DNA from: Psilocybe cubensis
Taxonomy: Eukaryota
Direction: 5' to 3'
Length of the DNA stretch: 64,000 bases
Assembly (NCBI GenBank): GCA_017499595.2
Contig: CM039002.1
Location: 1,116,001-1,180,000, forward strand
Numbering within the stretch: position 1 is the first letter of the stretch; each line of letters begins with the position of its first letter. Under the pieces are notes generated by a model. It was given only the letters and a program-made list of their open reading frames with translations. It was not told the origin of the DNA and did no database searches. The translations under genes were made by a program, and so were the position numbers. Positions 1 through 64,000 of the stretch are shown one piece after another.

Positions 1-1405
1 CCCTCCGTCTTCTCCAACCTCCCAAGGTACAACTCCAAATCCTCATTATCAAAATAAATCGACGTGATAGCTAAAAAAAACACCAGCTCTCGTAAATGCA
101 AAATGTTCAATGTCAAGTTGACGGGGGGTATGTGACGTACCAGCGTCTTTAGGCTCAAACTCTTTATCGGGGTTAAACACTACACCGCACAAACCATTCC
201 AGATGAGCGACCAACGAACAAGCGAACCGAGCAACAACAAAAACAACAAAAGAAACACGTACCCAACACAGGCAAATGCCTCAAGATCGCCAACTTCAAC
301 GGGACAAGGTTATCCTGATGGACCCAATACTTTGTCGTCTGCCTTACGAACGCACTCTGGCTGCCGCCCGCGGCGGAGTCGCCCTGGACGGGGTGGCCGC
401 GCGTGCGGACGAGGTCATAGAGCTTGGAGAGTTTGACGATGAGTGCGTCCCAGTTATATTTGTAAAAGGGCCGCTTTTCGAGGTAGTCTTGGATGAAGGA
501 GGTTTTGAGTGCGAGGTGGGTTTGTTTCTGTAAAAGCGCGTGGGTTAGATAATGTGTGAATTCGAATTTGAATTTGGAGTTGGATAAGAGACTTACGTCG
601 TGTTTCTATGTGGATGGAAAGGGGTCGGTTGTAACGACGATAAGCGCTCCCAAGAACAACAGAAAAAAAAACGATGGAAAGCGAACCTTGAGAATTTTCA
701 TGAACCCAGTGATATTAAGCTTCGTATACAGCGCAAGGTCATGTACATCCGCAACGAGGATGGCAACTTCCTCTTCGAGCCCATGGAAGCGCTCTTCAAG
801 CGCATCGAAGCTCTCGTCCGATTCTTCCTCCTCCTCCTCGTCAGAGAGGTCGTCGTCGGAGCCAGCGTCGTGCGCGTACGGGTCGCGGCGCTGCGTCTGA
901 CTCTCGGCGTCGAGCAGCTGTTCGGAAGAGCGGGCAGCGCGCGGCTGCTTGGAGGGTGTGGACGCGGAGGAGCGGTGTGCTTCGGTGTCCTCTACGACGA
1001 GAGCTTGTACGTCTTTTTCGGCCTCGTGTATTCGGCGGGAGAGCTCGGAGGTCTATTAAAGTTGGCTATTAACTATAGAGTAGACAGCAAGGGATCACGG
1101 ACTTTGGCTTTTTGAAAGTCGTGGATCTTGTCAAGCTCTTTGGTGAGCATGAGGGTGAACTCGTGTTCATCCTTCTCGGACCAGCCCGTCTGGGAGGTTG
1201 TGCGTGTCTAGATGCATGTAAAAGAGGATCAGATAGGAAGGGAAAGGTGAAATGAAAAAAAGATTACTTTGAGCTCGCGCTTGAGACCGTTGTAGTCTAG
1301 ATAAAAGGGGCGCCATTCGTTGTAGAGGTCGGTCTGTGAAGTAATTAGACAGAATTCAAGAAAAGAGATAAACTGACGGACACTGATCTTTGTGCCAAAC
1401 TTCAT
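1..1405 (-). CDS. VTC4: Vacuolar transporter chaperone / polyphosphate polymerase, SPX N-terminus; multi-exon, runs off the window start
   Basis: Spliced translation from ATG 1405: [27 protein letters not shown] (SPX start), [62 protein letters not shown] (Vtc4 catalytic-domain entry). Confidence 0.92.
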
Positions 1406-1493
1406 TGGGGATGGAGGGTGGCTGGGAGGAAAGAGGGCGGAGGATTAACTTGAAGCGGAGGAGAGACACAAACGTGCGTGCCCGTCGTCATAT

Positions 1494-1503
1494 ATCACGT
1501 GAT
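1494..1503. promoter_or_regulatory. Palindromic E-box ATCACGTGAT in the ~146 bp divergent VTC4/GTR2 intergenic region
   Basis: Exact CACGTG core (bHLH site) between two head-to-head ATGs at 1405 (-) and 1552 (+). Function is inferred. Confidence 0.45.
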
Positions 1504-1551
1504 GGAGTAGAGATGGAATGTGTTTTCGGGAAAAAGAGCCGAGGTGCTTCA

Positions 1552-3780
1552 ATGTCTGTTCCCAATTACTCGTCGACCGCGAAGAGGGCGACTGTCAATG
1601 GCGCCAACAACCACCGCACAAAGATTTTGCTGCTCGGCCTGCGCAGGTGTGTGTGGTATCATTGAGATAGTCATAAACGCTGACCTTTGTAGAGCGGGCA
1701 AGACGTCGATCCAGCAGGTGCTGTTCAACAACCTGCCTCCGAACCAGACGTTCTATCTCGAGACGACGATGCGGATCGTGAAACACCAGATAGAGTGCGT
1801 TGACTTGTGGGCTCTCTGTCTCTGCGCCTCTGACGCCGCGTAGCACGGTGATCCCGCTCGAGCTGTGGGACTGCCCGGCCAACACGACCGTCGAGTCGCT
1901 CGGTGCACCGCTCTCGCAGTTTTCAACTATCATCTTTGTGATTGACATACGCGTATGCTCATCTTTAGCGATATAACTGCGTGTGCTAACTATATTCTAG
2001 GACCTGTACAACCAGCCGATATCTAAGCTGGTCGAGTTCATCGTCGCCTCCTATGCGGAAAACCCCAACATTATCCTCGAGGTATTCGTCCACAAGGCAG
2101 AGAAGCTCCAGGAAGACGACAAAATAGGTCCGTTTTCTCTCGTTTTCGCTATCTCTACTGACACTCTCCCCAGAAAACTTTCGTCAGATTCATGAGCGAG
2201 TGTCTGACCGGCTGCTGGACATGTCGCCCGAGTACGAGCAGATGCAGCTCAATTTCCACCTCACCTCTGTCTACGACCATTCTCTGCACGAGGCATTTTC
2301 TCGCGTCCTCCACAAACTCATCGACTCTCTTCCTTTTCTTGAAGAGCTCCTCAACGTCTTTTGTGCGGTGCGTCTTTCTCAACCCCCTATCTCCTTTCTG
2401 TGCTGATTGTTTTACAGAACTCGCAATCACCTAAAGCTTTCCTCTTCGACACCCGTTCGCGTCTCTATGTTGCTACAGACGCGTCCCCCGTCGACTCTGC
2501 TACCCACAACCTTTGCTGCGATTATTTACAGATGCTCAACTCCTTTGGCCCGCTCTACAAGTTTGTTTCTTCCTCTTATTCCTACAATTTACTGACATCT
2601 TTCAAGGTCAATAACAGCAACACCCTCACGGCAGCGACAGCTCATATCTGGCACATCCATACCCGTCCCAGCTACACCACCGCCCTCTTCCATCTCCTCC
2701 ATCTCCTCCCGTTCCCTGCGGCCCGCAGCTACACCCTCCAGCACCAGCACCGCAGCCTCCGCCTCCACACCCTCCTCTTCCTCTTCCAACCCTTCAAATT
2801 CGAATTCCAACGCCAGAACCAACGCCTACAGACCACCACCACCCACCAACGGCTCCTCAAGCCTCCTCGCCCCCATCCCACCGACCCCGCCAACGCCCAC
2901 CACGCCCCGCGCATCCGCCACCACGTCGCCTGTGCACACAAACGGAAAAACGGCTGGCAACAAGGATAAAGATAGGGATAAGGATAGAGGTGTGGGTGTA
3001 GGACCGGGATCGGGAACGGGTTCGACCACAGTTACACCGACGACCGTGACGCCTACGAGGCCTTCTGTCCATGGATCATATTTTCCGCCTATGCCGACTC
3101 CTCCGCCTTCTACTTCTACTTCGACGACGGGACGCACGGGTATGGTGACGTCACCCCCGGGGCCTATCCACCCGCCTACGACGAGTCTCACTGTGAATGT
3201 ATCGCCCGACTCAAATGGATCGGGATCAGGTTCAGGTGCGTCGGGGATAGGAACAGGGAAGAGGAAAGATAAAGATTTATTTTATCCTTCTGCTTCGACG
3301 ACACTTTCGTCTTTCTCGTTTTCATCTTCCTCTTCGTCTGCTTCGGCGCCTGCGTCTGCGATGGGTGCGGGCCATTCGCATTCGCATCGGCATGGGCATG
3401 GGTCAAGGCATGCGAGCGCGCATGGACACTCGCATTCGCAACTGCCAACCGCGCTCTCGGCATCTTCGACATCGCTCTCGCGCACACCTGTGCCAAACGG
3501 ACACGGGCACCACATCACCCCCTCGCATTCGCACTCGCACTCCACCAACACCCCCACAAACCCCTCCACACCCATAACAACCGCCCCTGCTTCCCAACCT
3601 CCAAACCCAGGCACAACAACACTCACATACCACCTCATCACACAACACCTCGCGCTGCTCGCTTTGATACCCGCGCATGTGTACACGGAGAGGAGGGGGC
3701 TGGTGGAGTATAATGTTGTGTTTTTTAGGGAGGGAGTGCAGGAGATATGTGAGATTGAGGAGGAGGCGAGGGGGGTATGA
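1552..3780 (+). CDS. GTR2: Rag GTPase RagC/Gtr2, multi-exon, with long low-complexity insertions in the C-terminal domain
   Basis: P-loop KILLLGLRRAGKTS, PNQTFYLETT, ELWDCP, EVFVHKAE, FHLTSVYDHSLHEAFSRV, KAFLFD..SRLYVATDASPVD, terminal ERRGLVEYNVVFFREGVQEI; introns with GT-AG ends. Confidence 0.92.
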
Positions 3781-4229
3781 GGGGATGGTGGGGGGTGCCG
3801 GTGAGGAACGGGATGGATGAATTTTGGAAGCGGAGGTGGAGGTGGAGGGAGAAAAGGGTGTCGCGGTCTTCAGTTTGACCGTGACCAGTTGACCTGTTAA
3901 TCTTGCATCCTTTTTTGTGTGTGTGTTTCTCTATTTTCATATGCTTTTCATGTGCGATTTCACTTTTTTACTCAGTTTACAGTTTACTCTTTCAACTTTC
4001 ACACTTCGCGCATTATGCATTATGACAATGTTTTGATTACTTACTCTTATTCTTACTCCTTGCTAATTTTGAAGACGTGAAGTTTAAAGCTTAAAGTCTT
4101 ATACCTTGACATTGCTGTCAGATCATCATCTCAAGTACTATACAAATTCACCGCAAACTCATCTGTTCTGTCCGGTGCAAAGTTGCAGTCGAATTTGGGC
4201 TTCTACTGCAAATCACGTAAGTCTCTGTC

Positions 4230-5097
4230 GCTTGGTTTCCAATTGGCGCGTTGGGGATACTCGCAGAGTCGCAGACCACGCTCTCCTCTCGCTGGCAATC
4301 TAGCGTGCGCTACGAATCTAGCGTGCCTCACACCTTCGTACAAATCTTGCCAGCCAGTTGCGCATTATCAATTGGCGGGAGGCTCACCACAACCGACCAC
4401 ATCTCACTGGATTATCTATTCCGGATGGTTGAGAGGTTGGAGTAGCACCTATCAAGTGGAGTCCATCTGATGCCCAGCCATCTAGAATTTTATTGATCTT
4501 GGTGCTTGCATTGTTTAACGATAGGCATCCGTACAGCTCCTTCCAACGGTCAAAATCCTCGTCGCGGAATTCGGGAACTACAAACTACACAACTACTCCT
4601 CTATACCTATCCCCAAAGCGACCTACGCAGCCAGGCAGCTTGAACCTATCCACTCATACCAGCCAATATGGAATATAGAGGGACTCAAGGGCCAATCACA
4701 TTGGCCCTTTAGCTGCTTCGCCAGCGGGACACGGTCCAGAGCATACACCGTCATTGCTCAATACGCGCTGGTGACGCTATTGGCGTACGACTATGACGAT
4801 GGTGCATCCCTGACTCGCAGCGCACCTCCACCGACGCCGTCGATGAATGTCGTTTCGCGACGAAGATGTCGATCTGCGACGGCACGCCTGCTGCGCTGGC
4901 CCTCAACGCACATTCACTATTATCGGCCTTCATGAGATGAGTCGTGTCTTTGGGTGTTCGTTTGTTACGCCGTCCCCGTCCCCGTCCCTGTCCTCGTCCT
5001 CATCCTCGGAGCACCCTGCGGTACACTGTAAATAAGGGTCCGTTGCGAGTGAAGTTCCGCCATGCATCGTATATCGTCGTCGATGACGATATCGGGT
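4230..5097 (+). pseudogene. Degenerate, 5'-truncated paralog of the F-box array gene
   Basis: Collinear similarity by eye to 8635-9370 (ttggtttcc.., cgcattatcaattggc, gtacagctcc.tccaacgg.caaaatcctcgt, SYIVVDDDIG vs SYLIADDNIG), with indels and stops. Confidence 0.8.
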
Positions 5098-5471
5098 TTA
5101 GTTAACCGCAGATTCGGCGAGGACTTTACGAAAACGATGGACCATTTCCAGCTTCTGTGGTGGGCTTTGGTAAACTGCCAATCAATTTTGAATCTGTGGA
5201 ATGTGGTTACAAGCATGCCTGCACCCTCCTGGTCTGCAGTCATATAGAGAGCGGGAGACAGCGACTAGCCAGCAAAATGGTCCTAGACGCCAACTAGACA
5301 CTTGGCCGCATGGAAGTCTCAAAAAGCTTTTTAGCCAGATTCAAGTATCGCTCTTTGGATATATTTTGGTTTTATTGAATGTGTAGTATACAAAGTATAG
5401 CAGTAAGGATCAAAAGTTGAGTTATTACCAGCAATATATGACTTTCGGCTGGGTTGTGATCGGTTTCAATG

Positions 5472-7079
5472 TTAATCTTCAAGTTCAAGCTCCTGCCATA
5501 TTGACATCGGATTTAACATAGCCTCCATAAAACCTAATTAGTCATTGGTCCCTGTAGTACAAAAGCAAACTTACCCAAGAGACCATTAGATTAAAAAATT
5601 TTTTGATCTGCGCGCTGAGGAGGTTTTGGTCTTCAAGGTCGTAGTTAAGCTTCATAACCGTGGAATGGTAAACCAGACATTGCGTATGGTCTGTTTTCTT
5701 TAAGCTGATTCCAAATATCCATGCTTCCCCTGTTGTTATGCACCATGTCACCGCAGTTTTAGTCCTGAATCAACTTGTGAGTTACAGCGAGAGCAGGCCA
5801 TCTCTTCAGAAGAACCACTGACTGAACTCACCTTAGTACTGTTATCCTGTAAGCAATAATGATTGCACCCTAGTATCAAAACAAACAAATCTACTAGTTA
5901 TGGAAGTTAAACTCACGCTGCTAGTACCTCTGCGACAACTTGAGGGATGAAATTAACCAGATCGTCAGCATTTCCCATCTTCTTGGCCTCTACCATGAAT
6001 AGATGCAGCTGATCTCCATGTATCGGAAGGCCGGAACGATCCAAATCCCTCTCAAGCTGGGATAGGTTGTTGAAAGTTCGCATCTTTAACAAAACAGATT
6101 GTTCTAGATAACTCCATGTCAACTGTCTCAACGCAGCGAATATAGCAAAAAAACGTACTGATTGCGGAACGAAATGCAACAAACAGAGCATAGTCGACCG
6201 ACCCTGTAATGCAAGTTGCGACCTTTGTCGCACTCCCATTCGGAGATATTTTTGAATACAACACCACAACTGGTTTCCGTACAGTAGCTAGTTGAAGCTC
6301 AGGAAATAACAGTGGAATCATGTTAATACTTATGAAGTATCCCATCATAAAGAGAATGAACTGATCAATAAGAAGACGTCCCCTCGCCTCAGGCTATTGC
6401 AGAAATTATCATGTACTTATTCTGTCTGCAAGAAATTATACGTAATCGATTTACGTACCTTTTGGCCTGTGTATATCACTATGTTTTGGATGGTCTTCGT
6501 CGTGGCCTCGCCGTATGTTTTAAAGTAATCGGCCCTATGTTCCTCCCCAAAGGCAACACCGCCGCTCAAATTGGTGATGACGGCTTCAACATTGGCAGCT
6601 TTGGATAATATCGAGATACCCAATTTTTCATAGTGATTCGTGTTAACACGAGAAAATGATATTGCCTGTATTAATTATCATTAAGTTGACCCTTTCAAGT
6701 ATTAAATATATGGACACACGGAGAATGTATAGTTCTGCTGTGTGTATTTAGCCTTGAGCTTTTCTACTGTGGAAAAAATCTGCGATGCTTGATGAAGAAT
6801 GTCGGATATTGTGCTAAATGCGTCCACATGAGACCACCTTTTTCCTACGTGGCTCCTGAGAGCCTCAATTTTTCTTGGGAGGTTTTCAGAATTTATGTCG
6901 CGCAGCGACGTAGATTTGGGTCGATGATCATCTAGATTAGAGTCGTAGTCGCCGGCTGCAACGTCAAGCAGAGTTATGCTAGATCCTTCGGTCTTGAGAC
7001 TGTAGCCTTCCTCTGCATCGTCAGCGGGAGGTATGATCGGAGGTGTTGATGTGGATGGAATGCCTGTGCTGTCTGTCAT
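5472..7079 (-). CDS. Putative PD-(D/E)XK restriction-endonuclease-fold protein, about 7 exons
   Basis: Exons splice in frame: PEARGRLLID..ITGSVDYALFV..LFMVEAKK..FIPQVVAEVLAA..WCITTGEAWIFG. Includes a 15-nt microexon at ~5832-5846. The last acceptor and stop are uncertain. Confidence 0.65.
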
Positions 7080-7659
7080 CGAACGGGAAAGTATAAAAAA
7101 CGGGAACTGAATGGGTAGGCGGCGTTATTTCAAGTTTACTTTTTCCTCAAAAACGCCTCCTTTATAGGCATTTGGATTGTCTCTTTATAGATTCACCGTG
7201 ACTTTGTAAGCTCGAGGGATCAATAGACCGACAATTGGGGACCGGGAAGAGTGAATGCTACAGGATGACCTTCACAGAAGGACAAAGGTAACCTGACCAA
7301 AGCTGTGATTCATACATGATAATCTGAGCCCACGTAAACATCACAGTGCGATTGTGTATACAGTTGCAAAATTTGCACAAGATCTCACAAGATAGAAGCC
7401 CAGGGGACGGTGTTGCATGCAGACCATGTACCCATTCGCGAGTATTTTTAGTGAAGGTACTACCGAGGAATAACCGCTGCAGCACTTGATTACAGTCGTA
7501 ATTATCCGACGTCACATGGCGTAACTTTCGGACTGTCTGTAAAGATAAATCTCATGCATGAGGGACAATCTGGGAAAATAAACCTCACAAACGAAATGAT
7601 CTGTCTTGATTAGTACCTTGTTTCGGAAGTCGGAGATCCAAATTTGATTGCCAGCAAAC

Positions 7660-7701
7660 CAACAACAACAACAACAGCAACAACACAACAACAACAACAA
7701 C
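7660..7701 (+). repeat. Imperfect (CAA)n microsatellite in the spacer upstream of F-box copy 1
   Basis: caacaacaacaacaacagcaacaacacaacaacaacaacaac. The equivalent position in the other units has only caacaataacatcaac. Confidence 0.85.
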
Positions 7702-7832
7702 AGTGTCGACGTGGGCCCGTGGTACATTGATATTCTAAGTCCCATCGCCTTTGGAACTGATACTGCCCTAGTTAAACTGGCGACTTCGTTGTGTCGTCAT
7801 ACTTTGACGATATGACCTCCATTCTCGGTAGT

Positions 7833-9504
7833 ATGAATCGGTGGATTTTGCATTGGGTCAAAGACTTTTTTCTGGTTAGTTTCTTTATTTATGATGTAAG
7901 TAACACAACTCACATGAGTTAACACAGAAGACGCGTCCATATATCTTCAGAATACCTGTTGAACTGATTATCGAAATTCTCAAATTTTTGGAATGGAGAG
8001 AAGTGTTACTCGTGCGACAAGTATGTGGACAACGTCATTTATACCTTACTACAAGCCTAAAACCCGAAATCTAGACATGTAAATATCTTGCTGGTGTAAC
8101 TACGTCTCGGGCTATTTGGAAAGGACTTGTCGATGAATACCTTGTAACAAGCTTCATGCCGCCGAAGATAGAGCGACCACTCGCGTCGCATTCCTCTCAG
8201 GAGCTCGAGTGTCTATTCCTTCGATGGAAAAGTGCAGATCTTGCTTTTGGATCCGACAAATTTATTACTCCCCAAGAACGTACGTTTATGGGACCCAAGA
8301 CTTACTCCGTACGTCTTATTACAGGAGGGCGCTGGCTATTGAGCATACAGCAAACAGGGGCCGTGCAATACTACGACCTCGATGCAGAGATGTCTGTCGC
8401 CGTCGAGCTCATCCCAGCACAGAGTGAAGAAGCCGTTATTACGTCAACTATCGACTACGACATGGACGCTCCATTTCTGAAATTCAATATTGCGTTTTGC
8501 TACAAGTCTGAAGACGCGCTCGAGATGGAATCTCATAAATTTCGAGGAAATCGTTGTATATGCAAAATATGGAATGTCAAAGCCATCCTGGATGACACTA
8601 GGCATGTAATCGGCCTCATTGCTACACAGATCGCTTGGTTTCCATTTGGTGTGGAAGTGAACAGTGTGCCCATGTTCTCTCTTCTTGGATCAAATCTAGC
8701 GTGTATCACACATTTAGCGTCCCTTGCACCTTCCTACGAACCCTGTCTACTACGCATTATCAATTGGCAACAGGCTCACGAAAACCCTCTGCGTTATACA
8801 TTCCGGGTGGTTGAGAGGTTAGAACGCCAAGTACGGTTCTCCATTCCACCATGGAACATTTATTGATTTTGTTGCAACAACAGGCATGCGTACAGCTCCT
8901 GCCAACGGGCAAAATCCTCGTTACAGAATATGGGAATTACAAACTTTACGACTACTTATCTATACCTGAAGGGAATTATACGCCGGAACAACCTATAAGT
9001 TCTTATCAGCCAATCTGGAATATAAAAGGACCAAGTTGTGACTGGCCCTTCAACTGTTTCTTCACCGGGTCACGGGCATATGTCATCATCGGCGAATACG
9101 CGTTGGTGTCGATGCTGGCATTTGACTATGTGTCCCCAAGTGGCACCCCACCGTCTATGAATATCGTTTATCGAGACAAAACGGTCCTTCTACAAGAAAA
9201 AGGCACTTACGTTGGTGCGAAGCGTACAATTGCACTTGTTCGTCTTCACACACTTCGTATTTTGGATTATTCATCCTTCACAACGTCCAAGGAGCCGGTA
9301 GTACTCCGTCAAGAAGGGGTGACGAACATCAACATCATCTCCTACCTCATCGCTGATGACAATATTGGGAGATGTGTTTGTATATTTAATGGCTACGATA
9401 ATGGCAAATACAAGCACCAGACCGAATTTCATGTGGTAGATTTTGGCAGGCTGCCGAAACAAGTAGCTCAGTCCTGCCAAGCTATACTTGCGGACTGTCT
9501 GTAA
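7833..9504 (+). CDS. F-box protein, array copy 1 (4 exons)
   Basis: MNRWILHWVKDFFL|KTRPYIFRIPVELIIEILKFLEWREVLLVRQ|TCKYLAGVTTSRAIW (F-box consensus), then ORFs 8156-8866 and 8851-9504 joined by an intron. An in-frame upstream ATG exists at 7812. Confidence 0.85.
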
Positions 9505-9731
9505 AGATAAATCTTATGCATAATGGATAATCTATATAGGAAAATATGCTAATGCTTCGGAATTCGGAGATCCAAATTTGATTGCCAGCAAACCAACAAT
9601 AACATCAACTGTGTTGCAACTGTGTCGACACAAGTCCCCGTCGCCTTTCGAACTGATACTGCCCTAGTTAAACTGGTGACTTTTTTATGTCATCATAATT
9701 CGACGATACGACCACTAGAACTCTCGGTAGT

Positions 9732-11402
9732 ATGCATCAGTGGATTTTGCATTGGGTCAAAGATTTTCTTCTGGTTAGCTTCTTCATTTATGATATAGTA
9801 ACTTCATAACTCACATGAGTTAGCACAGAAGACGCGTCCATGTATCTTCAGAATACCTGTTGAACTGATTATTGAAATTCTCAAATTTTTGGAATGGAGA
9901 GAAGTGTTACTCGTGCGACAAGTATGTGGACAACGTCATTTGTAGCTTGCTACATGCCTCAAACCGGAAATTTAGACGTGTAAATATCTTGCCGGTGTAA
10001 CTACGTCTCGGGCCATTTGGAAAAGACTTGTCGATGAATACCTTGTAACAAGCTTCATGCCGCCAAAGACAGAGCGACCACTCGCGTCGCATTCCTCTCA
10101 GGAGCTCGAGTGTCTATTCCTTCGATGGAAAAGTGCAGATCTTGCTTTTGGATCCGACAAATCTATTACTCCCCAAGAACGTACGTTTATGGGACCCAAG
10201 ACCCACTCTGTATGTCTTATTACAGGAGGGCGCTGGCTATTGAGCATACAGCAAACAGGGGCCGTGCAATATTACGACCTCGATGCAGAGACGTCTGTCG
10301 CCGTCGAGCTCATCCCAGCACAGAGTGAAGAAGCCGTTATTACGTCAACTATCGACTACGACATGGACGCTCCATTTCTGAAATTCAATATTGCGTTTTG
10401 CTACCGAACACAAGATGCGGGCAAAATGGAATCTTATAAATTTCAAGGAAATCGTTGTATATGCAAAATATGGAATGTCGAAGCCATCCTGGATGATACT
10501 AGGCATGTGATTGGCCTCATTGCTACACGGATTGCTTGGTTTCCATTTGGTGTGGAAGTGAACGGTGTGCCCATGCTCTCTCTTCTTGGGTCAAATCTAG
10601 CGTGTATCGCATATATAATGTCTCTTTCACGTTCCTACGAACCCTGTGTAGTACGAATTATCAATTGGCAACAGGCTCACGAAAACCCTCTGCATTATCC
10701 ATTCCGGGTGGTCGAGAGGTTGGATCATCAAGTACGGTTCTCCATCTCACCATGGAACATTTATTGATTTTGTTGAAACAATAGGCATGTGTACAGCTCC
10801 TGCCAACGGGTAAAATCCTCGTTACAGAATGTGGGAATTACAAACTTTACGACTACTTATCTATACCTGAAGGGAATTATACGCCGGAACCACCTATATG
10901 TTCCTATCAGCCAATCTGGAATATAAAAGGACCAAGTAGTGACTGGCCCTTCCGCTGTTTCCTCACAGGGTCACAGGCATACATCGTCATCGGCCAATAC
11001 GCGTTGGTGTCGATGTTGGCATTCGACTATGTGTCCACAACTGGCACCCCACCGTCTGTGAATCTCATTTATCGAAGCGAATGGGCCGATATGCATCGAA
11101 GAGCCACTTACGTTGGTGCGAAGCGTACAATTGCGCTTGGTCGTCTTCACACACTTCGTATTTTGGAGTATTCAACCTTCACCACGTCCAAGGAGCCTGT
11201 AGTACTCCATCAAGAAAGGTTGACGAACATCGAGGTCATCTCCTACCTCATCGCTGATGACAATATTGGGAGATGTGTTTCTATATTTAATGGCTACGAT
11301 GACAGATACAAGCACCAGACCGAATTTCATGTGGTAGATTTTGGCAGACTGCCGAATCAGTTAGCTCAGTCCTGCCAAGTTATACTTGCGGACTGCCTGT
11401 AA
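9732..11402 (+). CDS. F-box protein, array copy 2 (4 exons)
   Basis: Same exon structure as copy 1 and intact; ORFs 10057-10767 and 11004-11402. Confidence 0.85.
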
Positions 11403-11623
11403 AGATAAATCTTATGCATAATGGATAATCTATATAGGAAAATATGCTTCCTCGTACTAACGAAATGATCTGCCTTATACATTAGTATCAAGTAAATTGT
11501 ACCGCCTCCAACTGAACCCCAATGGCATTATTGATCTTCACGGCTCTCACGCAAACATCAGGGCTCTAGGCTGTATATGTGACTGCAGTGTAATGGAAGC
11601 TATTTCTATATTTTACTCTTTCC

Positions 11624-14600
11624 ATGGACCGTTCTTCAACTAAAGAAACAGCACTTGAAGAAATTGAAGGCGTTTTGTCTGAGCCTCGCACACAAGAACA
11701 ATATACCGGTGCTATATGGACCACTAAACGTCCGGAGCTGTGGGCCTACTATCTATACTATGTAGGGAATAACGGACTTTCGGGTTTCAACTTTGGACCT
11801 TCCCAGTTCCAAAATTTGCTATTTCTTGCAGGCTACGATCCGGTAGCTGGCCCTGGTTCAGCATGCAGTGTGAACGGCTGTGTCTTGCCATATCTTGGAG
11901 AGATCCGCGACAGTAAGCCCCTTTCCTTGTTCTTTCTCATTGGCTAACGATCTATCATAGTCAACTCCATCGTCTTGCTTACGAATGGCATCAGTTTTGC
12001 TCTTCAAGCATTTCTGTTACTCCTCATCGGAGCATGGGCCGATTATGGAACTTGGAGGTCTGTTCGACTACGAAAAACCATTTCCTCTCTAAACGGTGAT
12101 ACTCAGGCCAAACATCACCATATTCTTCACATTGATGGCGGTGGGTGTGTCATTTGCCTGGCTTGGGGTTGAAAGTCCCTCCCAATGGCGAGCAGGTGTT
12201 GTCTTGTATATGCTTGGACGTAAGTAATAATGGATTTTTTCTATGGAACCAGCTCAATTTTCATCGTGTAGTTATTACTTATCAAGTATAATTCTCCCCT
12301 GAAACTCCCTCATAGATAATTGACCAACGGACGCTCAGTGTACCCTGACATTCTGGACTGCTGCATTTCCGGGGCTTGCTCAGAACCTTCCAGAAGTGCT
12401 GTTATCAAACAGCGAAGTAGCCAATGGTAGAAAAACGTTTGTTCTTCTTTCTATACCCTGTCCGACTGATGAACTGAGTTCTCCTTTTCATTGTGCGCAC
12501 AGGGTAGAAGAACATAACCGTTTCCACTCCCTTTCCCGCAATCGAATATCGAATATCTCGTTCGCTATTTGCTCCGCCGGGGAGTTGATCATTTTGGCGG
12601 TGATGGTCGGTATACTTCGAGGGATGCATTCAGAACAGAGTACCGAAAGCAATACCAAAGCATTTAGCGTCCTAATCGCTTTTTCCGGCGGCGTTTGGCG
12701 TAAGCAATATTTTGCAGCACTGAATACGCTAAACTTTATAATCACGACCTCGTTGTAGTGCTTTGTGCATTACCCTGGTTCATCCTTGAGAAACGCCGAC
12801 CGGGATTAGATCTTCCGCAAGGAACAAGTTTGTGGACAGTTGGATTCAAGCAGGTGTATGTCGCCTTTCGAGAATGTATGCGATTGAAGCACACCTTTCT
12901 TTATCTCGTCTTCTACTTCTTGATGTGAGAATTCTATGACATCACATTGCATTTCCAAATAATGATACCATCTTTTCTAGGGGCGATGTATTGAATACAA
13001 CTGTGTATGCGATACTTTCAATGAAATCTACATAATTGATTACATTAATGATACATATCCACTTTTGATAGGACTGTCATTGCCACCCTTCAGAATAGGT
13101 AAGATCGCTTGATATCTCTTTTTTTTTTTTTTTTTTTATTTTGTGTTATAGCCTCTGAGGGGTGGGCCCCTCCCTCGGCTTTATACTACTAAGCTACCTA
13201 CTCGCCCCATGGCGATCGTTCCATCCTCGACGCGACTGTGCACCACGGAGGGCCCTCACGTCCCCCCTCAAGGTCCAGCTTTCCTAGGCTGTTTCGTCGC
13301 CGTCTCCGGTTTTGGCGCAGGTTCTTTCGCTTCTTGAATCCTCGCGCTGTTGTACTTCTGACGTGGGTGTTTTTTGTTGTTCCCTTCCTGCTTTGTCCAT
13401 CTATTCCTCTTCTTCGATCCCTCTGTTCAGTAAGTCTTCCTTGTACGGCTTCAATCTCTTCGTCTTTGCTATGTACCGTAGGAGTGCTTTCGCGTTTTCT
13501 TGTTTTGTCGTTAATTCTTCCAAGTCGTAGCACCTTTCTCCGATTTCGTCCCATAATTGTTGTCTTTCCCGTTGGTAGCCTCTACATTCAAACACAAAGT
13601 GCTCCACTGTTTCGGTGGCTCTTACCCCGTCTCGTCGCTCCCAGCACCTGGGGCATGTCTTATCTTGCTCGAGCCTGAGTTTGCTGATGTGATTGTTAAG
13701 CGGGATATGTCCCGATCGCACTTGAATAAGCACGCTCGCTTGTGTCCTGTTCAGCTTTCGCAGCGCCTTTCTGAACTTGTTGAACGGGAACTCTGAGTCT
13801 ATGCCTTCGAACTTCGTTTTCCTATGTGAGGTGTTCCATCTCCCTCGCCATATCTCGAGTAGTTCCTCATGGTAGGCCTGTTTTTCAGCGGACGCGCTTT
13901 TCTTAATCGGGCTCGTTAGTTGTAATGGGAGTTCTTCGGGTGGTGAGCTGTCGCCTTCCGCTGCTCGCTTCGCTTCTTCATCCGCCCTCTCGTTGCCTAG
14001 GACGTCCGAATGTGCCGAAATCCAGTGTATTGTTATGTTTCCCTGCAGATTTTTGAATGCATCGTCAATGCTCTTCATCAGGTGCTGACCGGACTTAGCT
14101 TTGGGTCTCCTCAGGTTTTTCAGTAAGCCCTGATTGTCACTGAATACGTCGATGGTATCGTTGGCCGTGGGCGATTCGTTTTGAATCAGCTTGGAGGCCA
14201 GCAGGCCTCCTACCGCCTCCGCCTCGTACGAATTGTGTTCTTCCTTTGTCCCAAGGTATTTTCGTAGGACTTTGCCATGTCTGTCTTTCCTATCTCTCAG
14301 TAGGATTGCTGCTGCTCCTACCTTCCCATCGTGGCTCGATCCATCTGTGTATATGCGTATGCTGGCTGTGCTGCCCGCTTCGTATATCATTGACAGTTCT
14401 CTCGTTTGGGCAATCACGATTTTGAAGGGTGGGCGGTATTTTGGTGAATATGGCATCGGCTCTATCTTCTCGAAAGTACTGGGTTGTAGGTCGAAAATTC
14501 GGAGTAGGTTGTCAATCGGGGATTTGTGTCGTTTTGGTGGTCTTCTTTCCGCCTTCTCGATTACCGCATATAGTGGGTGACTTACCGGGAGGGTTGCCAT

Positions 14601-17600
14601 TCTGACTGCTGCCCTGTGGCAGGCTTTCAGCAGGGCTAGTTCTAGCGGTAGGACGCCCGCATGGGCGTCTAGCAGTTCCGTGGGTGTTGTCCTCATCGCG
14701 CCGGTTATTGATAGTGTTGCTTTCCTCTGTATTGTCGACATTCTTCTCAGCGCCGCCACTGATCCGATGTTGTTTCGATAACCCGGTGGTTTTGTTGGTG
14801 GTGTGTACCAAACGTCTATGCCATATGTGAGTCTTGGAAGTACCGTCGCGATGAACAGATGTCTTAGGAGGTACGGGTGTATGCCCGTCGTCGGTTTTGC
14901 CAGTCGTTGGAAGTTTGCTACCCATCTTGTTGCTTTGTCGGTCGCTGATTGAAGGTGAGTTTTCCAGTTTAGTTGGCAATCGACTTGGAATCCTAGGCAC
15001 TTGAACACATTGACTTGCGGCACTAGTTCGCCGTCGAACTCGAGTCTCGGGTGGGTTAGATTGTTAGGGTTTCGCGGGTCGAGGTGCATTACTGCCTGTT
15101 TGGCGGGGGCAAAGTTTGAGTTGTGGCTACTGCTCCATGTGAGTGCACCGTTCTCCTTATGGATTAAGTCACTCAGCTTGTCTGTTGTTTCGTCTGTATC
15201 ATTCCCTATTGCCATGATCGTAACATCGTCAACGTAGCCTATGGCATCCTCTCCGTCTTCGCGGTCAACTATTTCAAGCAGGTCAGCATTATATATGATG
15301 TAAAGTATCATTGATAATGGATCTCCTTGTCCTATTCCGTTATCAATCTCCATCAGTGCTGACACGAAGTCATCGAATTTGAGCTTGGTTTTCCGGTTCC
15401 TGAGCAGTTCTCGTATGAAGTTGACATATACTGTCGGTATGCGTCGTCGTCGTAAGTTGTGAATGAGTCTGTCCGTTACCGCGTTTGGAAAAGCCCCTTC
15501 CACGTCTAGGAACAGCATTGAGACTACTTTACCCCGCCTCCAGGCTGCTTTAACCTTGCTGACCATGTAGTGCATTGCGTCGGTGGTGGTTCTCCCAGGT
15601 CTGCCTCCGAAATGCGTGTTTGGTAACAACTTGTGTTCTTCGACCGCATGGCTTATTCTTTCCGCCACGATTGCCGTGAGGACCTTGGGCAGGGTGTTTA
15701 GGAGAGCTATTGGCCTGTACGCTTTTGGCGTTTTATAGCTGGGTTTGCCTGGTTTCTTCAGTACTACCGTCATTGAGTGCTTCCACGAGTCTGGGTAATG
15801 GCCTGTTTTAAGGATTGCATTGTAGATCGCGTGTAGCCGGTTCATGATGAGCGGGGCTGTTTTCTGCAACACGATGTTGGGTATTTCGTCGATTCCGCAT
15901 GCCTTGTACGGCGACAGACGTTCCAGCTGCCTCCTGATTTGTTGCCGTGTTATTCGCCCGTCGTCTGGGAGTGCTTCCGGGTATTCAAAATTCTGTGGTA
16001 CAGACGATTGAACCGGTTTTTTAGGAAAGAAGTTGTGCGCAAAGATCTTAGCTTTTTCCTCATTGGACGATACTTCCTCTTGTTCGTCGTACTCGTTGGT
16101 GACCGTCAGGGTTGGTATTCTGGGGCGTCCTCCATCCCCTATCGGGTTCTTGAAGTAGCGGTTTGCCGTCCAGATGTCGGTGCCTTCGGCGTCGAGTAGC
16201 CAGTCGTCCCAATGCTTGCGTTTTGTGTCGATTACGAGTCGAGCAAAGCTCCTCTTTGCTGCTTTGAATTCATCGTGGCATGGGTGGAGAGGGGTGGTGC
16301 GGAACTTGTGGTGTAGACGGCTCAGTCGGTTTTTGTAACGTTTGGCTTCTTCTATCTCGCTTGTCCACCATCGTTTGGCTTCGGGGAAGGGCTTTCTCAA
16401 CTTCACTTCCTTGTTGATGGTGTCCTGGAGTGTTAGTGTCAGCATGTTTACCGCCTCATCTATCTCTTCCCCTGAGTTCAGGTCCAGCTGGTCTTCTTGT
16501 TCTTCCAGTCGTTTCTCAAGCGTCTTGCAGAAGTGTTCCCAATTCACCGTACGAAAGTTTCTTTCCAGCGTTACTTTAGCGGTCTCGCATCGCATGTCAA
16601 TGGTTGTATGTATTGGGTAATGGTCGGTGTTGGCTGGCCGTGTTGCATAGTCGACTTTACATTGGATGACTGCATCGATGAGCTTTTCCGAGATAAAGAC
16701 GTTGTCCGGCCTTGAGAGCCTCTTTGTCACCATGTGTTCCAGCGTCGGCATTCCCTTGGGTAAGGCTTGGGCCATGTTGTGTTCCTCGATAAAGTCGATC
16801 AGTCGTTCCGCTTCCGCTAACGCTTGTGGTGTGAACAGTCGTTCGTCCTCGTCTCGGTCCCACATCGGGTGGTGATGATTGAAGTCTCCCGCCCACATTT
16901 GCATAGTGTCGGCTTTGTTGAGCTCCAGCTGATTTTCTTCTATATACCGCCTCAGTATTTGCAGCGTGCGTCCCGTGCGTCCTGGGTGATATATGTTGAA
17001 AATGAAGAGTGTTCCTCTGTCGCTTTTGATCTTTATTGCCGTCAAATCGTTTGTGTCCGGAAATGGGATTTCACACCAACTGCTGGTATCAAGATTCTTG
17101 TTGACCCAGATGCCTGAGCGGGTTACCTCTTCATTTGTTCTGCTTACCGGGTACACAGGGCGATAGTATGCGTTAGTTCTGATGTTGCCAAAGCGTGTTA
17201 TATGGGGTTCTTGAATGAGGATTACGTCGTAGTTGCTGCCGAGGCTACTGTTTATTAGCTCGAGGTGCGCTACCTCCGACTTGTTCAAGTTTATCTGTAG
17301 GAACCTGATTTGGGTGGTATGCTGCTCTGCGAGGATGGTAACACTCATCTTTTACTGGTCTCTTTCTTCTGAGGCGGACGCCGCCGTATCACTTTCTTTG
17401 CTCGCCGGGTTCGAGCTTGATGCCTTTGCTGCCTCTGGTTCGGGACTCTGCTCTGGTGTTTTCGGCAGTTGCGATCGATCTCTCGTTGGTGGCTCTATCG
17501 TCCATCTGGGGGATTGCCCCCTTGCGAAGCGGTTTCTTTGTATGGTCGGCGGCGCTGAATTTGTGTTCATACTCCAGGTCCACGGTTCGTCCGTTGGGAT

Positions 17601-20203
17601 GAAAGGAAGTAGGTTTTCGGGTGTGCGTTCGTTCTTTTCGAGGGCTTTCTTGATGAAGGTTGGGCACGTTCTGGCGTAACTGGGGTGGTCGTCGGAGTCA
17701 CATGAAACGCAGTGGGTTGTCGTTCTCTCGCAGTTTTGTGTACGGTGGCCCTTCTCTCCGCAGTGGCCACATACGTCGTGTTTGGAGGTGCACTCTTTTG
17801 CGAAATGATTGTACCCTTGGCACTTCATGCATCGTATGGGATCGGCTCTGCATTTCTGAACTCTTACTCTTTTGTTTGCTATGAACATCCCGATGGCGAT
17901 TAGCCTGTTCGCTTCGCTGGCGTCGCTAACCGTTATGATTATGTGTGCGCTTTGCTGCCCTTCGGCTCTCCTCGATATCTTCTTTGCCCAGCGCATAGCT
18001 ACGATCGTACCCTCGTCGATTCGGTTGGCCTCCTCCACTTCCTTCACGAAGTCGTCGTCTTCGGGTTCGGCTGAGAGTGGGGCCCCCATCGCAATAAGTT
18101 CGTAAGTTCTCTTCTTCGTTGTGACATCGTCGCCTAACTGTTTGCATAGGTTCTTTCTATTGTTGTCGATACGCATCCATGCTGCTCCATAGTCGGAGTC
18201 GAACTCGATTAGAAGTCCCCCGTTTCTTTGCTTGATTGCCGACCGTATTCGTACTGATCCCTCTGGTTCGAGTTTTTGCAGAGCACTGTTGATAAAATCT
18301 TTAGCCTCTCTGTCCCCCATTGTACTTACCTTCGCTTCTTTATTTAACCCTTCTAGCATAGTTTGTCTCGCCTTTATTCCGTGTCTCGCTATCATTTTTG
18401 GGTTGGTGGCCACGTTGGATTGGACCAGTACTTGACTAAAAGTGGGTTGCCCCTTCATCACTGCCTGGCTGTAAGCCATCCCGTTGTTTGGAGCTTGCTG
18501 CGCGTTTTTCGTCGATGCCGATTTGATAAGATCTGCGGTCGCCAGATTTATTTCCTCGAGCTTTTGGTCGACCTTCTCCTGTGCATGTTGGACCAGGGAT
18601 TTAATTTCGTTCGTGAATGAGGCGAGCTCTTCACCGAATCCGTCGTGGTAAGTCTGTGTCGCCAGCGGGAGTTCCATTTCTTCGAGCAAGAAGGCTAGAC
18701 CACGCATGGCCTGTACTACGATCGGCGGTGTCTTCGACGACATTAGCGATATCTGGAATAGGCAAGCGGCGGCCCGGTGTGCCGTCAGTCCCTGTCCAGC
18801 TGGCACCAAGAGCAGGTGCTCCTCCAGTATCGACCGGCCGCCTTTTGCGTCCTGGACCTGCTGTGTCTCTTCGTTTATCACTGTACCTTTACTCCTTGAG
18901 GATCTATCGGGTGGTTGCGATTCTCCCGGGCTCGGAGTTGGGGGATTTCCCATGGTTGTCTTCCTGGCACGAGCCGTGCCGGTGTTGACGTTCATTTGAC
19001 AGTTCTAATGGGTGTGGGTGTTTTTGGATGTTTTTGGGCGTGGGGTGGTACTTTTTAGGTACGTTTTGTGGTTTTACTCTACTCGACTGCTTGTTTTTCA
19101 CCTTGCAGGGCTGTTCCTCGCGCTCTATGTGCGTGGGAAAAGTTCTGGAGGTGGAAGTAGCGGATCAAGGAGCGGTTTGATATCTCTTATTACTGATACT
19201 GATGACGTCTCAGCGTAGTACTGTATTCGACTTTGGATCTTACGCTGCTTCTAATTGTAGGAATCGTAGCTCAAGGATTAGGCATTTAGTTGAGTTTATT
19301 TCTATATCATGCATTGATGAAACTCAAAAAAGGTCGAACAGTATCTTTTGGCGCGTTCAGAAATATTATAGAATCTCAACAAAAGCAGTGCGTATAGAAT
19401 ATCTCTGTTACTTGATCATTGGCACAATTCTGATGAGAATAATCATTGTTAGATGCTCTCATTCAATGTCGTATGGATAATTGTAAGTGATAATCACTTC
19501 TTCAATGCCCGTAGGCCATTTTGTTAAAGATTTTAACTCAATATAGGTATTGACAATATGGGGCTTGATTGGTGTCCATACCAATAAGTTCGGTTTCAAG
19601 CATGTATGGGAAATCTGGTAAGTTGTCGTTTTATCTTATCTTTATTGCATGTTCTGAGCCGCAATGCAGGTTGTATCAGGTGTTCTATGGATTGATGGTG
19701 TGTCCATGGTATGCATACAGTCAAACCATGATAAGTGAAGTCTCCCCTTTGCCTCAAATGTACGCTGTGACTTGTGTCTTTCCGATATATGACCGATGAT
19801 ACCATCTCGTTTCAGGTTTCTTTTCTTCGCCCTTTTTTCAGTTGTACGTACGCTCACTTTGTAATGATTTTTTTCACAATTAAACGATAACTAAACCTTA
19901 TGGATAGGTTGGCAAGACGTCGGCCTTCATAGGCCCTCTCGTGTCCAGTGCCATCATTACTGCCTCGGATAATAACGATAACATGCCATTTGCTTTTCTT
20001 TTTGCCTTGTGCGTATGGTTACCAGTTTGATTTTGATAACCAGCTAAATATCGATATTCAACAGAGGGATTATCAGCACGCTTTTTCTCTATTTGGTGGA
20101 CGTTGAAAAAAGCCATCAGGAATGCAATGAGTTCATCATAGCAGAGAGCAAGCGGGACGCATTCAAAGCTACACTGCCTGACAGTGGGACAAGCTGCTCT
20201 TAA
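11624..20203 (+). CDS. ATG22: Vacuolar amino-acid efflux MFS transporter Atg22; multi-exon, with a LINE inside one intron
   Basis: ELWAYYLYYVGNNGLSGFNFGPSQFQNLL, LLIGAWADYGTW, PWFILEKRRPGLDLP, QVFYGLMVCPWYAYSQTMISEVSP, VGKTSAFIGPLVSSAII. Exons resume in frame at 19214 after the LINE. Confidence 0.9.
13401..17348 (-). CDS. LINE ORF2: AP endonuclease, reverse transcriptase, RNase H and C-terminal CCHC
   Basis: APE (FLQINLNKS, ILIQEP, AGDFNHHH, TDHYPI); RT (YRPIALL, LDVEGAF, GIGQGDPLS, YVDD); RNase H (IYTDGS, WISAHSDVLGNERADEEAK); CPRC..ETVEHFVFEC. Confidence 0.97.
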   Translation of the reverse strand: MSVTILAEQHTTQIRFLQINLNKSEVAHLELINSSLGSNYDVILIQEPHITRFGNIRTNAYYRPVYPVSRTNEEVTRSGIWVNKNLDTSSWCEIPFPDTNDLTAIKIKSDRGTLFIFNIYHPGRTGRTLQILRRYIEENQLELNKADTMQMWAGDFNHHHPMWDRDEDERLFTPQALAEAERLIDFIEEHNMAQALPKGMPTLEHMVTKRLSRPDNVFISEKLIDAVIQCKVDYATRPANTDHYPIHTTIDMRCETAKVTLERNFRTVNWEHFCKTLEKRLEEQEDQLDLNSGEEIDEAVNMLTLTLQDTINKEVKLRKPFPEAKRWWTSEIEEAKRYKNRLSRLHHKFRTTPLHPCHDEFKAAKRSFARLVIDTKRKHWDDWLLDAEGTDIWTANRYFKNPIGDGGRPRIPTLTVTNEYDEQEEVSSNEEKAKIFAHNFFPKKPVQSSVPQNFEYPEALPDDGRITRQQIRRQLERLSPYKACGIDEIPNIVLQKTAPLIMNRLHAIYNAILKTGHYPDSWKHSMTVVLKKPGKPSYKTPKAYRPIALLNTLPKVLTAIVAERISHAVEEHKLLPNTHFGGRPGRTTTDAMHYMVSKVKAAWRRGKVVSMLFLDVEGAFPNAVTDRLIHNLRRRRIPTVYVNFIRELLRNRKTKLKFDDFVSALMEIDNGIGQGDPLSMILYIIYNADLLEIVDREDGEDAIGYVDDVTIMAIGNDTDETTDKLSDLIHKENGALTWSSSHNSNFAPAKQAVMHLDPRNPNNLTHPRLEFDGELVPQVNVFKCLGFQVDCQLNWKTHLQSATDKATRWVANFQRLAKPTTGIHPYLLRHLFIATVLPRLTYGIDVWYTPPTKPPGYRNNIGSVAALRRMSTIQRKATLSITGAMRTTPTELLDAHAGVLPLELALLKACHRAAVRMATLPVSHPLYAVIEKAERRPPKRHKSPIDNLLRIFDLQPSTFEKIEPMPYSPKYRPPFKIVIAQTRELSMIYEAGSTASIRIYTDGSSHDGKVGAAAILLRDRKDRHGKVLRKYLGTKEEHNSYEAEAVGGLLASKLIQNESPTANDTIDVFSDNQGLLKNLRRPKAKSGQHLMKSIDDAFKNLQGNITIHWISAHSDVLGNERADEEAKRAAEGDSSPPEELPLQLTSPIKKSASAEKQAYHEELLEIWRGRWNTSHRKTKFEGIDSEFPFNKFRKALRKLNRTQASVLIQVRSGHIPLNNHISKLRLEQDKTCPRCWERRDGVRATETVEHFVFECRGYQRERQQLWDEIGERCYDLEELTTKQENAKALLRYIAKTKRLKPYKEDLLNRGIEEEE
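17352..18995 (-). CDS. LINE ORF1 gag-like protein with three zinc knuckles
   Basis: CMKCQGYNHFAKEC, CGHCGEKGHRTQNC, CVSCDSDDHPSYARTC. Confidence 0.95.
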   Translation of the reverse strand: MNVNTGTARARKTTMGNPPTPSPGESQPPDRSSRSKGTVINEETQQVQDAKGGRSILEEHLLLVPAGQGLTAHRAAACLFQISLMSSKTPPIVVQAMRGLAFLLEEMELPLATQTYHDGFGEELASFTNEIKSLVQHAQEKVDQKLEEINLATADLIKSASTKNAQQAPNNGMAYSQAVMKGQPTFSQVLVQSNVATNPKMIARHGIKARQTMLEGLNKEAKVSTMGDREAKDFINSALQKLEPEGSVRIRSAIKQRNGGLLIEFDSDYGAAWMRIDNNRKNLCKQLGDDVTTKKRTYELIAMGAPLSAEPEDDDFVKEVEEANRIDEGTIVAMRWAKKISRRAEGQQSAHIIITVSDASEANRLIAIGMFIANKRVRVQKCRADPIRCMKCQGYNHFAKECTSKHDVCGHCGEKGHRTQNCERTTTHCVSCDSDDHPSYARTCPTFIKKALEKNERTPENLLPFIPTDEPWTWSMNTNSAPPTIQRNRFARGQSPRWTIEPPTRDRSQLPKTPEQSPEPEAAKASSSNPASKESDTAASASEERDQ

Positions 20204-20838
20204 ATTGTCTGTTGATCAAGAGAGAGGTTTATGCTAGTGACCGATCTCTTACCGATTCCATGTGGAATCGGACAGACACACGAGTGTAACTTGATAAGTA
20301 CATAAAGTCCTCAGTCCGGTGTATATCCTATCGGAGTTCAGATCTCACTCCCCGTCTCCTTGACTTGATCATAGACTGTATCGCGCCTCGGATAAATAAA
20401 AGAATTCTTACGGATTTTCTGGAGACTTGACCCTCTTTTCTTGCTTCATATCTTATTGAGCACACTTGTTACATGTCGTAATTGAAAGAATACGCCAAGG
20501 TCAATTACTTGCGTGCTTTTCGTTATCCGACCAAGCCGTGTGAATCGGCCGAATGAGACTTTTTAGCTCTCCTCACGCGCTCTATTTTTGACTTTGGACC
20601 TGACCAGTGACTCGGACAATGCACAAGTCGACCAACAGGGTCCCTCTCTACTCATCTGCACAACAAGGGATCCACATGGTTTGTTTGCCATAAAGCATAG
20701 AATCACTGCCATGAAGTTCCGCATGCCCATTCCGAAACCTGATATCTATTCTAGGATACACATCCATGTGTGGTTATAAACTGGCTCCACCAGCGCTTGC
20801 GCAGCCCACATATCCCGACGTGTGTGTCGCTAACAGTC

Positions 20839-22579
20839 ATGTCTACCTCTCGCTCTGCGGTAACTCGGCCTTCTTCTTCCGGTCCCCTGACTGGAAACAA
20901 TCCTGCTTCTGCCCTTGTTCCTGAGAATGTTGAAGCATCTGATACGTCAGAGTTGCCTGCCTACGTGCCGAGTACAAGGTCATCTTCAAGGTCCAGGAGA
21001 AGGGAATTTCCAGAATTCAAAGAATTTTCTTACGATGCGAAGAATCGAAAAGGAAAATCAGTCGTTATTCTCACTGTAATTGCAGAGCGGTCGTATTCAA
21101 AGCATATACCCACTTTTCTCCAAGACTCTCCTGTTAAAGGAAGAGTCCACCTTGACCTTGACAAGCCCGAATCTATCTTGTCTGTGGTTCTGAATGTAAG
21201 TCATTTCCTTCTTTGTGTTCTGTGTACGTTTCGCTTGAATGTATATCAGATACGAGGTGAATACCTTACGGGCGCCAATCCAGACCAGCAGCTCATTTTT
21301 CTTGACCTTGCCTATCCTCTGTGGTCGCAATCCGACGGTGATCCTCAAAGAATGAATGTTCTCAGAGAAACAGAATCTCTTACTCGCCAAGGATCCTCCA
21401 CCCTTTCTGCAAGATTCAACGGCCCGAAGCTCGTGGGTCAATATACGTGGCCATTTTGCATTACCCTCCCTAAGGAAGTCAGTGTACCGTATGGGAAAGG
21501 CAAAGCATTACGGTCCTTTGCTCTTCCTCAAACATTCAATGAGCGACATGCGAAAGGCAGCATTAGATATGAGATATCCCTCAGAATTAACCGCGGTAGA
21601 TTCCAGCCGAATTACAGGTATGTAATATTAGGCAGATCCACGGAAGATGTTAACGCATTTTAGGATCCCTGCAACAATTGGGTACATACCAATATCACGA
21701 CCTCCTCCATTCCCACCTCTCAGAAGTATGTGCTATCAAGAAGGGACAACACTTCTCGGCCCTACTATTGACCCTGACGGTTGGTTTTCTGATACTCCTG
21801 TCACTATCAAAGGGACAATATTTAGTGCCCGTGCAGTTCACGTTACATGCACAGTATGTACCAATCTTTGCACCTTCCCAAGTGACAATCTTGTTGATTA
21901 TCAAACTGTCCAATCAAGTTATGTTTGGCTAAGCCTGTCAGTGCATCAGCTTTTCTGATTGATCTGTGTGGTACTGACAATATCTTTTAGCTATGCTATA
22001 CTCGAGGCTCAGTGATCCCATTTTTTATGCGCCTCGAGAGCGACGACTTTCAGGCTCTGGATTTACTGTCTAATCCCAAGTCCATATCTGTCTCTCTCCA
22101 GAGACGTATCAAATATCATGCCTTTCCGGAGAAGGTGTTGGGCTCCTTTGCCAAGGATTCCGTAGAATATGTGCAGCAAGCTGTATGGTGGCCATCATCC
22201 GAAGGTGTGGAAGTCAATGTGGAACGGTTTCGATTTTTGAACGGAGAGCTGCATCTCAAGGCCGACACGAAACCCAGTTCAGCAATAGCAGATTTTTCTA
22301 TAGAGGTAGGAGGTCTACGTTTCGTATGTCATGGACAGACTGGACATTGAACTAATATTTAAACAATGACTGCTGCAGTACTCTGTTGTGCTCTTCCCTT
22401 TCAAGTCTGCCGGCTTCGAGGCTTCTGACAACGGACCGCTTCAGACATACCCCGTTGAAATTGTCACCTCCTTTGCACATGGGCCGCGGCCCAGAAAATA
22501 CGCGCCTCCTGGGTATGACGCAGATACACCCCCATCTATGGATTTTGTGAATTTGGATCCTGTGGCCTATAGTTCTTGA
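20839..22579 (+). CDS. Arrestin-like (alpha-arrestin fold) protein, multi-exon
   Basis: VKGRVHLDLDKPESILSV, GQYTWPFCITLP, LPQTF..IRYEI; PY-type motifs LPAY and PPGY. The start may include an upstream exon. Confidence 0.7.
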
Positions 22580-22918
22580 AGCCAAGCTCGCAGCGTCGTT
22601 ATGTGTATATTTCTTCCAATGCCAGGATTATTTTATTGTTTCTTTCTTTCTTTTTCGGGTTTTCTTAATTTATATGTAAGTGTGTACCTAGTTATTAGTA
22701 GTGTTAGTATACCATCTCTTTCCAATTCGGGACTGGTAATTGCAGGTTTGTGTATCAAATTCATGTTTGAACGAGCACCCGGCACTACTTGATCGAAAAC
22801 GCGTCACGACTGTCATAGTATGTAGGTTGTCATGTGACTTTAGTGATGACCAGTCCGTGAATTAGCTGCAGAAGTTTTTCGTCTTTGGGCATTGCCTACG
22901 AGTGCAGTCTAGCACGAA

Positions 22919-25820
22919 ATGCACCGCTGCCTCCGTTCAAGTCTTTCCCACTTCTCCAAAACACCTGGAGGAGCTACTTTTGGACATGCGCGTCGGAGCG
23001 CTTCTAGTGTTAATGCGCCATCTTCAATGCAGGCAGGGCCTTCAAAACACTCGCCGAAAACTCTACCTAAACCTGAGCGGCCGAAGGAACAAGTTGGAGT
23101 GGCAAAGAACACAAAGAACGACATTGTAAAACTGTATGACATGAAAAGGTCCTTGGATCCCGCTTTGGAAGAATCAGGGCAATTAGCTCAGATTATAGCT
23201 GAAGGTGAAGATGAAGACTCTTCGGAAATGGCTTTTTTACCTGGCACATTCGTTGAAATAAGGAAGTGCGTGATTACTCTCTTATGCCACTTACTCGTCG
23301 ATTTGATGTTTTCATGCAATTAGAAATGACCTTTCTGCTTATGGAATTGTGCTGGGAGAAGTAATTGAAGAACACAGATATGGCGTTTACACTCTGACGA
23401 CGAAAGGCATGATCATTAGCCATTTTCGTGCCGATGTTTACTTCGCTTTTCCAAACGTCATATCTGCGTCCCTGGCCGAGCGTTGCGATTTTAGCAACCC
23501 TACGGTAACTACAGAAAATAATTCCGCACGCGTAGAAGCCCTAAAAAAGCTGCGTGTATTGGTCGCCGAGGTTGAAAAGTATTCTGCGGGTATGTTGCAA
23601 CGGCCGATGAATGTGTACGTCGAGGTTATGTCAAACGACAAGACCAAATGGTCAACAACAACGGTATCGCACGTTGCCAATTTATTGTACGAACGCCCTA
23701 GCTTCATGGATTTTTACATGACACACAAGATGCTCATGGACCAACCACTTTATTATATCGCCAAGCCAGGTTACCTTAAAAATCAAGCATTCGCAGTACG
23801 GCCGCGACAGCAGGTAGAAGAGATAGAAACAGTGACTCGGTACATATACGATCATCGCATAAGCAGGTCCGACCAGCAAACACATTTCAAGAGGTTCGTT
23901 TCAAAGGCTTCAAAAGTGGTCAAGGAGTTCGAAAGGAGGAGGGATTCTGGACCGATCAGTCAGGAGAAAATTGAGGTGGAATGGGATGTAGAGGACCGAA
24001 TCTTCATTAATTTCCTCATCCGTTCGTTACAACCTCATCGATCCAACCAATTGGACCCCTACACAATGGGACGCACTGAAATCGTCAGAGCCATTTTCCA
24101 ACCAACAGAGCCAGTCAACGACGACATGACTCACCAACTTCTCATCAAGCTGGGTATCTTCGCACCATGGCACGACCTTCACGAATTCGTACCTTTTCTT
24201 AATCCCTGGGGTGACCTATATTCAAACAAGCACACCATCGAGACTGAAGCCAACGAAATTTTGAAGCTGTCGCACGCATCAACAGCTACAACAGGCTCTG
24301 TACTCGGTCCCATGGACCTCATCCCTTCGGATCCTCTGGAATCTGTTCGCCACGATTTTGGAAATGCTCGGGTGTTCGTCATCGATGACTTGACTGCACA
24401 AGAACTCGACGACGGTTTCTCCGTGGAGCGTATACCCTCTGAACCCGACAATTGCTGGATCCATGTTCACATCGCAGATCCTGCAAGCGTTATACACCCA
24501 AACCACGCTTTGGTCAAATTGGCACGTCAGCGGGGGTCCTCGTATTACCTTGCCCACAAAACGATCCCCCTCTTTCCGGTTGCCCTAGTCCACGATCCTA
24601 AATACTCGCTGTCACTCCAATCGCGTGACGGCGAATCTACCCGTGTTTTGACTTTCAGTACTAAAGTCGACAAAGACGGCAATATCCTAGACTACAAAGT
24701 ACGCGGAGGTCTCATTCGTAACGTCAAAAAAATCAGTTATGACGAAGTTGATATGGCCATCGGTCATGGCCTGGTCAAAAGATCGTTGCCATTTGGTGGT
24801 ACAATACCCTCCATCTCCGTGCCCACATCGCTGGATGAGGCCGACCTCGCAGATATTAAACTTGCTCAACAAGTGGCCCAAGGGCAGATACGTCGTCGTA
24901 TGAAGAAGGATGTTTTCATTTATGACGATCACTCTGCTCATGTTAGGTGGGACAGCACTATCCCTCCCAATATTGTTAGCCCAACTTTGGGGAGTAACTT
25001 ATATCATGGGTACCCTGACATGACATACGAAGTTTATACGATTGAAGAGTATGAATCTGGTTCCCGTTTGATTATAGCAGAGATGATGAAGTTGGCGAAT
25101 CGGACAGCATCGCGAGTGGTACGCGACCACAATCTACCTGTATTACGACGCACCATGGATCCTCCCATATTCAGCAACCCCGAAAGCAAACAAGAGATCA
25201 TGGACTTGCGATCACCTTCGGGGCATGTTTTGATGCAAGAAGTCGCGAAGCGCGTCGACCTCAATCCCGTCGGGATGTTCTGTTTGGAGCCGAAGCAGCA
25301 CTACGCTCTCGGGATTGAGGAAGGGGATGGTTATGCCCGTGCGACATCGCCTCTGCGCCGGTTCGAAGACATCGTGTGCCATTGGCAGCTACACCACATT
25401 CTGCTTGGATCCCAATCCCCGCGAGCGCCATTTTCTGTCGCCGACATCGAAGCCATTCTCGGGGACACGGAGATGGCGTTTCAACAGCAAAAAGTTGTCA
25501 ACAAAAGCATAAAGCTATTTTATTCCCTGATGTACATCAAGAGGTTTGCGGATGACGTTGCGAAAGGCATACGTGATCCCGGTCCAGTGGATCCTCTAGC
25601 TTCGATGTCGGCCTGGACGAAGAATACACCCCGGGTGGTGACAAATACGTCCCAGATGTCTTTGTCGGTAAACGTACCCCACCTGGGCGTGACGGCGCAA
25701 GTGGACGACCTTCCATTCAGCATGAGGAACCTTCCTGTCGGCAGTGAGTTGCGCGTCAAGTTCAAGTCAATTGATCTGGGTATCAAGAGGACAAAGATGG
25801 TTGTGTCGCTCGAGCAGTGA
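22919..25820 (+). CDS. Mitochondrial RNase II/RNB-family exoribonuclease (Dss1/Cyt-4-like)
   Basis: FVIDDLTAQELDDGFS, WIHVHIADPA, IIAEMMKLAN, YARATSPLRRFEDIVCHWQL; presequence-like N-terminus; one intron at ~23266-23323. Confidence 0.88.
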
Positions 25821-26625
25821 AGGCTCCTCTCGTAGTTGTATTTGGTTGGAGGGGATTTTTCGGTGCTGTGAACCCAGATCGCAGGGCGGCAAATCATCGA
25901 TTCAGACTGGGAATTTATATAATACATGTAGTATAATCATTGTTCTATAGATGTAGGCTCTCTACCAACTTGATACCTAATCATAATAACCCCAGCTTTC
26001 TATTGTTACGCCGGTCATTGCTCTACCAAACAAAGTTGGGGAATCCGACAATACTATATTATATTTCGCTTTTTGCGAAGTTGGATACTATCGTTTGTTG
26101 ACCGTCATCGCCTGGGTTTGGTACGATTGCAGTTCAACAAAGTGGTAGTGGGTCGGTGGTTAAGCGGCTTCAATTGGAGTCGGGGAAAGCCCTCACCAAT
26201 AAAATTTTGAATAACCAAGCAATTTCACTATGTGTTCTTGACAAATAGCTTAAACCAGAGAAGACACACGACACCGTCCTTAAATAGTACAAAAGTGAGA
26301 TTTGGAAAGCGAAAACAGCAAAAGGTAAAAGAAAAGACAGACAGAGGAACAGATGGGTTTTGTAACTGCATGGTAAAGATTTAGAGTCCATTTGACTGTC
26401 TACCATTGAATGTCCACCACATAAAACTCACTAACCAGAAGAAAATCTTTGACCCAATGCAAAATCAACCGATGGTGGTCATATCGTCGAATTATGATGA
26501 CATAACGAAGTCGCCAGATTAATTAGGGCAATATCAGTTCGAAAGGCGACGGGACTTACGGCGACACGTTGTTATTGTTGGTAGTGCTGCCGCCACAGCG
26601 CAGTGCAGTGACAGTGCAGCGTATT

Positions 26626-28290
26626 TCAGTCCGCAAGTATAGCTTGGCAGGACTGAGCTAGCTGATTCGGCAGTCTGCCAAAATCTACCACATGAAATTC
26701 GGTCTGGTGCTTGTATCTGTCATCGTAGCCAGTAAATATAGAAACACATCTCCCAATATTGTCATCAGCGATGAGATAGGAGATGACCTCGATGTTTGTC
26801 AACCTGTCTTGACGGAGTACTACAGGCTCCTTGGACGTCGTGAAGGATGAATACTCCAAAATACGAAGTGTGTGAAGACGAACAAGCGCAATTGTACGCT
26901 TCGCACCGACGTAAGTGGCTCCTTGATGCATATTGGCCCATTCGTTTCGATAAATAATATTCATAGACGGTGGGGCGCCAGGTGGGGACACATAGTCAAA
27001 TGCCAACATCGACACCAACGCGTATTGGCCGATGATGATGTATGCCCGTGACCCGGTGAAGAAACAGCTGAAGGGCCAGTCACAACTTGGTCCTTTTATA
27101 TTCCAGATTGGCTGATAAGAACATATAGGTAGTTCCGGCGTATAATTCCCTTCAGGTATAGATAAGTAGTCGTAAAGTTTGTAATTCCCATATTCTGTAA
27201 CGAGGATTTTGCCCGTTGGCAGGAGCTGTACGCATGCCTGTTGTTGCAACAAAATCAATAAATGTTCCATGGTAGGATGGAGAACCGTACTTGGTATTCT
27301 AACCTGTCGACCACCCGGAATGGATAATGCAGAGGGTTTTCGTGAGCCTGTTGCCAATTGATAATGCGTAGTAGACAGGGTTCGTAGGAACGTGAAAGGG
27401 ACACTAAATATGTGATACACGCTAGATTTGATCCAAGAAGAGAGAACATGGGCACACCGTTCACTTCCACACCAAATGGAAACCAAGCAATCTGTGTAGC
27501 AATGAGGCCAATTACATGCCTAGTATCATCCAGGATGGCTTCGACATTCCATATTTTGCATATACAACGATTTCCTTGAAATTTATGAGATTCCATCTCG
27601 AGCGCATCTCGTGATTGGTAGCAAAACGCAATGTTGAATTTCAGAAATGGAGCGTCCATGTCGTAGTCGATAGTTGACGTAATAACGGCTTCTTCACTCT
27701 GTGCTGGGATGAGCTCGACGGCGACAGACATCTCTGCATCGAGGTCGTAATATTGCACGGCCCCTGTTTGCTGTATGCTCAATAGCCAGCGCCCTCCTGT
27801 AATAAGACATACAGAGTGGGTCTTTGGTCCCATAAACGTACGTTCTTGGGGAGTAATAAATTTGTCGGATCCAAAAGCAAGATCTGCACTTTTCCATCGA
27901 AGGAATAGACACTCGAGCTCCTGAGAGGAATGCGACGCGAGTGGTCGCTCTGTCTTTGGCGGCATGAAGCTTGTTACAAGGTATTCATCGACAAGTCTTT
28001 TCCAAATGGCCCGAGACGTAGTTACACCGGCAAGATATTTACATGTCTAAATTTCCGGTTTGAGGCGTGTAGCAAGCTACAAATGACGTTGTCCACATAC
28101 TTGTCGTACGAGTAACACTTCTCTCCATTCCAAAAATTTGAGAATTTCAATAATCAGTTCAACAGGTATTCTGAAGATATATGGACGCGTCTTCTGTGCT
28201 AACTCATGTGAGTTATGAAGTTACTATATCATAAATGGAGAAGCTAACCAGAAGAAAATCTTTGACCCAATACAAAATCCACTGATGCAT
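26626..28290 (-). CDS. F-box protein, array copy 3
   Basis: Same 4-exon structure; ORFs 27255-27965 and 26626-27486. Ends ..ILAD* (two residues shorter than the others). Confidence 0.85.
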
Positions 28291-28557
28291 ACTACCGAGA
28301 ATTCTAGTGGTCGTATCGTCGAATTATGATGACATGAAAAAGTCACCAGTTTAACTAGGGCAGTATCAGTTCGAAAGGCGACGGGACTTGTGTCGACACA
28401 GTTGATGTTAGTGTTGGTTTGCTGGCAATCAAATTTGGATCTCCGAATTCCGAAGCATTACAATTTACTTGATAATAATGTATAAGGCAGATCATTTCGT
28501 TAGTACGAGGAAGCATATTTTCCTATATAGATTATCCATTATGCATAAGATTTATCT

Positions 28558-30228
28558 TTACAGACAGTCCGCAAGTATAGCTTGGCAGGACTGAGCTAGC
28601 TGATTCGGCAGCCTGCCAAAATCCACCACATGAAATTCGGTCTGGTGCTTGTATTTGTTATCGTAGCCATTAAATATACAAACACATCTCCCAATATTGT
28701 CATCAGCGATGAGGTAGGAGATGATGTTGATGTTCGTCACCCCTTCTTGACGGAGTACTACCGGCTCCTTGGACGTTGTGAAGGATGAATAATCCAAAAT
28801 ACGAAGTGTGTGAAGACGAACAAGTGCAATTGTACGCTTCGCACCAACGTAAGTGCCTTTTTCTTGTAGAAGGACCGTTTTGTCTCGATAAACGATATTC
28901 ATAGACGGTGGGGTGCCACTTGGGGACACATAGTCAAATGCCAGCATCGACACCAACGCGTATTCGCCGATGATGACATATGCCCGTGACCCGGTGAAGA
29001 AACAGCTGAAGGGCCAGTCACAACTTGGTCCTTTTATATTCCAGATTGGCTGATAGGAACATATAGGTTGTTCCGGCGTATAATTCCCTTCAGGTATAGT
29101 TAAGTAGTCGTAAAGTTTGTAATTCCCATATTCCGTAACAAGGATTTTGCCCGTTGGCAGGAGCTGTACGCATGCCTGTTGTTTCAACAAAATCAATAAA
29201 TGTTCCATGGTGGAATGGAGAACCGTACTTGGCGTTCTAACCTCTCAACCACCCGGAATGGATAATGCAGAGGGTTTTCGTGAGCCTGTTGCCAATTGAT
29301 AATGCGTAGTAGACAGGGTTCGTAGGAACGTGAAAGAGACATTATATATGCGATACACGCTAGATTTGACCCAAGAAGAGAGAGCATGGGCACACCGTTC
29401 ACTTCCACACCAAATGGAAACCAAGCAATCCGTGTAGCAATGAGGCCAATTACATGCCTAGTATCATCCAGGATGGCTTCGACATTCCATATTTTGCATA
29501 TACAACGATTTCCTTGAAATTTATAAGATTCCATTTTGCCCGCATCTTGTGTTCGGTGGCAAAACGCAATATTGAATTTCAGAAATGGAGCGTCCATGTC
29601 GTAGTCGATAGTTGATGTAATAACGGCTTCTTCACTCTGTGCTGGGATGAGCTCGACGGCGACAGACATCTCTGCATCGAGGTCGTAATATTGCACGGCC
29701 CCTGTTTGCTGTATGCTCAATAGCCAGCGCCCTCCTGTAATAAGACGTACGGAGTAAGTCTTGGGTCCCATAAACGTACGTTCTTGCGGAGTAATAAATT
29801 TGTCGGATCCAAAAGCAAGGTCTGCACTTTTCCATCGAAGGAATAGACACTCGAGCTCCTGAGAGGAATGCGACGCGAGTGGTCGCTCTGTTTTTGGCGG
29901 CATGAAGCTTGTTACAAGGTATTCATTGACAAGTCTTTTCCAAATGGCCCGAGACGTGGTTACACCGGCAAGATATTTACATGTCTAGATTTCGGGTTTT
30001 AGGCATGTAGTAAGGTATAAATGACGTTGTCCACATACCTGTCGTACGAGTAACACTTCTCTCCATTCCAAAAATTTAAGAATTTCAATAATTAGTTCAA
30101 CAGGTATTCTGAATATATGTGGACGCGTCTTCTGTGCTAACTCATGTGAGTTATGAAGTTACTATATCATAAATGAAGAAACTAACCAGAAGAAAATCTT
30201 TGACCCAATGCAAAATCCACTGATGCAT
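28558..30228 (-). CDS. F-box protein, array copy 4
   Basis: Same 4-exon structure; ORFs 29193-29903 and 28558-29208. Confidence 0.85.
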
Positions 30229-30562
30229 ACTACCGAAAATTCTAGTGGTCGTATCGTCGAATTATGATGACATAAAAAAGTCACCAGTTTAACTAGGGCA
30301 GTATCAGTTCGAAAGGCGACGGGGACTTGTGTCGACACAGTTGCAACACAGTTGATGTTATTGTTGGTTTGCTGGCAATCAAATTTGGATCTCCGAATTC
30401 CGGCAGCGAGTTTATTTTTGGATGATTTATGTGTTCACGTGCTCACGACGGTCCTCTGACGGACAATCCCGGACACCTTATTCCGCTCAACGACGTCGAC
30501 CACGACGAGCTCACCTAAACCCATTTTTCGGCTCGTCAAGGCTATAGCCTAACAGCTTCGGG

Positions 30563-32700
30563 ATGTATCGAGCTCTCCCTGTGTCGCGGCAGGCCGCCTC
30601 GACTTCCAACAGACAAGCTGTCAGAGTCATTAGACGGGTAAAGTTCAAGTATCCTTGTTAAATATCCAATCTTGACTATATATCCTTTGTAGCACCTGGC
30701 CACGGATACCACAACCCCGCCAAAGAAAAGCAAAGTACTTCGCCGCATTATTTTGACTACTGCTGGCTTAACTGGTACATTCTACGTTGGGAGCGCGTTC
30801 CTCGCGTTTAATAACCAGGCCTACTACGACATCTTCTCTGAACAAGTGCCTCTCGGTCAATCTGTGCTCGACTTCGGTGAGAGCCAAGGTTGGGACACTT
30901 TGACTGTCGGTGATGTCATCAATGGGACTACTGGGTTGGTTGTCACCACATACAATTTCGCGAAAGATATGATAAATGGAACCACGCCAGAAAAAAACAA
31001 GGCACCAGTTGAAACGAAATCTGCGGAACCCAAGTCCCCCTTCAAAGTGGTTAAACAGACGACTTCAGCCAAAATTGAACCTGCTGTACAGCAGGTGAAG
31101 AAAGAGGTTGAAGAAGTCAAGGAAGCTGTAAAGGAGGCGGCTGTCAAGGTGGAAGATGTAGCGAAGGAGGTCACCGACAAAGCTCGTATTGAATACCAAG
31201 ACTTAGTGAAGAGAGCGGAGGCTGCCATTGCTGGAGCCTCTAAAGACGGCAACCCCCCCAGCGTCATCACCATCGAGACCACAGAAGAGGAAGAAATCCC
31301 CCCTCCATCCTCCAAAAATGTTTATGATCGTCCCCTTCCCCTTGGGTTCGAGCCTCCTCCAGGATTCTCTCGCCCCGCACCTCCCCCCAAGCCCAAAGTG
31401 ACTGAAGCTGAAGCCCAAACACCTGTACCTGAACCCGAGCCAGTTGAACTTCCTTTAGTAGCGCCAGTTGTTGCCACTGCTTCAGAACCTATCATCACAC
31501 ATTTGGCCGGTACAATTGATAACCTTGCCAGTTTTTTGAAGTCGGATCCTAAAGCTGCTCAACAAGCTGGAGACGTTCTAGAAACTGCCAAAGGTGACTT
31601 GGCCGCCCTTGTAGATCGAATGGAGGCTGTCAAAGAACAGGAACGGGCTGCTTTGGAGGCGAAAATGGACGAGCAAACTCGGGAGTATAGCCTCAAACTT
31701 TTGGAACTGGAGATGGAAGCCCAGGATAAATTGGACCATCAAGAAGAAGGTTTCAAGCAACTCTTTGAACAGGAGCGCGCGAGTTTCGTACAGGCTTATC
31801 GGGAGAAGCTGGAACACGAACTCAAGGTTCAGACAGAGTTGATCAACGAACGGTAAACCGTTTTATGCGTTTGTCAAACTTTTGTCCTGATGCTTTAAAT
31901 TAGATTGAAGGAAGAGGTCATTGCCCAAGGAATTGAACTACAAAGACGCTGGATTCGAGAGATCAAAGTTCGCGTTGAACAAGAAAGAGGAGGCAGGCTT
32001 GCCAAATTGGACGAGCTTTCTGCCAACTTAAAACGCCTGGAAAGCATTGCTCTCATCAACTCTGCTCACCTCGACGAGAACATCCGTGTCCATTCACTTT
32101 GGTCCGCCATTCGCGCTCTTACGAACAGCGCTATTTCCTCCCCGGTGCGAAAACCTTTCCGAGATGAGCTCCGTGTACTCCGGCATATCACTGCGGCGAG
32201 GGAGGATCCTGTCGTTTCTGTCGTTCTTGATTCCCTGGAAAGCACTGATGTTCCTGATGTCGGCGTGGAACCATTGGCTGATCTTGCGACCTGGTTCACC
32301 AACGAGGTGGCCCCAAAAGTATCACAGGTTGCGTTGGTACCTGACGAAAATGCTGGCGTTTTGTCTTACCTCGCCAGCCGTGCTCTTTCGGGCCTCCGCT
32401 TTAAGCGCCAAGGACTCATCCCTGGTGATGACGTGCTGAGTGTTCTGGCTAGAGCCGAGTATTACCTGAACGAGAAGAACCTGGACAGTGCCGCACGTGA
32501 ACTAAATCAGCTCAAGGGGCCCGCAAAGGTTTTGCTACATGACTGGCTGGAAGCCGCCCGACGGAGACTAGAGGTCCAGCAGGCATTAGAGGTGAGCTCA
32601 CAAAATAGAATAATTTACAGGTGTCCAAGTTACTCAAATAATAAATTACAAATAGGTGGTCCAGACGCAAGCCACATTGGCTTCGCTTCTTGTCGTATAG
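30563..32700 (+). CDS. MIC60: MICOS subunit Mic60 / mitofilin
   Basis: Presequence MYRALPVSRQAA, TM segment, YYDIFSEQVPLG, coiled coil, VEQERGGRLAKLDEL, mitofilin domain DVLSVLARAEYYLNEKNLDSAARELNQLKG..DWLEAARRRLEVQQALEV. Confidence 0.93.
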
Positions 32701-32786
32701 ATGGAGTAATGCAGACTTTATAGAGACTTGAGATAATATGGTTATCCAAAGTGTGAAGAATCCGGTTTGAGCAGCAAACATCCTCC

Positions 32787-34396
32787 TCAAAAATAACTGG
32801 GTTGCATTGTTGTTCCTCCTATCATCGGAGATTGCCCGACAGTTTGTGGGTAGTCGTTCAATTGTTGAGGTTCGTAAGTTTGCTGAGGTTCATAGGCTGG
32901 TTGTTGGGGCTCATACGCTGGCTGCTGAGGTTCGTATGCCGGTTGTTGAGGTTCGTAAGACTGAATTGATTGAACTGATTGCTGAGGGTCGTATGGGGTA
33001 GCTGCCAAAGTCGGGACTGCAGATCCGCCCATTGCACATTCGCAGATCACTTGCGCGCGTCTAACAACAGTCTATAGAAATGAGGAGAGATCAGTGTCAC
33101 TGAAATTGAGTTGTTGAATTGAATCGAAAATAACTAACCTGCACAGTTTCCTCCATACCCGGCACGCTGGCTACTCGAGATACCTTTACCAGTCCAGGGA
33201 ATATAGTTGCTCCCACTCGATCCGACTCTCCTCTTTCACTTCTCAAACACCGCTTTACCAGCTCAATTTGACGGGGGTATAAGACACTTCCCAACTCAGG
33301 GACGAAAGCTCGGTAAAAAGCGTCGTTGGAAGGCGACCCAGACGCATGCAGCATGCGCGAAAATGCGTAGGCTGACTCTAGGATCGAGACCCCTCCAGAT
33401 GCCGGAATCTTTCCATTGAGCGCCTTCATCAACTCGGGTATCTGCTCGTACAAGATGCTCAGCGACATGTCGGGTGTACAAGTGTCTACGGCGGCGGAGA
33501 AGGTCTGCCGTCTCCATACACTCGCCACAGTCGGATCGCCTGTAAAAAAAGATGCAAAAAAGCCGGAGTGAGTCAAAGGCCAGAAGCCGAAAAGACAGGC
33601 CTCCTTGGGCGAAGTAAAAGACCTTCGCGGAGTATAGTAACAATATACGCACGTGCAAAGATATGTTCATGGATCCGTGTTAGCTGGATGTTTGCCTCCG
33701 TAGAATTGGTGACAATGAGGCAATTGATGATGCCTTCAGAAACGGTTTCGGCCATCGCGTGACGGAGGTAGCTTTGGACCTGCATCGGCGTCGTTTCTAC
33801 GTGTGATACGTCTAAACCGCTGACGACGTCGTTCAGAATTGCAGCGCATAGCTCAGGCAGAGTCACCGGAGGCGCTCGTATGACATCCGCCGCCCATCGG
33901 TTGATCAGCTTGTCCAGTTGAGATGCTGAGTTCTGCAAACACCGGAACGGATATAACAGGACATTGTGGAGGTTAAATGAGGTCAATGGGAGGAGCGTCG
34001 AGAGGGAGAAGATTGTGTCAGTTTACCCGGGTGAGAGGGCGGTCCATGGCGCGTTTAGAGTAATGAATACATACGCACCTTAATTGAGAAATCGTCAACT
34101 GTGTTCCCATTCTGGCTCCCAATCGTAGGATTAGATCCTCCTTCTAGCAGTGCTATCCGGGCGCGAAGGGCAGCGACTTGAGCTTCTTGCTCCTCCAGCT
34201 GCTTGCGTTGCTGTTCGACCTTTTCGTGGGCAATGCGCTGGGAAGGGTAAGATGATAACGCAAGTCAGTCGACATGGCGCTGATAGCAATGACTAATACT
34301 CACAAAGTTCGTCAATGCGTATCGATACTGATCTCCCGAAACAACATCGGGCTGCGCGAGTTGTTGAACATAAGGTGAGCTCTGCTGGTATGCCAT
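32787..34396 (-). CDS. Hypothetical multi-exon protein with N-terminal coiled coil and C-terminal YEPQQPA repeats
   Basis: MAYQQSSPY.., QQRKQLEEQEAQVAALRARIALLE, NSASQLDKLINRWAADV, EGIINCLIVTNS, VWRRQTFSAAV, FPGLVKV; canonical introns join ORFs 33573-33986, 33097-33576 and 32787-33050. Confidence 0.75.
32862..32958 (-). repeat. Coding ~21-bp tandem repeat, about five copies of YEPQQ(PA)
   Basis: YEPQQPAYEPQQPAYEPQQPAYEPQQTYEPQQ in ORF 32787-33050. Confidence 0.9.
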
Positions 34397-35183
34397 CTAA
34401 TCCAGGAACGAAAAACGAGAAAAAAAACAATCTAGTCCACAGGGTCGTATCAAAAAGCAAGATGACAAAAAACAAAATAGAAATGTAAGAATGCAGAAAG
34501 CGGTCGGATATGCGAAAATCAACGACTCGGAAAGCTCAAGGGGGGTATAGGGAAGTTTGGTATCGAGTTACCCAGGTTCAAGCTAGTCTGTAAGCCTTTA
34601 TATCATACCCTTGATATTACTCCTGTCAACTCCCCTTCGGGTGCATTTACGTGAATCCGTTTCGAGTTGCTGTTTAAAATGAACAACGGGGCCGAAGTAG
34701 TACGGTTTTTGTCAGGAAGGTCCAGGAGGGGCGGTCATAACTCTTGATTTCGTTTCATCAACATCCTCTCAACAGCCTCAGTCAAAAGACGTGCCAACAG
34801 CCAAACTGGGTAATCCTTTTCCTCTTGGTTTGTTCAGAGTTCGTGATCACTCACGGGTAAATGGATAAAACATAAAACATATCCGACTCGCGGATATTTT
34901 CCTCACAGTGCTTATTTTAATTTAAGACTCTGATGGGTAGTAAGTATAGTCACTTCTGAGTGTATACCTATGAAAACCAGATGTATAAATGCGGTAATAT
35001 CATGTACTAACATGTCTCCCAGTACCGCGAATTTGGATATACTACGCAGACGTGAAGCCCCGAGTTAAACCCAACAGAACGCGACACCCGCAAAAAAGAG
35101 GCGCAACCATTTTCCCTTCGTTATACACCCAACTTCGCTGCGCAACAACGGGAGAACTTCAAGAAACACAGCCCTATGGAACC

Positions 35184-37462
35184 TTATCGAACATTCAAAC
35201 CACTCAATCCAAAATCGTTGCCAGCCCCGGTACCTGACTTGACAACGTCGTTGAAGGGATCACGAACACTCCCGGTCTTGCTACGCCATAGTTGCGTGTA
35301 GTACACCTTGATCTTTTGGAGCTCTGCGTCGACAGCTGCCGTTTTGCTGGCAAGAGCAAGGAACGTCGAGTGTTGAGCTTGGAGTGTCGCTGATATGCCT
35401 GGCAAACAAAAAAATGATTAACATATGACTCAACAACCGCAGAGGGAGGAGCAAGCCAATGCACGTCATGTTCACGGTTTTGACGGAGATAACAATGACG
35501 CGACATTTAGACTTGTGAAGTGAAAGGAGAAGAAAACGCCGCGACAATGGCAACGTACTTTGGGGCGTTTGGCTGGAACCTGATGCGGAAGCTAGCTTTC
35601 TTTCAATTTGCTGGTAGACCAAACACATATTTTTGAACACCATTTAGCATCAGAAGAATAAAAACAGGAACAACGAACTGATCGAACACACCTCAATGGT
35701 TGACTTATACCATGTTAGCCTCTCTTTCATCTGATCTGTCACACGCGTGAAATATCTAAGAAAAGAAAAAGACGTCAGTCATTCATGAGATAAGGATAGA
35801 ATAAGTGAGATGTCAAGTCAGCTTCCGGTGTTTATAAAACATGGGCTGTCAAACAACTCAAAAAACTTACTCGAGAGGGAACGAGGCATGGTCTTTCAAG
35901 TAAGTGTTACCGCTCTGCGGATTCTTGAATCCATCAATGATGTGGGTTGCAACAATCGTGTCTTCTACCGCTTGATCAACTTTAGCTTTGAGGTCTTTAC
36001 TAAGATGGAGATCGTTTCGAATGGTTGTAGCGGTGCTAATCAATTCCTAGAGGACAAAAAATAAATAAATAAAATGCGGAAGTGATTAAAAGAAAGCAGG
36101 CTCAACAACCAAGTAATTGGGAGGTAAAAATAAATTTTACTAACTTTTTTCAGATTCCGGATAGCGTCGTGACTTTTGGTTGGCTCGTCACCCAGCTTAC
36201 GCTGTTGGAGGTCTTTACATATTTGTACCCGGCCTTGTATATGCGTCCTTGAGAAAGTTAAAGTGATGGAGAATGGGTATCAGGGTAGGCAATGGGCTCG
36301 AAATATGATTCAATCATTAACACCTACTCGATTTGTTCCAGCTTTTGTTGGATGAAATCTGGAAGATCATTGAATTTGGTGGATTTTGTAAACGGTGGCA
36401 CTCCATTATTGGAATTGTTGGCGAGAGTTGCAACTTGGTTTTGGTTATTAAACCTTTAACGAAAAAAATAGGTGCAATAAAGAAATGGAAGACCTAAGTT
36501 TTGGTATCATAATAATAACAGAAGGAGCTATACACTACGTACCCAAAGCTGAATAAAGTGTCGGCACACGATTGGATCGGAAATCATTGGAATAGACGTG
36601 ACGCGAGATCTAGCAATTGTACTTACGTCGATTGTTGTGGTTGCTGTGATTTTGCACCAAAAAGCGACGACCCAGCACCCGTACCAAATCCACCAAACGC
36701 CCCACCCGTTCCAGTAGTCGTTGAAGGCGCACCGAATGCACTTGCAGGTAAAGTTCCTTGTGCGGCGAGGGGATTGGGAGTCGCGTTCTGTTGTTGTTGG
36801 TTCGCGGTGTTTCCGAAGAGACTTCCTCCAAACAGGTTCGATGTTTGTGGTTGGGTTTGTTGTTGCTGCTGCTGAGGTTGACCAAAAATATTCGTAGCGG
36901 GTTGAGCAGGTTGTTGTTGCTGCTGCTGTCCAAAGATATTGGTGGACGGCTGCTGCTGCTGAGTTTGTCCAAAAATGTTCGTAGCAGGCTGTTGTTGTTG
37001 TTGTTGTTGTTGAGCAGGTTGTCCAAATAAACCAGTCGCTCCCGTCGCTGGTTGCTGCTGCTGCTGTTGGGGCTGGCCAAATAGATTGGTAGTGGCAGCG
37101 GGTTGTTGTTGTTGGGGCTGGCCAAACAAATTTGTGGTTGCGGGCTGTTGCTGCTGCTGTGGCTGTTGTTGTCCGAACAATCCACCCGTCTGTTGATTCG
37201 GCGGCACGCTAAATAAACTGGCTGGTTGTTGTTGCTGTTGCTGGGGTTGAGTTGGTGGAGTGCCGAAAATGGATGTCGCAGGTTGTTGTTGTGGTTGTTG
37301 TGGTTGTCCAAAGATTGACCCAGTATTGGTGTTACTGGTCGTAGCGGGTTTCATGCCAAACGCCGAAGAGCTATGTAGTACCACAAAGAAAGCATAAAAG
37401 CATGTTCAATTACTGAAGGCACGAGAAGACTAATGAAAAACCTACTTGCTTAGAAACGCCAT
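35184..37462 (-). CDS. NUP49: FG-repeat central-channel nucleoporin, Nup49/Nup58-like
   Basis: Many (N/S/G)(L/I)FGQ repeats with poly-Q spacers, FTKSTKFNDLP, coiled coil, C-terminal QHSTFLALASKTAAVDAELQKIK..RDPF. Confidence 0.75.
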
Positions 37463-37883
37463 GAATACGGCAGGGAGAGCGGTAAAGATCAGTGCGAATT
37501 AGGCGAAAGCGATAGAGAGATCGCAAGTTCAAGCCGAACGATGTCGAGAAACAAGACTCGTCGACGCCGTGGACGCGATTGTGCACGTGGGCATCAATAT
37601 CGTGCGACTTTCTGCACGCGTCAGGTTTGTGCGAGGTGCGCCTGCAAGTCTTTGTTCTTCTTTGTTTCACTCTACGCAAAAAAATAATTTCCCCTGTCAC
37701 GGCTACAACCAGTTACAAATTGAGGCTCCTTGAGCATAGTTGTAACGCTTGATTCAGGCTGCTTTAGTTCGAAATCATCGAGGGTAGAACTCGCAATAAA
37801 TATTTACATGTTACTATATGATTAATTTCCGTGCTGTAGCCAAGTGCACATCATTTAGGTGCATAGTGAACGATTTTGGTGCA

Positions 37884-38560
37884 TTATATGTGTCGCGGGA
37901 TATCCACAAATCTCTGTTTGAATTTGGCTTGGAATAGAAAATAACTGATTGATTCCAATAAAAGTTCTTCGGTCACGGTGTTGTAGCAACATGCTGAATT
38001 ATTAGAGAAAACCTCCGTAACAGATGACGGTGCAGCAGGGTTGGACGTGTTGAATGTTAAACTTGTTGCTCCTTTGAAGTCCAATATGATGATTGACGAG
38101 TAATCATACAAAGTGTAAAATTGACGGGGTATAGTAAGCAGTTTCCCTCTGGTATGAGGAAATATAACCCTTTAAAATAACATCGTAGTAGACTCGCCAT
38201 GGATAATGAGGGTTAGCGTTCGCCTGTTCCCAATTGACTACGAACGTGTATCCTTCTGCCGACCCACTATAATTGACAGTAAAGGCGAGCTCTGGTCCAA
38301 GAAGGGAAAGCGAGGATACCCGATTGATCCTACTATTGTGTGGAAATGAAGCAAAGTACATACCTGCCAGCCCAGTGACGCCTTGAAGTTCATTCAGCAC
38401 TACATCGACCCGCCATAGTTTAACACCAGGCTTGAAACCCGTGAAGTTGGCAATCTGGAGAAGCGGGCCTGATAATGAATGGGTAATTAAGAATCCGAGA
38501 TAATTGGAAGATGCATATCATGATCTACAGCAATGATATGGCGATCCAACCATTCCGTCT
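37884..38560 (-). pseudogene. Fragment of a distant paralog of the array F-box family, lacking the F-box exons
   Basis: FASFPH..SLSLLGPELAF..VVNWEQANANPHYPWRV resembles IAWFPF..SLLGSNLA..IINWQQAHENPLHYPFRV; the frame is broken upstream. Confidence 0.6.
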
Positions 38561-39124
38561 GATTAGAGGGATTTCGTCTGGAAACTGAGCTAAATCAGCT
38601 TTTGACGATGATTACCGGTCGTTGAAGAATGAAACTTGAAACTTGAAATCGAGGTCAGATTCAGGAAGTTGATCATAGCAAAGCTTCAACAAGTTCATGA
38701 TTGCTTAGCATCGAGTACCCGGCAATTGCCATATGCACGACTGATCATCGACGTCAGAGCACGTGGATCTAATTTTAGACGTCGCGTCGTCGCGTTTTGG
38801 TCGCGTGTCTACAAGATGCTGATCAGTGCTGGATAGCTATCTTAGCCAAAAGATATAACAAATGAATGATTACATTGTGGGATTGCGACAATTGAAATTT
38901 CTGAACAGGGGTTCTTTTCTTTAACCACCTGAAATGTGTATTGCAGGCTACCTTTCATGATTCCAGCGCGGCTCTGCCTGTGAATCGATCTGAGGCTTCA
39001 ATCAGCGAAGACTCTCATATCTACGCCAGTCGAAAGTCCCATCGCGCAACTCGTCTGAGTCTGAGTTGTTTCCGCAGTTGTTGAGAATAAATTTGCAGTA
39101 TTAATACAACTAAACAGGAGGCGC

Positions 39125-40759
39125 CTAAATTTTCGCAAAATCTACAACAGCAAAGCTATTATAGAGTTTTGACGTGAGATACATAATCCTGCCCGTATCC
39201 TCGTCTGCCGCAATGTCCATATAGCCCCCAACGTACTTTAAGTCACATTTTCTACACCATGCCATATTCATCCTCTCTGGACCATCGTCGCACCCTGCAC
39301 TCACATTCAATGGTGGGTAACAAATAACTCTCACCAAGTGAGAACTGATAAGGAACGAGCGCCTGTAGCCGAAATAGACAACACTGAAAAGAGTGAAATC
39401 ATCCATTGGAGCATTTAGAGTATCCACCACGTCTTCAACCGCTACTGAAGAATGTGTGAATGTTATGGCGCGTATCGAGGATTGGCAATGCCTGACGATA
39501 GAGGCTTTTGTGTCATCAAAGAAGCATGCAGAAGAGAAGTACCCTATAAGCTCGTGATCCTCTGTCTCCCACACAGTTTGGAAAGAGGGCTGCTGGAACC
39601 CTGACGAACTGGAATATGTGGAGGGTGATGCGTAGTCGTAAATCATATAGTTATTGTGTGTCGCAACAAGAAGCTTTTTCCTTGGTAGAAGGAAAGGGGT
39701 TTCCTTGCCACCGAGTACAACAGGTCAATTTCCAGTTCCATCAAGGAAATTAATGAGATAAACCTTAACCCCAATTCAGAAAGCATTGCAGGAACACTCC
39801 AAACCTGGTTTTGCGTAGGATTCTTGCTAAATTCTTGCCAGTTGACTACATAAACATGCAGCCGGTGGGATGTACTATACCCAATGAATGCAAGATCTGT
39901 TCCGAGAAGGGAAAGGGATATAATCCGGGTGATCGCAAGATCGTGACCAAACCAAGCGATTTGCGTAGCTTTTAACCCAACGACATAGTTTTTATCGTCC
40001 AAGACTGCAGCGACTCGCCATACTTGAATCAGATATCTATCAGATAGTTGCCAGCTAGGAAAGGACAGAGCTACGGTGAGCCTAAGGAAAGGGGATTGTG
40101 TGTCGTGTTCTATGCTCGTGGAGATTTTCGTAGTGTTTGATATTTGATCTGGAATGAGTTTGATTCCAGTGATTATTTCGGAGTCAAGATCGAAATAAGT
40201 CATTGATGCGGTTTGGCTTATCATCAGAAACCAGCGACCACCTTTGACGAGGTGCGTCCATCTAGCGTCCACTGCGGTGAATCTACGTTCTCGAGCGGGC
40301 TCAAGTGTGCTTGATTCAAACGCACGATCTGCGCTTTTCCACCTGAGAAAAATGTTCTCCAGTTCCTGGGAAGAATACATGGATACGGGGCGCTCGAGAC
40401 AAGGCAGAAGAGAATTGGTCGACATGTATTCAATGACAAGGTGGCTCCAGATATTTCTGGACCTTGTCACTTCGGCAAGGTACTTACATGTCTATCGTTA
40501 TTTTTGAGTATGAGTAGTCGCGAGACTATTAATCAACATGGTCTACGTACCCTGCGAATATGTAGTATATCTGTCCACTCAACGAGTTTGAGGATTTCTG
40601 CAGTCAATTCCGTCGGTAGTGTTAATAGATAACGGTCTTTCTGATCGTTCGAGATTCATCAACATTCATTTCAAAAGGACTGTAAGATACAATGCATACC
40701 TGGGGAATATCATTTACAGAGTTGTGAGGCCGCTGAATAGTACTGGTGATTAAAGACAT
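39125..40759 (-). CDS. F-box protein, divergent paralog of the array family
   Basis: LLTLPTELTAEILKLVEWTDILHIRR|TCKYLAEVTRSRNIW..ERPVSMYSSQELENIFLRWKSAD..GGRWFL..ADEDTGR..VVDFAKI; intron positions similar to the array genes. Confidence 0.8.
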
Positions 40760-41788
40760 CGCTGGGGACCAAAGGCATGCGATGTCAGTGCAGCGAATCA
40801 AAGGATCAGTATCATCTCCACTTCTTTCTTCCACGTGAGCCGTGGCAACCATTCAGACGGATCAACGATTGAAGAGTCTAGACGGTCCAGCCGCCACCGC
40901 GTCGGTGTCATGGGCTGGGTGATGCGATGTAAAATCGTTCTGATTCATGACATGCTTGACTTGCCCAATGTTGTTCAGCGTATGCAGAGATAGAAAAGTG
41001 CCTCGGTATTCTCATGCCGTTCATCCTTTGGCCCTGTACCTCGTGATGGAAAGAAGGAATTCCGACACGGCTTTGTTTTCTGTGATGTCGGCGATAGGTA
41101 CTTTGGCGCTTGTCGGCGACAATGATCACTTTGACGCCAGGGCGAGGTACATGATCCATCCGAGATAGTCTAAAATTAGGTGGGAGTTGACAAGTGTATT
41201 GAGAAATACCGGTGAAGCGTGAACATGTTGAACTAGACGTGTTTGCGCAGGAGAAAGACGCGTTTAGAGGAGAGAATGGTGGTGGTTGGAGGCAAAGAGT
41301 CGGTTTGATGCCGTAAGTGAATTAATTTAGGGCGTGATGTTGCGGACCGACGCCGAGTGGGTTAGGGGTAGAGTATATAAAGGACGACGGCTCGCTCTCC
41401 ACCGGATCCCCTTGAACCACTACCACCCACACTACCCTGGTACCCTGGTGTTGAGGCACTCCCATTGTCGCTTATCTGATAGTGCCTCCGCGTTTCCTAA
41501 AACGTCATTCTACCGCCTCCAATTTCAAATACAGACTCGCTTTCGCGCCGGTTTTCCACATCTCTTGTCTACAGGTCTCACCAGCCAGCTATACCCGCCC
41601 AGCCGTAGTTAGCCTGTGGCGCTCATATATAGTGCGATCCCAACGCTTATTTCCCCAAGCATCTATATTAATAATGCCCGTAAATCCGAACAGACCACAA
41701 ACCCCACAAAACCCCTTTTCAACCAATCCCCAACCAACAGTTACTCTACCCCGCATCTCTACCAGTACCCACCTATACCTAGACCACC

Positions 41789-44690
41789 ATGGCACCAGCC
41801 CTCACCCACCCCCCAGGAGCCACCTTCCTCGATGACCACCACAGCCATTCCTCCAAGCCCATTGTCGACGCCGCGTCGTACTACAACAGCGCCGACGTCC
41901 ACTCTCGCTCCCGGACTTACAGCCACGTAAGGCGTTTTTCTCTGTCTCTGCTTTACTCTAGTCTGACTCTGGTCACCAGTCTCAGCTCCACGGTTACAAT
42001 CCTAAGAGGGTGCCCGCCTTTCAGGAGGACTGGCACTTGCGCCCTCGCCGCCTCTCGCATGACGAAAAGACCGTGTCTGGCCCGCCCCGCCGGTTCCTCA
42101 TCGACGTAGAAGAGACAATCCGTGTCGTCCTCGAGCAGGAAGATACCGATGGCGACTTCCAAATTAGCATAACCGACGCTGGTCCCAAGATGATGGCGCT
42201 AGGAACGGCGACGAGTAACGGATTCAAAACATTCGATATTAGGGTAAGGTATTAATATTTATTCGTACACTGGATGCTAATCTATTGATTGTATCATGGC
42301 AGGGCACGTACATGCTGTCCAATCTCCTTCAGGAGCTCGCCCTCGCCCGGGACCACAACAGGAAGCGCATTGTGCTCGACGAAGCGCGCCTGACCGAAAA
42401 CCCGGTAGACCGCTTATCAAGGATGATCAAGCACTCATTTTGGCACTCTCTCACCCGCCGTATCGACGGTGACGGTCTGGAAATTATCACAGCAGATCCC
42501 AAAAACCGTACTGGGCGTGTCAACCCGCGCATCTATGTTCCCCACGGGGAGCCGGCAATGGCGGAATACTACAGGAAGGTTGCGAAGGAGAAGCCGCACA
42601 TGAACCTTGACGTGCAGGTATTGCCTGAGAAGCCAGATGATCCGCTCTTTGTGAAAAGCTTGAACTCAAAGCCTGGCCTTTTGGCCCTCGCGATGAACGA
42701 GGTTGATGATGGTGCCGGTGGAAAGACATTGAAAGGTATTCCATTCATTGTTCCTGGTGCTCGTTTCAACGAAGTATGTCTATCGCTGCATATATTTGGA
42801 CTCATATGTCTAATTTTTCAATACAGTTGTACAACTGGGATTCCTACTTTATTGCACTTGGTCTTCTAGTCGACGGACAAGTCAGCATGGCAAAGGGCAT
42901 GGTGGAGCATTTCATCTTCGAGATTAAGCATTACGGCAAGATTCTTAACGGCAGCAGGAGTTACTACCTCTGTCGTACCCAGCCTCCCTTCCTGACTGAT
43001 ATGGCGCTCCAAATCTACAACCAACTCGACCGGTCTGACGTCGATGCCAACCGGGATTGGCTCAAGCGCGCCATTCAGGCCGCGATCAAGGAGTACCATA
43101 CCATCTGGGTAGCCGAACCGCGCATGGACCCCAAGACGGGGCTCTCGCGCTACCGTCCCGACGGCTTGGGTATCCCGCCCGAGACTGAGGCGACCCATTT
43201 CACACACATCCTCGAGCCGTACGCTGAGAAGCACGGCCTGTCTGTGCTCGAGTTCAGCGAGAAATACAATGACGGCGTGTTGAAAGAGCCTGAGCTTGAC
43301 GAGTACTTCTTGCACGACCGCGCCGTGCGCGAGTCTGGGCACGACACGACATACCGCTTCGAGAAGCGCTGTGCGAATCTCGGCACGATTGACCTGCAGT
43401 GCCTGCTGTACAAGTACGAGGTGGATATCGGGACCGCGATTCGCGAGGTGTTTGACGACGAGCTGGATTTGGAGGAAGATTTCCCCCTCGCGCCGTTCCC
43501 GCCATCCGTGGAGGCGTACGCGAACCCCAAGCGGGAGAGCTCGAAGAGCCGCGTCCAGAGGAGTGACGAGTGGTTCGAACGCGCCGAGTTTAGGCGGAAT
43601 ATGATCGACAAGTACCTGTGGAACGAGAGCAAGGGGTTGTATTTCGACTACGATACCGTCACGGAGAAACAGATTCTGTATGAGAGTGTTACAGCATTCT
43701 GGGCGCTTTGGGCAGGCTGTGCGAGCGAAGAGCAGTGCTGGAAGCTTGTGTATGCCTTTCTTGCCTTTGCTGTTCATGGAATTTGGGTTAATTGGCGTGT
43801 TTTTTTTTCATCTAGGTCACGTTCGTTGAAGAAATTTGAAGTTCTCGGTGGTCTCGTATCTGGAACTGAGGAGTCGCGAGGAAAGATCTCCCTCGATCGT
43901 CCCAATCGACAGTGGGACTACCCGTAAGTTCTCTATATCCACCATCCTCCCGTCGGTGTTAACATTGTTCTTGTGGCTTCTAGATTCGCATGGTACGGCT
44001 GAATAGTCATCTGATGCTTGCGGATGGACGTAACTCATTGGTTTATTGATCAAATTTTAGGCCACCGCATCAGATTATGACTTGGGTAGGACTCGAACGG
44101 TATGGATACCTTGAGGAAGCCCAGCGATTGGCCTACCGTTTCACTTATATGTTTGTAGTTCCTTTGATATGCCTTGTTGATCATGTTATTCATTGACTTG
44201 TGAATGATACAGGATGACGACTGCTTTCGTCGACTTCAACGGTGTCGTGCCCGAGAAGGTAGGTTGCCCAAAGTTTTTCCTGTCGTGTTGAATAATTTTC
44301 TGACATTGTTTATTTGGATAGTTCGACGCCGTCAAACTCTCACATTTGGTGGACGCCGAATACGGAAACCAAGGTATTGACTTCAAGATGGTCCCCCGTG
44401 AGGGCTTTGGCTGGATGAATTGTAAGTTCATTTCTCCCTACATTTATGTCCAAGTCCCGCTAACAACTACCCTTCCCCTCTTCCTTCCTTTCTTTTAATC
44501 AACAGCTGCATTCCAGGTAGGATTGTCCTTCCTGACCACGCACATGCGACGCGCAGTTGCAGCTTGCACGAGCCCAGAAGTCTTCTTTGGAGCCGGTGCT
44601 AGTGGCGTTAGTGGAGAATCTGCTCTGTTGACGAATAACCTCCCGCCATCGGATCCGTTGGGCATGGCGATGGAGAATTTGACCCTCTGA
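41789..44690 (+). CDS. NTH1: Neutral trehalase (GH37) with Ca-binding N-terminal region
   Basis: RRLSHD PKA-type site, [75 protein letters not shown]. Confidence 0.96.
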
Positions 44691-46193
44691 TCTTGATGTC
44701 ATGGATATATGCGCATCGTCAGGGCATATTCACCCCTGTATTTCTTTGGGGGTGAATGAATAAGTACATCTTAAGGCGGCTTTTTGGTGGGGGTAGAGGA
44801 GGGCACATTCGAGGTTCTACAATAATTGGCAAAAGGCAAGGCATCATTAATTCGTTACATATCCATTTTTATTTCTCGTTTTCATCTACCCTTTTCCCGA
44901 GAATTTTACTCGTGCCATTTTTTCGCTTGAAAGGTATATTGTATTCGTATTCATTTATTTTATAGATGGATAGAGTAGAAAACAGATTTTGATCTTTCTT
45001 AGAGGTAGTAGTTAGCAGCGTCTTTTCGTAATTTTTTTCGAGTAGATTTTACAGGTAGTCAAATTTGTAAATAGTTCAATTCATGATCAGTGGTGGCTCT
45101 TATCTTTCTACTTGGATTTTAGGTAGCCATTGAAAGTCTGAGGAACTTAAGGTTGACCCGGTATGGTAAGTGATGATCCATATATAGATGTAACGTCGAT
45201 AACCAGCGAATACTCATTAAAGGCTAAACGCTGTGGACTGCGTCGATTTTCACTTCCTGGAAAGAAATAAGAAACAAAAATTAAGGTTGGGAAACTGAGT
45301 TAGTACTGAGAAAGAACAGGCGGAGAATTGACTGTTCAGGCAGGTCAGTCTGGGCACTGGGCAGGAAGCTCTGGGTGACTGGGTCACATGCTTGGGTTAA
45401 CTTTAGGGCGGGCGAAATGAGGCCAAATTTGAATCGAGTGCGGTGAGATCTCCGCCATCTCTTTCTTACTGTCCAAGAACTGGTTGATTTGAGGCTTTTC
45501 TCTCGATCTTCAACTTGCTGAAAGTCTCCAAGCACGGTAGAAGAGAACACGAAGAGAAGAACGAAGGTGCAGTCATGAATTATCCTTTCAAAACAAGCAT
45601 TACGCTTCCACTTCGGCTCTTAAATAGATGTTGCTAAGTTTTGCCAGGCTGGTGCTTCCACCTTCAAGCAGATCTATATCACGGTCTTAGTAGGTGAATC
45701 TCGAACAGCTAATACATTTTCATACAGACGCGGAGATTTACATCCCTCGTCTTTGCATTCTTTAAGCTTGAAAGCCCAATGGCTTACAAACAAAACTGGG
45801 TCATGAGTTGACGGGCACCTGCCGCCGTAACTCGTTTCTGGGTCTTGTCACACTAGCAGCTTAGTCGATGTCCGAACGGTCTCGTATTTTCCACCTCTAG
45901 ACGGTGTAAGGACCGAAGGCTATGAATGTTTTGCTGTTCTGGATGCCCGTTTCCTCATCTCTGCCGTGTTACAGATCGATGTCTCCGGTGTTCTGCACGG
46001 CTCAGTGCTCTGGATAATGCCTATTATTGTCTCGTAAGGTCTTAAGTCTCCGGGACTCTGGTTATGATCCATACCGAGAGGCTACCTTTCGAAGCTTGCT
46101 TCTGTATAAAAGGCGACAAAGAACTGCTGCATCTGCATTCACTCAAACAAAGCCTCTTAAGAAGTCTTCAAGCATCATAACAAGCAACTCACC

Positions 46194-46622
46194 ATGAAAT
46201 TCTCCGCTATCTTCTCTTTCGCCCTCCTCCCTGCCATCTCCTATGCCTTGACCACGAGCTACGACACATCATACGACATTGCCAGCCAATCCCTGGCCAC
46301 CGTCGCCTGCTCGGATGGTCCACACGGCCTCATGACCAAAGGATTCACCACATTCGGCTCGCTGCCCCACTTCCCCAACATTGGAGGGGTCCCCGCCATC
46401 CAGGGATGGAATTCTCCTAGCTGCGGAACATGCTGGAAGTTGAGCTACACCGACGGCTCAGGCGTGACGAGGAGCGTCAACATTCTTGGAATTGACGTTG
46501 CTGTCAACAACTTTAACATCGGGCTCAACGCTATGAACACCTTGACTGGGGGACAAGCTCAGTTCCTTGGAAGGGTTCCTATCACTGCTACTCAGGTCGC
46601 TTCTTCGGTTTGCGGACTGTAA
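46194..46622 (+). CDS. Secreted cerato-platanin (SnodProt1-like) protein
   Basis: Signal peptide, SYDTSYD..SLATVACSDGPHGL, GWNSPSCGTCWKLSY, MNTLTGGQA, terminal CGL; four Cys; TATAAAA at ~46105. Confidence 0.95.
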   Translation: MKFSAIFSFALLPAISYALTTSYDTSYDIASQSLATVACSDGPHGLMTKGFTTFGSLPHFPNIGGVPAIQGWNSPSCGTCWKLSYTDGSGVTRSVNILGIDVAVNNFNIGLNAMNTLTGGQAQFLGRVPITATQVASSVCGL

Positions 46623-47203
46623 GTCCTTGCAATCACACGTACTATGCATGACGCTGTTTATTGACTTGTCCGTTTTTCCGATCGTAGGTAAACATCGGAC
46701 TTTTTCAGAACATTATCTTGTGTATCATTGACTTAGGACAATGTTGGGACATTTAACACGCTAATCGGATTATATTACGACTATGTTGCTCAGTTGAACC
46801 ACTATGTATCTAGTTTGTATGTAGTAACCAAACTGTGACGTTGGAATTGGCTTGATTTTCGGCGCTGAGACAGGTTTAACTCAGTAAAACAGGCAGCAAT
46901 ATCATGAAAGCTGCGTAAAACAACTTCTTGGGCGCTTTTAGTTTTACAGATTTTGGCCATGCATCGTGGTCTGTGCGCCTGTTCTTCAAAGCGTGGGAAT
47001 AGAACGTTCGCAAACAATGACAACCAAAGCAACTCTGAATAAAAACCTTGATTTCAAGTTTGGAAAAGAAAATCGTCGAAACGTACACTTAAATTCAACA
47101 TTCTGAACTTCTCTTAACTTTAATACTAACCTGAACGTCTTCCCATTAAACTATACCAAAAAAAAACCTACTCGAGACCGCCGATTTTGTCCACGAACAT
47201 ACT

Positions 47204-48241
47204 ATGTCAACTACTACTAGTTTGGGTCCGATGAAGGCGTCTGGTAGAATGGCGAAAGCAGAGTACATTGGAAAAGATGGATTTCATTCCAGAATGGTAG
47301 AAAAAAATGAGGATATTGCAACGGACAGATATAAGCTTGGAGATGTATTTGAAAAGCAGCGACGTTTTGAGGGTTTCCTTGAACATCAGAAAAGAGACGT
47401 GCCAGAGTGAGTTTTTATTACAACCCATATTTCATGACATTTATTTTTAATCTCATTGATTCAAGCTTTGAGACTATGGCGGATGAAGTTTCCAGGGAAG
47501 CAAACAGTGAATCATTTCAAAAAGAAATCGACGAATTGAAGGCCGCTCATGCTAAAGATCTTGAACATTTATACGACTTTAATGCGAACGAGTATAAAGA
47601 ATCGATTCGGATGCAATACATGGCTCAGGACTGTACTTGTCAAGACCCAGAAGCCTACGAAATAGAAAGAGCGGCTATAGCGGTGATATTCCGTAATCCC
47701 TTTTGCTATCTTACTTGGCTTACTTGGGTTCTAGGACCTTTTTGAGGCAGAACGACAAGGCCTCGTTAGTACCTGGGCAAATCGTCACGAGCAGCTTCGC
47801 CACGCCTACGTTACCGCGCTTCTTGATCTGCAAAACAATAAAATCAGTGCGGCACAGGACGAATACAGGAACAAGTTAACGCTTGAACGAGCGTTCCCCT
47901 TGTCCATAATAGACTTCCATACAAAGCCTGAAGATTTCAAGTACCGAATTGCAGTTTTCCTTACTTCGGACGAGACGAAAAAAACGGAGATAAAGAAGCA
48001 GCAGCAATGGAATGAAGAGGAAGTGAAGAATCTCTGCAACCTTTATAAAACTGATGTGAGAGATCACTGCAGTGGGCGTTCTGGAATCACATTCACTAAT
48101 AGAACCTCCCTCCTCTCTAAATATCAGAAAATGTTCGCGAGTGATATACAGGGCATACTTGTCAAACACAAGAATTCTATACTTTCTCCAAAAAAGAGCA
48201 CCATCAAGAGGAAGCGTCCTGCTGCAGCAGAGTTATGGTAG
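47204..48241 (+). CDS. Hypothetical helical, charged protein (about 4 exons) with a basic C-terminal KRKR
   Basis: ORFs 47204-47410, 47407-47745 and 47900-48241 can be joined through GT-AG introns. No family recognised. Confidence 0.6.
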
Positions 48242-48649
48242 ATTGGGGCATCTTTGGCGCTAGCGAGAAAATGCTAGGAAAGATTCATGCAGCAGATAGT
48301 GCCCGTTTCTCACAAGACATATTGCTAATGTAACATTGTGTCAATGGTCAACCTTTTGGAGGCTGAATTGAAAGTATTCAACTTGATTTGTTACGCTTTT
48401 GAGTCTGAGCAATAATGGTATTGGAATTCTTTCTTTAATCATGGTCATATACATACAGCCAAACCTTATACTTAGGATATAACAGTGTGTAACTCAAAAT
48501 ATCTCGTCATTTAGGCACTTGTTTGTCACTCCAGGATATCCAGCACCGAAGTGACTGCCTACAGGCAGGTATTTCCCTGTTATCCGTGGAGTAAAACATA
48601 CAGCTTCTCGATCTCGGTCCTCCTACTCTTTGTTAAGAGTTTTAACAAA

Positions 48650-50053
48650 TCACTCTGTTCTTTTGGCGATAACCTCTTGGAACGATCTAAAAGCAGATAT
48701 ATCGCCTTCTCCAGCCTGAGGTAGTGGCTTCTCATTGAAGAAGTTCTTGTAGCCCCCCTCGCTTCCCTCAGTATCAGCATAGACGTACCCGTGCCACTGT
48801 GGGTGGTCTTCTGTGCCCTCCTCTATACCGGGAAGCGGATTAAAGGAGAATGTTAAAAGTCCAATCAACTCTTCCTCGAACCGCTTGAAGATGTCAGCCC
48901 AAGCTCTGGGCTCAGTAGCAGAGATTAGGCCCGAGTCGGGTTGGTTCCAACACGATAACAATTCAAGATGGAGAAGAGTTTCTTTATGGCGTAGTATGAA
49001 CGGCTCGGGGCTGAACAGTTCTCCAAAGACAAAATTTTCGAGAGTCAGACTTTCAAGTTTCAGGAATGTAACAAATTTGTCCCAATCGCAAAACGTCTTG
49101 ATGTCGCTGACAAGAGTCAGTGATGCTAAATTTCTGGCGGCATTCAGCATGGTTGTCATATCGCGATCCCAGAATTGGCAGTAATCCTCATCGCTATGGT
49201 AGAACAGTTCCGAGTCGTTTGTCAGAAGGGAGATGGTGAGGCTTGTAAGGGTTTCTAGAAGAGATTTGAATTCGTCCGTCAGTATGCTTTCGTTAGTGCG
49301 AGTTATGAGGTTGTGAATTTCCAGGCTTTGCAGACGAAGACCCTGTTGAGAGTGGAGAGTGGAGAGTGTCCTGATAGCAGCAATTTGAAGTTGCCTGGCG
49401 GGAGACATTTCGTCTGGTTCGTCCTCATCTTCACTCCAGGTGCCAAGGAAACGTAGTTGCAAGGCATTGACGCTGGGAAATTTTGGGATACATTCAAGGT
49501 CAGACAGGACACCTTCGTTAATAGCGTCTGTTATAGTGAAGACGTCATCGATCATCAACAGAAGTTTCCTCAGGCACATTGCGCGACTCACCATCAGTGC
49601 GAGCACCTTTCCCAGACGTTACGAAAATGATTTGCTGGACAAAAGCAGCAAGTTGAGGCGACGCGATTAAGTTTTGAAATCCTTCGCGGCTTTGTTGGGT
49701 TCGAGAGACTGTCAGCGTTCTAAAGGCGAAGGGGTCGGCGGCAGACTTGAACTTCCGAGAAATCAAACGACTTCGTAAAAGAAAGGGCTTGTCATCGATG
49801 TGCTTCAGAATAACTCCCACCAACTCCAGTGATATCTCGTGGCCTATGGGCAGAATCGGCCTGACGCTTTGATTTTCGTGACGCTGCTCTGCATCTACAG
49901 CGATTAACTTTAACAAAGACGGTGGATATCTTACGTATCATTGTACTCACCCGTTGACTCAACATCATCAATGAGTTCCTCCAGAAGTTCATCGGCAGTT
50001 TCTCTTCTGGCTTGTGCCCGAGGAGCTCGCTGTTGGAACGCTGCCCTGGCCAT
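48650..50053 (-). CDS. F-box-like / RNI-type LRR protein
   Basis: ISLELVGVILKHID..LLRSRLISRKFKSAADPFAFRTL, followed by LxxLxL repeats in ORF 48650-49606. Confidence 0.7.
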
Positions 50054-50395
50054 ACTACTGGTAGTGTGGGTTACTTCTGGGCTTCTCCAGTTTGCAGCGT
50101 CAGACTGTATATATATTGCGCTCAAGGGTCGTGCAATTACAGCAAGTATGGCCGAAAGTAGGTGTAAGGTGATCGAATTGTCGAAGATCACTGATGGACT
50201 CGACAATATGTGCCGGCGCAGTTGATTATTTCAAATGTGACATATCTACGTCTGGCTACGCTCGGCGCCCAGTGATACATATAACAGATAAGTACAACTA
50301 CACCCTCCAATGTGAACCGCATAACTTATAATGAGCATGAATCTGACCAAGTTGAATACCGCAGTCAAATGATATACTGTAGAAGATAAACAATT

Positions 50396-51749
50396 TTACA
50401 CGTCAATGCTATCGAACAAGGAACAGGGTATAGTATAAACGCCCACCTGCGATACAGAAACCGCGAACTTAAAATTGAACGATTTTGTTGATGAGAGTCC
50501 ACGAAGGTCTGATTCAGGAAGTAAATTAAGCTCTTCGAGTGCCTCCGGTAGTTGTTCAGGACGAAGGTTCTTTATCGCGACTTTGATGTCGACTTCTTCT
50601 AGCGATGACCAGCCGGGCGATAGAAGGGAATCCTCCAGCAAGCCCCAATGGCCACCAATCACGAAAGTATCGTATCCAAGTGTAAAGCCTTGGAAAAGTC
50701 GAAAGTGAATGGTGAGATTTCGTAGACAGTTGGATTCTTTGGAGAGTTCCTCAAGCATTTTGGAAAAGCTATATAAGACATCGAAAGAGTCATTCAGGGA
50801 TATGAATAGGGTCAAGGATTTCACTGTTGATATGTTTGCAAATAATAGCAAACCGAGAGTTTGTGCAGTAACATCCGGCATGTAGAGAACTATAAATGAA
50901 CAGATATTAGTCAATATATATAAGCGCACACAAATGTTAAAGCGTACGCAGATTCAAAATTTCCAAGTTATATGCGCAACGGAGAAACCTTCCTGTCGTT
51001 TCTTCAAACGCATTCTTGTCTAGAACCAAAGTGAGTGTCTTGAGCTCTGTAAAATCAAGGAAGGGAAGGCGGGTTGAATGATGGGAACTCTTTCGCAACA
51101 TTGGGACAATTATAGGAGTGGCTGAAGCATGTAATTGTAGTTGCTGAAGTCGGATTGGCCTCGCACGGTGGCATAGAGAAATCTCGTTTTGGTGGCCCAA
51201 AGATGTTGCGAGCATATATAGATTTTTCAGATTGATGCATGGGCTCAGTTCGAAAAGATTGAAGCCATGTCCTTGAGATGGTAGAGTCAATGAAATAATG
51301 GTCGGAAGTTGCATCAAGTGAAGCAAGGTGCATTTCATGGACTCTGGAAGACGTCTCCAATCAGATCCTACCCCAAGCCGGAAGGGTGCAACAAGTTGGT
51401 GGTCAAGGGTAAGAACTTCAAGCTTGGTGAGGTGCTTAAAGGCGGTTGGCACTGAAGATGAGGGGTTGAAGTGATCTTTCATCACTAGCCATTCGAATTG
51501 TCGAACATAGTCAGCGAGCCAAGGAGATTTCTCGATAGTTCTAGCAAATCGGTGGGTCAGCCTGGCCGCCAATCTGAAGTCTGTGAGCTTGATGCAACGA
51601 AATATAATTTTTTGACAGGGAGGAAGGAAGGTTCTGCAAGTCAGTGAGCATGCTTTGAGGGTTTTCTTGTCGTTTTCGTCCTCTTCTGCAACGAAATCCA
51701 CTATGGTTGCGATTAGGTCGTAAGGCAGAGTGTCGACAATGGAAGCCAT
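50396..51749 (-). CDS. F-box-like / LRR protein (2 exons)
   Basis: LPYDLIATIVDFV..TLKACSLTCRTFLPPCQKIIFRCI..LADYVRQF; C-terminal WGLLEDSLLSPGWSSLEEV. Confidence 0.8.
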
Positions 51750-52884
51750 GGGTGTGGGGGAGGATGAAGCCTTGAATGCAAGGAAGTGGAGGTGCGAATA
51801 TAAATGAAGCGGGGAGAAACAGGGAGTCCACTTCGGTGCACATCTTTCCGATAACTTTTAAATTAGATGCCGTAAAAATCTTCGTGCAGGCAGCCAGGAG
51901 GCGATCCACTTCAAAAGCGTGTTCAGCCCTCATAGTTCGGAAGTACGTGTTATGGCAAGACCGTCAATTGTTTCATTGTACTTCGCCCATTTTCAGCGAC
52001 AACGAGTTCGGCACGTACTGATATTTACGCAACCATAGGTCAAGAAGCGGAACGGTTAAGGCTATTCGGACTGGGTATAGAAGTCTGAGGATAAATTGGG
52101 TAAGAACGGACGCCATAGGCGATAGTGGCACGACAAAGGTTGGTATTTCATCAAGGGTCACAACTTGTGAGAGACATCAATGAGAGGTCGCAAATAATGG
52201 ATGAAGACCTGCGTACCTGCGTTTTCCTCCGACTCCACATCATATGCGTACTTTCAGAGGGTTGACATGCATAGGATGATTAACTTGAAACTTTGCGGAT
52301 TTGAGACTGTATGTTCAACGCCTTTATACGGAGTTGGTCCTGAGCTATAGTATATTGTATTCACAGCATATTCAAGTCCCATTGATCCAGAGGCACTCTC
52401 CGGCCAGACAGAGCCTGAGAGAGCTATTTAAATTGTTGAACCTATTCCCGTTCAACGAATTGTCCATCAACATCTCTAAACGGTGCCACATTCCATGCAC
52501 AAATTCCGGAAGTGATCGGCATCTAGAGGTCGTGTAAGAGGTAAACCCACATGTGGGTTTGGATTTCAATGATGATTTCAGTTATAACCTGTTACGAGTT
52601 ATCATTGACGGAGCCTAGCGCAGAGACTACGCATACATGTAAGCCAAAAGAGCCTGTAACGTTGAGGATAGTTTGAGTTTACGCTCGAGTTCATAAGTGA
52701 CGAAGTCGTAGAGAATGGAGGCGTCAAGAGGTCAGTTGGGGTTCCCCGAATAGCGGCAATGTGGTGGTGGTCGAAAAGGTAGACGTATTGTCACGCGGGC
52801 GTCACTGCACGCGCATGCCGCTTCGCCTCCGCTGCGCTTTTGTCCACGCACCCACTTCCTGCGCTGCTGCATTGGTTATGACTG

Positions 52885-54510
52885 ATGCTATTATCATCAG
52901 TGGCGACCTTGCTCGTCCCTCTCCTTAGCTGGCTCAATGGCAACCAGCCGCCGACCAACATTCATGGCAGTGTACAACCCCTGAACGAGCCCAGCACAAA
53001 CTTGCAATTCGAACTGCGACATCTTCATGCGGTATCTCCAGATGCGCGGGTTGTATTCGCAGATGCGCCTCCTCCTGCTCTTCAGACGCTCTCGGACCCA
53101 TCAGGGAGCACTAAGGCGTCATACTCTGTCCGCTCAAAGAGGGCGAAGACGTATCGCCCTTCTTCGTTTGTGGCACACACTCAGGCCCGGTTGCGATCAC
53201 TGTATTTTGGAGAGAACGAACCGCTGGACTGGGACGATGAAGAGATATTGCACCCAGATGTAGAGAGTAGGGAAACGCTCCTCGAACTGGCCAAGATGAC
53301 GAACAACGCGTATCTCGAGCCCAGCGACGCTGGTTGGTACGATCTGGATGAAAAGTGGAATGTAGTACGTCATAGTATTGTCCATTATCCCCACCGGTTT
53401 GTTGACGATTCGCCATTTCCATTCAAAAGTCCTTACCTTTTGGCTGGGAACCTGACGCCGATGGTTTTCGTGGGCATGTCTTCGCAACACCTGATAACTC
53501 CACCGTCGTTATTTCAATTAAGGGAACTTCGGCTGGCTTGTTTGGCAGTGGAGGCCCAACGCAAAAGAAGGACAAATTAAACGACAACCTTCTTTTTAGT
53601 TGCTGTTGTGCAAGGATAGACTGGACGTGGAGTACAGTTTGTGGCTGCTATCGTAATGGCTGGAAGTGTGACCAAAATTGTTTGGAGGATGCTCTCATCT
53701 CTGAAAGTCTATTCTACCCCATTGGAACGGTAAGTGGCTACTGCATCTCCCACCAATCTCCTACATTTCTATTCATGCCGTATTTTCATCAGAATCTCTA
53801 TAATAACGTTTCGTATGTATTGTAAGTCGCAATCGTGATAACACGCTCGCCAATCCGTTGGTTAAACAATGTATAGCCCGAACGCAAATATTTGGGTGAT
53901 TGGACACTCTTTAGGAGGAGCCTTATCTAGTCTTATCGGAATTACTTTCGGGCTTCCGGTTGTAGCTTTCGAAGCTCCTGGAGAAAGACTGGCCGCCACG
54001 CGACTTCACTTGCCGTCTCCGGTAAGCTTTAAATTATTCAACAGTGGCGCATTTTTTGAACACTTCGCCCCAAGCCTTCGACTCATCACGTCACCCATGT
54101 GTATCATACTGCAGACCCCATCGCAATGGGTACTTGTAATGGTATTTTATCTTCTTGCGCCTTAGGCGGATACGCTATGGAAACAGCGTAAGCGTTATCT
54201 CAGTCATAACAGTAAAACATCTAATGCACTCTCTGTTAGTTGTCATGTTGGGAAATCAATTGTATACGATACTGTGTCTAACTCATCATGGTCCGTTGAT
54301 GTACGGACCCATGGTATTGTTACTGTGATAGATAAGGTCTTATCGGATCCCTGGCCACCAAGTGTAGAAATCGGAAGAGAGGTTCCCGAAGCTGCTGCGG
54401 AGGTAGACTGTGTGGTATGTTTCTTTCCATATCATCATCACGAAGAATGAGATTCAGACATTCTACATCAGGAGTGCTATAGTTGGGAGTTTGGTGATTT
54501 CCCGGCTTAG
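52885..54510 (+). CDS. ATG15: Atg15-like vacuolar lipase (alpha/beta hydrolase), multi-exon
   Basis: [56 protein letters not shown] (GxSxG), AFEAPGE, HTADPI. Confidence 0.88.
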
Positions 54511-54724
54511 ATGGCCTTGGAACACTTACTATTGTACTTATTCAATTATCATTAATTATCGTAGATGGGTCTTCAGACGCTTGCCATGTACTTTCGACAC
54601 CCAATCATATACACGGGCAAACTATTTCTTGACAAGTAGTCGTCATAAAGGAAGACACGTTCAGGGCCTTTCAAAAAATTCAGGGTCAGTTTGATTCCAT
54701 CAAAAGAGGACACACAAGACAACA

Positions 54725-54740
54725 ACGCGTCGCGTCGCGT
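54725..54740. promoter_or_regulatory. Clustered MCB-like elements (ACGCGT CGCGT CGCGT) upstream of CTF8
   Basis: acgcgtcgcgtcgcgt about 170 bp upstream of the ATG of an S-phase cohesion gene. Confidence 0.5.
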
Positions 54741-54907
54741 CCACTTCTTGTAATTGACTCTCATGATCAATGAACCCGATAACCTCTCTGCCTGTCTATA
54801 GCTTCACAGACGCCACATTCGCCAGCTTTGACTAAGAGAACATCCCTCAATATACCTACTACCCACCAGGCCGAGAGGTCTTCCATCTATTTGTCTAATA
54901 TCATTCA

Positions 54908-56006
54908 ATGATTATACCCGTCACCCTCGCCTCCGCTTCCACGACTGCTGCGAACCCAAAGCTACCGCCGGGTCTAGTCAAGCTCTCGAACGATGAGATC
55001 GTGCTGATAGAGCTTCAAGGAGCGCTCGAGGTCGACCTGAGCGACCCGACCGAGCGGAATGGGAAACTGGTAGGAAAGCTCAAGATGGACGAAGCCACTG
55101 TGAGTACTACTGAGCATTGCTTGTTTTTTTGTTTTTTTCTCCTTCTGTTTCTTCTCCTTCTTTATTTCGTGGACCTTCTTCTTCTTGGTTTTTTGATCAT
55201 TGCATGTATGGCTTCTCCTCCCCCGTGGTTCTTTCTTCTTTGGCCAATATTTTGTGGTGCCACCCAGTGCTCGGTGATGCTATTTGGAGAGAACGATATG
55301 TTATGCCATGCAAAGCTACGAAGCTGGAACGTGGAAGACTCTCTCAGCGACACGTCGCCCACTCCCTCCGCGCAGCCTTTCTGTCCACACTTCCTTTCTT
55401 CGGTCCCTATTCCATTTCCATTTTCACTACATTCGATGCTGAGATCGTCTTCGTGGCTCCTTCCATCGCCTTTTCAGTTCTTCCTGCGTTTATTTAGGGT
55501 TCCGGTGTGAAAAAAAAAATCACATAACCCCAAAGCCCAAAGCAGTAGATGGCGCACTGGTACTGAATACGAAAATCTCTCATTAGAATAAACCTACCCT
55601 TCTCATCGGCCATCACTTGCTCGAAGGCAAGATCGCTGCGCTGCCCAAACCATACGCCATTCTAGTCCGTTCGGGGGGATCCTCCTCCTCCTCCGCATCC
55701 GTGAGAGGTACCACCACTGCCGCGAACACATCCAGCACCACCTCGACCGCACCTGGGAATGGGGATCGGCGCATGCCCAAACGCACTCCCGATCAAACTG
55801 ACGCAGAGTCGCTAGACGACGATGCCGATGAGAGCATGGCCGTCGATGACGACAACAACGATAATGACGACAACGACAACAACGATCACGCCGTGTCGCT
55901 GGGAAATGCGGGTTCTGGGTCTGGCGCGGGCTGGAAGATCGCTGGGATCGTGAAGAAGAAGATTATATTTTCGAAGCGGCCCATGCCCGTGATAAAAAGG
56001 AAGTAG
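54908..56006 (+). CDS. CTF8: Ctf8 subunit of the Ctf18-RFC complex; 2 exons, intron 55100-55586
   Basis: LIELQGALE..LVGKL|KPTLLIGHHLLEGKIAALPKPYAIL..IVKKKIIFSKRPMP. Confidence 0.85.
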
Positions 56007-56906
56007 GATGTTTTTGAATGAAAATATGGGGATTGCAAGTCATTCTAGGTCTCTTCCAGACCGTTGTGTTCTGCATGAGTATGTTTCTTGGGAAACTTGC
56101 AGTTCATAACTCGGGGGATGGGACCGGATTATACTTGGAGACGATGAGATGGTAATATTTTTCGACGTTGCAATCAAGGCTTGCGGGAACACGTTACAAT
56201 GCGTATAAATATATTTCTTCTGTATCAAAAGATAATGGTACATGTATGAATTTCTCTGGGACTGCTAATCGTACACAAAAAAGTACACCTGTGCACATAG
56301 ACACACAACGACAAAACGAAAAGGAAAGACCATAACACAGGGGAAACGAGAGGCACACGGAATAAATGGTTCTGTAGAGATGGCTTGTTGGAAACAGAAT
56401 GACAAGCCGAAATCTCCAACTGGACCAGCCAAGCAAAAAGGATTAGCATGGACGTTCACTCGAAAAGGTAATTATAGCCATACCTAGCGTATTTTTCACC
56501 CAGACTCGGGAGAACTAGTGGGGTGGGTGCAAAGAGTGACGAGGCAGGCAGTTTGTTGTGATTAGATTCTAGACCTTCACCTCCTCGACGAGAAGGATAC
56601 GATGATAGTGGCGAGCATGGATGAAGAAGTCCAAGCTATTGAAAAGAGTATAGCTGCGGCGATTGGGTGGATGTAGAGGAGGATGAGTGAAGGGTCAAGA
56701 ACGTCCAAGAATAAGATAACGACTGTATACAGATTTGGCACATGCAGGGATAATTCGTTCTGAAAAAAGCAATGCACCCAACAGTATGGCTTTATCGATA
56801 TTACAATGCACGGAGTGATTTGCGGGTATAGTGTGCTAAAAAATAACAGAGATATTGCTTCGAGAGAACGAACGGCGGCTGCAAGAGTAGAAGCAATCTC
56901 ATAAAG

Positions 56907-57713
56907 CTAGTTGAAGCCATCAAAGTGTCCCTTGAGGATCCTTTCGCCCATTGGAGATGGCGCTCTGCGAGGTCTTCCACCCTCGTTGCTGATAGTAGCA
57001 GAACGGCGAGGCTTATTGATGAAGGGTGCCGTCTTGGAGGTGGGGCTAACAGCCGTGTTAGGAGGAGGACTCGGGGGCGAGGCAGTGCGGGTATTAACTG
57101 GATCAAGCTGGGGCTTGACACACAGAGAATGATGGTGAACATTCGATCAATGCATAACATGCAAGGAAACTGTACTCACCTTTACGAAGGCAGAGCTGCT
57201 AAGAGACAGCCTTCGAAGGAGATTGGTGCCACGATCGGCATTGACATCCGGAAAAGCGGGTGGAGGGTTCTGAGAGAAACGATTGGCAGCCTGAGCACTA
57301 GCTCTGCGAGCATGAGCGGCTACTGGAATTTCTGCATCTGTATCTTCATCTGCTGCAAAATAGAGCGGGCTCTGTAAGCATATTGACCGAATGCTATTGT
57401 GCAGATAAGAAGCACCTTCAAAAACCGGGGTTGTGCCAAATTTACGCTTGAATGGGAAAGCAGTGGCTGGGGTCTTCGTGGTAGGGGACTGAGCGAGGAA
57501 GTAGGAGAGAATGGGCGATGAAGGCGACGGAACAGTAAACCTAGCAGAATTGGCAGAGCCAGACGGCGGGGTAGGAAGCTCTGAAGAACTGGTTGAAGCC
57601 GAGGACGCGGAAGAGACAGACATGGACCGTGCCCGGCCCCGTGCGTTGGTCGGAATGGAGATGGGCTCTGAGTGCTTTGTGTCGGAGAGATTCATGTTAT
57701 CGTTGGAAGACAT
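56907..57713 (-). CDS. Hypothetical Ser/Pro-rich disordered protein with several RRxS motifs (3 exons)
   Basis: RGRARSMS, RRAS, RRLSLSS; ends RRAPSPMGERILKGHFDGFN*. TATAAA on the - strand at 57800-57805. Confidence 0.7.
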
Positions 57714-57831
57714 TCAGAAAAGAAAAATAGATGGAAGGGAGTTGTGGGTGTAATGAAAGTTGGGAGAGAAAGGAAGGACCGAGTGCAAATGCAAAACACT
57801 TTATATCCCGTCGTGGAGTCAATCTAAATGA

Positions 57832-57841
57832 GTCACGTGAC
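57832..57841. promoter_or_regulatory. Perfect GTCACGTGAC E-box palindrome
   Basis: Exact 10-bp palindrome about 27 bp upstream of the TATA box of the 57713 gene. Confidence 0.5.
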
Positions 57842-60800
57842 GCAGCTACTACCGGCAACATGAATACAAACCCATCGACCACAGCTCGACCCTGCGTGTC
57901 TCATCACCTCAAAGCTTAATTAGAGGCCCCGCCCTCCCTGGATTCTCGACGCTGCAAAGATGTCCACTTTGTCTCCACATTGGAGCTGCTTTATTTCTTC
58001 CGCAACAACAACCCTGCTTCCTTGCATCCTTGTACATATCTCGACCCCTCGCCCAAACCAGCGCCAGGTCTCAGGCCAGTCTCCCGTTCTGCAAGTTTTT
58101 CAGTTCAGCGGGGAGACATTGGCACTCCGACGCTTTGTGTTCATGGATCTGGATAGCATCATTTTGGAGCGCCCGTAAAGGCAATCCCCTGTACACATGA
58201 TCACCATTTTATACCCCGCATTCAGTCCTTTTCGCAGAAACCCAATTCAGTTCCTCCATTTCGTCCAAACGGATGCAAACCAAAACCAGAAGAACACAAA
58301 TATCCGCCAGAAATAACTCAGACCCACCATTCTGGTGCTTCCATTGCGCTTCTTAACTTTGGCAAAGACATCATCACCAACTGTATACTTGCCACTGTTC
58401 TCGAATCTCATTAACGGAAGCTGGAGTAATACTTACACCTCCTGCAGATCGACCAACGAGTTTTATGGGCACTTGATAGAGCCTTTGGCTCCGTAGCAGC
58501 ATCACTGTACACTCAATGCACTCTTCTGAACTCCAAAAGATGTTTCAAAAGCTCTCACAGTTTTTTTTCCGCGGAATACGCCGACTGTCTAAAGTGATCT
58601 CGTCCTCGCCAAGTTGGCGTTAGAGTCTCATGGGTTTCGATCTAACATGACGTGGAAATCAAAAAGCTGCCCTGTGACCCGTTTCTCTCAAAACGTCGAC
58701 GCCTTCTTCAGGGTGCCTGCCTGATGTGGTAGGAGACAGACGTCTGATTGCCAACGCTGTTTGCATTCGGGATCCATCATCAATGTGAGTAAAATCGGAA
58801 TACCTTTCGTTTCTGGTCCTTTACTTGTACATATATAGGCTGAAAGGCTGCGGCATACCGATCCGCCTTCACTATTTCGTCCCAGCACCAGCCAAAACTA
58901 CCCTCGCAGTGGGTTCGATAAACGTAAGGATGACTGTACATACACCGCCGATTTCTTATCTTACTAAACCTATACCCCTGTCATACAGTAAGCGTAATCC
59001 TATGTTCTGATTTCCCCATCGAAAGTAAGTTTGACATGTAGAAGATGCAATTACCATCGACATGGATGATAACTCCTGGTGTACCCGTTTTTCGTCATTG
59101 AGAACATCACACAGTTTTATTTGCAGGACGAGCTTCTCCGCCTCTCTCCGGCCTTTCAGCTTCTCTATCCCATGTGTTGCCTGAGATCGACATAAATGAA
59201 CGCGAAGACTGCTTCACCTGATTGGTAGCCTGGGCCATTCGTGTTGTCCTGGTATTTTCCATTCCTCAAGAACGCAGTACACGGACAATCAAATATTGGG
59301 CTAGACAATGGCTAGGCTGAAATCGACTAGAGGAAACCGGGTAGACTACTGGCCTGCAGTGACGCACCGTCGTATCTTCCCGAACCGCAGTGAGCTGAAG
59401 ACCATCTGATCATGATTTACAGTAGCAGTAGTATTTTTAGAAGACGTAGTATTAGTTTCGCGTGCTAGTAGGTCTATGGATTATGTTTATACAAACGCCT
59501 CACTTTTTACTCGTGTATCAGGGGCTAACTCCAATAGGTCTTTGGTTGGACCTTGGGGTGACGCCCCCGGCCACACCTACTGCATACCGGTACCGCGGCC
59601 TAGAAATAGCGTTAAAATCAAATTTTAATTGTACCTTATTACATGGACCGTCTCGCTCATTCTCGTAATTTATGGCTTCGTTCCCGATGTACCGAGGCTG
59701 CATTTCACGGCCGGAACTGACGATGTATGAGTCTGTAGGTTATACGATGACAGTAAATACGTATTGTAGATTGATTGTATTCCCCTATGCGGCGAAGCAG
59801 GCTTTTGTCCATTTATATTTGTTGCGGTGGAGTTGTTTTTGTCATTTGCGTTTATCTTGCCGGTGGGGCCTTTATCTTTCGGATGCTTTAGACGCGCGCC
59901 AATTTGCGTGTCGCGCGACGCGGCATGGCGCGATCAAACAGCATGATATGATAGGGGCTTCACGTGAGCTGTCTAGAGGATTTTCGCTTCCGATTTTCTT
60001 TCTCCCTCTTCCACCATGATGAATGCGCCTGGTTTATGCGACATGCCTTCTGAACCTCTCAGCTATATCGTTAATCACCGAGATCATTAATGTTATTGCG
60101 GGACAGCAAAGCCGACTTGAAGTCGTGCTCTCACACCTTTACCGGAATCTAAATTGCTCAGGTCTTTATGTGCTTGAAGAGCAGAACGGTGGCCGAGTCA
60201 AATCGCTTATTAGTACTCTCTAACGGTGACCGTATATCCTTGAGTTTGTCAGGCACCTGGAGTTCATACCTTAACTGCCGTTCGTTGCCGTCTCAGCCTG
60301 CCGTACTTACTAGGTTCCCGAACCTTCAATCTGTGCTCTTCCACGCCGGATGTGACATTTATCACTGGGGCTCTGAGGTACCCTCTGGTGGCAGACACCT
60401 TGTCTCGTATCATGATGCTTCCTACGGTGTCTGTTATCAAACTGGCTTATATAGGGCTCGAGTCCTGTTCATCTTGTCATCCCTGGTAGCCTTGATCCTG
60501 CAGGGTACACACAATAGACATTCCTACTCGGCTTCACCATTTGACAATTGGTGCAGCTGATTGCTTTCATTATGAGCTAGACTATGTTGCGAATTTGGTG
60601 ACAATGCGTCGAGCGGATGGTAAAGCAATATTTAAGTTGGAAACTTTGAGTTTCAGAGCCTCAACGAAGATCCATTGGGTCACAACTGGTCTTTTCATCA
60701 CAGTAGCTCAAGAATCTGGAGTTCTTGTATCAATTCATTAACATCCCAAGTGTACGTCGGTGTTCTTACCATGGACGCAGCCACGGACACAGGAGCTTGC

Positions 60801-61212
60801 GGCAGGCCGGCTACAATCCTTTAGCATGCGACTGCGTGAATGAGTAGTACTAGAGTATCATTATTTATTTTACTAGTAGTATAGGGGTGTATTTTTCTTT
60901 TTCGTATTCAAACGTCATTGACAATACCACTGGGGTCTCCTCGATTTCCATTCAATTTACAACCATGGTGTCTGGTCAATGACTGGCCAATGCCTCACTG
61001 TTGGCCAGTCATAACCAGGCTAATCACGCGTTGACTAACTGAGGACGTTCGAATCTAATCGATGCGAGATTTTCAGTCACGTTGGACAACCGAGTCATGA
61101 CCCGTGTGAAGGTGACTATTCAACCGGGTCGTTCCAGTCAAATCACTCTACCGTTGCTGACCTGTTGTAAGTCACTCAACTTCGTTTCCAGCACAACTGT
61201 GTATGGCCAGTA

Positions 61213-62561
61213 ATGGTTTCGTTGATCGACCGATTTCCTCTCGAAATTACTGAACTCATTGTGGAATCTCTTGCCCCCCCACGGTACATACCATACACGG
61301 ATTCAGACGACGAGGACAGTGAGAACGAACCCGAGGACGCAATCGCCCAATACAAGGGGCTCAAAGCTTTGGCTCTGACCTGCCATACACTTCTGCACAT
61401 CTGCCGAAAACATTTATTCTTTTCTGTTGGGTTACATTCTGATAAAGAGTTTACACGATTTGTTCAAATTATCGCTCGCTCGCCAGCACTAGCTCAATTC
61501 ATCCGTTGCTTATACTATTGGCCAAAAGCGTCGGTCTCCGCATTGCCTTCATTGGTAGAGGCACTACAGAGTCTCACACAATTGAAGTATTTGACCCTCA
61601 ATGGCGGAGATCTGCTTTCCATACCCAATTCGCTACGGGACGCTATTCTCCATCTTACACACCTTCCAACAATCGAATACTTGGGCTTGTCTGACGTGGA
61701 AAACATAATACCTCATCTGCTGGTCTCATGCAGTAATGTAAAACACCTTCTCGTTTCTTCCAGAGGCTTCTCGCGATTTTTAGGGGATGATTTGCCGACA
61801 ATCATAACAAAACCAACACAACCAAGAACAATATTTATCGACGATTTCGGAAGCGAGGTTTTGTTGTCTATGCTAAAGGCCCGAGATAGTCGAGGAACTT
61901 CGATGATGAACTTCGATAATTTACGAAGATGTACTGTCTTCACCTTTAACGAGGAGCCAAGTCATCTTCGTTCTGAACTCTATGGTCTGATAAGTTATGT
62001 AACTTGTTTGGAAGATTTAGAAGTCTGCGGTGGGTTATTTACGTATCAATCTCAAATGCGAGATTATGTGTTCACAATTCGGATATTACAGGTAGCCCGG
62101 AATCGCTTGTTTCGGATGCCCTTTACGCAATCGCATCCAATACTAAAGCCTTGAAAATTCTGAAGGTGGAAGCTCGTATTCGTGATGACCCCTTGACAGC
62201 CATCTGCGCTGCTTTGGGAAATATAGCGGGCCGAAATCCTATCGAGACACTGACAGTGGAAATTATTGACTGTGATCATATTGTTTGTTGCAACAACGTT
62301 GCGTTAGACGGAGGATATAAACTTCTTGAAAACGTTCTTCTTCAGCCTGGATGGAAGCATTTGCAATACTTCAAACTCCGTTTTACGATATGGCCACGGA
62401 CCACGGACCGCCACGGCTCCTCAAATCTACCCCGATCAATGAAGCAAGAGCTTGCAAGCAGAATTAAAGGCCAGATCGAACCGAACTTTCAGAGATTAGC
62501 CACGAAGAAATCATTTAAATTTGAATATAGAATTCGAGATTACCAGCGTTACCTATGGTGA
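61213..62561 (+). CDS. F-box-like / LRR protein (2 exons)
   Basis: FPLEITELIVESL..LKALALTCHTLLHICRKHLFFSV..LAQFIRCL; LENVLLQPGWKHL; same family type as 50396-51749. Confidence 0.8.
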
Positions 62562-63077
62562 GGACACATTTAATGGCTCTGCCTAGTATATCTGAATTTA
62601 CAGTAATCATCGTCTTTGCTACCTGCCGTCCAGATTGGATCTTTCGAAATACTTAGCTTAGTGTCCGGCAGGTTATGCAAGACCCAGGGGCGTTAGTAGA
62701 ACATATGTCGCGGTGGTACCGGACGTACTCAAACCTGATATGAAAAAATGTATTATATCTCACAGTTTTTGAAAGAAATTTGCATGCTATCTTCAGCGCG
62801 ACTAAAGGAATAACCGACCACTATAGTGATTGTCTTGAGGAGTGCCAAGTGGAATTTTCCACTTGGTGCACACAAACTACTGTAACACCTGGGTAAATAT
62901 GCACAAACACAAATTGGCTCCAAACGGCAATATGCAATGTTCGAAAACGTTTGTTTCTGGTACCCTCCACTTGCTTTCGCAAGGTCTTGAAGTTCTCAAG
63001 CAGAATCTAACCACCTCCAAACACTTTACACTTTGTAGTTGATTTGCACTAGGCTTCCCAGCGCTTCAAAAAAGCAT

Positions 63078-63900
63078 ATGCCCCTCGAAATCCTTGAACT
63101 GATCATCGACAATGTGTACGCCCTGTACCCCCGGGACAGTGCTTAAATTTGCAACAGTCGCTTTACACATCTCAGAGCGTGTGCTCTTACCCACCGACGC
63201 TTTATCCATCGTTTTCTCCATCAATGCAGGGTGCACTTGTTCCGTGATATTGACTTTGAAAAAGCAGGCGAATGCATCAAGTTATCGATCCGAAGCTCCT
63301 GCGGAAATCGCCACACCTGTCCCAACACGTTCGATACATCTACTTTGAAATCCACGACTTCATGCTCTACGAAACTGAAGAAGCTGTTTCCTTAGCCTTG
63401 GCCTTGAAAACCGTGACGAGGCTCGAGTATTTGAAACTTGCCATGGAGGTGGATATAAAAGTGACTTTCTGTCCTTCAATGTGTGTATCTTTGTGTCGCC
63501 TTGTGCGCCTACCGACGCTGAACACTCTTGATCTGCTTGGATGCATCCTGCCGGACGGTCTCGTTGGGTGTACTATCAAGAAGCTATATATGGTGGATGT
63601 TCATGATGCTTCCTCAAGTTGCGCAGACCTTTTCAGTGGTCTTGAAGACTGCCGATTGACCGATTGTATGCAAGTAGAGCATCTGTTATTGGATTATAAC
63701 GATGTTAGATTCGCCGTTGACATGTTCAGAACAATTATATCCTGTGGTGGTGTTCCAACATTTGATTGGAAGATGATTAAAAAGATCACCATATCGGATG
63801 GGACGGGAGGCAATACCATAAAGCATGCCATGGCTGTGCACATTCTATGTCCTTTTGGTACGTTGACCATTCAAAAACTGCACACTTTTCCAAACCCGCA
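63078..63900 (+). pseudogene. F-box-like pseudogene
   Basis: MPLEILELIIDNV..DSA*(TAA)..LRACALTHRRF..CRVHLFRDI, with further frame breaks downstream. Confidence 0.7.
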
Positions 63901-64000
63901 CTCTGATAAGCGCCGGTGCAACGTCCAAAGTTTTCACACCAGTGACGCGACGCACTTAACGAGGAAAAAACCTGCCGGATACAAGAAGTCAAGAACAGAC

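Follow-up and report, generated by a model that had tools for sequence, protein, structure and literature searches.

Four F-box genes of Psilocybe cubensis, lying within a 64,000-nucleotide stretch of contig CM039002.1 (the window), raise the question of how closely related copies came to differ in short patches that group them in conflicting ways. Gene modelling gave copy 1 (c1; 7833-9504, + strand, 503 residues; exons 7833-7874, 7928-8020, 8075-8830 and 8884-9504), copy 2 (c2; 9732-11402, + strand, 502 residues; exons 9732-9773, 9829-9921, 9976-10731 and 10785-11402), copy 3 (c3; 28290-26626, - strand, 500 residues; exons 28290-28249, 28193-28101, 28046-27291 and 27237-26626) and copy 4 (c4; 30228-28558, - strand, 502 residues; exons 30228-30187, 30131-30039, 29984-29229 and 29175-28558). 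All have four exons, GT-AG introns and frames that read through for 500-503 residues, in agreement with the original prediction of four open frames, and every sequence patch that it named was found in the copies. Only c1 carries an extra in-frame ATG upstream, at 7812, which adds seven residues (feature span 7812..9504); residues 8-510 of protein P0001 are identical to c1. This start codon is absent in c2, c3 and c4, c2 having ACG at the position, and c2-c4 share a competing TAG acceptor 5 bases ahead of the intron 1 acceptor. The public models of c2-c4 begin at residue 73 and omit the F-box (P0014 matches c2, and P0013 matches c4, from that residue). c3 lacks the final two codons and the 3' flank. 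The four proteins are 85-94% identical, and the nearest outside relative is 55% identical.

A Pfam scan identified an F-box (F-box-like, PF12937) at residues 29-69 of P0001 (27.0 bits; cut-off 24.3), and this region is in frame and nearly invariant at the protein level in all four copies. The predicted near-identity of F-box and scaffold did not extend to the DNA, where we counted 8-26 differences in 566 bases, although these parts are under purifying selection. The rest of the predicted structure (28 strands, pLDDT 87.8) is a seven-blade propeller. Foldseek ranked chains of Fbw7, Cdc4 or beta-TrCP/FBXW11 at positions 1-15 (E 8e-14 to 5e-11), with structural matches to propellers at Z of about 20-22 and rmsd 3.3-4.9. 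No WD40 family was detected by Pfam at E thresholds of 0.05-0.1, and strand ends and turns of WD-like character were recognised by eye only. Neither the Pfam scan nor the predicted model contained a NACHT domain, and self-BLAST at E 1e-8 found no blade-to-blade DNA repeats inside one copy. Fbw7, Cdc4 and beta-TrCP are single-copy, conserved receptors for fixed phosphodegrons, whereas the top face is the most variable part of the array proteins. Both groups combine an F-box, a helical linker and a propeller (PDB 7t1y, 2ovq, 3v7d, 6wnx and 1p22), but they share only 9-14% identity, and the array proteins have no Pfam WD40 match. The available text of PMC8797792 places the Fbw7 degron on the top surface. 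We infer that the array F-box binds Skp1, that substrates bind at the top face and that changes there alter specificity.

We then examined the conflicting groupings in a four-copy alignment. Its 1821 gap-free columns held 60 informative sites, of which 43 grouped the copies as 1+4|2+3, 16 as 1+3|2+4 and one as 1+2|3+4. Fourteen of the 16 sites form one consecutive run at codons 189-261. None of 200,000 permutations had as few switches (p = 5e-6), and p was 0.006 when neighbouring sites were merged into 25 clusters. The predicted conflict between 1+4 and 1+3 groupings is thus borne out. A third grouping, c1 against c2+c3+c4, had been missed; it covers the promoter, exon 1 and intron 1, and about 15% of promoter sites differ between c1 and c2-c4. 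c4 is a clear patchwork, with a promoter and middle block like those of c2 and a late block like that of c1. Its promoter differs from that of c2 at 3 of 273 sites. Its middle tract (29337..29554, - strand; 10406-10623 in c2), covering blades 2-3 with two top loops, shows 2 differences from c2 and 30 from c1 in 234 columns. Its late tract (28670..28998, - strand; 9061-9389 in c1), covering blades 5-7 with a hypervariable loop, shows 0 differences from c1 in 329 columns, a run of 51 polymorphic sites (p = 5e-5). Because c1 and c3, which differ at 16 of 234 bases in the middle block, have not been identical there recently, one transfer between c2 and c4 explains the 1+3 grouping and a reciprocal swap between pairs is unneeded. 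In the middle block the majority of changes appear to be derived in c2/c4, with residue 246 pointing the opposite way, but the outgroups used for polarisation, at 55% identity or less, are too distant to settle direction.

These data support exchange between copies by gene conversion or unequal crossover, as had been proposed. They do not support cassette shuffling as a dedicated process: the tracts ignore exons and blades, and ordinary homologous exchange suffices. The tract ends, each unproven by short reads that do not phase an entire gene, lie within exons 3 and 4, which speaks against exon shuffling. We saw no sign of dedicated cassette machinery in the locus; no recombinase gene was present among the 26 ORFs or pieces scanned and no repeated boundary motif was seen at the tracts.

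Mapping the differences onto the predicted fold showed that 29 of 90 top-loop residues vary, compared with 10 of 92 bottom-loop residues (p = 5e-4), placing the variable patches on one surface, as anticipated. Synonymous changes were evenly spread (5/90 and 6/92). dN/dS was 1.53 in top loops, 0.45 in bottom loops and 0.37 in the F-box, linker and C-terminal end (heterogeneity p = 5e-6), and 0.31-0.61 over the whole gene in all six pairs. All of these selection tests rest on four sequences, and the excess of top-face dN/dS over 1 has p = 0.054, or p = 0.34 with two strand residues added per loop end. The strongest signal comes from the hypervariable loop between strands d5 and a6 (codons 395-404; 9175..9204, + strand, in c1; 11076-11105 in c2; 26917-26946 in c3; 28855-28884 in c4), in which 10 of 10 residues vary and dN/dS is 6.9. 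Ten variable residues in succession occurred in 0.04% of 20,000 neutral simulations. Given its own branch lengths, the loop has a dN/dS of 7.4 with p = 0.003, which becomes about 0.08 over 27 loops since it was picked after the data were seen. Top loops other than this one have a dN/dS of 0.99. A site test (M2a versus M1a, five segments with their own trees) was not significant (2dL = 2.77, p = 0.25) and fitted 58% of sites as neutral. The prediction of selected change across the patches generally is therefore not upheld. Five P. cyanescens paralogs show the same top bias (51/101 versus 30/95, p = 0.009). Across the family, top loops are the least conserved class (0.20 versus 0.38), a pattern that also fits relaxation.

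The reading that we consider probable is that tandemly arrayed copies have undergone unequal crossing-over and gene conversion, and that their substrate face has been under diversifying selection. The locus would be a young head-to-tail array of SCF substrate-receptor genes, each with an F-box, a helical linker and a seven-blade WD40-like propeller, that an inversion splits in the sequenced haplotype. Misaligned copies would trade tracts of 200-330 bases through homologous recombination of the ordinary kind. Purifying selection would hold the F-box, linker and bottom face, while the top face, which holds substrate in Fbw7-type receptors, would be free to evolve, with at least one loop under diversifying selection. 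Two middle-block types and two late-block types, combined by exchange, would yield four distinct top faces. The exchange and the top-face differences hint at an arms race with the targets, and the swapping resembles ordinary recombination among tandem copies. Our best guess, held tentatively, is that the targets would be fast-changing foreign or selfish proteins (virus, transposon or non-self).

A somewhat unlikely account is that these are neutral young duplicates: c1 works, the spares are relaxed, tandem homology brings conversion as a side effect, and the dense loop stems from a clustered mutation burst or from import of an older tract out of a lost distant paralog. The negative site test, the near-unity ratio of the other top loops, the family remnants and fragments around the array and the missing F-box in the public c2-c4 models agree with this, as does expression. 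None of the runs listed as holding the sequence is recorded as RNA; we treated run X10 as such solely because its contigs skip GT-AG introns. At the sites compared, the spliced contigs of X10 have c1 letters and no others. The original proposal needs the copies to be expressed; spliced RNA bears this out for c1, whereas c2-c4 gave little RNA in the one RNA run examined, which cannot by itself demonstrate their silence. Against neutrality, none of the four frames is interrupted, the N/S ratios for private changes are 0.40, 0.68, 0.44 and 0.10, and the bottom loops, though exposed too, are constrained. Differences in the hypervariable loop avoid third positions (7/5/2 by codon position between c4 and c3; also 6/7/2), unlike those of an old neutral tract, and its dN/dS stays high when the loop is given its own age.

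Developmental sub-functionalisation, in which each copy would serve a particular stage by recognising proteins of the fungus itself, top-face change being a one-off specialisation with no arms race, we regard as unlikely. It differs from the favoured explanation in the target alone. According to the available text of 10.1101/349894, each Agaricomycete genome carries 67-1,199 F-box genes, most of them products of recent tandem duplication, and many mushroom F-box genes peak at single developmental stages; that text reads the expansion as developmental and reports no binding-face selection or tract exchange. The diverged c1 promoter is consistent with such roles. However, slow-changing own substrates should conserve the binding face, and the array seems to vary among isolates.

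Selection on the top face together with exchange has a precedent in the Podospora anserina NWD/HNWD genes (het-d, het-e), in which, according to the available text of PMC1805685 and PMC13449251, the d-a and b-c top loops of the propeller are under diversifying selection and loci exchange by unequal crossing-over or conversion. The array resembles them in its fungal propeller, top-loop variation and exchange between loci. In the array the dN/dS signal is strong in one d-a loop and about 1.0 in the other top loops, with a negative site test. NWD/HNWD proteins are NACHT-type NLRs with a proven incompatibility function, whose near-identical blades are shuffled as repeat units, aided by RIP; the array has mutually unlike blades, in-register exchange between whole-gene paralogs and an F-box effector. 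A second precedent is the unstable F-box genes, of which Thomas 2006 is said to be the original paper; those of Caenorhabditis and plants belong to another kingdom and have other C-terminal domains. The available text of PMC8665587 describes unstable tandem F-box genes in these organisms, with birth-and-death evolution, a conserved F-box, dN/dS peaks in the substrate-binding part and proposed recognition of foreign proteins; gene conversion occurs nowhere in that text. The array has the same recent tandem duplication with turnover, conserved F-box and elevated dN/dS in the substrate domain. Its protein groups with F-box clusters of Basidiomycota, and 338 representatives match it at E up to 0.001. 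Our search, with subscription papers outside its coverage, found no paper that treats this locus or that describes selection or conversion in the F-box propellers of fungi.

Mushroom-forming fungi have hundreds of F-box genes, and this locus permits immune-like recognition to be tested against development: it offers a predictable fold, a mapped variable face, four natural block combinations on one scaffold, and isolates that vary in array make-up and orientation. Confirmation of selection in populations, together with discovery of a foreign substrate, would place F-box proteins beside NLRs among fungal recognition systems; otherwise the locus would be a neat example of gene conversion between young duplicates. 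A bolder and improbable extension is that mushroom F-box propellers form an intracellular repertoire, a ubiquitin-ligase counterpart of the Podospora het WD40 genes, in which tandem copies trade top-face blocks for new specificities against viral, transposon or non-self proteins, c1 is the main expressed site and the inversion locks block combinations.

A related scheme, with c1 as the sole expressed locus and c2-c4 as a reservoir for tract copying, as in antigenic variation, we judge very unlikely. In its favour, only c1 retains the upstream start codon and a promoter of its own, c1 predominates in the RNA run, c1 equals c4 across the late block, and all four combinations of the two blocks are present. 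But the patchwork copy is c4, not c1; private sites are most numerous in c1 (62 of 1821 columns); the recombinase gene and boundary motif looked for were not found; c1-type middle-block letters recur at similar shares in both DNA runs; and silence lies beyond the reach of one RNA run. Least credible is that the assembly merged two haplotypes into chimeric copies. Repeats this similar are prone to such errors in a dikaryon, and five letters, in c3, c4 and the flank of c4, are missing from every covering read in both DNA runs. But read depth in two other runs gives about four copies (3.9 in X13, 3.7 in X14) and hence argues against misassembly, 15 and 24 reads span the c1-c2 junction, and the middle block of c3 collects both c1-type and c3-type letters at roughly double the single-copy depth.

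The surroundings of the genes fit a once-continuous array. Self-BLAST and alignment revealed, upstream of c1 (7524..7620, + strand), a sequence homologous to the 3' flank and final codons of the gene, which may mark a unit boundary or a further-copy remnant, and, behind c3 (26431..26580, - strand), the head of a fifth unit, a promoter and damaged exon 1. Between c3 and this remnant lies a 46-base end of a multi-copy element (26581..26626), with more than 100 loose-end reads per side in both DNA runs, uniform on one side and mixed on the other. Compared with another haplotype, the segment 11502..30402 is inverted, an 18.9-kb inversion polymorphism. Junction alignment showed that its two ends are halves of one array unit junction, and the joint of 11502 to 30402 on opposite strands is carried by 14 reads in X13, 16 reads in X14 and one X7 contig at single-copy depth. 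What is now an inverted pair probably arose through breakage of a head-to-tail array, and we infer an ancestral tandem order of c1-c2-c4-c3 followed by the fifth remnant. We rejected a shufflon-like flip-flop through inverted copies, since the inversion ends at a unit junction and unique sequence, outside the homologous genes, and since the scanned ORFs and pieces included no recombinase. Among proteins of 111-356 residues, none of 31 candidates was an exon 4 allele. No X7 contig covers the middle block of c3, and contig gaps prove nothing. Several c1-private letters of the window reach about 70% of reads in X13 and X14, so the distribution of variants over the copies differs in other isolates. 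The inverted segment also contains a full-length non-LTR retrotransposon (13109..19188, - strand), outside the F-box system, with a gag-like ORF and an endonuclease-RT-RNase H ORF identified by Pfam, a 12-base target-site duplication and an empty site in X7 contig 6.

Self-BLAST of the window revealed a 1.9-kb unit in four copies, two per strand: copy 1 (7833-9504) and copy 2 (9732-11402) on the forward strand, and copy 3 (28290-26626) and copy 4 (30228-28558) on the reverse. Every unit contains one gene of four exons, its introns bounded by GT-AG and its reading frame open for 500-503 codons. P0001, a database protein named Psilocybe cubensis F-box protein, is identical to copy 1 plus seven extra N-terminal residues, which start at an upstream ATG (7812) that is ACG in copies 2-4. 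Its 90% cluster has six members, all from Psilocybe cubensis (JR316_0005833, 0005837, 0005838 and three UniRef records); the closest relative outside it shares 55% identity across exon 3, and 338 cluster representatives match at E up to 0.001. Public models of copies 2-4 mostly lack the F-box because they begin at residue 73 or are fused. These copies, and not copy 1, have a TAG 5 bases ahead of the intron 1 acceptor which, if used as an acceptor, would shift the frame ahead of the F-box.

The original prediction that the copies are mosaics with conflicting groupings proved correct. Across 1,821 gap-free columns, 43 of 60 informative sites group copies 1+4 against 2+3, 16 group 1+3 against 2+4 (14 of them consecutive) and one groups 1+2 against 3+4. 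Grouping switches were this few in 0 of 200,000 permutations, and p = 0.006 after neighbouring sites were merged into 25 clusters. Tract-wise distances show that copy 4 is the mosaic copy. From the promoter to intron 1 it differs from copy 2 at 3 of 273 positions and from copy 1 at 40 of 268; from exon 2 to codon 187 it is roughly equidistant from all copies (20-26 of 566); its intron 2 is of the copy 1 type; in the middle block (codons ~189-261) it differs at 2 of 234 positions from copy 2 and 30 from copy 1; and over codons 355-465 it differs at 0 of 329 from copy 1 and 42 from copy 2. Copies 1 and 3 are separated by 16 differences over the 234 middle-block positions, so their grouping there is a shared older state. 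A single recent transfer between copies 2 and 4 accounts for the conflicting groupings, making a reciprocal swap between copy pairs unnecessary. Tract ends fall within exons, and all four combinations of middle and late block (codons 355-465) types are found.

For fold prediction P0001 was combined with 97 relatives; these 98 proteins were chosen by eye, on length, out of 161 fetched. The model (pLDDT 87.8) comprises an F-box, linker helices and 28 strands; Foldseek ranks 1-15 were Fbw7, Cdc4 and beta-TrCP-type chains, and VIA-align gave Z of ~20-22 against propellers. By eye, the strand register was supported by WD-like ends of each third strand, a WD40 motif feature, and glycine turns behind each first strand. 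Faces were assigned by strand order rather than coordinates, the first strand closing blade 7 and the d-a and b-c loops forming the top, where sections of a study of HET-E place them (PMC1805685). The variable patches do concentrate on one predicted surface: the top loops contain 29 variable residues among 90, the bottom loops 10 among 92 (p = 5e-4), the strands 30 among 190 and the F-box plus linker 9 among 111. Synonymous changes were evenly spread (top 5/90, bottom 6/92), and the bias held with widened loop ends and the densest loop excluded (p = 0.011-0.013). The family has undergone a separate expansion in P. cyanescens (P0004-P0008, 75-88% identical), with a protein-level top-face bias (51/101 top versus 30/95 bottom residues variable among five paralogs, p = 0.009) and signs of mosaicism, with clustered conflicting sites in two of five quartets (p = 4e-4 and 0.026).

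Evidence for selection in the patches was mixed, with the signal concentrated in one loop. Whole-gene dN/dS was 0.31-0.61 and a random-site test for positive selection was negative (p = 0.25). By class, dN/dS was 0.37 for the F-box, linker and C-terminal end, 0.53 for strands, 0.45 for the bottom and 1.53 for the top, which exceeded the bottom (p = 8e-5) but exceeded 1 only at p = 0.054, or p = 0.34 with wider loops. In the hypervariable top loop 395-404, all ten residues vary, with 7, 5 and 2 differences at codon positions 1, 2 and 3 and dN/dS of 6.9; of 20,000 neutral simulations, 0.04% produced ten consecutive variable residues. When the loop was allowed separate branch lengths, in case it is an older imported tract, its dN/dS was 7.4 (p = 0.003; ~0.08 corrected for 27 loops). 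The remaining top loops had dN/dS of 0.99, and top loops are the least conserved structural class across the family. For these reasons diversifying selection is likely acting on loop 395-404, and the rest of the top face cannot be told from relaxation. We consider it unlikely that the copies are neutral spares. None of the publications listed in our literature searches dealt with this locus or with selection of this kind in fungal F-box propellers.

We favour, with some reservation, an array of SCF receptors in which ordinary recombination reshuffles substrate-binding top faces. The F-box would bind Skp1, judging from the family, and the top face would hold substrate as in Fbw7, for which sections of PMC8797792 describe this arrangement. 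Tandem copies would mispair and trade tracts through ordinary recombination; since a tract spans two or three top loops, their exchange would recombine binding surfaces and keep the scaffold. Copy 1 is the only copy clearly expressed: in contigs of X10, a run taken as RNA, introns 1, 2 and 3 are spliced out at the predicted places, and the sites listed show copy 1 letters at depths of 35-103. X10 depth was 1.4 in a bin on the 5' half of copy 4 and 9.8 on copy 2 exon 4, in contigs, which drop rare forms. Cassettes acting as silent donors seem very improbable. The originally predicted observation is confirmed and its interpretation supported only in part; foreign targets, rather than the fungus's own developmental proteins, have slightly less than an even chance. 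With the variable face mapped and natural block combinations available, the defence question becomes testable. As far as the sections consulted go, the array would work much as the unstable F-box genes of nematodes do (PMC8665587), and its evolutionary signature resembles that of the Podospora het WD40 repertoire (PMC1805685, PMC13449251). Unlike Podospora NLRs, its genes have neither a NACHT domain nor near-identical blades; it is not an NLR array and is part of the enlarged F-box set of Agaricomycetes, which parts of 10.1101/349894 and PMC10282164 describe as tandem-derived and developmental.

Other sequencing runs were compared over 10800-30799, outside which lie copy 1 and the 5' half of copy 2. 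The comparison drew on 4 of the 14 runs listed, on 40 of 275 variant rows and on 15 of 26 joints. X13 and X14 are runs of raw DNA reads with a single-copy depth of 34-35. In them the 5' halves of copies 3 and 4 together reached 3.9 and 3.7 times that depth, so about four copies are seen independently of this assembly; 15 and 24 reads, respectively, span the copy 1-copy 2 junction. On the copy 3 middle block, 26-41% of reads had copy 1 letters at most of the sites listed, with depth ~2 times single, so copies 1 and 3 have a common block type there as well. Four letters private to copy 1 in the window stood at 63-76% and one at 13-16%, and five letters of copy 3, copy 4 or the copy 4 flank were absent from these reads; thus alleles differ and variants are distributed otherwise among copies. 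One X7 contig, at threefold flank depth, covers the copy 2/copy 4-type middle block with six other letters, suggesting an array composed differently, although contig depth is a weak measure. That the mosaic is an artefact is scarcely credible.

A joint of 11502 and 30402 on opposite strands was found in 14 X13 reads, 16 X14 reads and one X7 contig, the last at single-copy depth and running from the mitofilin side into sequence immediately right of 11502. The end of the copy 2 flank (11501) and the start of the copy 4 head (30402) are two halves of the unit junction that is intact between copies 4 and 3; another haplotype thus most likely reads copies 1-2-4-3 head to tail, then a remnant fifth-unit head, and the inverted layout of the window is probably secondary. 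The second junction of that other haplotype has no row of its own among the joints listed because its reads fit the copy 4-copy 3 junction. Read counts in X13 and X14 were more in line with heterozygosity (likelihood ratio 3-28, varying with assumed overlap), so the orientation seen in the window probably reflects genuine variation rather than a misjoin. An ATG22-like gene (from ~11594) would, in the other haplotype, face the mitofilin gene head to head across ~250 bases; the inversion instead sets the head of copy 4 beside the mitofilin promoter, and could alter expression of copy 4 and the ATG22-like gene.

A full-length non-LTR retrotransposon (13109-19188, reverse strand) with two intact ORFs, a poly(A) tail and a 12-base target-site duplication apparently lies within an intron of the ATG22-like gene, in opposite orientation; X7 has the empty site in one contig. 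The terminal 46-base piece of a multi-copy element (26581-26626) removes the final two codons of copy 3; on one side, reads of its other copies run into a single uniform sequence, and on the other into many flanks. Older family members are a gene matching P0003 (39125-40756, reverse; ~36-41% identity) and fragments with frame breaks at 38091-38448 (reverse) and 4282-4866 (forward). Three more genes, at 48650-51857 (reverse) and 61171-62561 (forward), look F-box/leucine-rich-repeat-like by eye, with only weak LRR hints below the Pfam cut-off. The copy 1 promoter has a CAA-type microsatellite (7654-7703) that is shorter or degenerate in copies 2-4. The last C-terminal residues of the protein (9487-9504) have low model confidence and no counterpart in relatives; their sequence matches 7524-7545, upstream of copy 1, and the tail may be read-through into a duplicated unit boundary.

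Follow-up and report, generated by a model that had tools for sequence, protein, structure and literature searches.

Inversions produced by chromosome breaks and non-homologous end joining have been described (Ranz et al., 2007, PMC1885836), and a staggered-break model is documented there in Drosophila; in the portion of that paper drawn on here, no prior inverted repeat is needed and the inverted copies at the ends are new duplications made at the staggered breaks. Another type of inversion recurs between inverted segmental duplications, and human genomes are known to contain inverted repeats between which such toggling takes place (Porubsky et al., bioRxiv 10.1101/2021.12.20.472354, in the part of the preprint cited here). 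In S. cerevisiae, small inversions have also been engineered at Ty1 sites and their expression effects followed, and the part of the report used here indicates that inversions of a few genes can be tolerated at little fitness cost (Naseeb et al., 2016, PMC4915352).

The locus analyzed here, from Psilocybe cubensis, shares features with each of these. As in the inversions of Ranz et al., no prior inverted repeat would have been needed and the copies at the ends result from the event; they differ in being halves of an older array, with 0–3 bases duplicated and 6 lost. The locus resembles the cases of Porubsky et al. in its unique interior, its kilobase-scale inverted flanking homology and an orientation invisible to short reads, but its first flip was probably not homology-driven, its arms are ~93% identical, recurrence is not among the observations made here and a re-flip would yield new isomers, never the ancestral promoter. 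Like the yeast inversions it spans a few fungal genes, and unlike them it is natural and has one of its breaks inside a conserved head-to-head promoter. The rearrangement itself is ordinary in kind and mechanism. A description of the locus was not found in the titles and opening lines of abstracts searched, which does not establish its absence from print. The window is the whole stretch analyzed, 64,000 nucleotides of contig CM039002.1 (assembly GCA_017499595.2, positions 1,116,001 to 1,180,000), and its relevant features are as follows.

7624..9557, plus strand: F-box unit U1 (self-BLAST); coding sequence ~7833-9504, encoding 503 aa and interrupted by three introns (53-54 nt each)
9558..11501, plus strand: F-box unit U2 (self-BLAST); coding sequence ~9732-11402, 502 aa; the left breakpoint is its end
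11501..11502: left breakpoint; array spacer fused to the ATG22 half of the former promoter, with atgctt (6 nt of spacer) missing
11624..20203, plus strand: ATG22, sole orthologue in genome G000; coding exons seem unbroken, one short intron holds a LINE
20839..22575 (end approximate), plus strand: arrestin-like gene (tentative family label)
22919..25820, plus strand: RNB-domain exoribonuclease, whose main exon matches a named Psilocybe cubensis protein at 100% identity
26430..26582, minus strand: remnant (self-BLAST), the start of a fifth unit and former right array end
26627..28452, minus strand: F-box unit U4, encoding 500 aa and ending in a stop codon created at its truncated 3' end
28441..28470, minus strand: intact long-type U3-to-U4 junction, the template for reading the break
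28453..30402, minus strand: F-box unit U3, 502 aa; 174 bp separate its ATG (30228) from the break, and MIC60 is now its head-to-head neighbour
30402..30403: right breakpoint; U3 start fused to the MIC60 half of the former promoter
30436-30441, plus strand: CACGTG, left next to MIC60 by the break
30460-30465, plus strand: CGGACA, likewise left next to MIC60
30563..32700, plus strand: MIC60 (mitofilin)

Self-BLAST resolved four units of ~1.9 kb each with pairwise identities of 91–96%, and the left and right arms that they form (~3.8 kb) are 92.7% identical. The 31-aa exon of the units falls below the cut-off of the F-box profile when taken alone (E=0.049), and the N-terminal F-box motif was recovered through longer relatives, with PF12937 matched in 14 of 16 chosen ones (12 of the 16 above the profile cut-off); no Pfam family was found for the C-terminal exons. 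Pfam likewise gave no match for two exons of the arrestin-like gene, whose Atlas neighbours at 0.80–0.87 bear Arrestin_N or Vps26.

The letters at both breaks and at the intact junction were re-read, and they agree with the first-pass annotation. The left arm ends in ...caagtaaattgta at 11501, the right arm starts with cggaattcggag at 30402 (minus strand), and the intact junction near 28441-28470 carries an additional atgctt between the same two strings. The arm ends are therefore 6 nt apart in a 1,950-bp unit; two independent ends would come to lie within 6 nt with a chance of ~0.7%. The spacer predates the break, because a diverged copy of it also precedes U1; between U1 and U2 it falls short of the U3-U4 spacer by 52 nt. 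The start codons of ATG22 and MIC60 lie 122 bp and 160 bp from the breaks, matching the 120-160 bp proposed for the proximity of array DNA, and the sum of 282 bp reproduces the head-to-head distance of about 280 bp proposed for the flipped-back state. Both junction flanks are single-copy in G000, the joint of the fifth-unit remnant was also found in runs X1, X9 and X13, and no transposon remnant was seen at the left or right junction. The A-B-A-B order suggested for the units is borne out by 43 of the 60 informative sites (16 others group U1+U4 vs U2+U3, mostly in one central tract, and one groups U1+U2), although a split array and an inverted duplication cannot be told apart by this pattern alone.

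Adjacency of ATG22 and MIC60 recurs in other mushrooms and is the ancestral state, so the gene order in the window is derived. The two genes have consecutive numbers in 14 of 21 readable pairs, which is not an unbiased rate because some pairs were picked for the equal length of their ATG22 and MIC60 contigs (JGI-numbered pairs of Amanita thiersii and Armillaria solidipes were excluded from the 21); six pairs are far from consecutive, four on equally long contigs and two on different contigs. Among 40 metagenome loci, the genes stand head-to-head in 12 and ATG22 is absent from 27, many of which are too short to show it. The present orientation, ATG22-arrestin-RNB-MIC60, did not turn up in these relatives. 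No ATG22 from a sister Psilocybe species was among the 120 matches listed, and run X12 consisted of scattered short pieces and contigs of other organisms, of no use as an outgroup. In relatives, accession numbering did not put the RNB gene within three genes of the ATG22/MIC60 pair (11 to >100 accessions off); its synteny was left unused, as numbering seems not to follow position in some assemblies. Together, synteny and the strain data below concur with the proposal that a single inversion split both a four-unit F-box array and the ATG22/MIC60 pair.

Of the 18.9-kb segment between the breaks, 6.07 kb is a LINE that had previously been missed, with the following parts.

13121..19176, minus strand: full-length LINE, 6.07 kb with poly(A), in the ATG22 intron
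17352-19004: LINE ORF1 with a CCHC knuckle
13401-17351: LINE ORF2, endonuclease-RT-RNase H, 1,316 aa, stop-free
13109-13120 and 19177-19188: 12-bp target duplication of the LINE

Two open frames, an endonuclease, an RT, a poly(A) and a target-site duplication identify it as an autonomous APE-RT-RNase H element. Read mapping spanned 9560-26400, that is, the left junction. Contig 7 of run X1 corresponds to 11455-13107 joined to 19177-26400 with 0 differences; it reaches 47 bases into the array side, so that the derived left junction is present in a second data set, and it lacks the LINE. The LINE insertion thus postdates the inversion, which measured ~12.8 kb when formed, because X1 has the junction and an empty LINE site; the ~19 kb given in the first-pass annotation includes the later insertion. 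Contig 16 of run X9 matches the window from exactly 11502, and the 1,851 bases before that point do not fit the array; we infer that this overhang is MIC60, i.e., the unflipped allele. Variants of the X9 type in the ATG22 promoter are heterozygous in X13, where they are carried by 13 of 31 reads at position 11523 and by 11 of 27 at position 11571, and 38 reads cover the long unit junction in that run, where 23.4 would be expected of a homozygous inverted strain (P=0.003), 35.1 of a heterozygote and 46.9 of a homozygous unflipped strain (P=0.11). X13 is therefore probably an inversion heterozygote. Its array depth of 3.8–4.1x single copy indicates ~four units there too, and the summed contig depth of the X9 array is, by a rough measure, 3.6–6x single-copy depth. 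The inversion appears to segregate in P. cubensis and to vary between strains. ATG22 is without sign of decay, as four of the five X9 coding differences translated are silent. Users of the assembly should consider that ATG22 is interrupted here and that the local gene order is probably not the only one in the species.

The account that we regard as very probable comprises two breaks, crosswise rejoining without homology and a later LINE. The ancestor would have carried U1-U2-U3-U4-remnant followed by RNB, the arrestin-like gene and ATG22 (minus strand), and then MIC60 (plus strand), with the ATG22 and MIC60 start codons ~280 bp apart. Double-strand breaks at two places, the U2/U3 spacer and the ATG22/MIC60 promoter, would then have been joined crosswise, presumably by end joining that needed little homology or none, with the loss of 6 spacer bases, the possible duplication of up to three promoter bases and the inversion of ~12.8 kb; the 6.07-kb LINE would have entered the ATG22 intron afterwards, on the inverted haplotype. 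Because the break cut the tandem array at a spacer, the inverted arms are a product of the inversion and not its cause, and NAHR is opposed by the position of one break in single-copy promoter DNA and not in a pre-existing inverted repeat. An inversion through a tandem array can thus leave inverted gene-bearing arms around a block of genes as its scar. The locus is an unusually readable case, since each breakpoint is located to within a few bases and the order of array, inversion and LINE is fixed by strain data.

Other explanations fit these observations less well. The CCG triplet at 11502-4 and its inverted counterpart at 30401-3 do exist, and had been read as microhomology, by implication guiding the joining. 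They describe the derived state only: in the reconstructed (partly inferred) ancestor, spacer and promoter have just a palindromic CG in common at the right junction and no shared base at the left one, a match of two or three bases arises readily by chance and is not long enough to demonstrate microhomology repair, and the triplet is equally compatible with a small staggered-cut duplication; guidance by the triplet is therefore judged improbable. A staggered-break inversion, or an inverted duplication, in which the right arm arose as a copy of a two-unit A-B block would explain the A-B-A-B sites, but we consider it more improbable still: the arms, at 92.7% identity, are far older than an allele that matches X1 without difference over 8.9 kb, the depths of X13 and (roughly) X9 point to an array of similar size there, and both ends fall at one spacer point with a small loss and no overlap, there being no near-identical duplicate at the two breaks and at most 3 bases duplicated.

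An assembly error across a tangled repeat is conceivable where units are this alike, the more so as X1 may be the source of the assembled DNA and read support covers the left junction alone. Yet both junctions are repeat-to-unique joins with a clean 6-nt loss, X1 bridges the left one, and a misassembly within the arms could misorient the interior but not create these junctions; moreover, X1 is not letter-for-letter the assembled DNA, since the LINE is missing at its site. We give such an error hardly any credence, and no more to frequent recombination between the arms that toggles the interior, for which the identical tracts of 344 bp (U1/U3), 184 bp (U2/U4) and 163 bp (U2/U3) offer substrates. 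A divergence of ~7% should suppress crossing over. The interior could flip again, as had been proposed, but both junctions would be kept and the ATG22/MIC60 promoter never restored, and a re-flip would switch little because each gene keeps the same neighbour type at both junctions; no re-flipped state was observed in the short reads, which could not reveal one.

Returning to the single end-joined inversion, its consequences center on the divided promoter. CACGTG and CGGACA upstream of MIC60 are conserved in relatives, and of 20 loci with a located MIC60 start, 11 carry CACGTG 58–151 bp upstream of it (28 loci scanned, 8 without a located start dropped; L035-L038 are 88–100% related and hence non-independent) against a background of 3.8% per 200 bp. 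The motif also precedes MIC60 in L030 and L048, which have no adjacent ATG22, so it may serve MIC60 only. Judged from sequence, MIC60 likely retains the conserved motif, which ATG22 has lost and F-box U3 has gained as a neighbour. Of its own upstream DNA, ATG22 would keep no more than 122 bp, and it now stands in tandem behind U2, and U3 likely becomes the divergent partner of MIC60; a change in expression might follow. A broader reading, doubtful as a whole, is that of a segregating promoter swap, in which an F-box gene has come under the control of a bidirectional CACGTG/CGGACA element that had linked ATG22 to MIC60 in gilled mushrooms and outside them, ATG22 is under-expressed on the inverted haplotype and therefore tolerant of the LINE, and the split array forms a multi-orientation segment hidden from short reads. 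The probable heterozygote and the resolved breaks allow an allele-specific test of the role of the long-conserved ATG22/MIC60 head-to-head arrangement.

Pairs of a LINE and a non-autonomous partner with a common 3' tail are known (PMC5786205; PMC3747384). Here, the 52-base 3' tail of the LINE, with a hairpin before the poly(A), is common to at least seven loci of a short retroposon in G000, where repeat counts are lower bounds obtained by query searches; the tails are identical at 48 of 52 positions and share the same predicted hairpin. The retroposon is 1.5 kb long and ORF-only (~440–460 aa); no Pfam family was found for its ORF, and no likeness to LINE ORF1 was detectable. In the common tail it resembles the pairs in those papers, as far as their cited parts extend, and it differs from a small-RNA-headed SINE in carrying an ORF of its own. 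Since the frames of the LINE are intact and the 3' tail is shared, the LINE family likely mobilizes the 1.5-kb retroposons in trans, and this match may matter more than the inversion.

Self-comparison of the window, C5:1116001-1180000 of the assembly, places two F-box units of about 1.9 kb each on the + strand (U1 and U2, the left arm) and two on the - strand (U3 and U4, the right arm), with pairwise identities of 91-96% and an unbroken gene model of 500-503 aa from each. The F-box label rests on longer relatives, hand-picked from a larger match list, of which 14 of 16 match PF12937 (12 of the 16 above the cut-off); the short F-box exon of the units, searched alone, scores below it. The inversion between the arms is real and has the anatomy described in the first-pass annotation: U2 ends at 11501, the start of U3 is 30402, and between these points the intact U3-U4 junction has 6 extra bases; the chance of such closeness in the unit for two independent ends is about 0.7%. 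Array ends that match the array's own junction are also an outcome of tandem duplication; that account is inapplicable here because a diverged spacer copy stands before U1, the start of a fifth unit stands after U4 and older paralogues lie nearby:

4297-4932, older F-box paralogue or remnant
38104-38517 and 39125-40491, older F-box paralogues or remnants (some beyond MIC60 on the - strand)
C5:1111991-1112789 and C5:1003832-1004569 of the assembly (G000), older F-box paralogues or remnants

They stand to the left and right of the locus, in part on the - strand, and hint at earlier rearrangements. Of 60 informative sites, 43 follow the A-B-A-B order first noted; 16 have another grouping, which makes U1-U4 mosaics, and the pattern does not discriminate between models. 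Relative to the spacer between U3 and U4, that between U1 and U2 (9540-9557) lacks 52 nt, and ATGCT stands on either side of the missing stretch; this short form is also present in the data sets X9 and X13. The RNB exon is 100% identical to a named Psilocybe cubensis protein.

Strains were compared over 9560-26400, which includes the left junction. One contig of X1, a possible source of the assembled DNA, covers 11455-13107 and 19177-26400 with 0 differences from the window, which shows the left junction to be real and, in the ATG22 intron, the LINE site to be empty. In X9 the contig match begins exactly at 11502; the 1,851 bases before it do not match the array, their expected content being MIC60, and the LINE is again absent from this site. 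Raw reads of X13 show X9-type variants of the ATG22 promoter in the heterozygous state, and the array depth is 3.8-4.1x single copy. Across the long unit junction the reads number 38, the expectation, from depths in 14 single-copy bins, being 23.4 for homozygous inverted, 35.1 for heterozygous and 46.9 for homozygous unflipped; X13 is thus unlikely to be homozygous inverted (P=0.003) but may be homozygous unflipped (P=0.11). X12 was uninformative over the region compared. The inversion is probably polymorphic in Psilocybe cubensis. Summed contig depth in X9, a rough measure, is 3.6-6x single copy over 9560-11245 and the short spacer stands at twice single-copy depth, which suggests that array copy number varies.

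As to the ancestral order, ATG22 and MIC60 are consecutive by locus tag or accession in 14 of 21 readable pairs (two Agrocybe, Amanita phalloides, Hohenbuehelia, Tricholomella, Bondarzewia, Galerina, Crassisporium, Panaeolus papilionaceus, Pholiota conissans, Gymnopilus junonius, Cyclocybe, Crucibulum and Pluteus), a rate biased by look-ups that favoured pairs on equal-sized contigs; of the other seven, one is two apart, four are non-consecutive on equal-sized contigs and two are on different contigs. Orientation was read from metagenome contigs, where 40 MIC60 loci have ATG22 head-to-head in 12 (4 of them related), in tandem in 1 and absent in 27, many of these short. The start codons of the head-to-head pair are separated by about 100-340 bp in several loci and by ~3 kb in two; un-flipping the window segment gives 282 bp. 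In L024, from a distant relative, the two genes are in tandem with ATG22 the upstream one; re-orientation of the pair has therefore occurred elsewhere as well.

The inversion is an ordinary type of rearrangement, and its simplest reading is two breaks rejoined by end joining, in which 6 bp would have been lost. Recombination between repeats is out as the cause since one break lies in single-copy DNA. The staggered-break model (PMC1885836) duplicates the arms; here the arms are only 92.7% identical, too diverged for such an origin and older than the event. A microhomology role was implied in the first-pass annotation for the CCG triplet at both junctions, but this is the derived state, and the rebuilt ancestor shares just CG, at one junction only. 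Nor does the size of ~19 kb apply at formation: once the LINE and one target copy are subtracted, 12,833 bp of inverted segment are left, and X1 has the LINE site empty. Rare crossing over between the arms would be possible given identical tracts of up to 344 bp, as foreseen for a re-flip; by geometry, a 2+2 isomer would come from U1xU3 or U2xU4 and a 3+1 isomer from U2xU3 or U1xU4, every isomer would retain both junction strings, indistinguishable by short reads, and none would reunite ATG22 with MIC60. In this they differ from the human toggling inversions (bioRxiv 10.1101/2021.12.20.472354).

Among 20 loci with a located start, 11 have CACGTG 58-151 bp upstream of MIC60, against a chance rate of 3.8% per 200 bp, and 7 have CGGACA just downstream of it. 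The window copy is 33 bp from the break on the MIC60 side; the motif would thus have stayed with MIC60, with ATG22 severed from it and U3 now opposite. It is also present at MIC60 loci without adjacent ATG22 and therefore may serve MIC60 alone. No decay of ATG22 is visible in copy number, exon integrity or five translated X9 coding differences, the gene being single copy with unbroken exons and 4 of the 5 differences silent. Going by the usual size of fungal introns, the LINE, a 6-kb antisense insert in an ATG22 intron of <50 nt, would probably block splicing in the assembled genome. Engineered yeast inversions often carried little fitness cost (PMC4915352). Titles and abstract starts yielded no account of the locus, and supplements may hold strain-level variant lists; its value is that of a probable promoter-breaking polymorphism, cleanly resolved and testable.

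The LINE occupies 13121-19176, or 13109-19188 with its target duplication of 12 bp. It carries a pair of open frames, and its domains are endonuclease, RT and RNase H. Its twin on C4 (L011, G000:C4:2349602-2355659) has 3 differences in 6,056 bases (99.95% identity), and two full-length relatives at 71% identity both have a broken ORF2; the insertion in ATG22 is very young. X1 contigs cover the LINE scantily; X13 shows ~1.5-fold depth with mixed flanks and so has LINE copies at other sites. Seven further loci (L062-L068) match the LINE at the 3' end only. Five are elements of 1.5 kb that have poly(A) and lie between direct repeats; an ORF of 442-458 aa is present in three of the five, and BLASTP found in it no likeness to LINE ORF1. 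All seven have a 52-base 3' tail (13138-13190 in the LINE) that agrees at 48 of 52 positions with the LINE, its C4 twin and both relatives at 71%, forms the same hairpin by prediction and explains an X13 loose end of 173 reads. Sharing of a 3' tail is known to mark LINEs and their non-autonomous partners (PMC5786205), so the LINE family, not specifically the ATG22-intron copy, is the likely mobiliser of the 1.5-kb elements. In L064 (G000:C11:1220400-1222500) the 5' kilobase of a LINE with 75% identity is followed immediately by a truncated element of this type, an arrangement that may reflect nested or chimeric insertion. Two other repeats lie in the window:

32862-32957, 21-bp repeat coding YEPQQP units
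36623-37405 (-), Gln-rich, FG-containing repeats of a protein that we take to be nucleoporin-like
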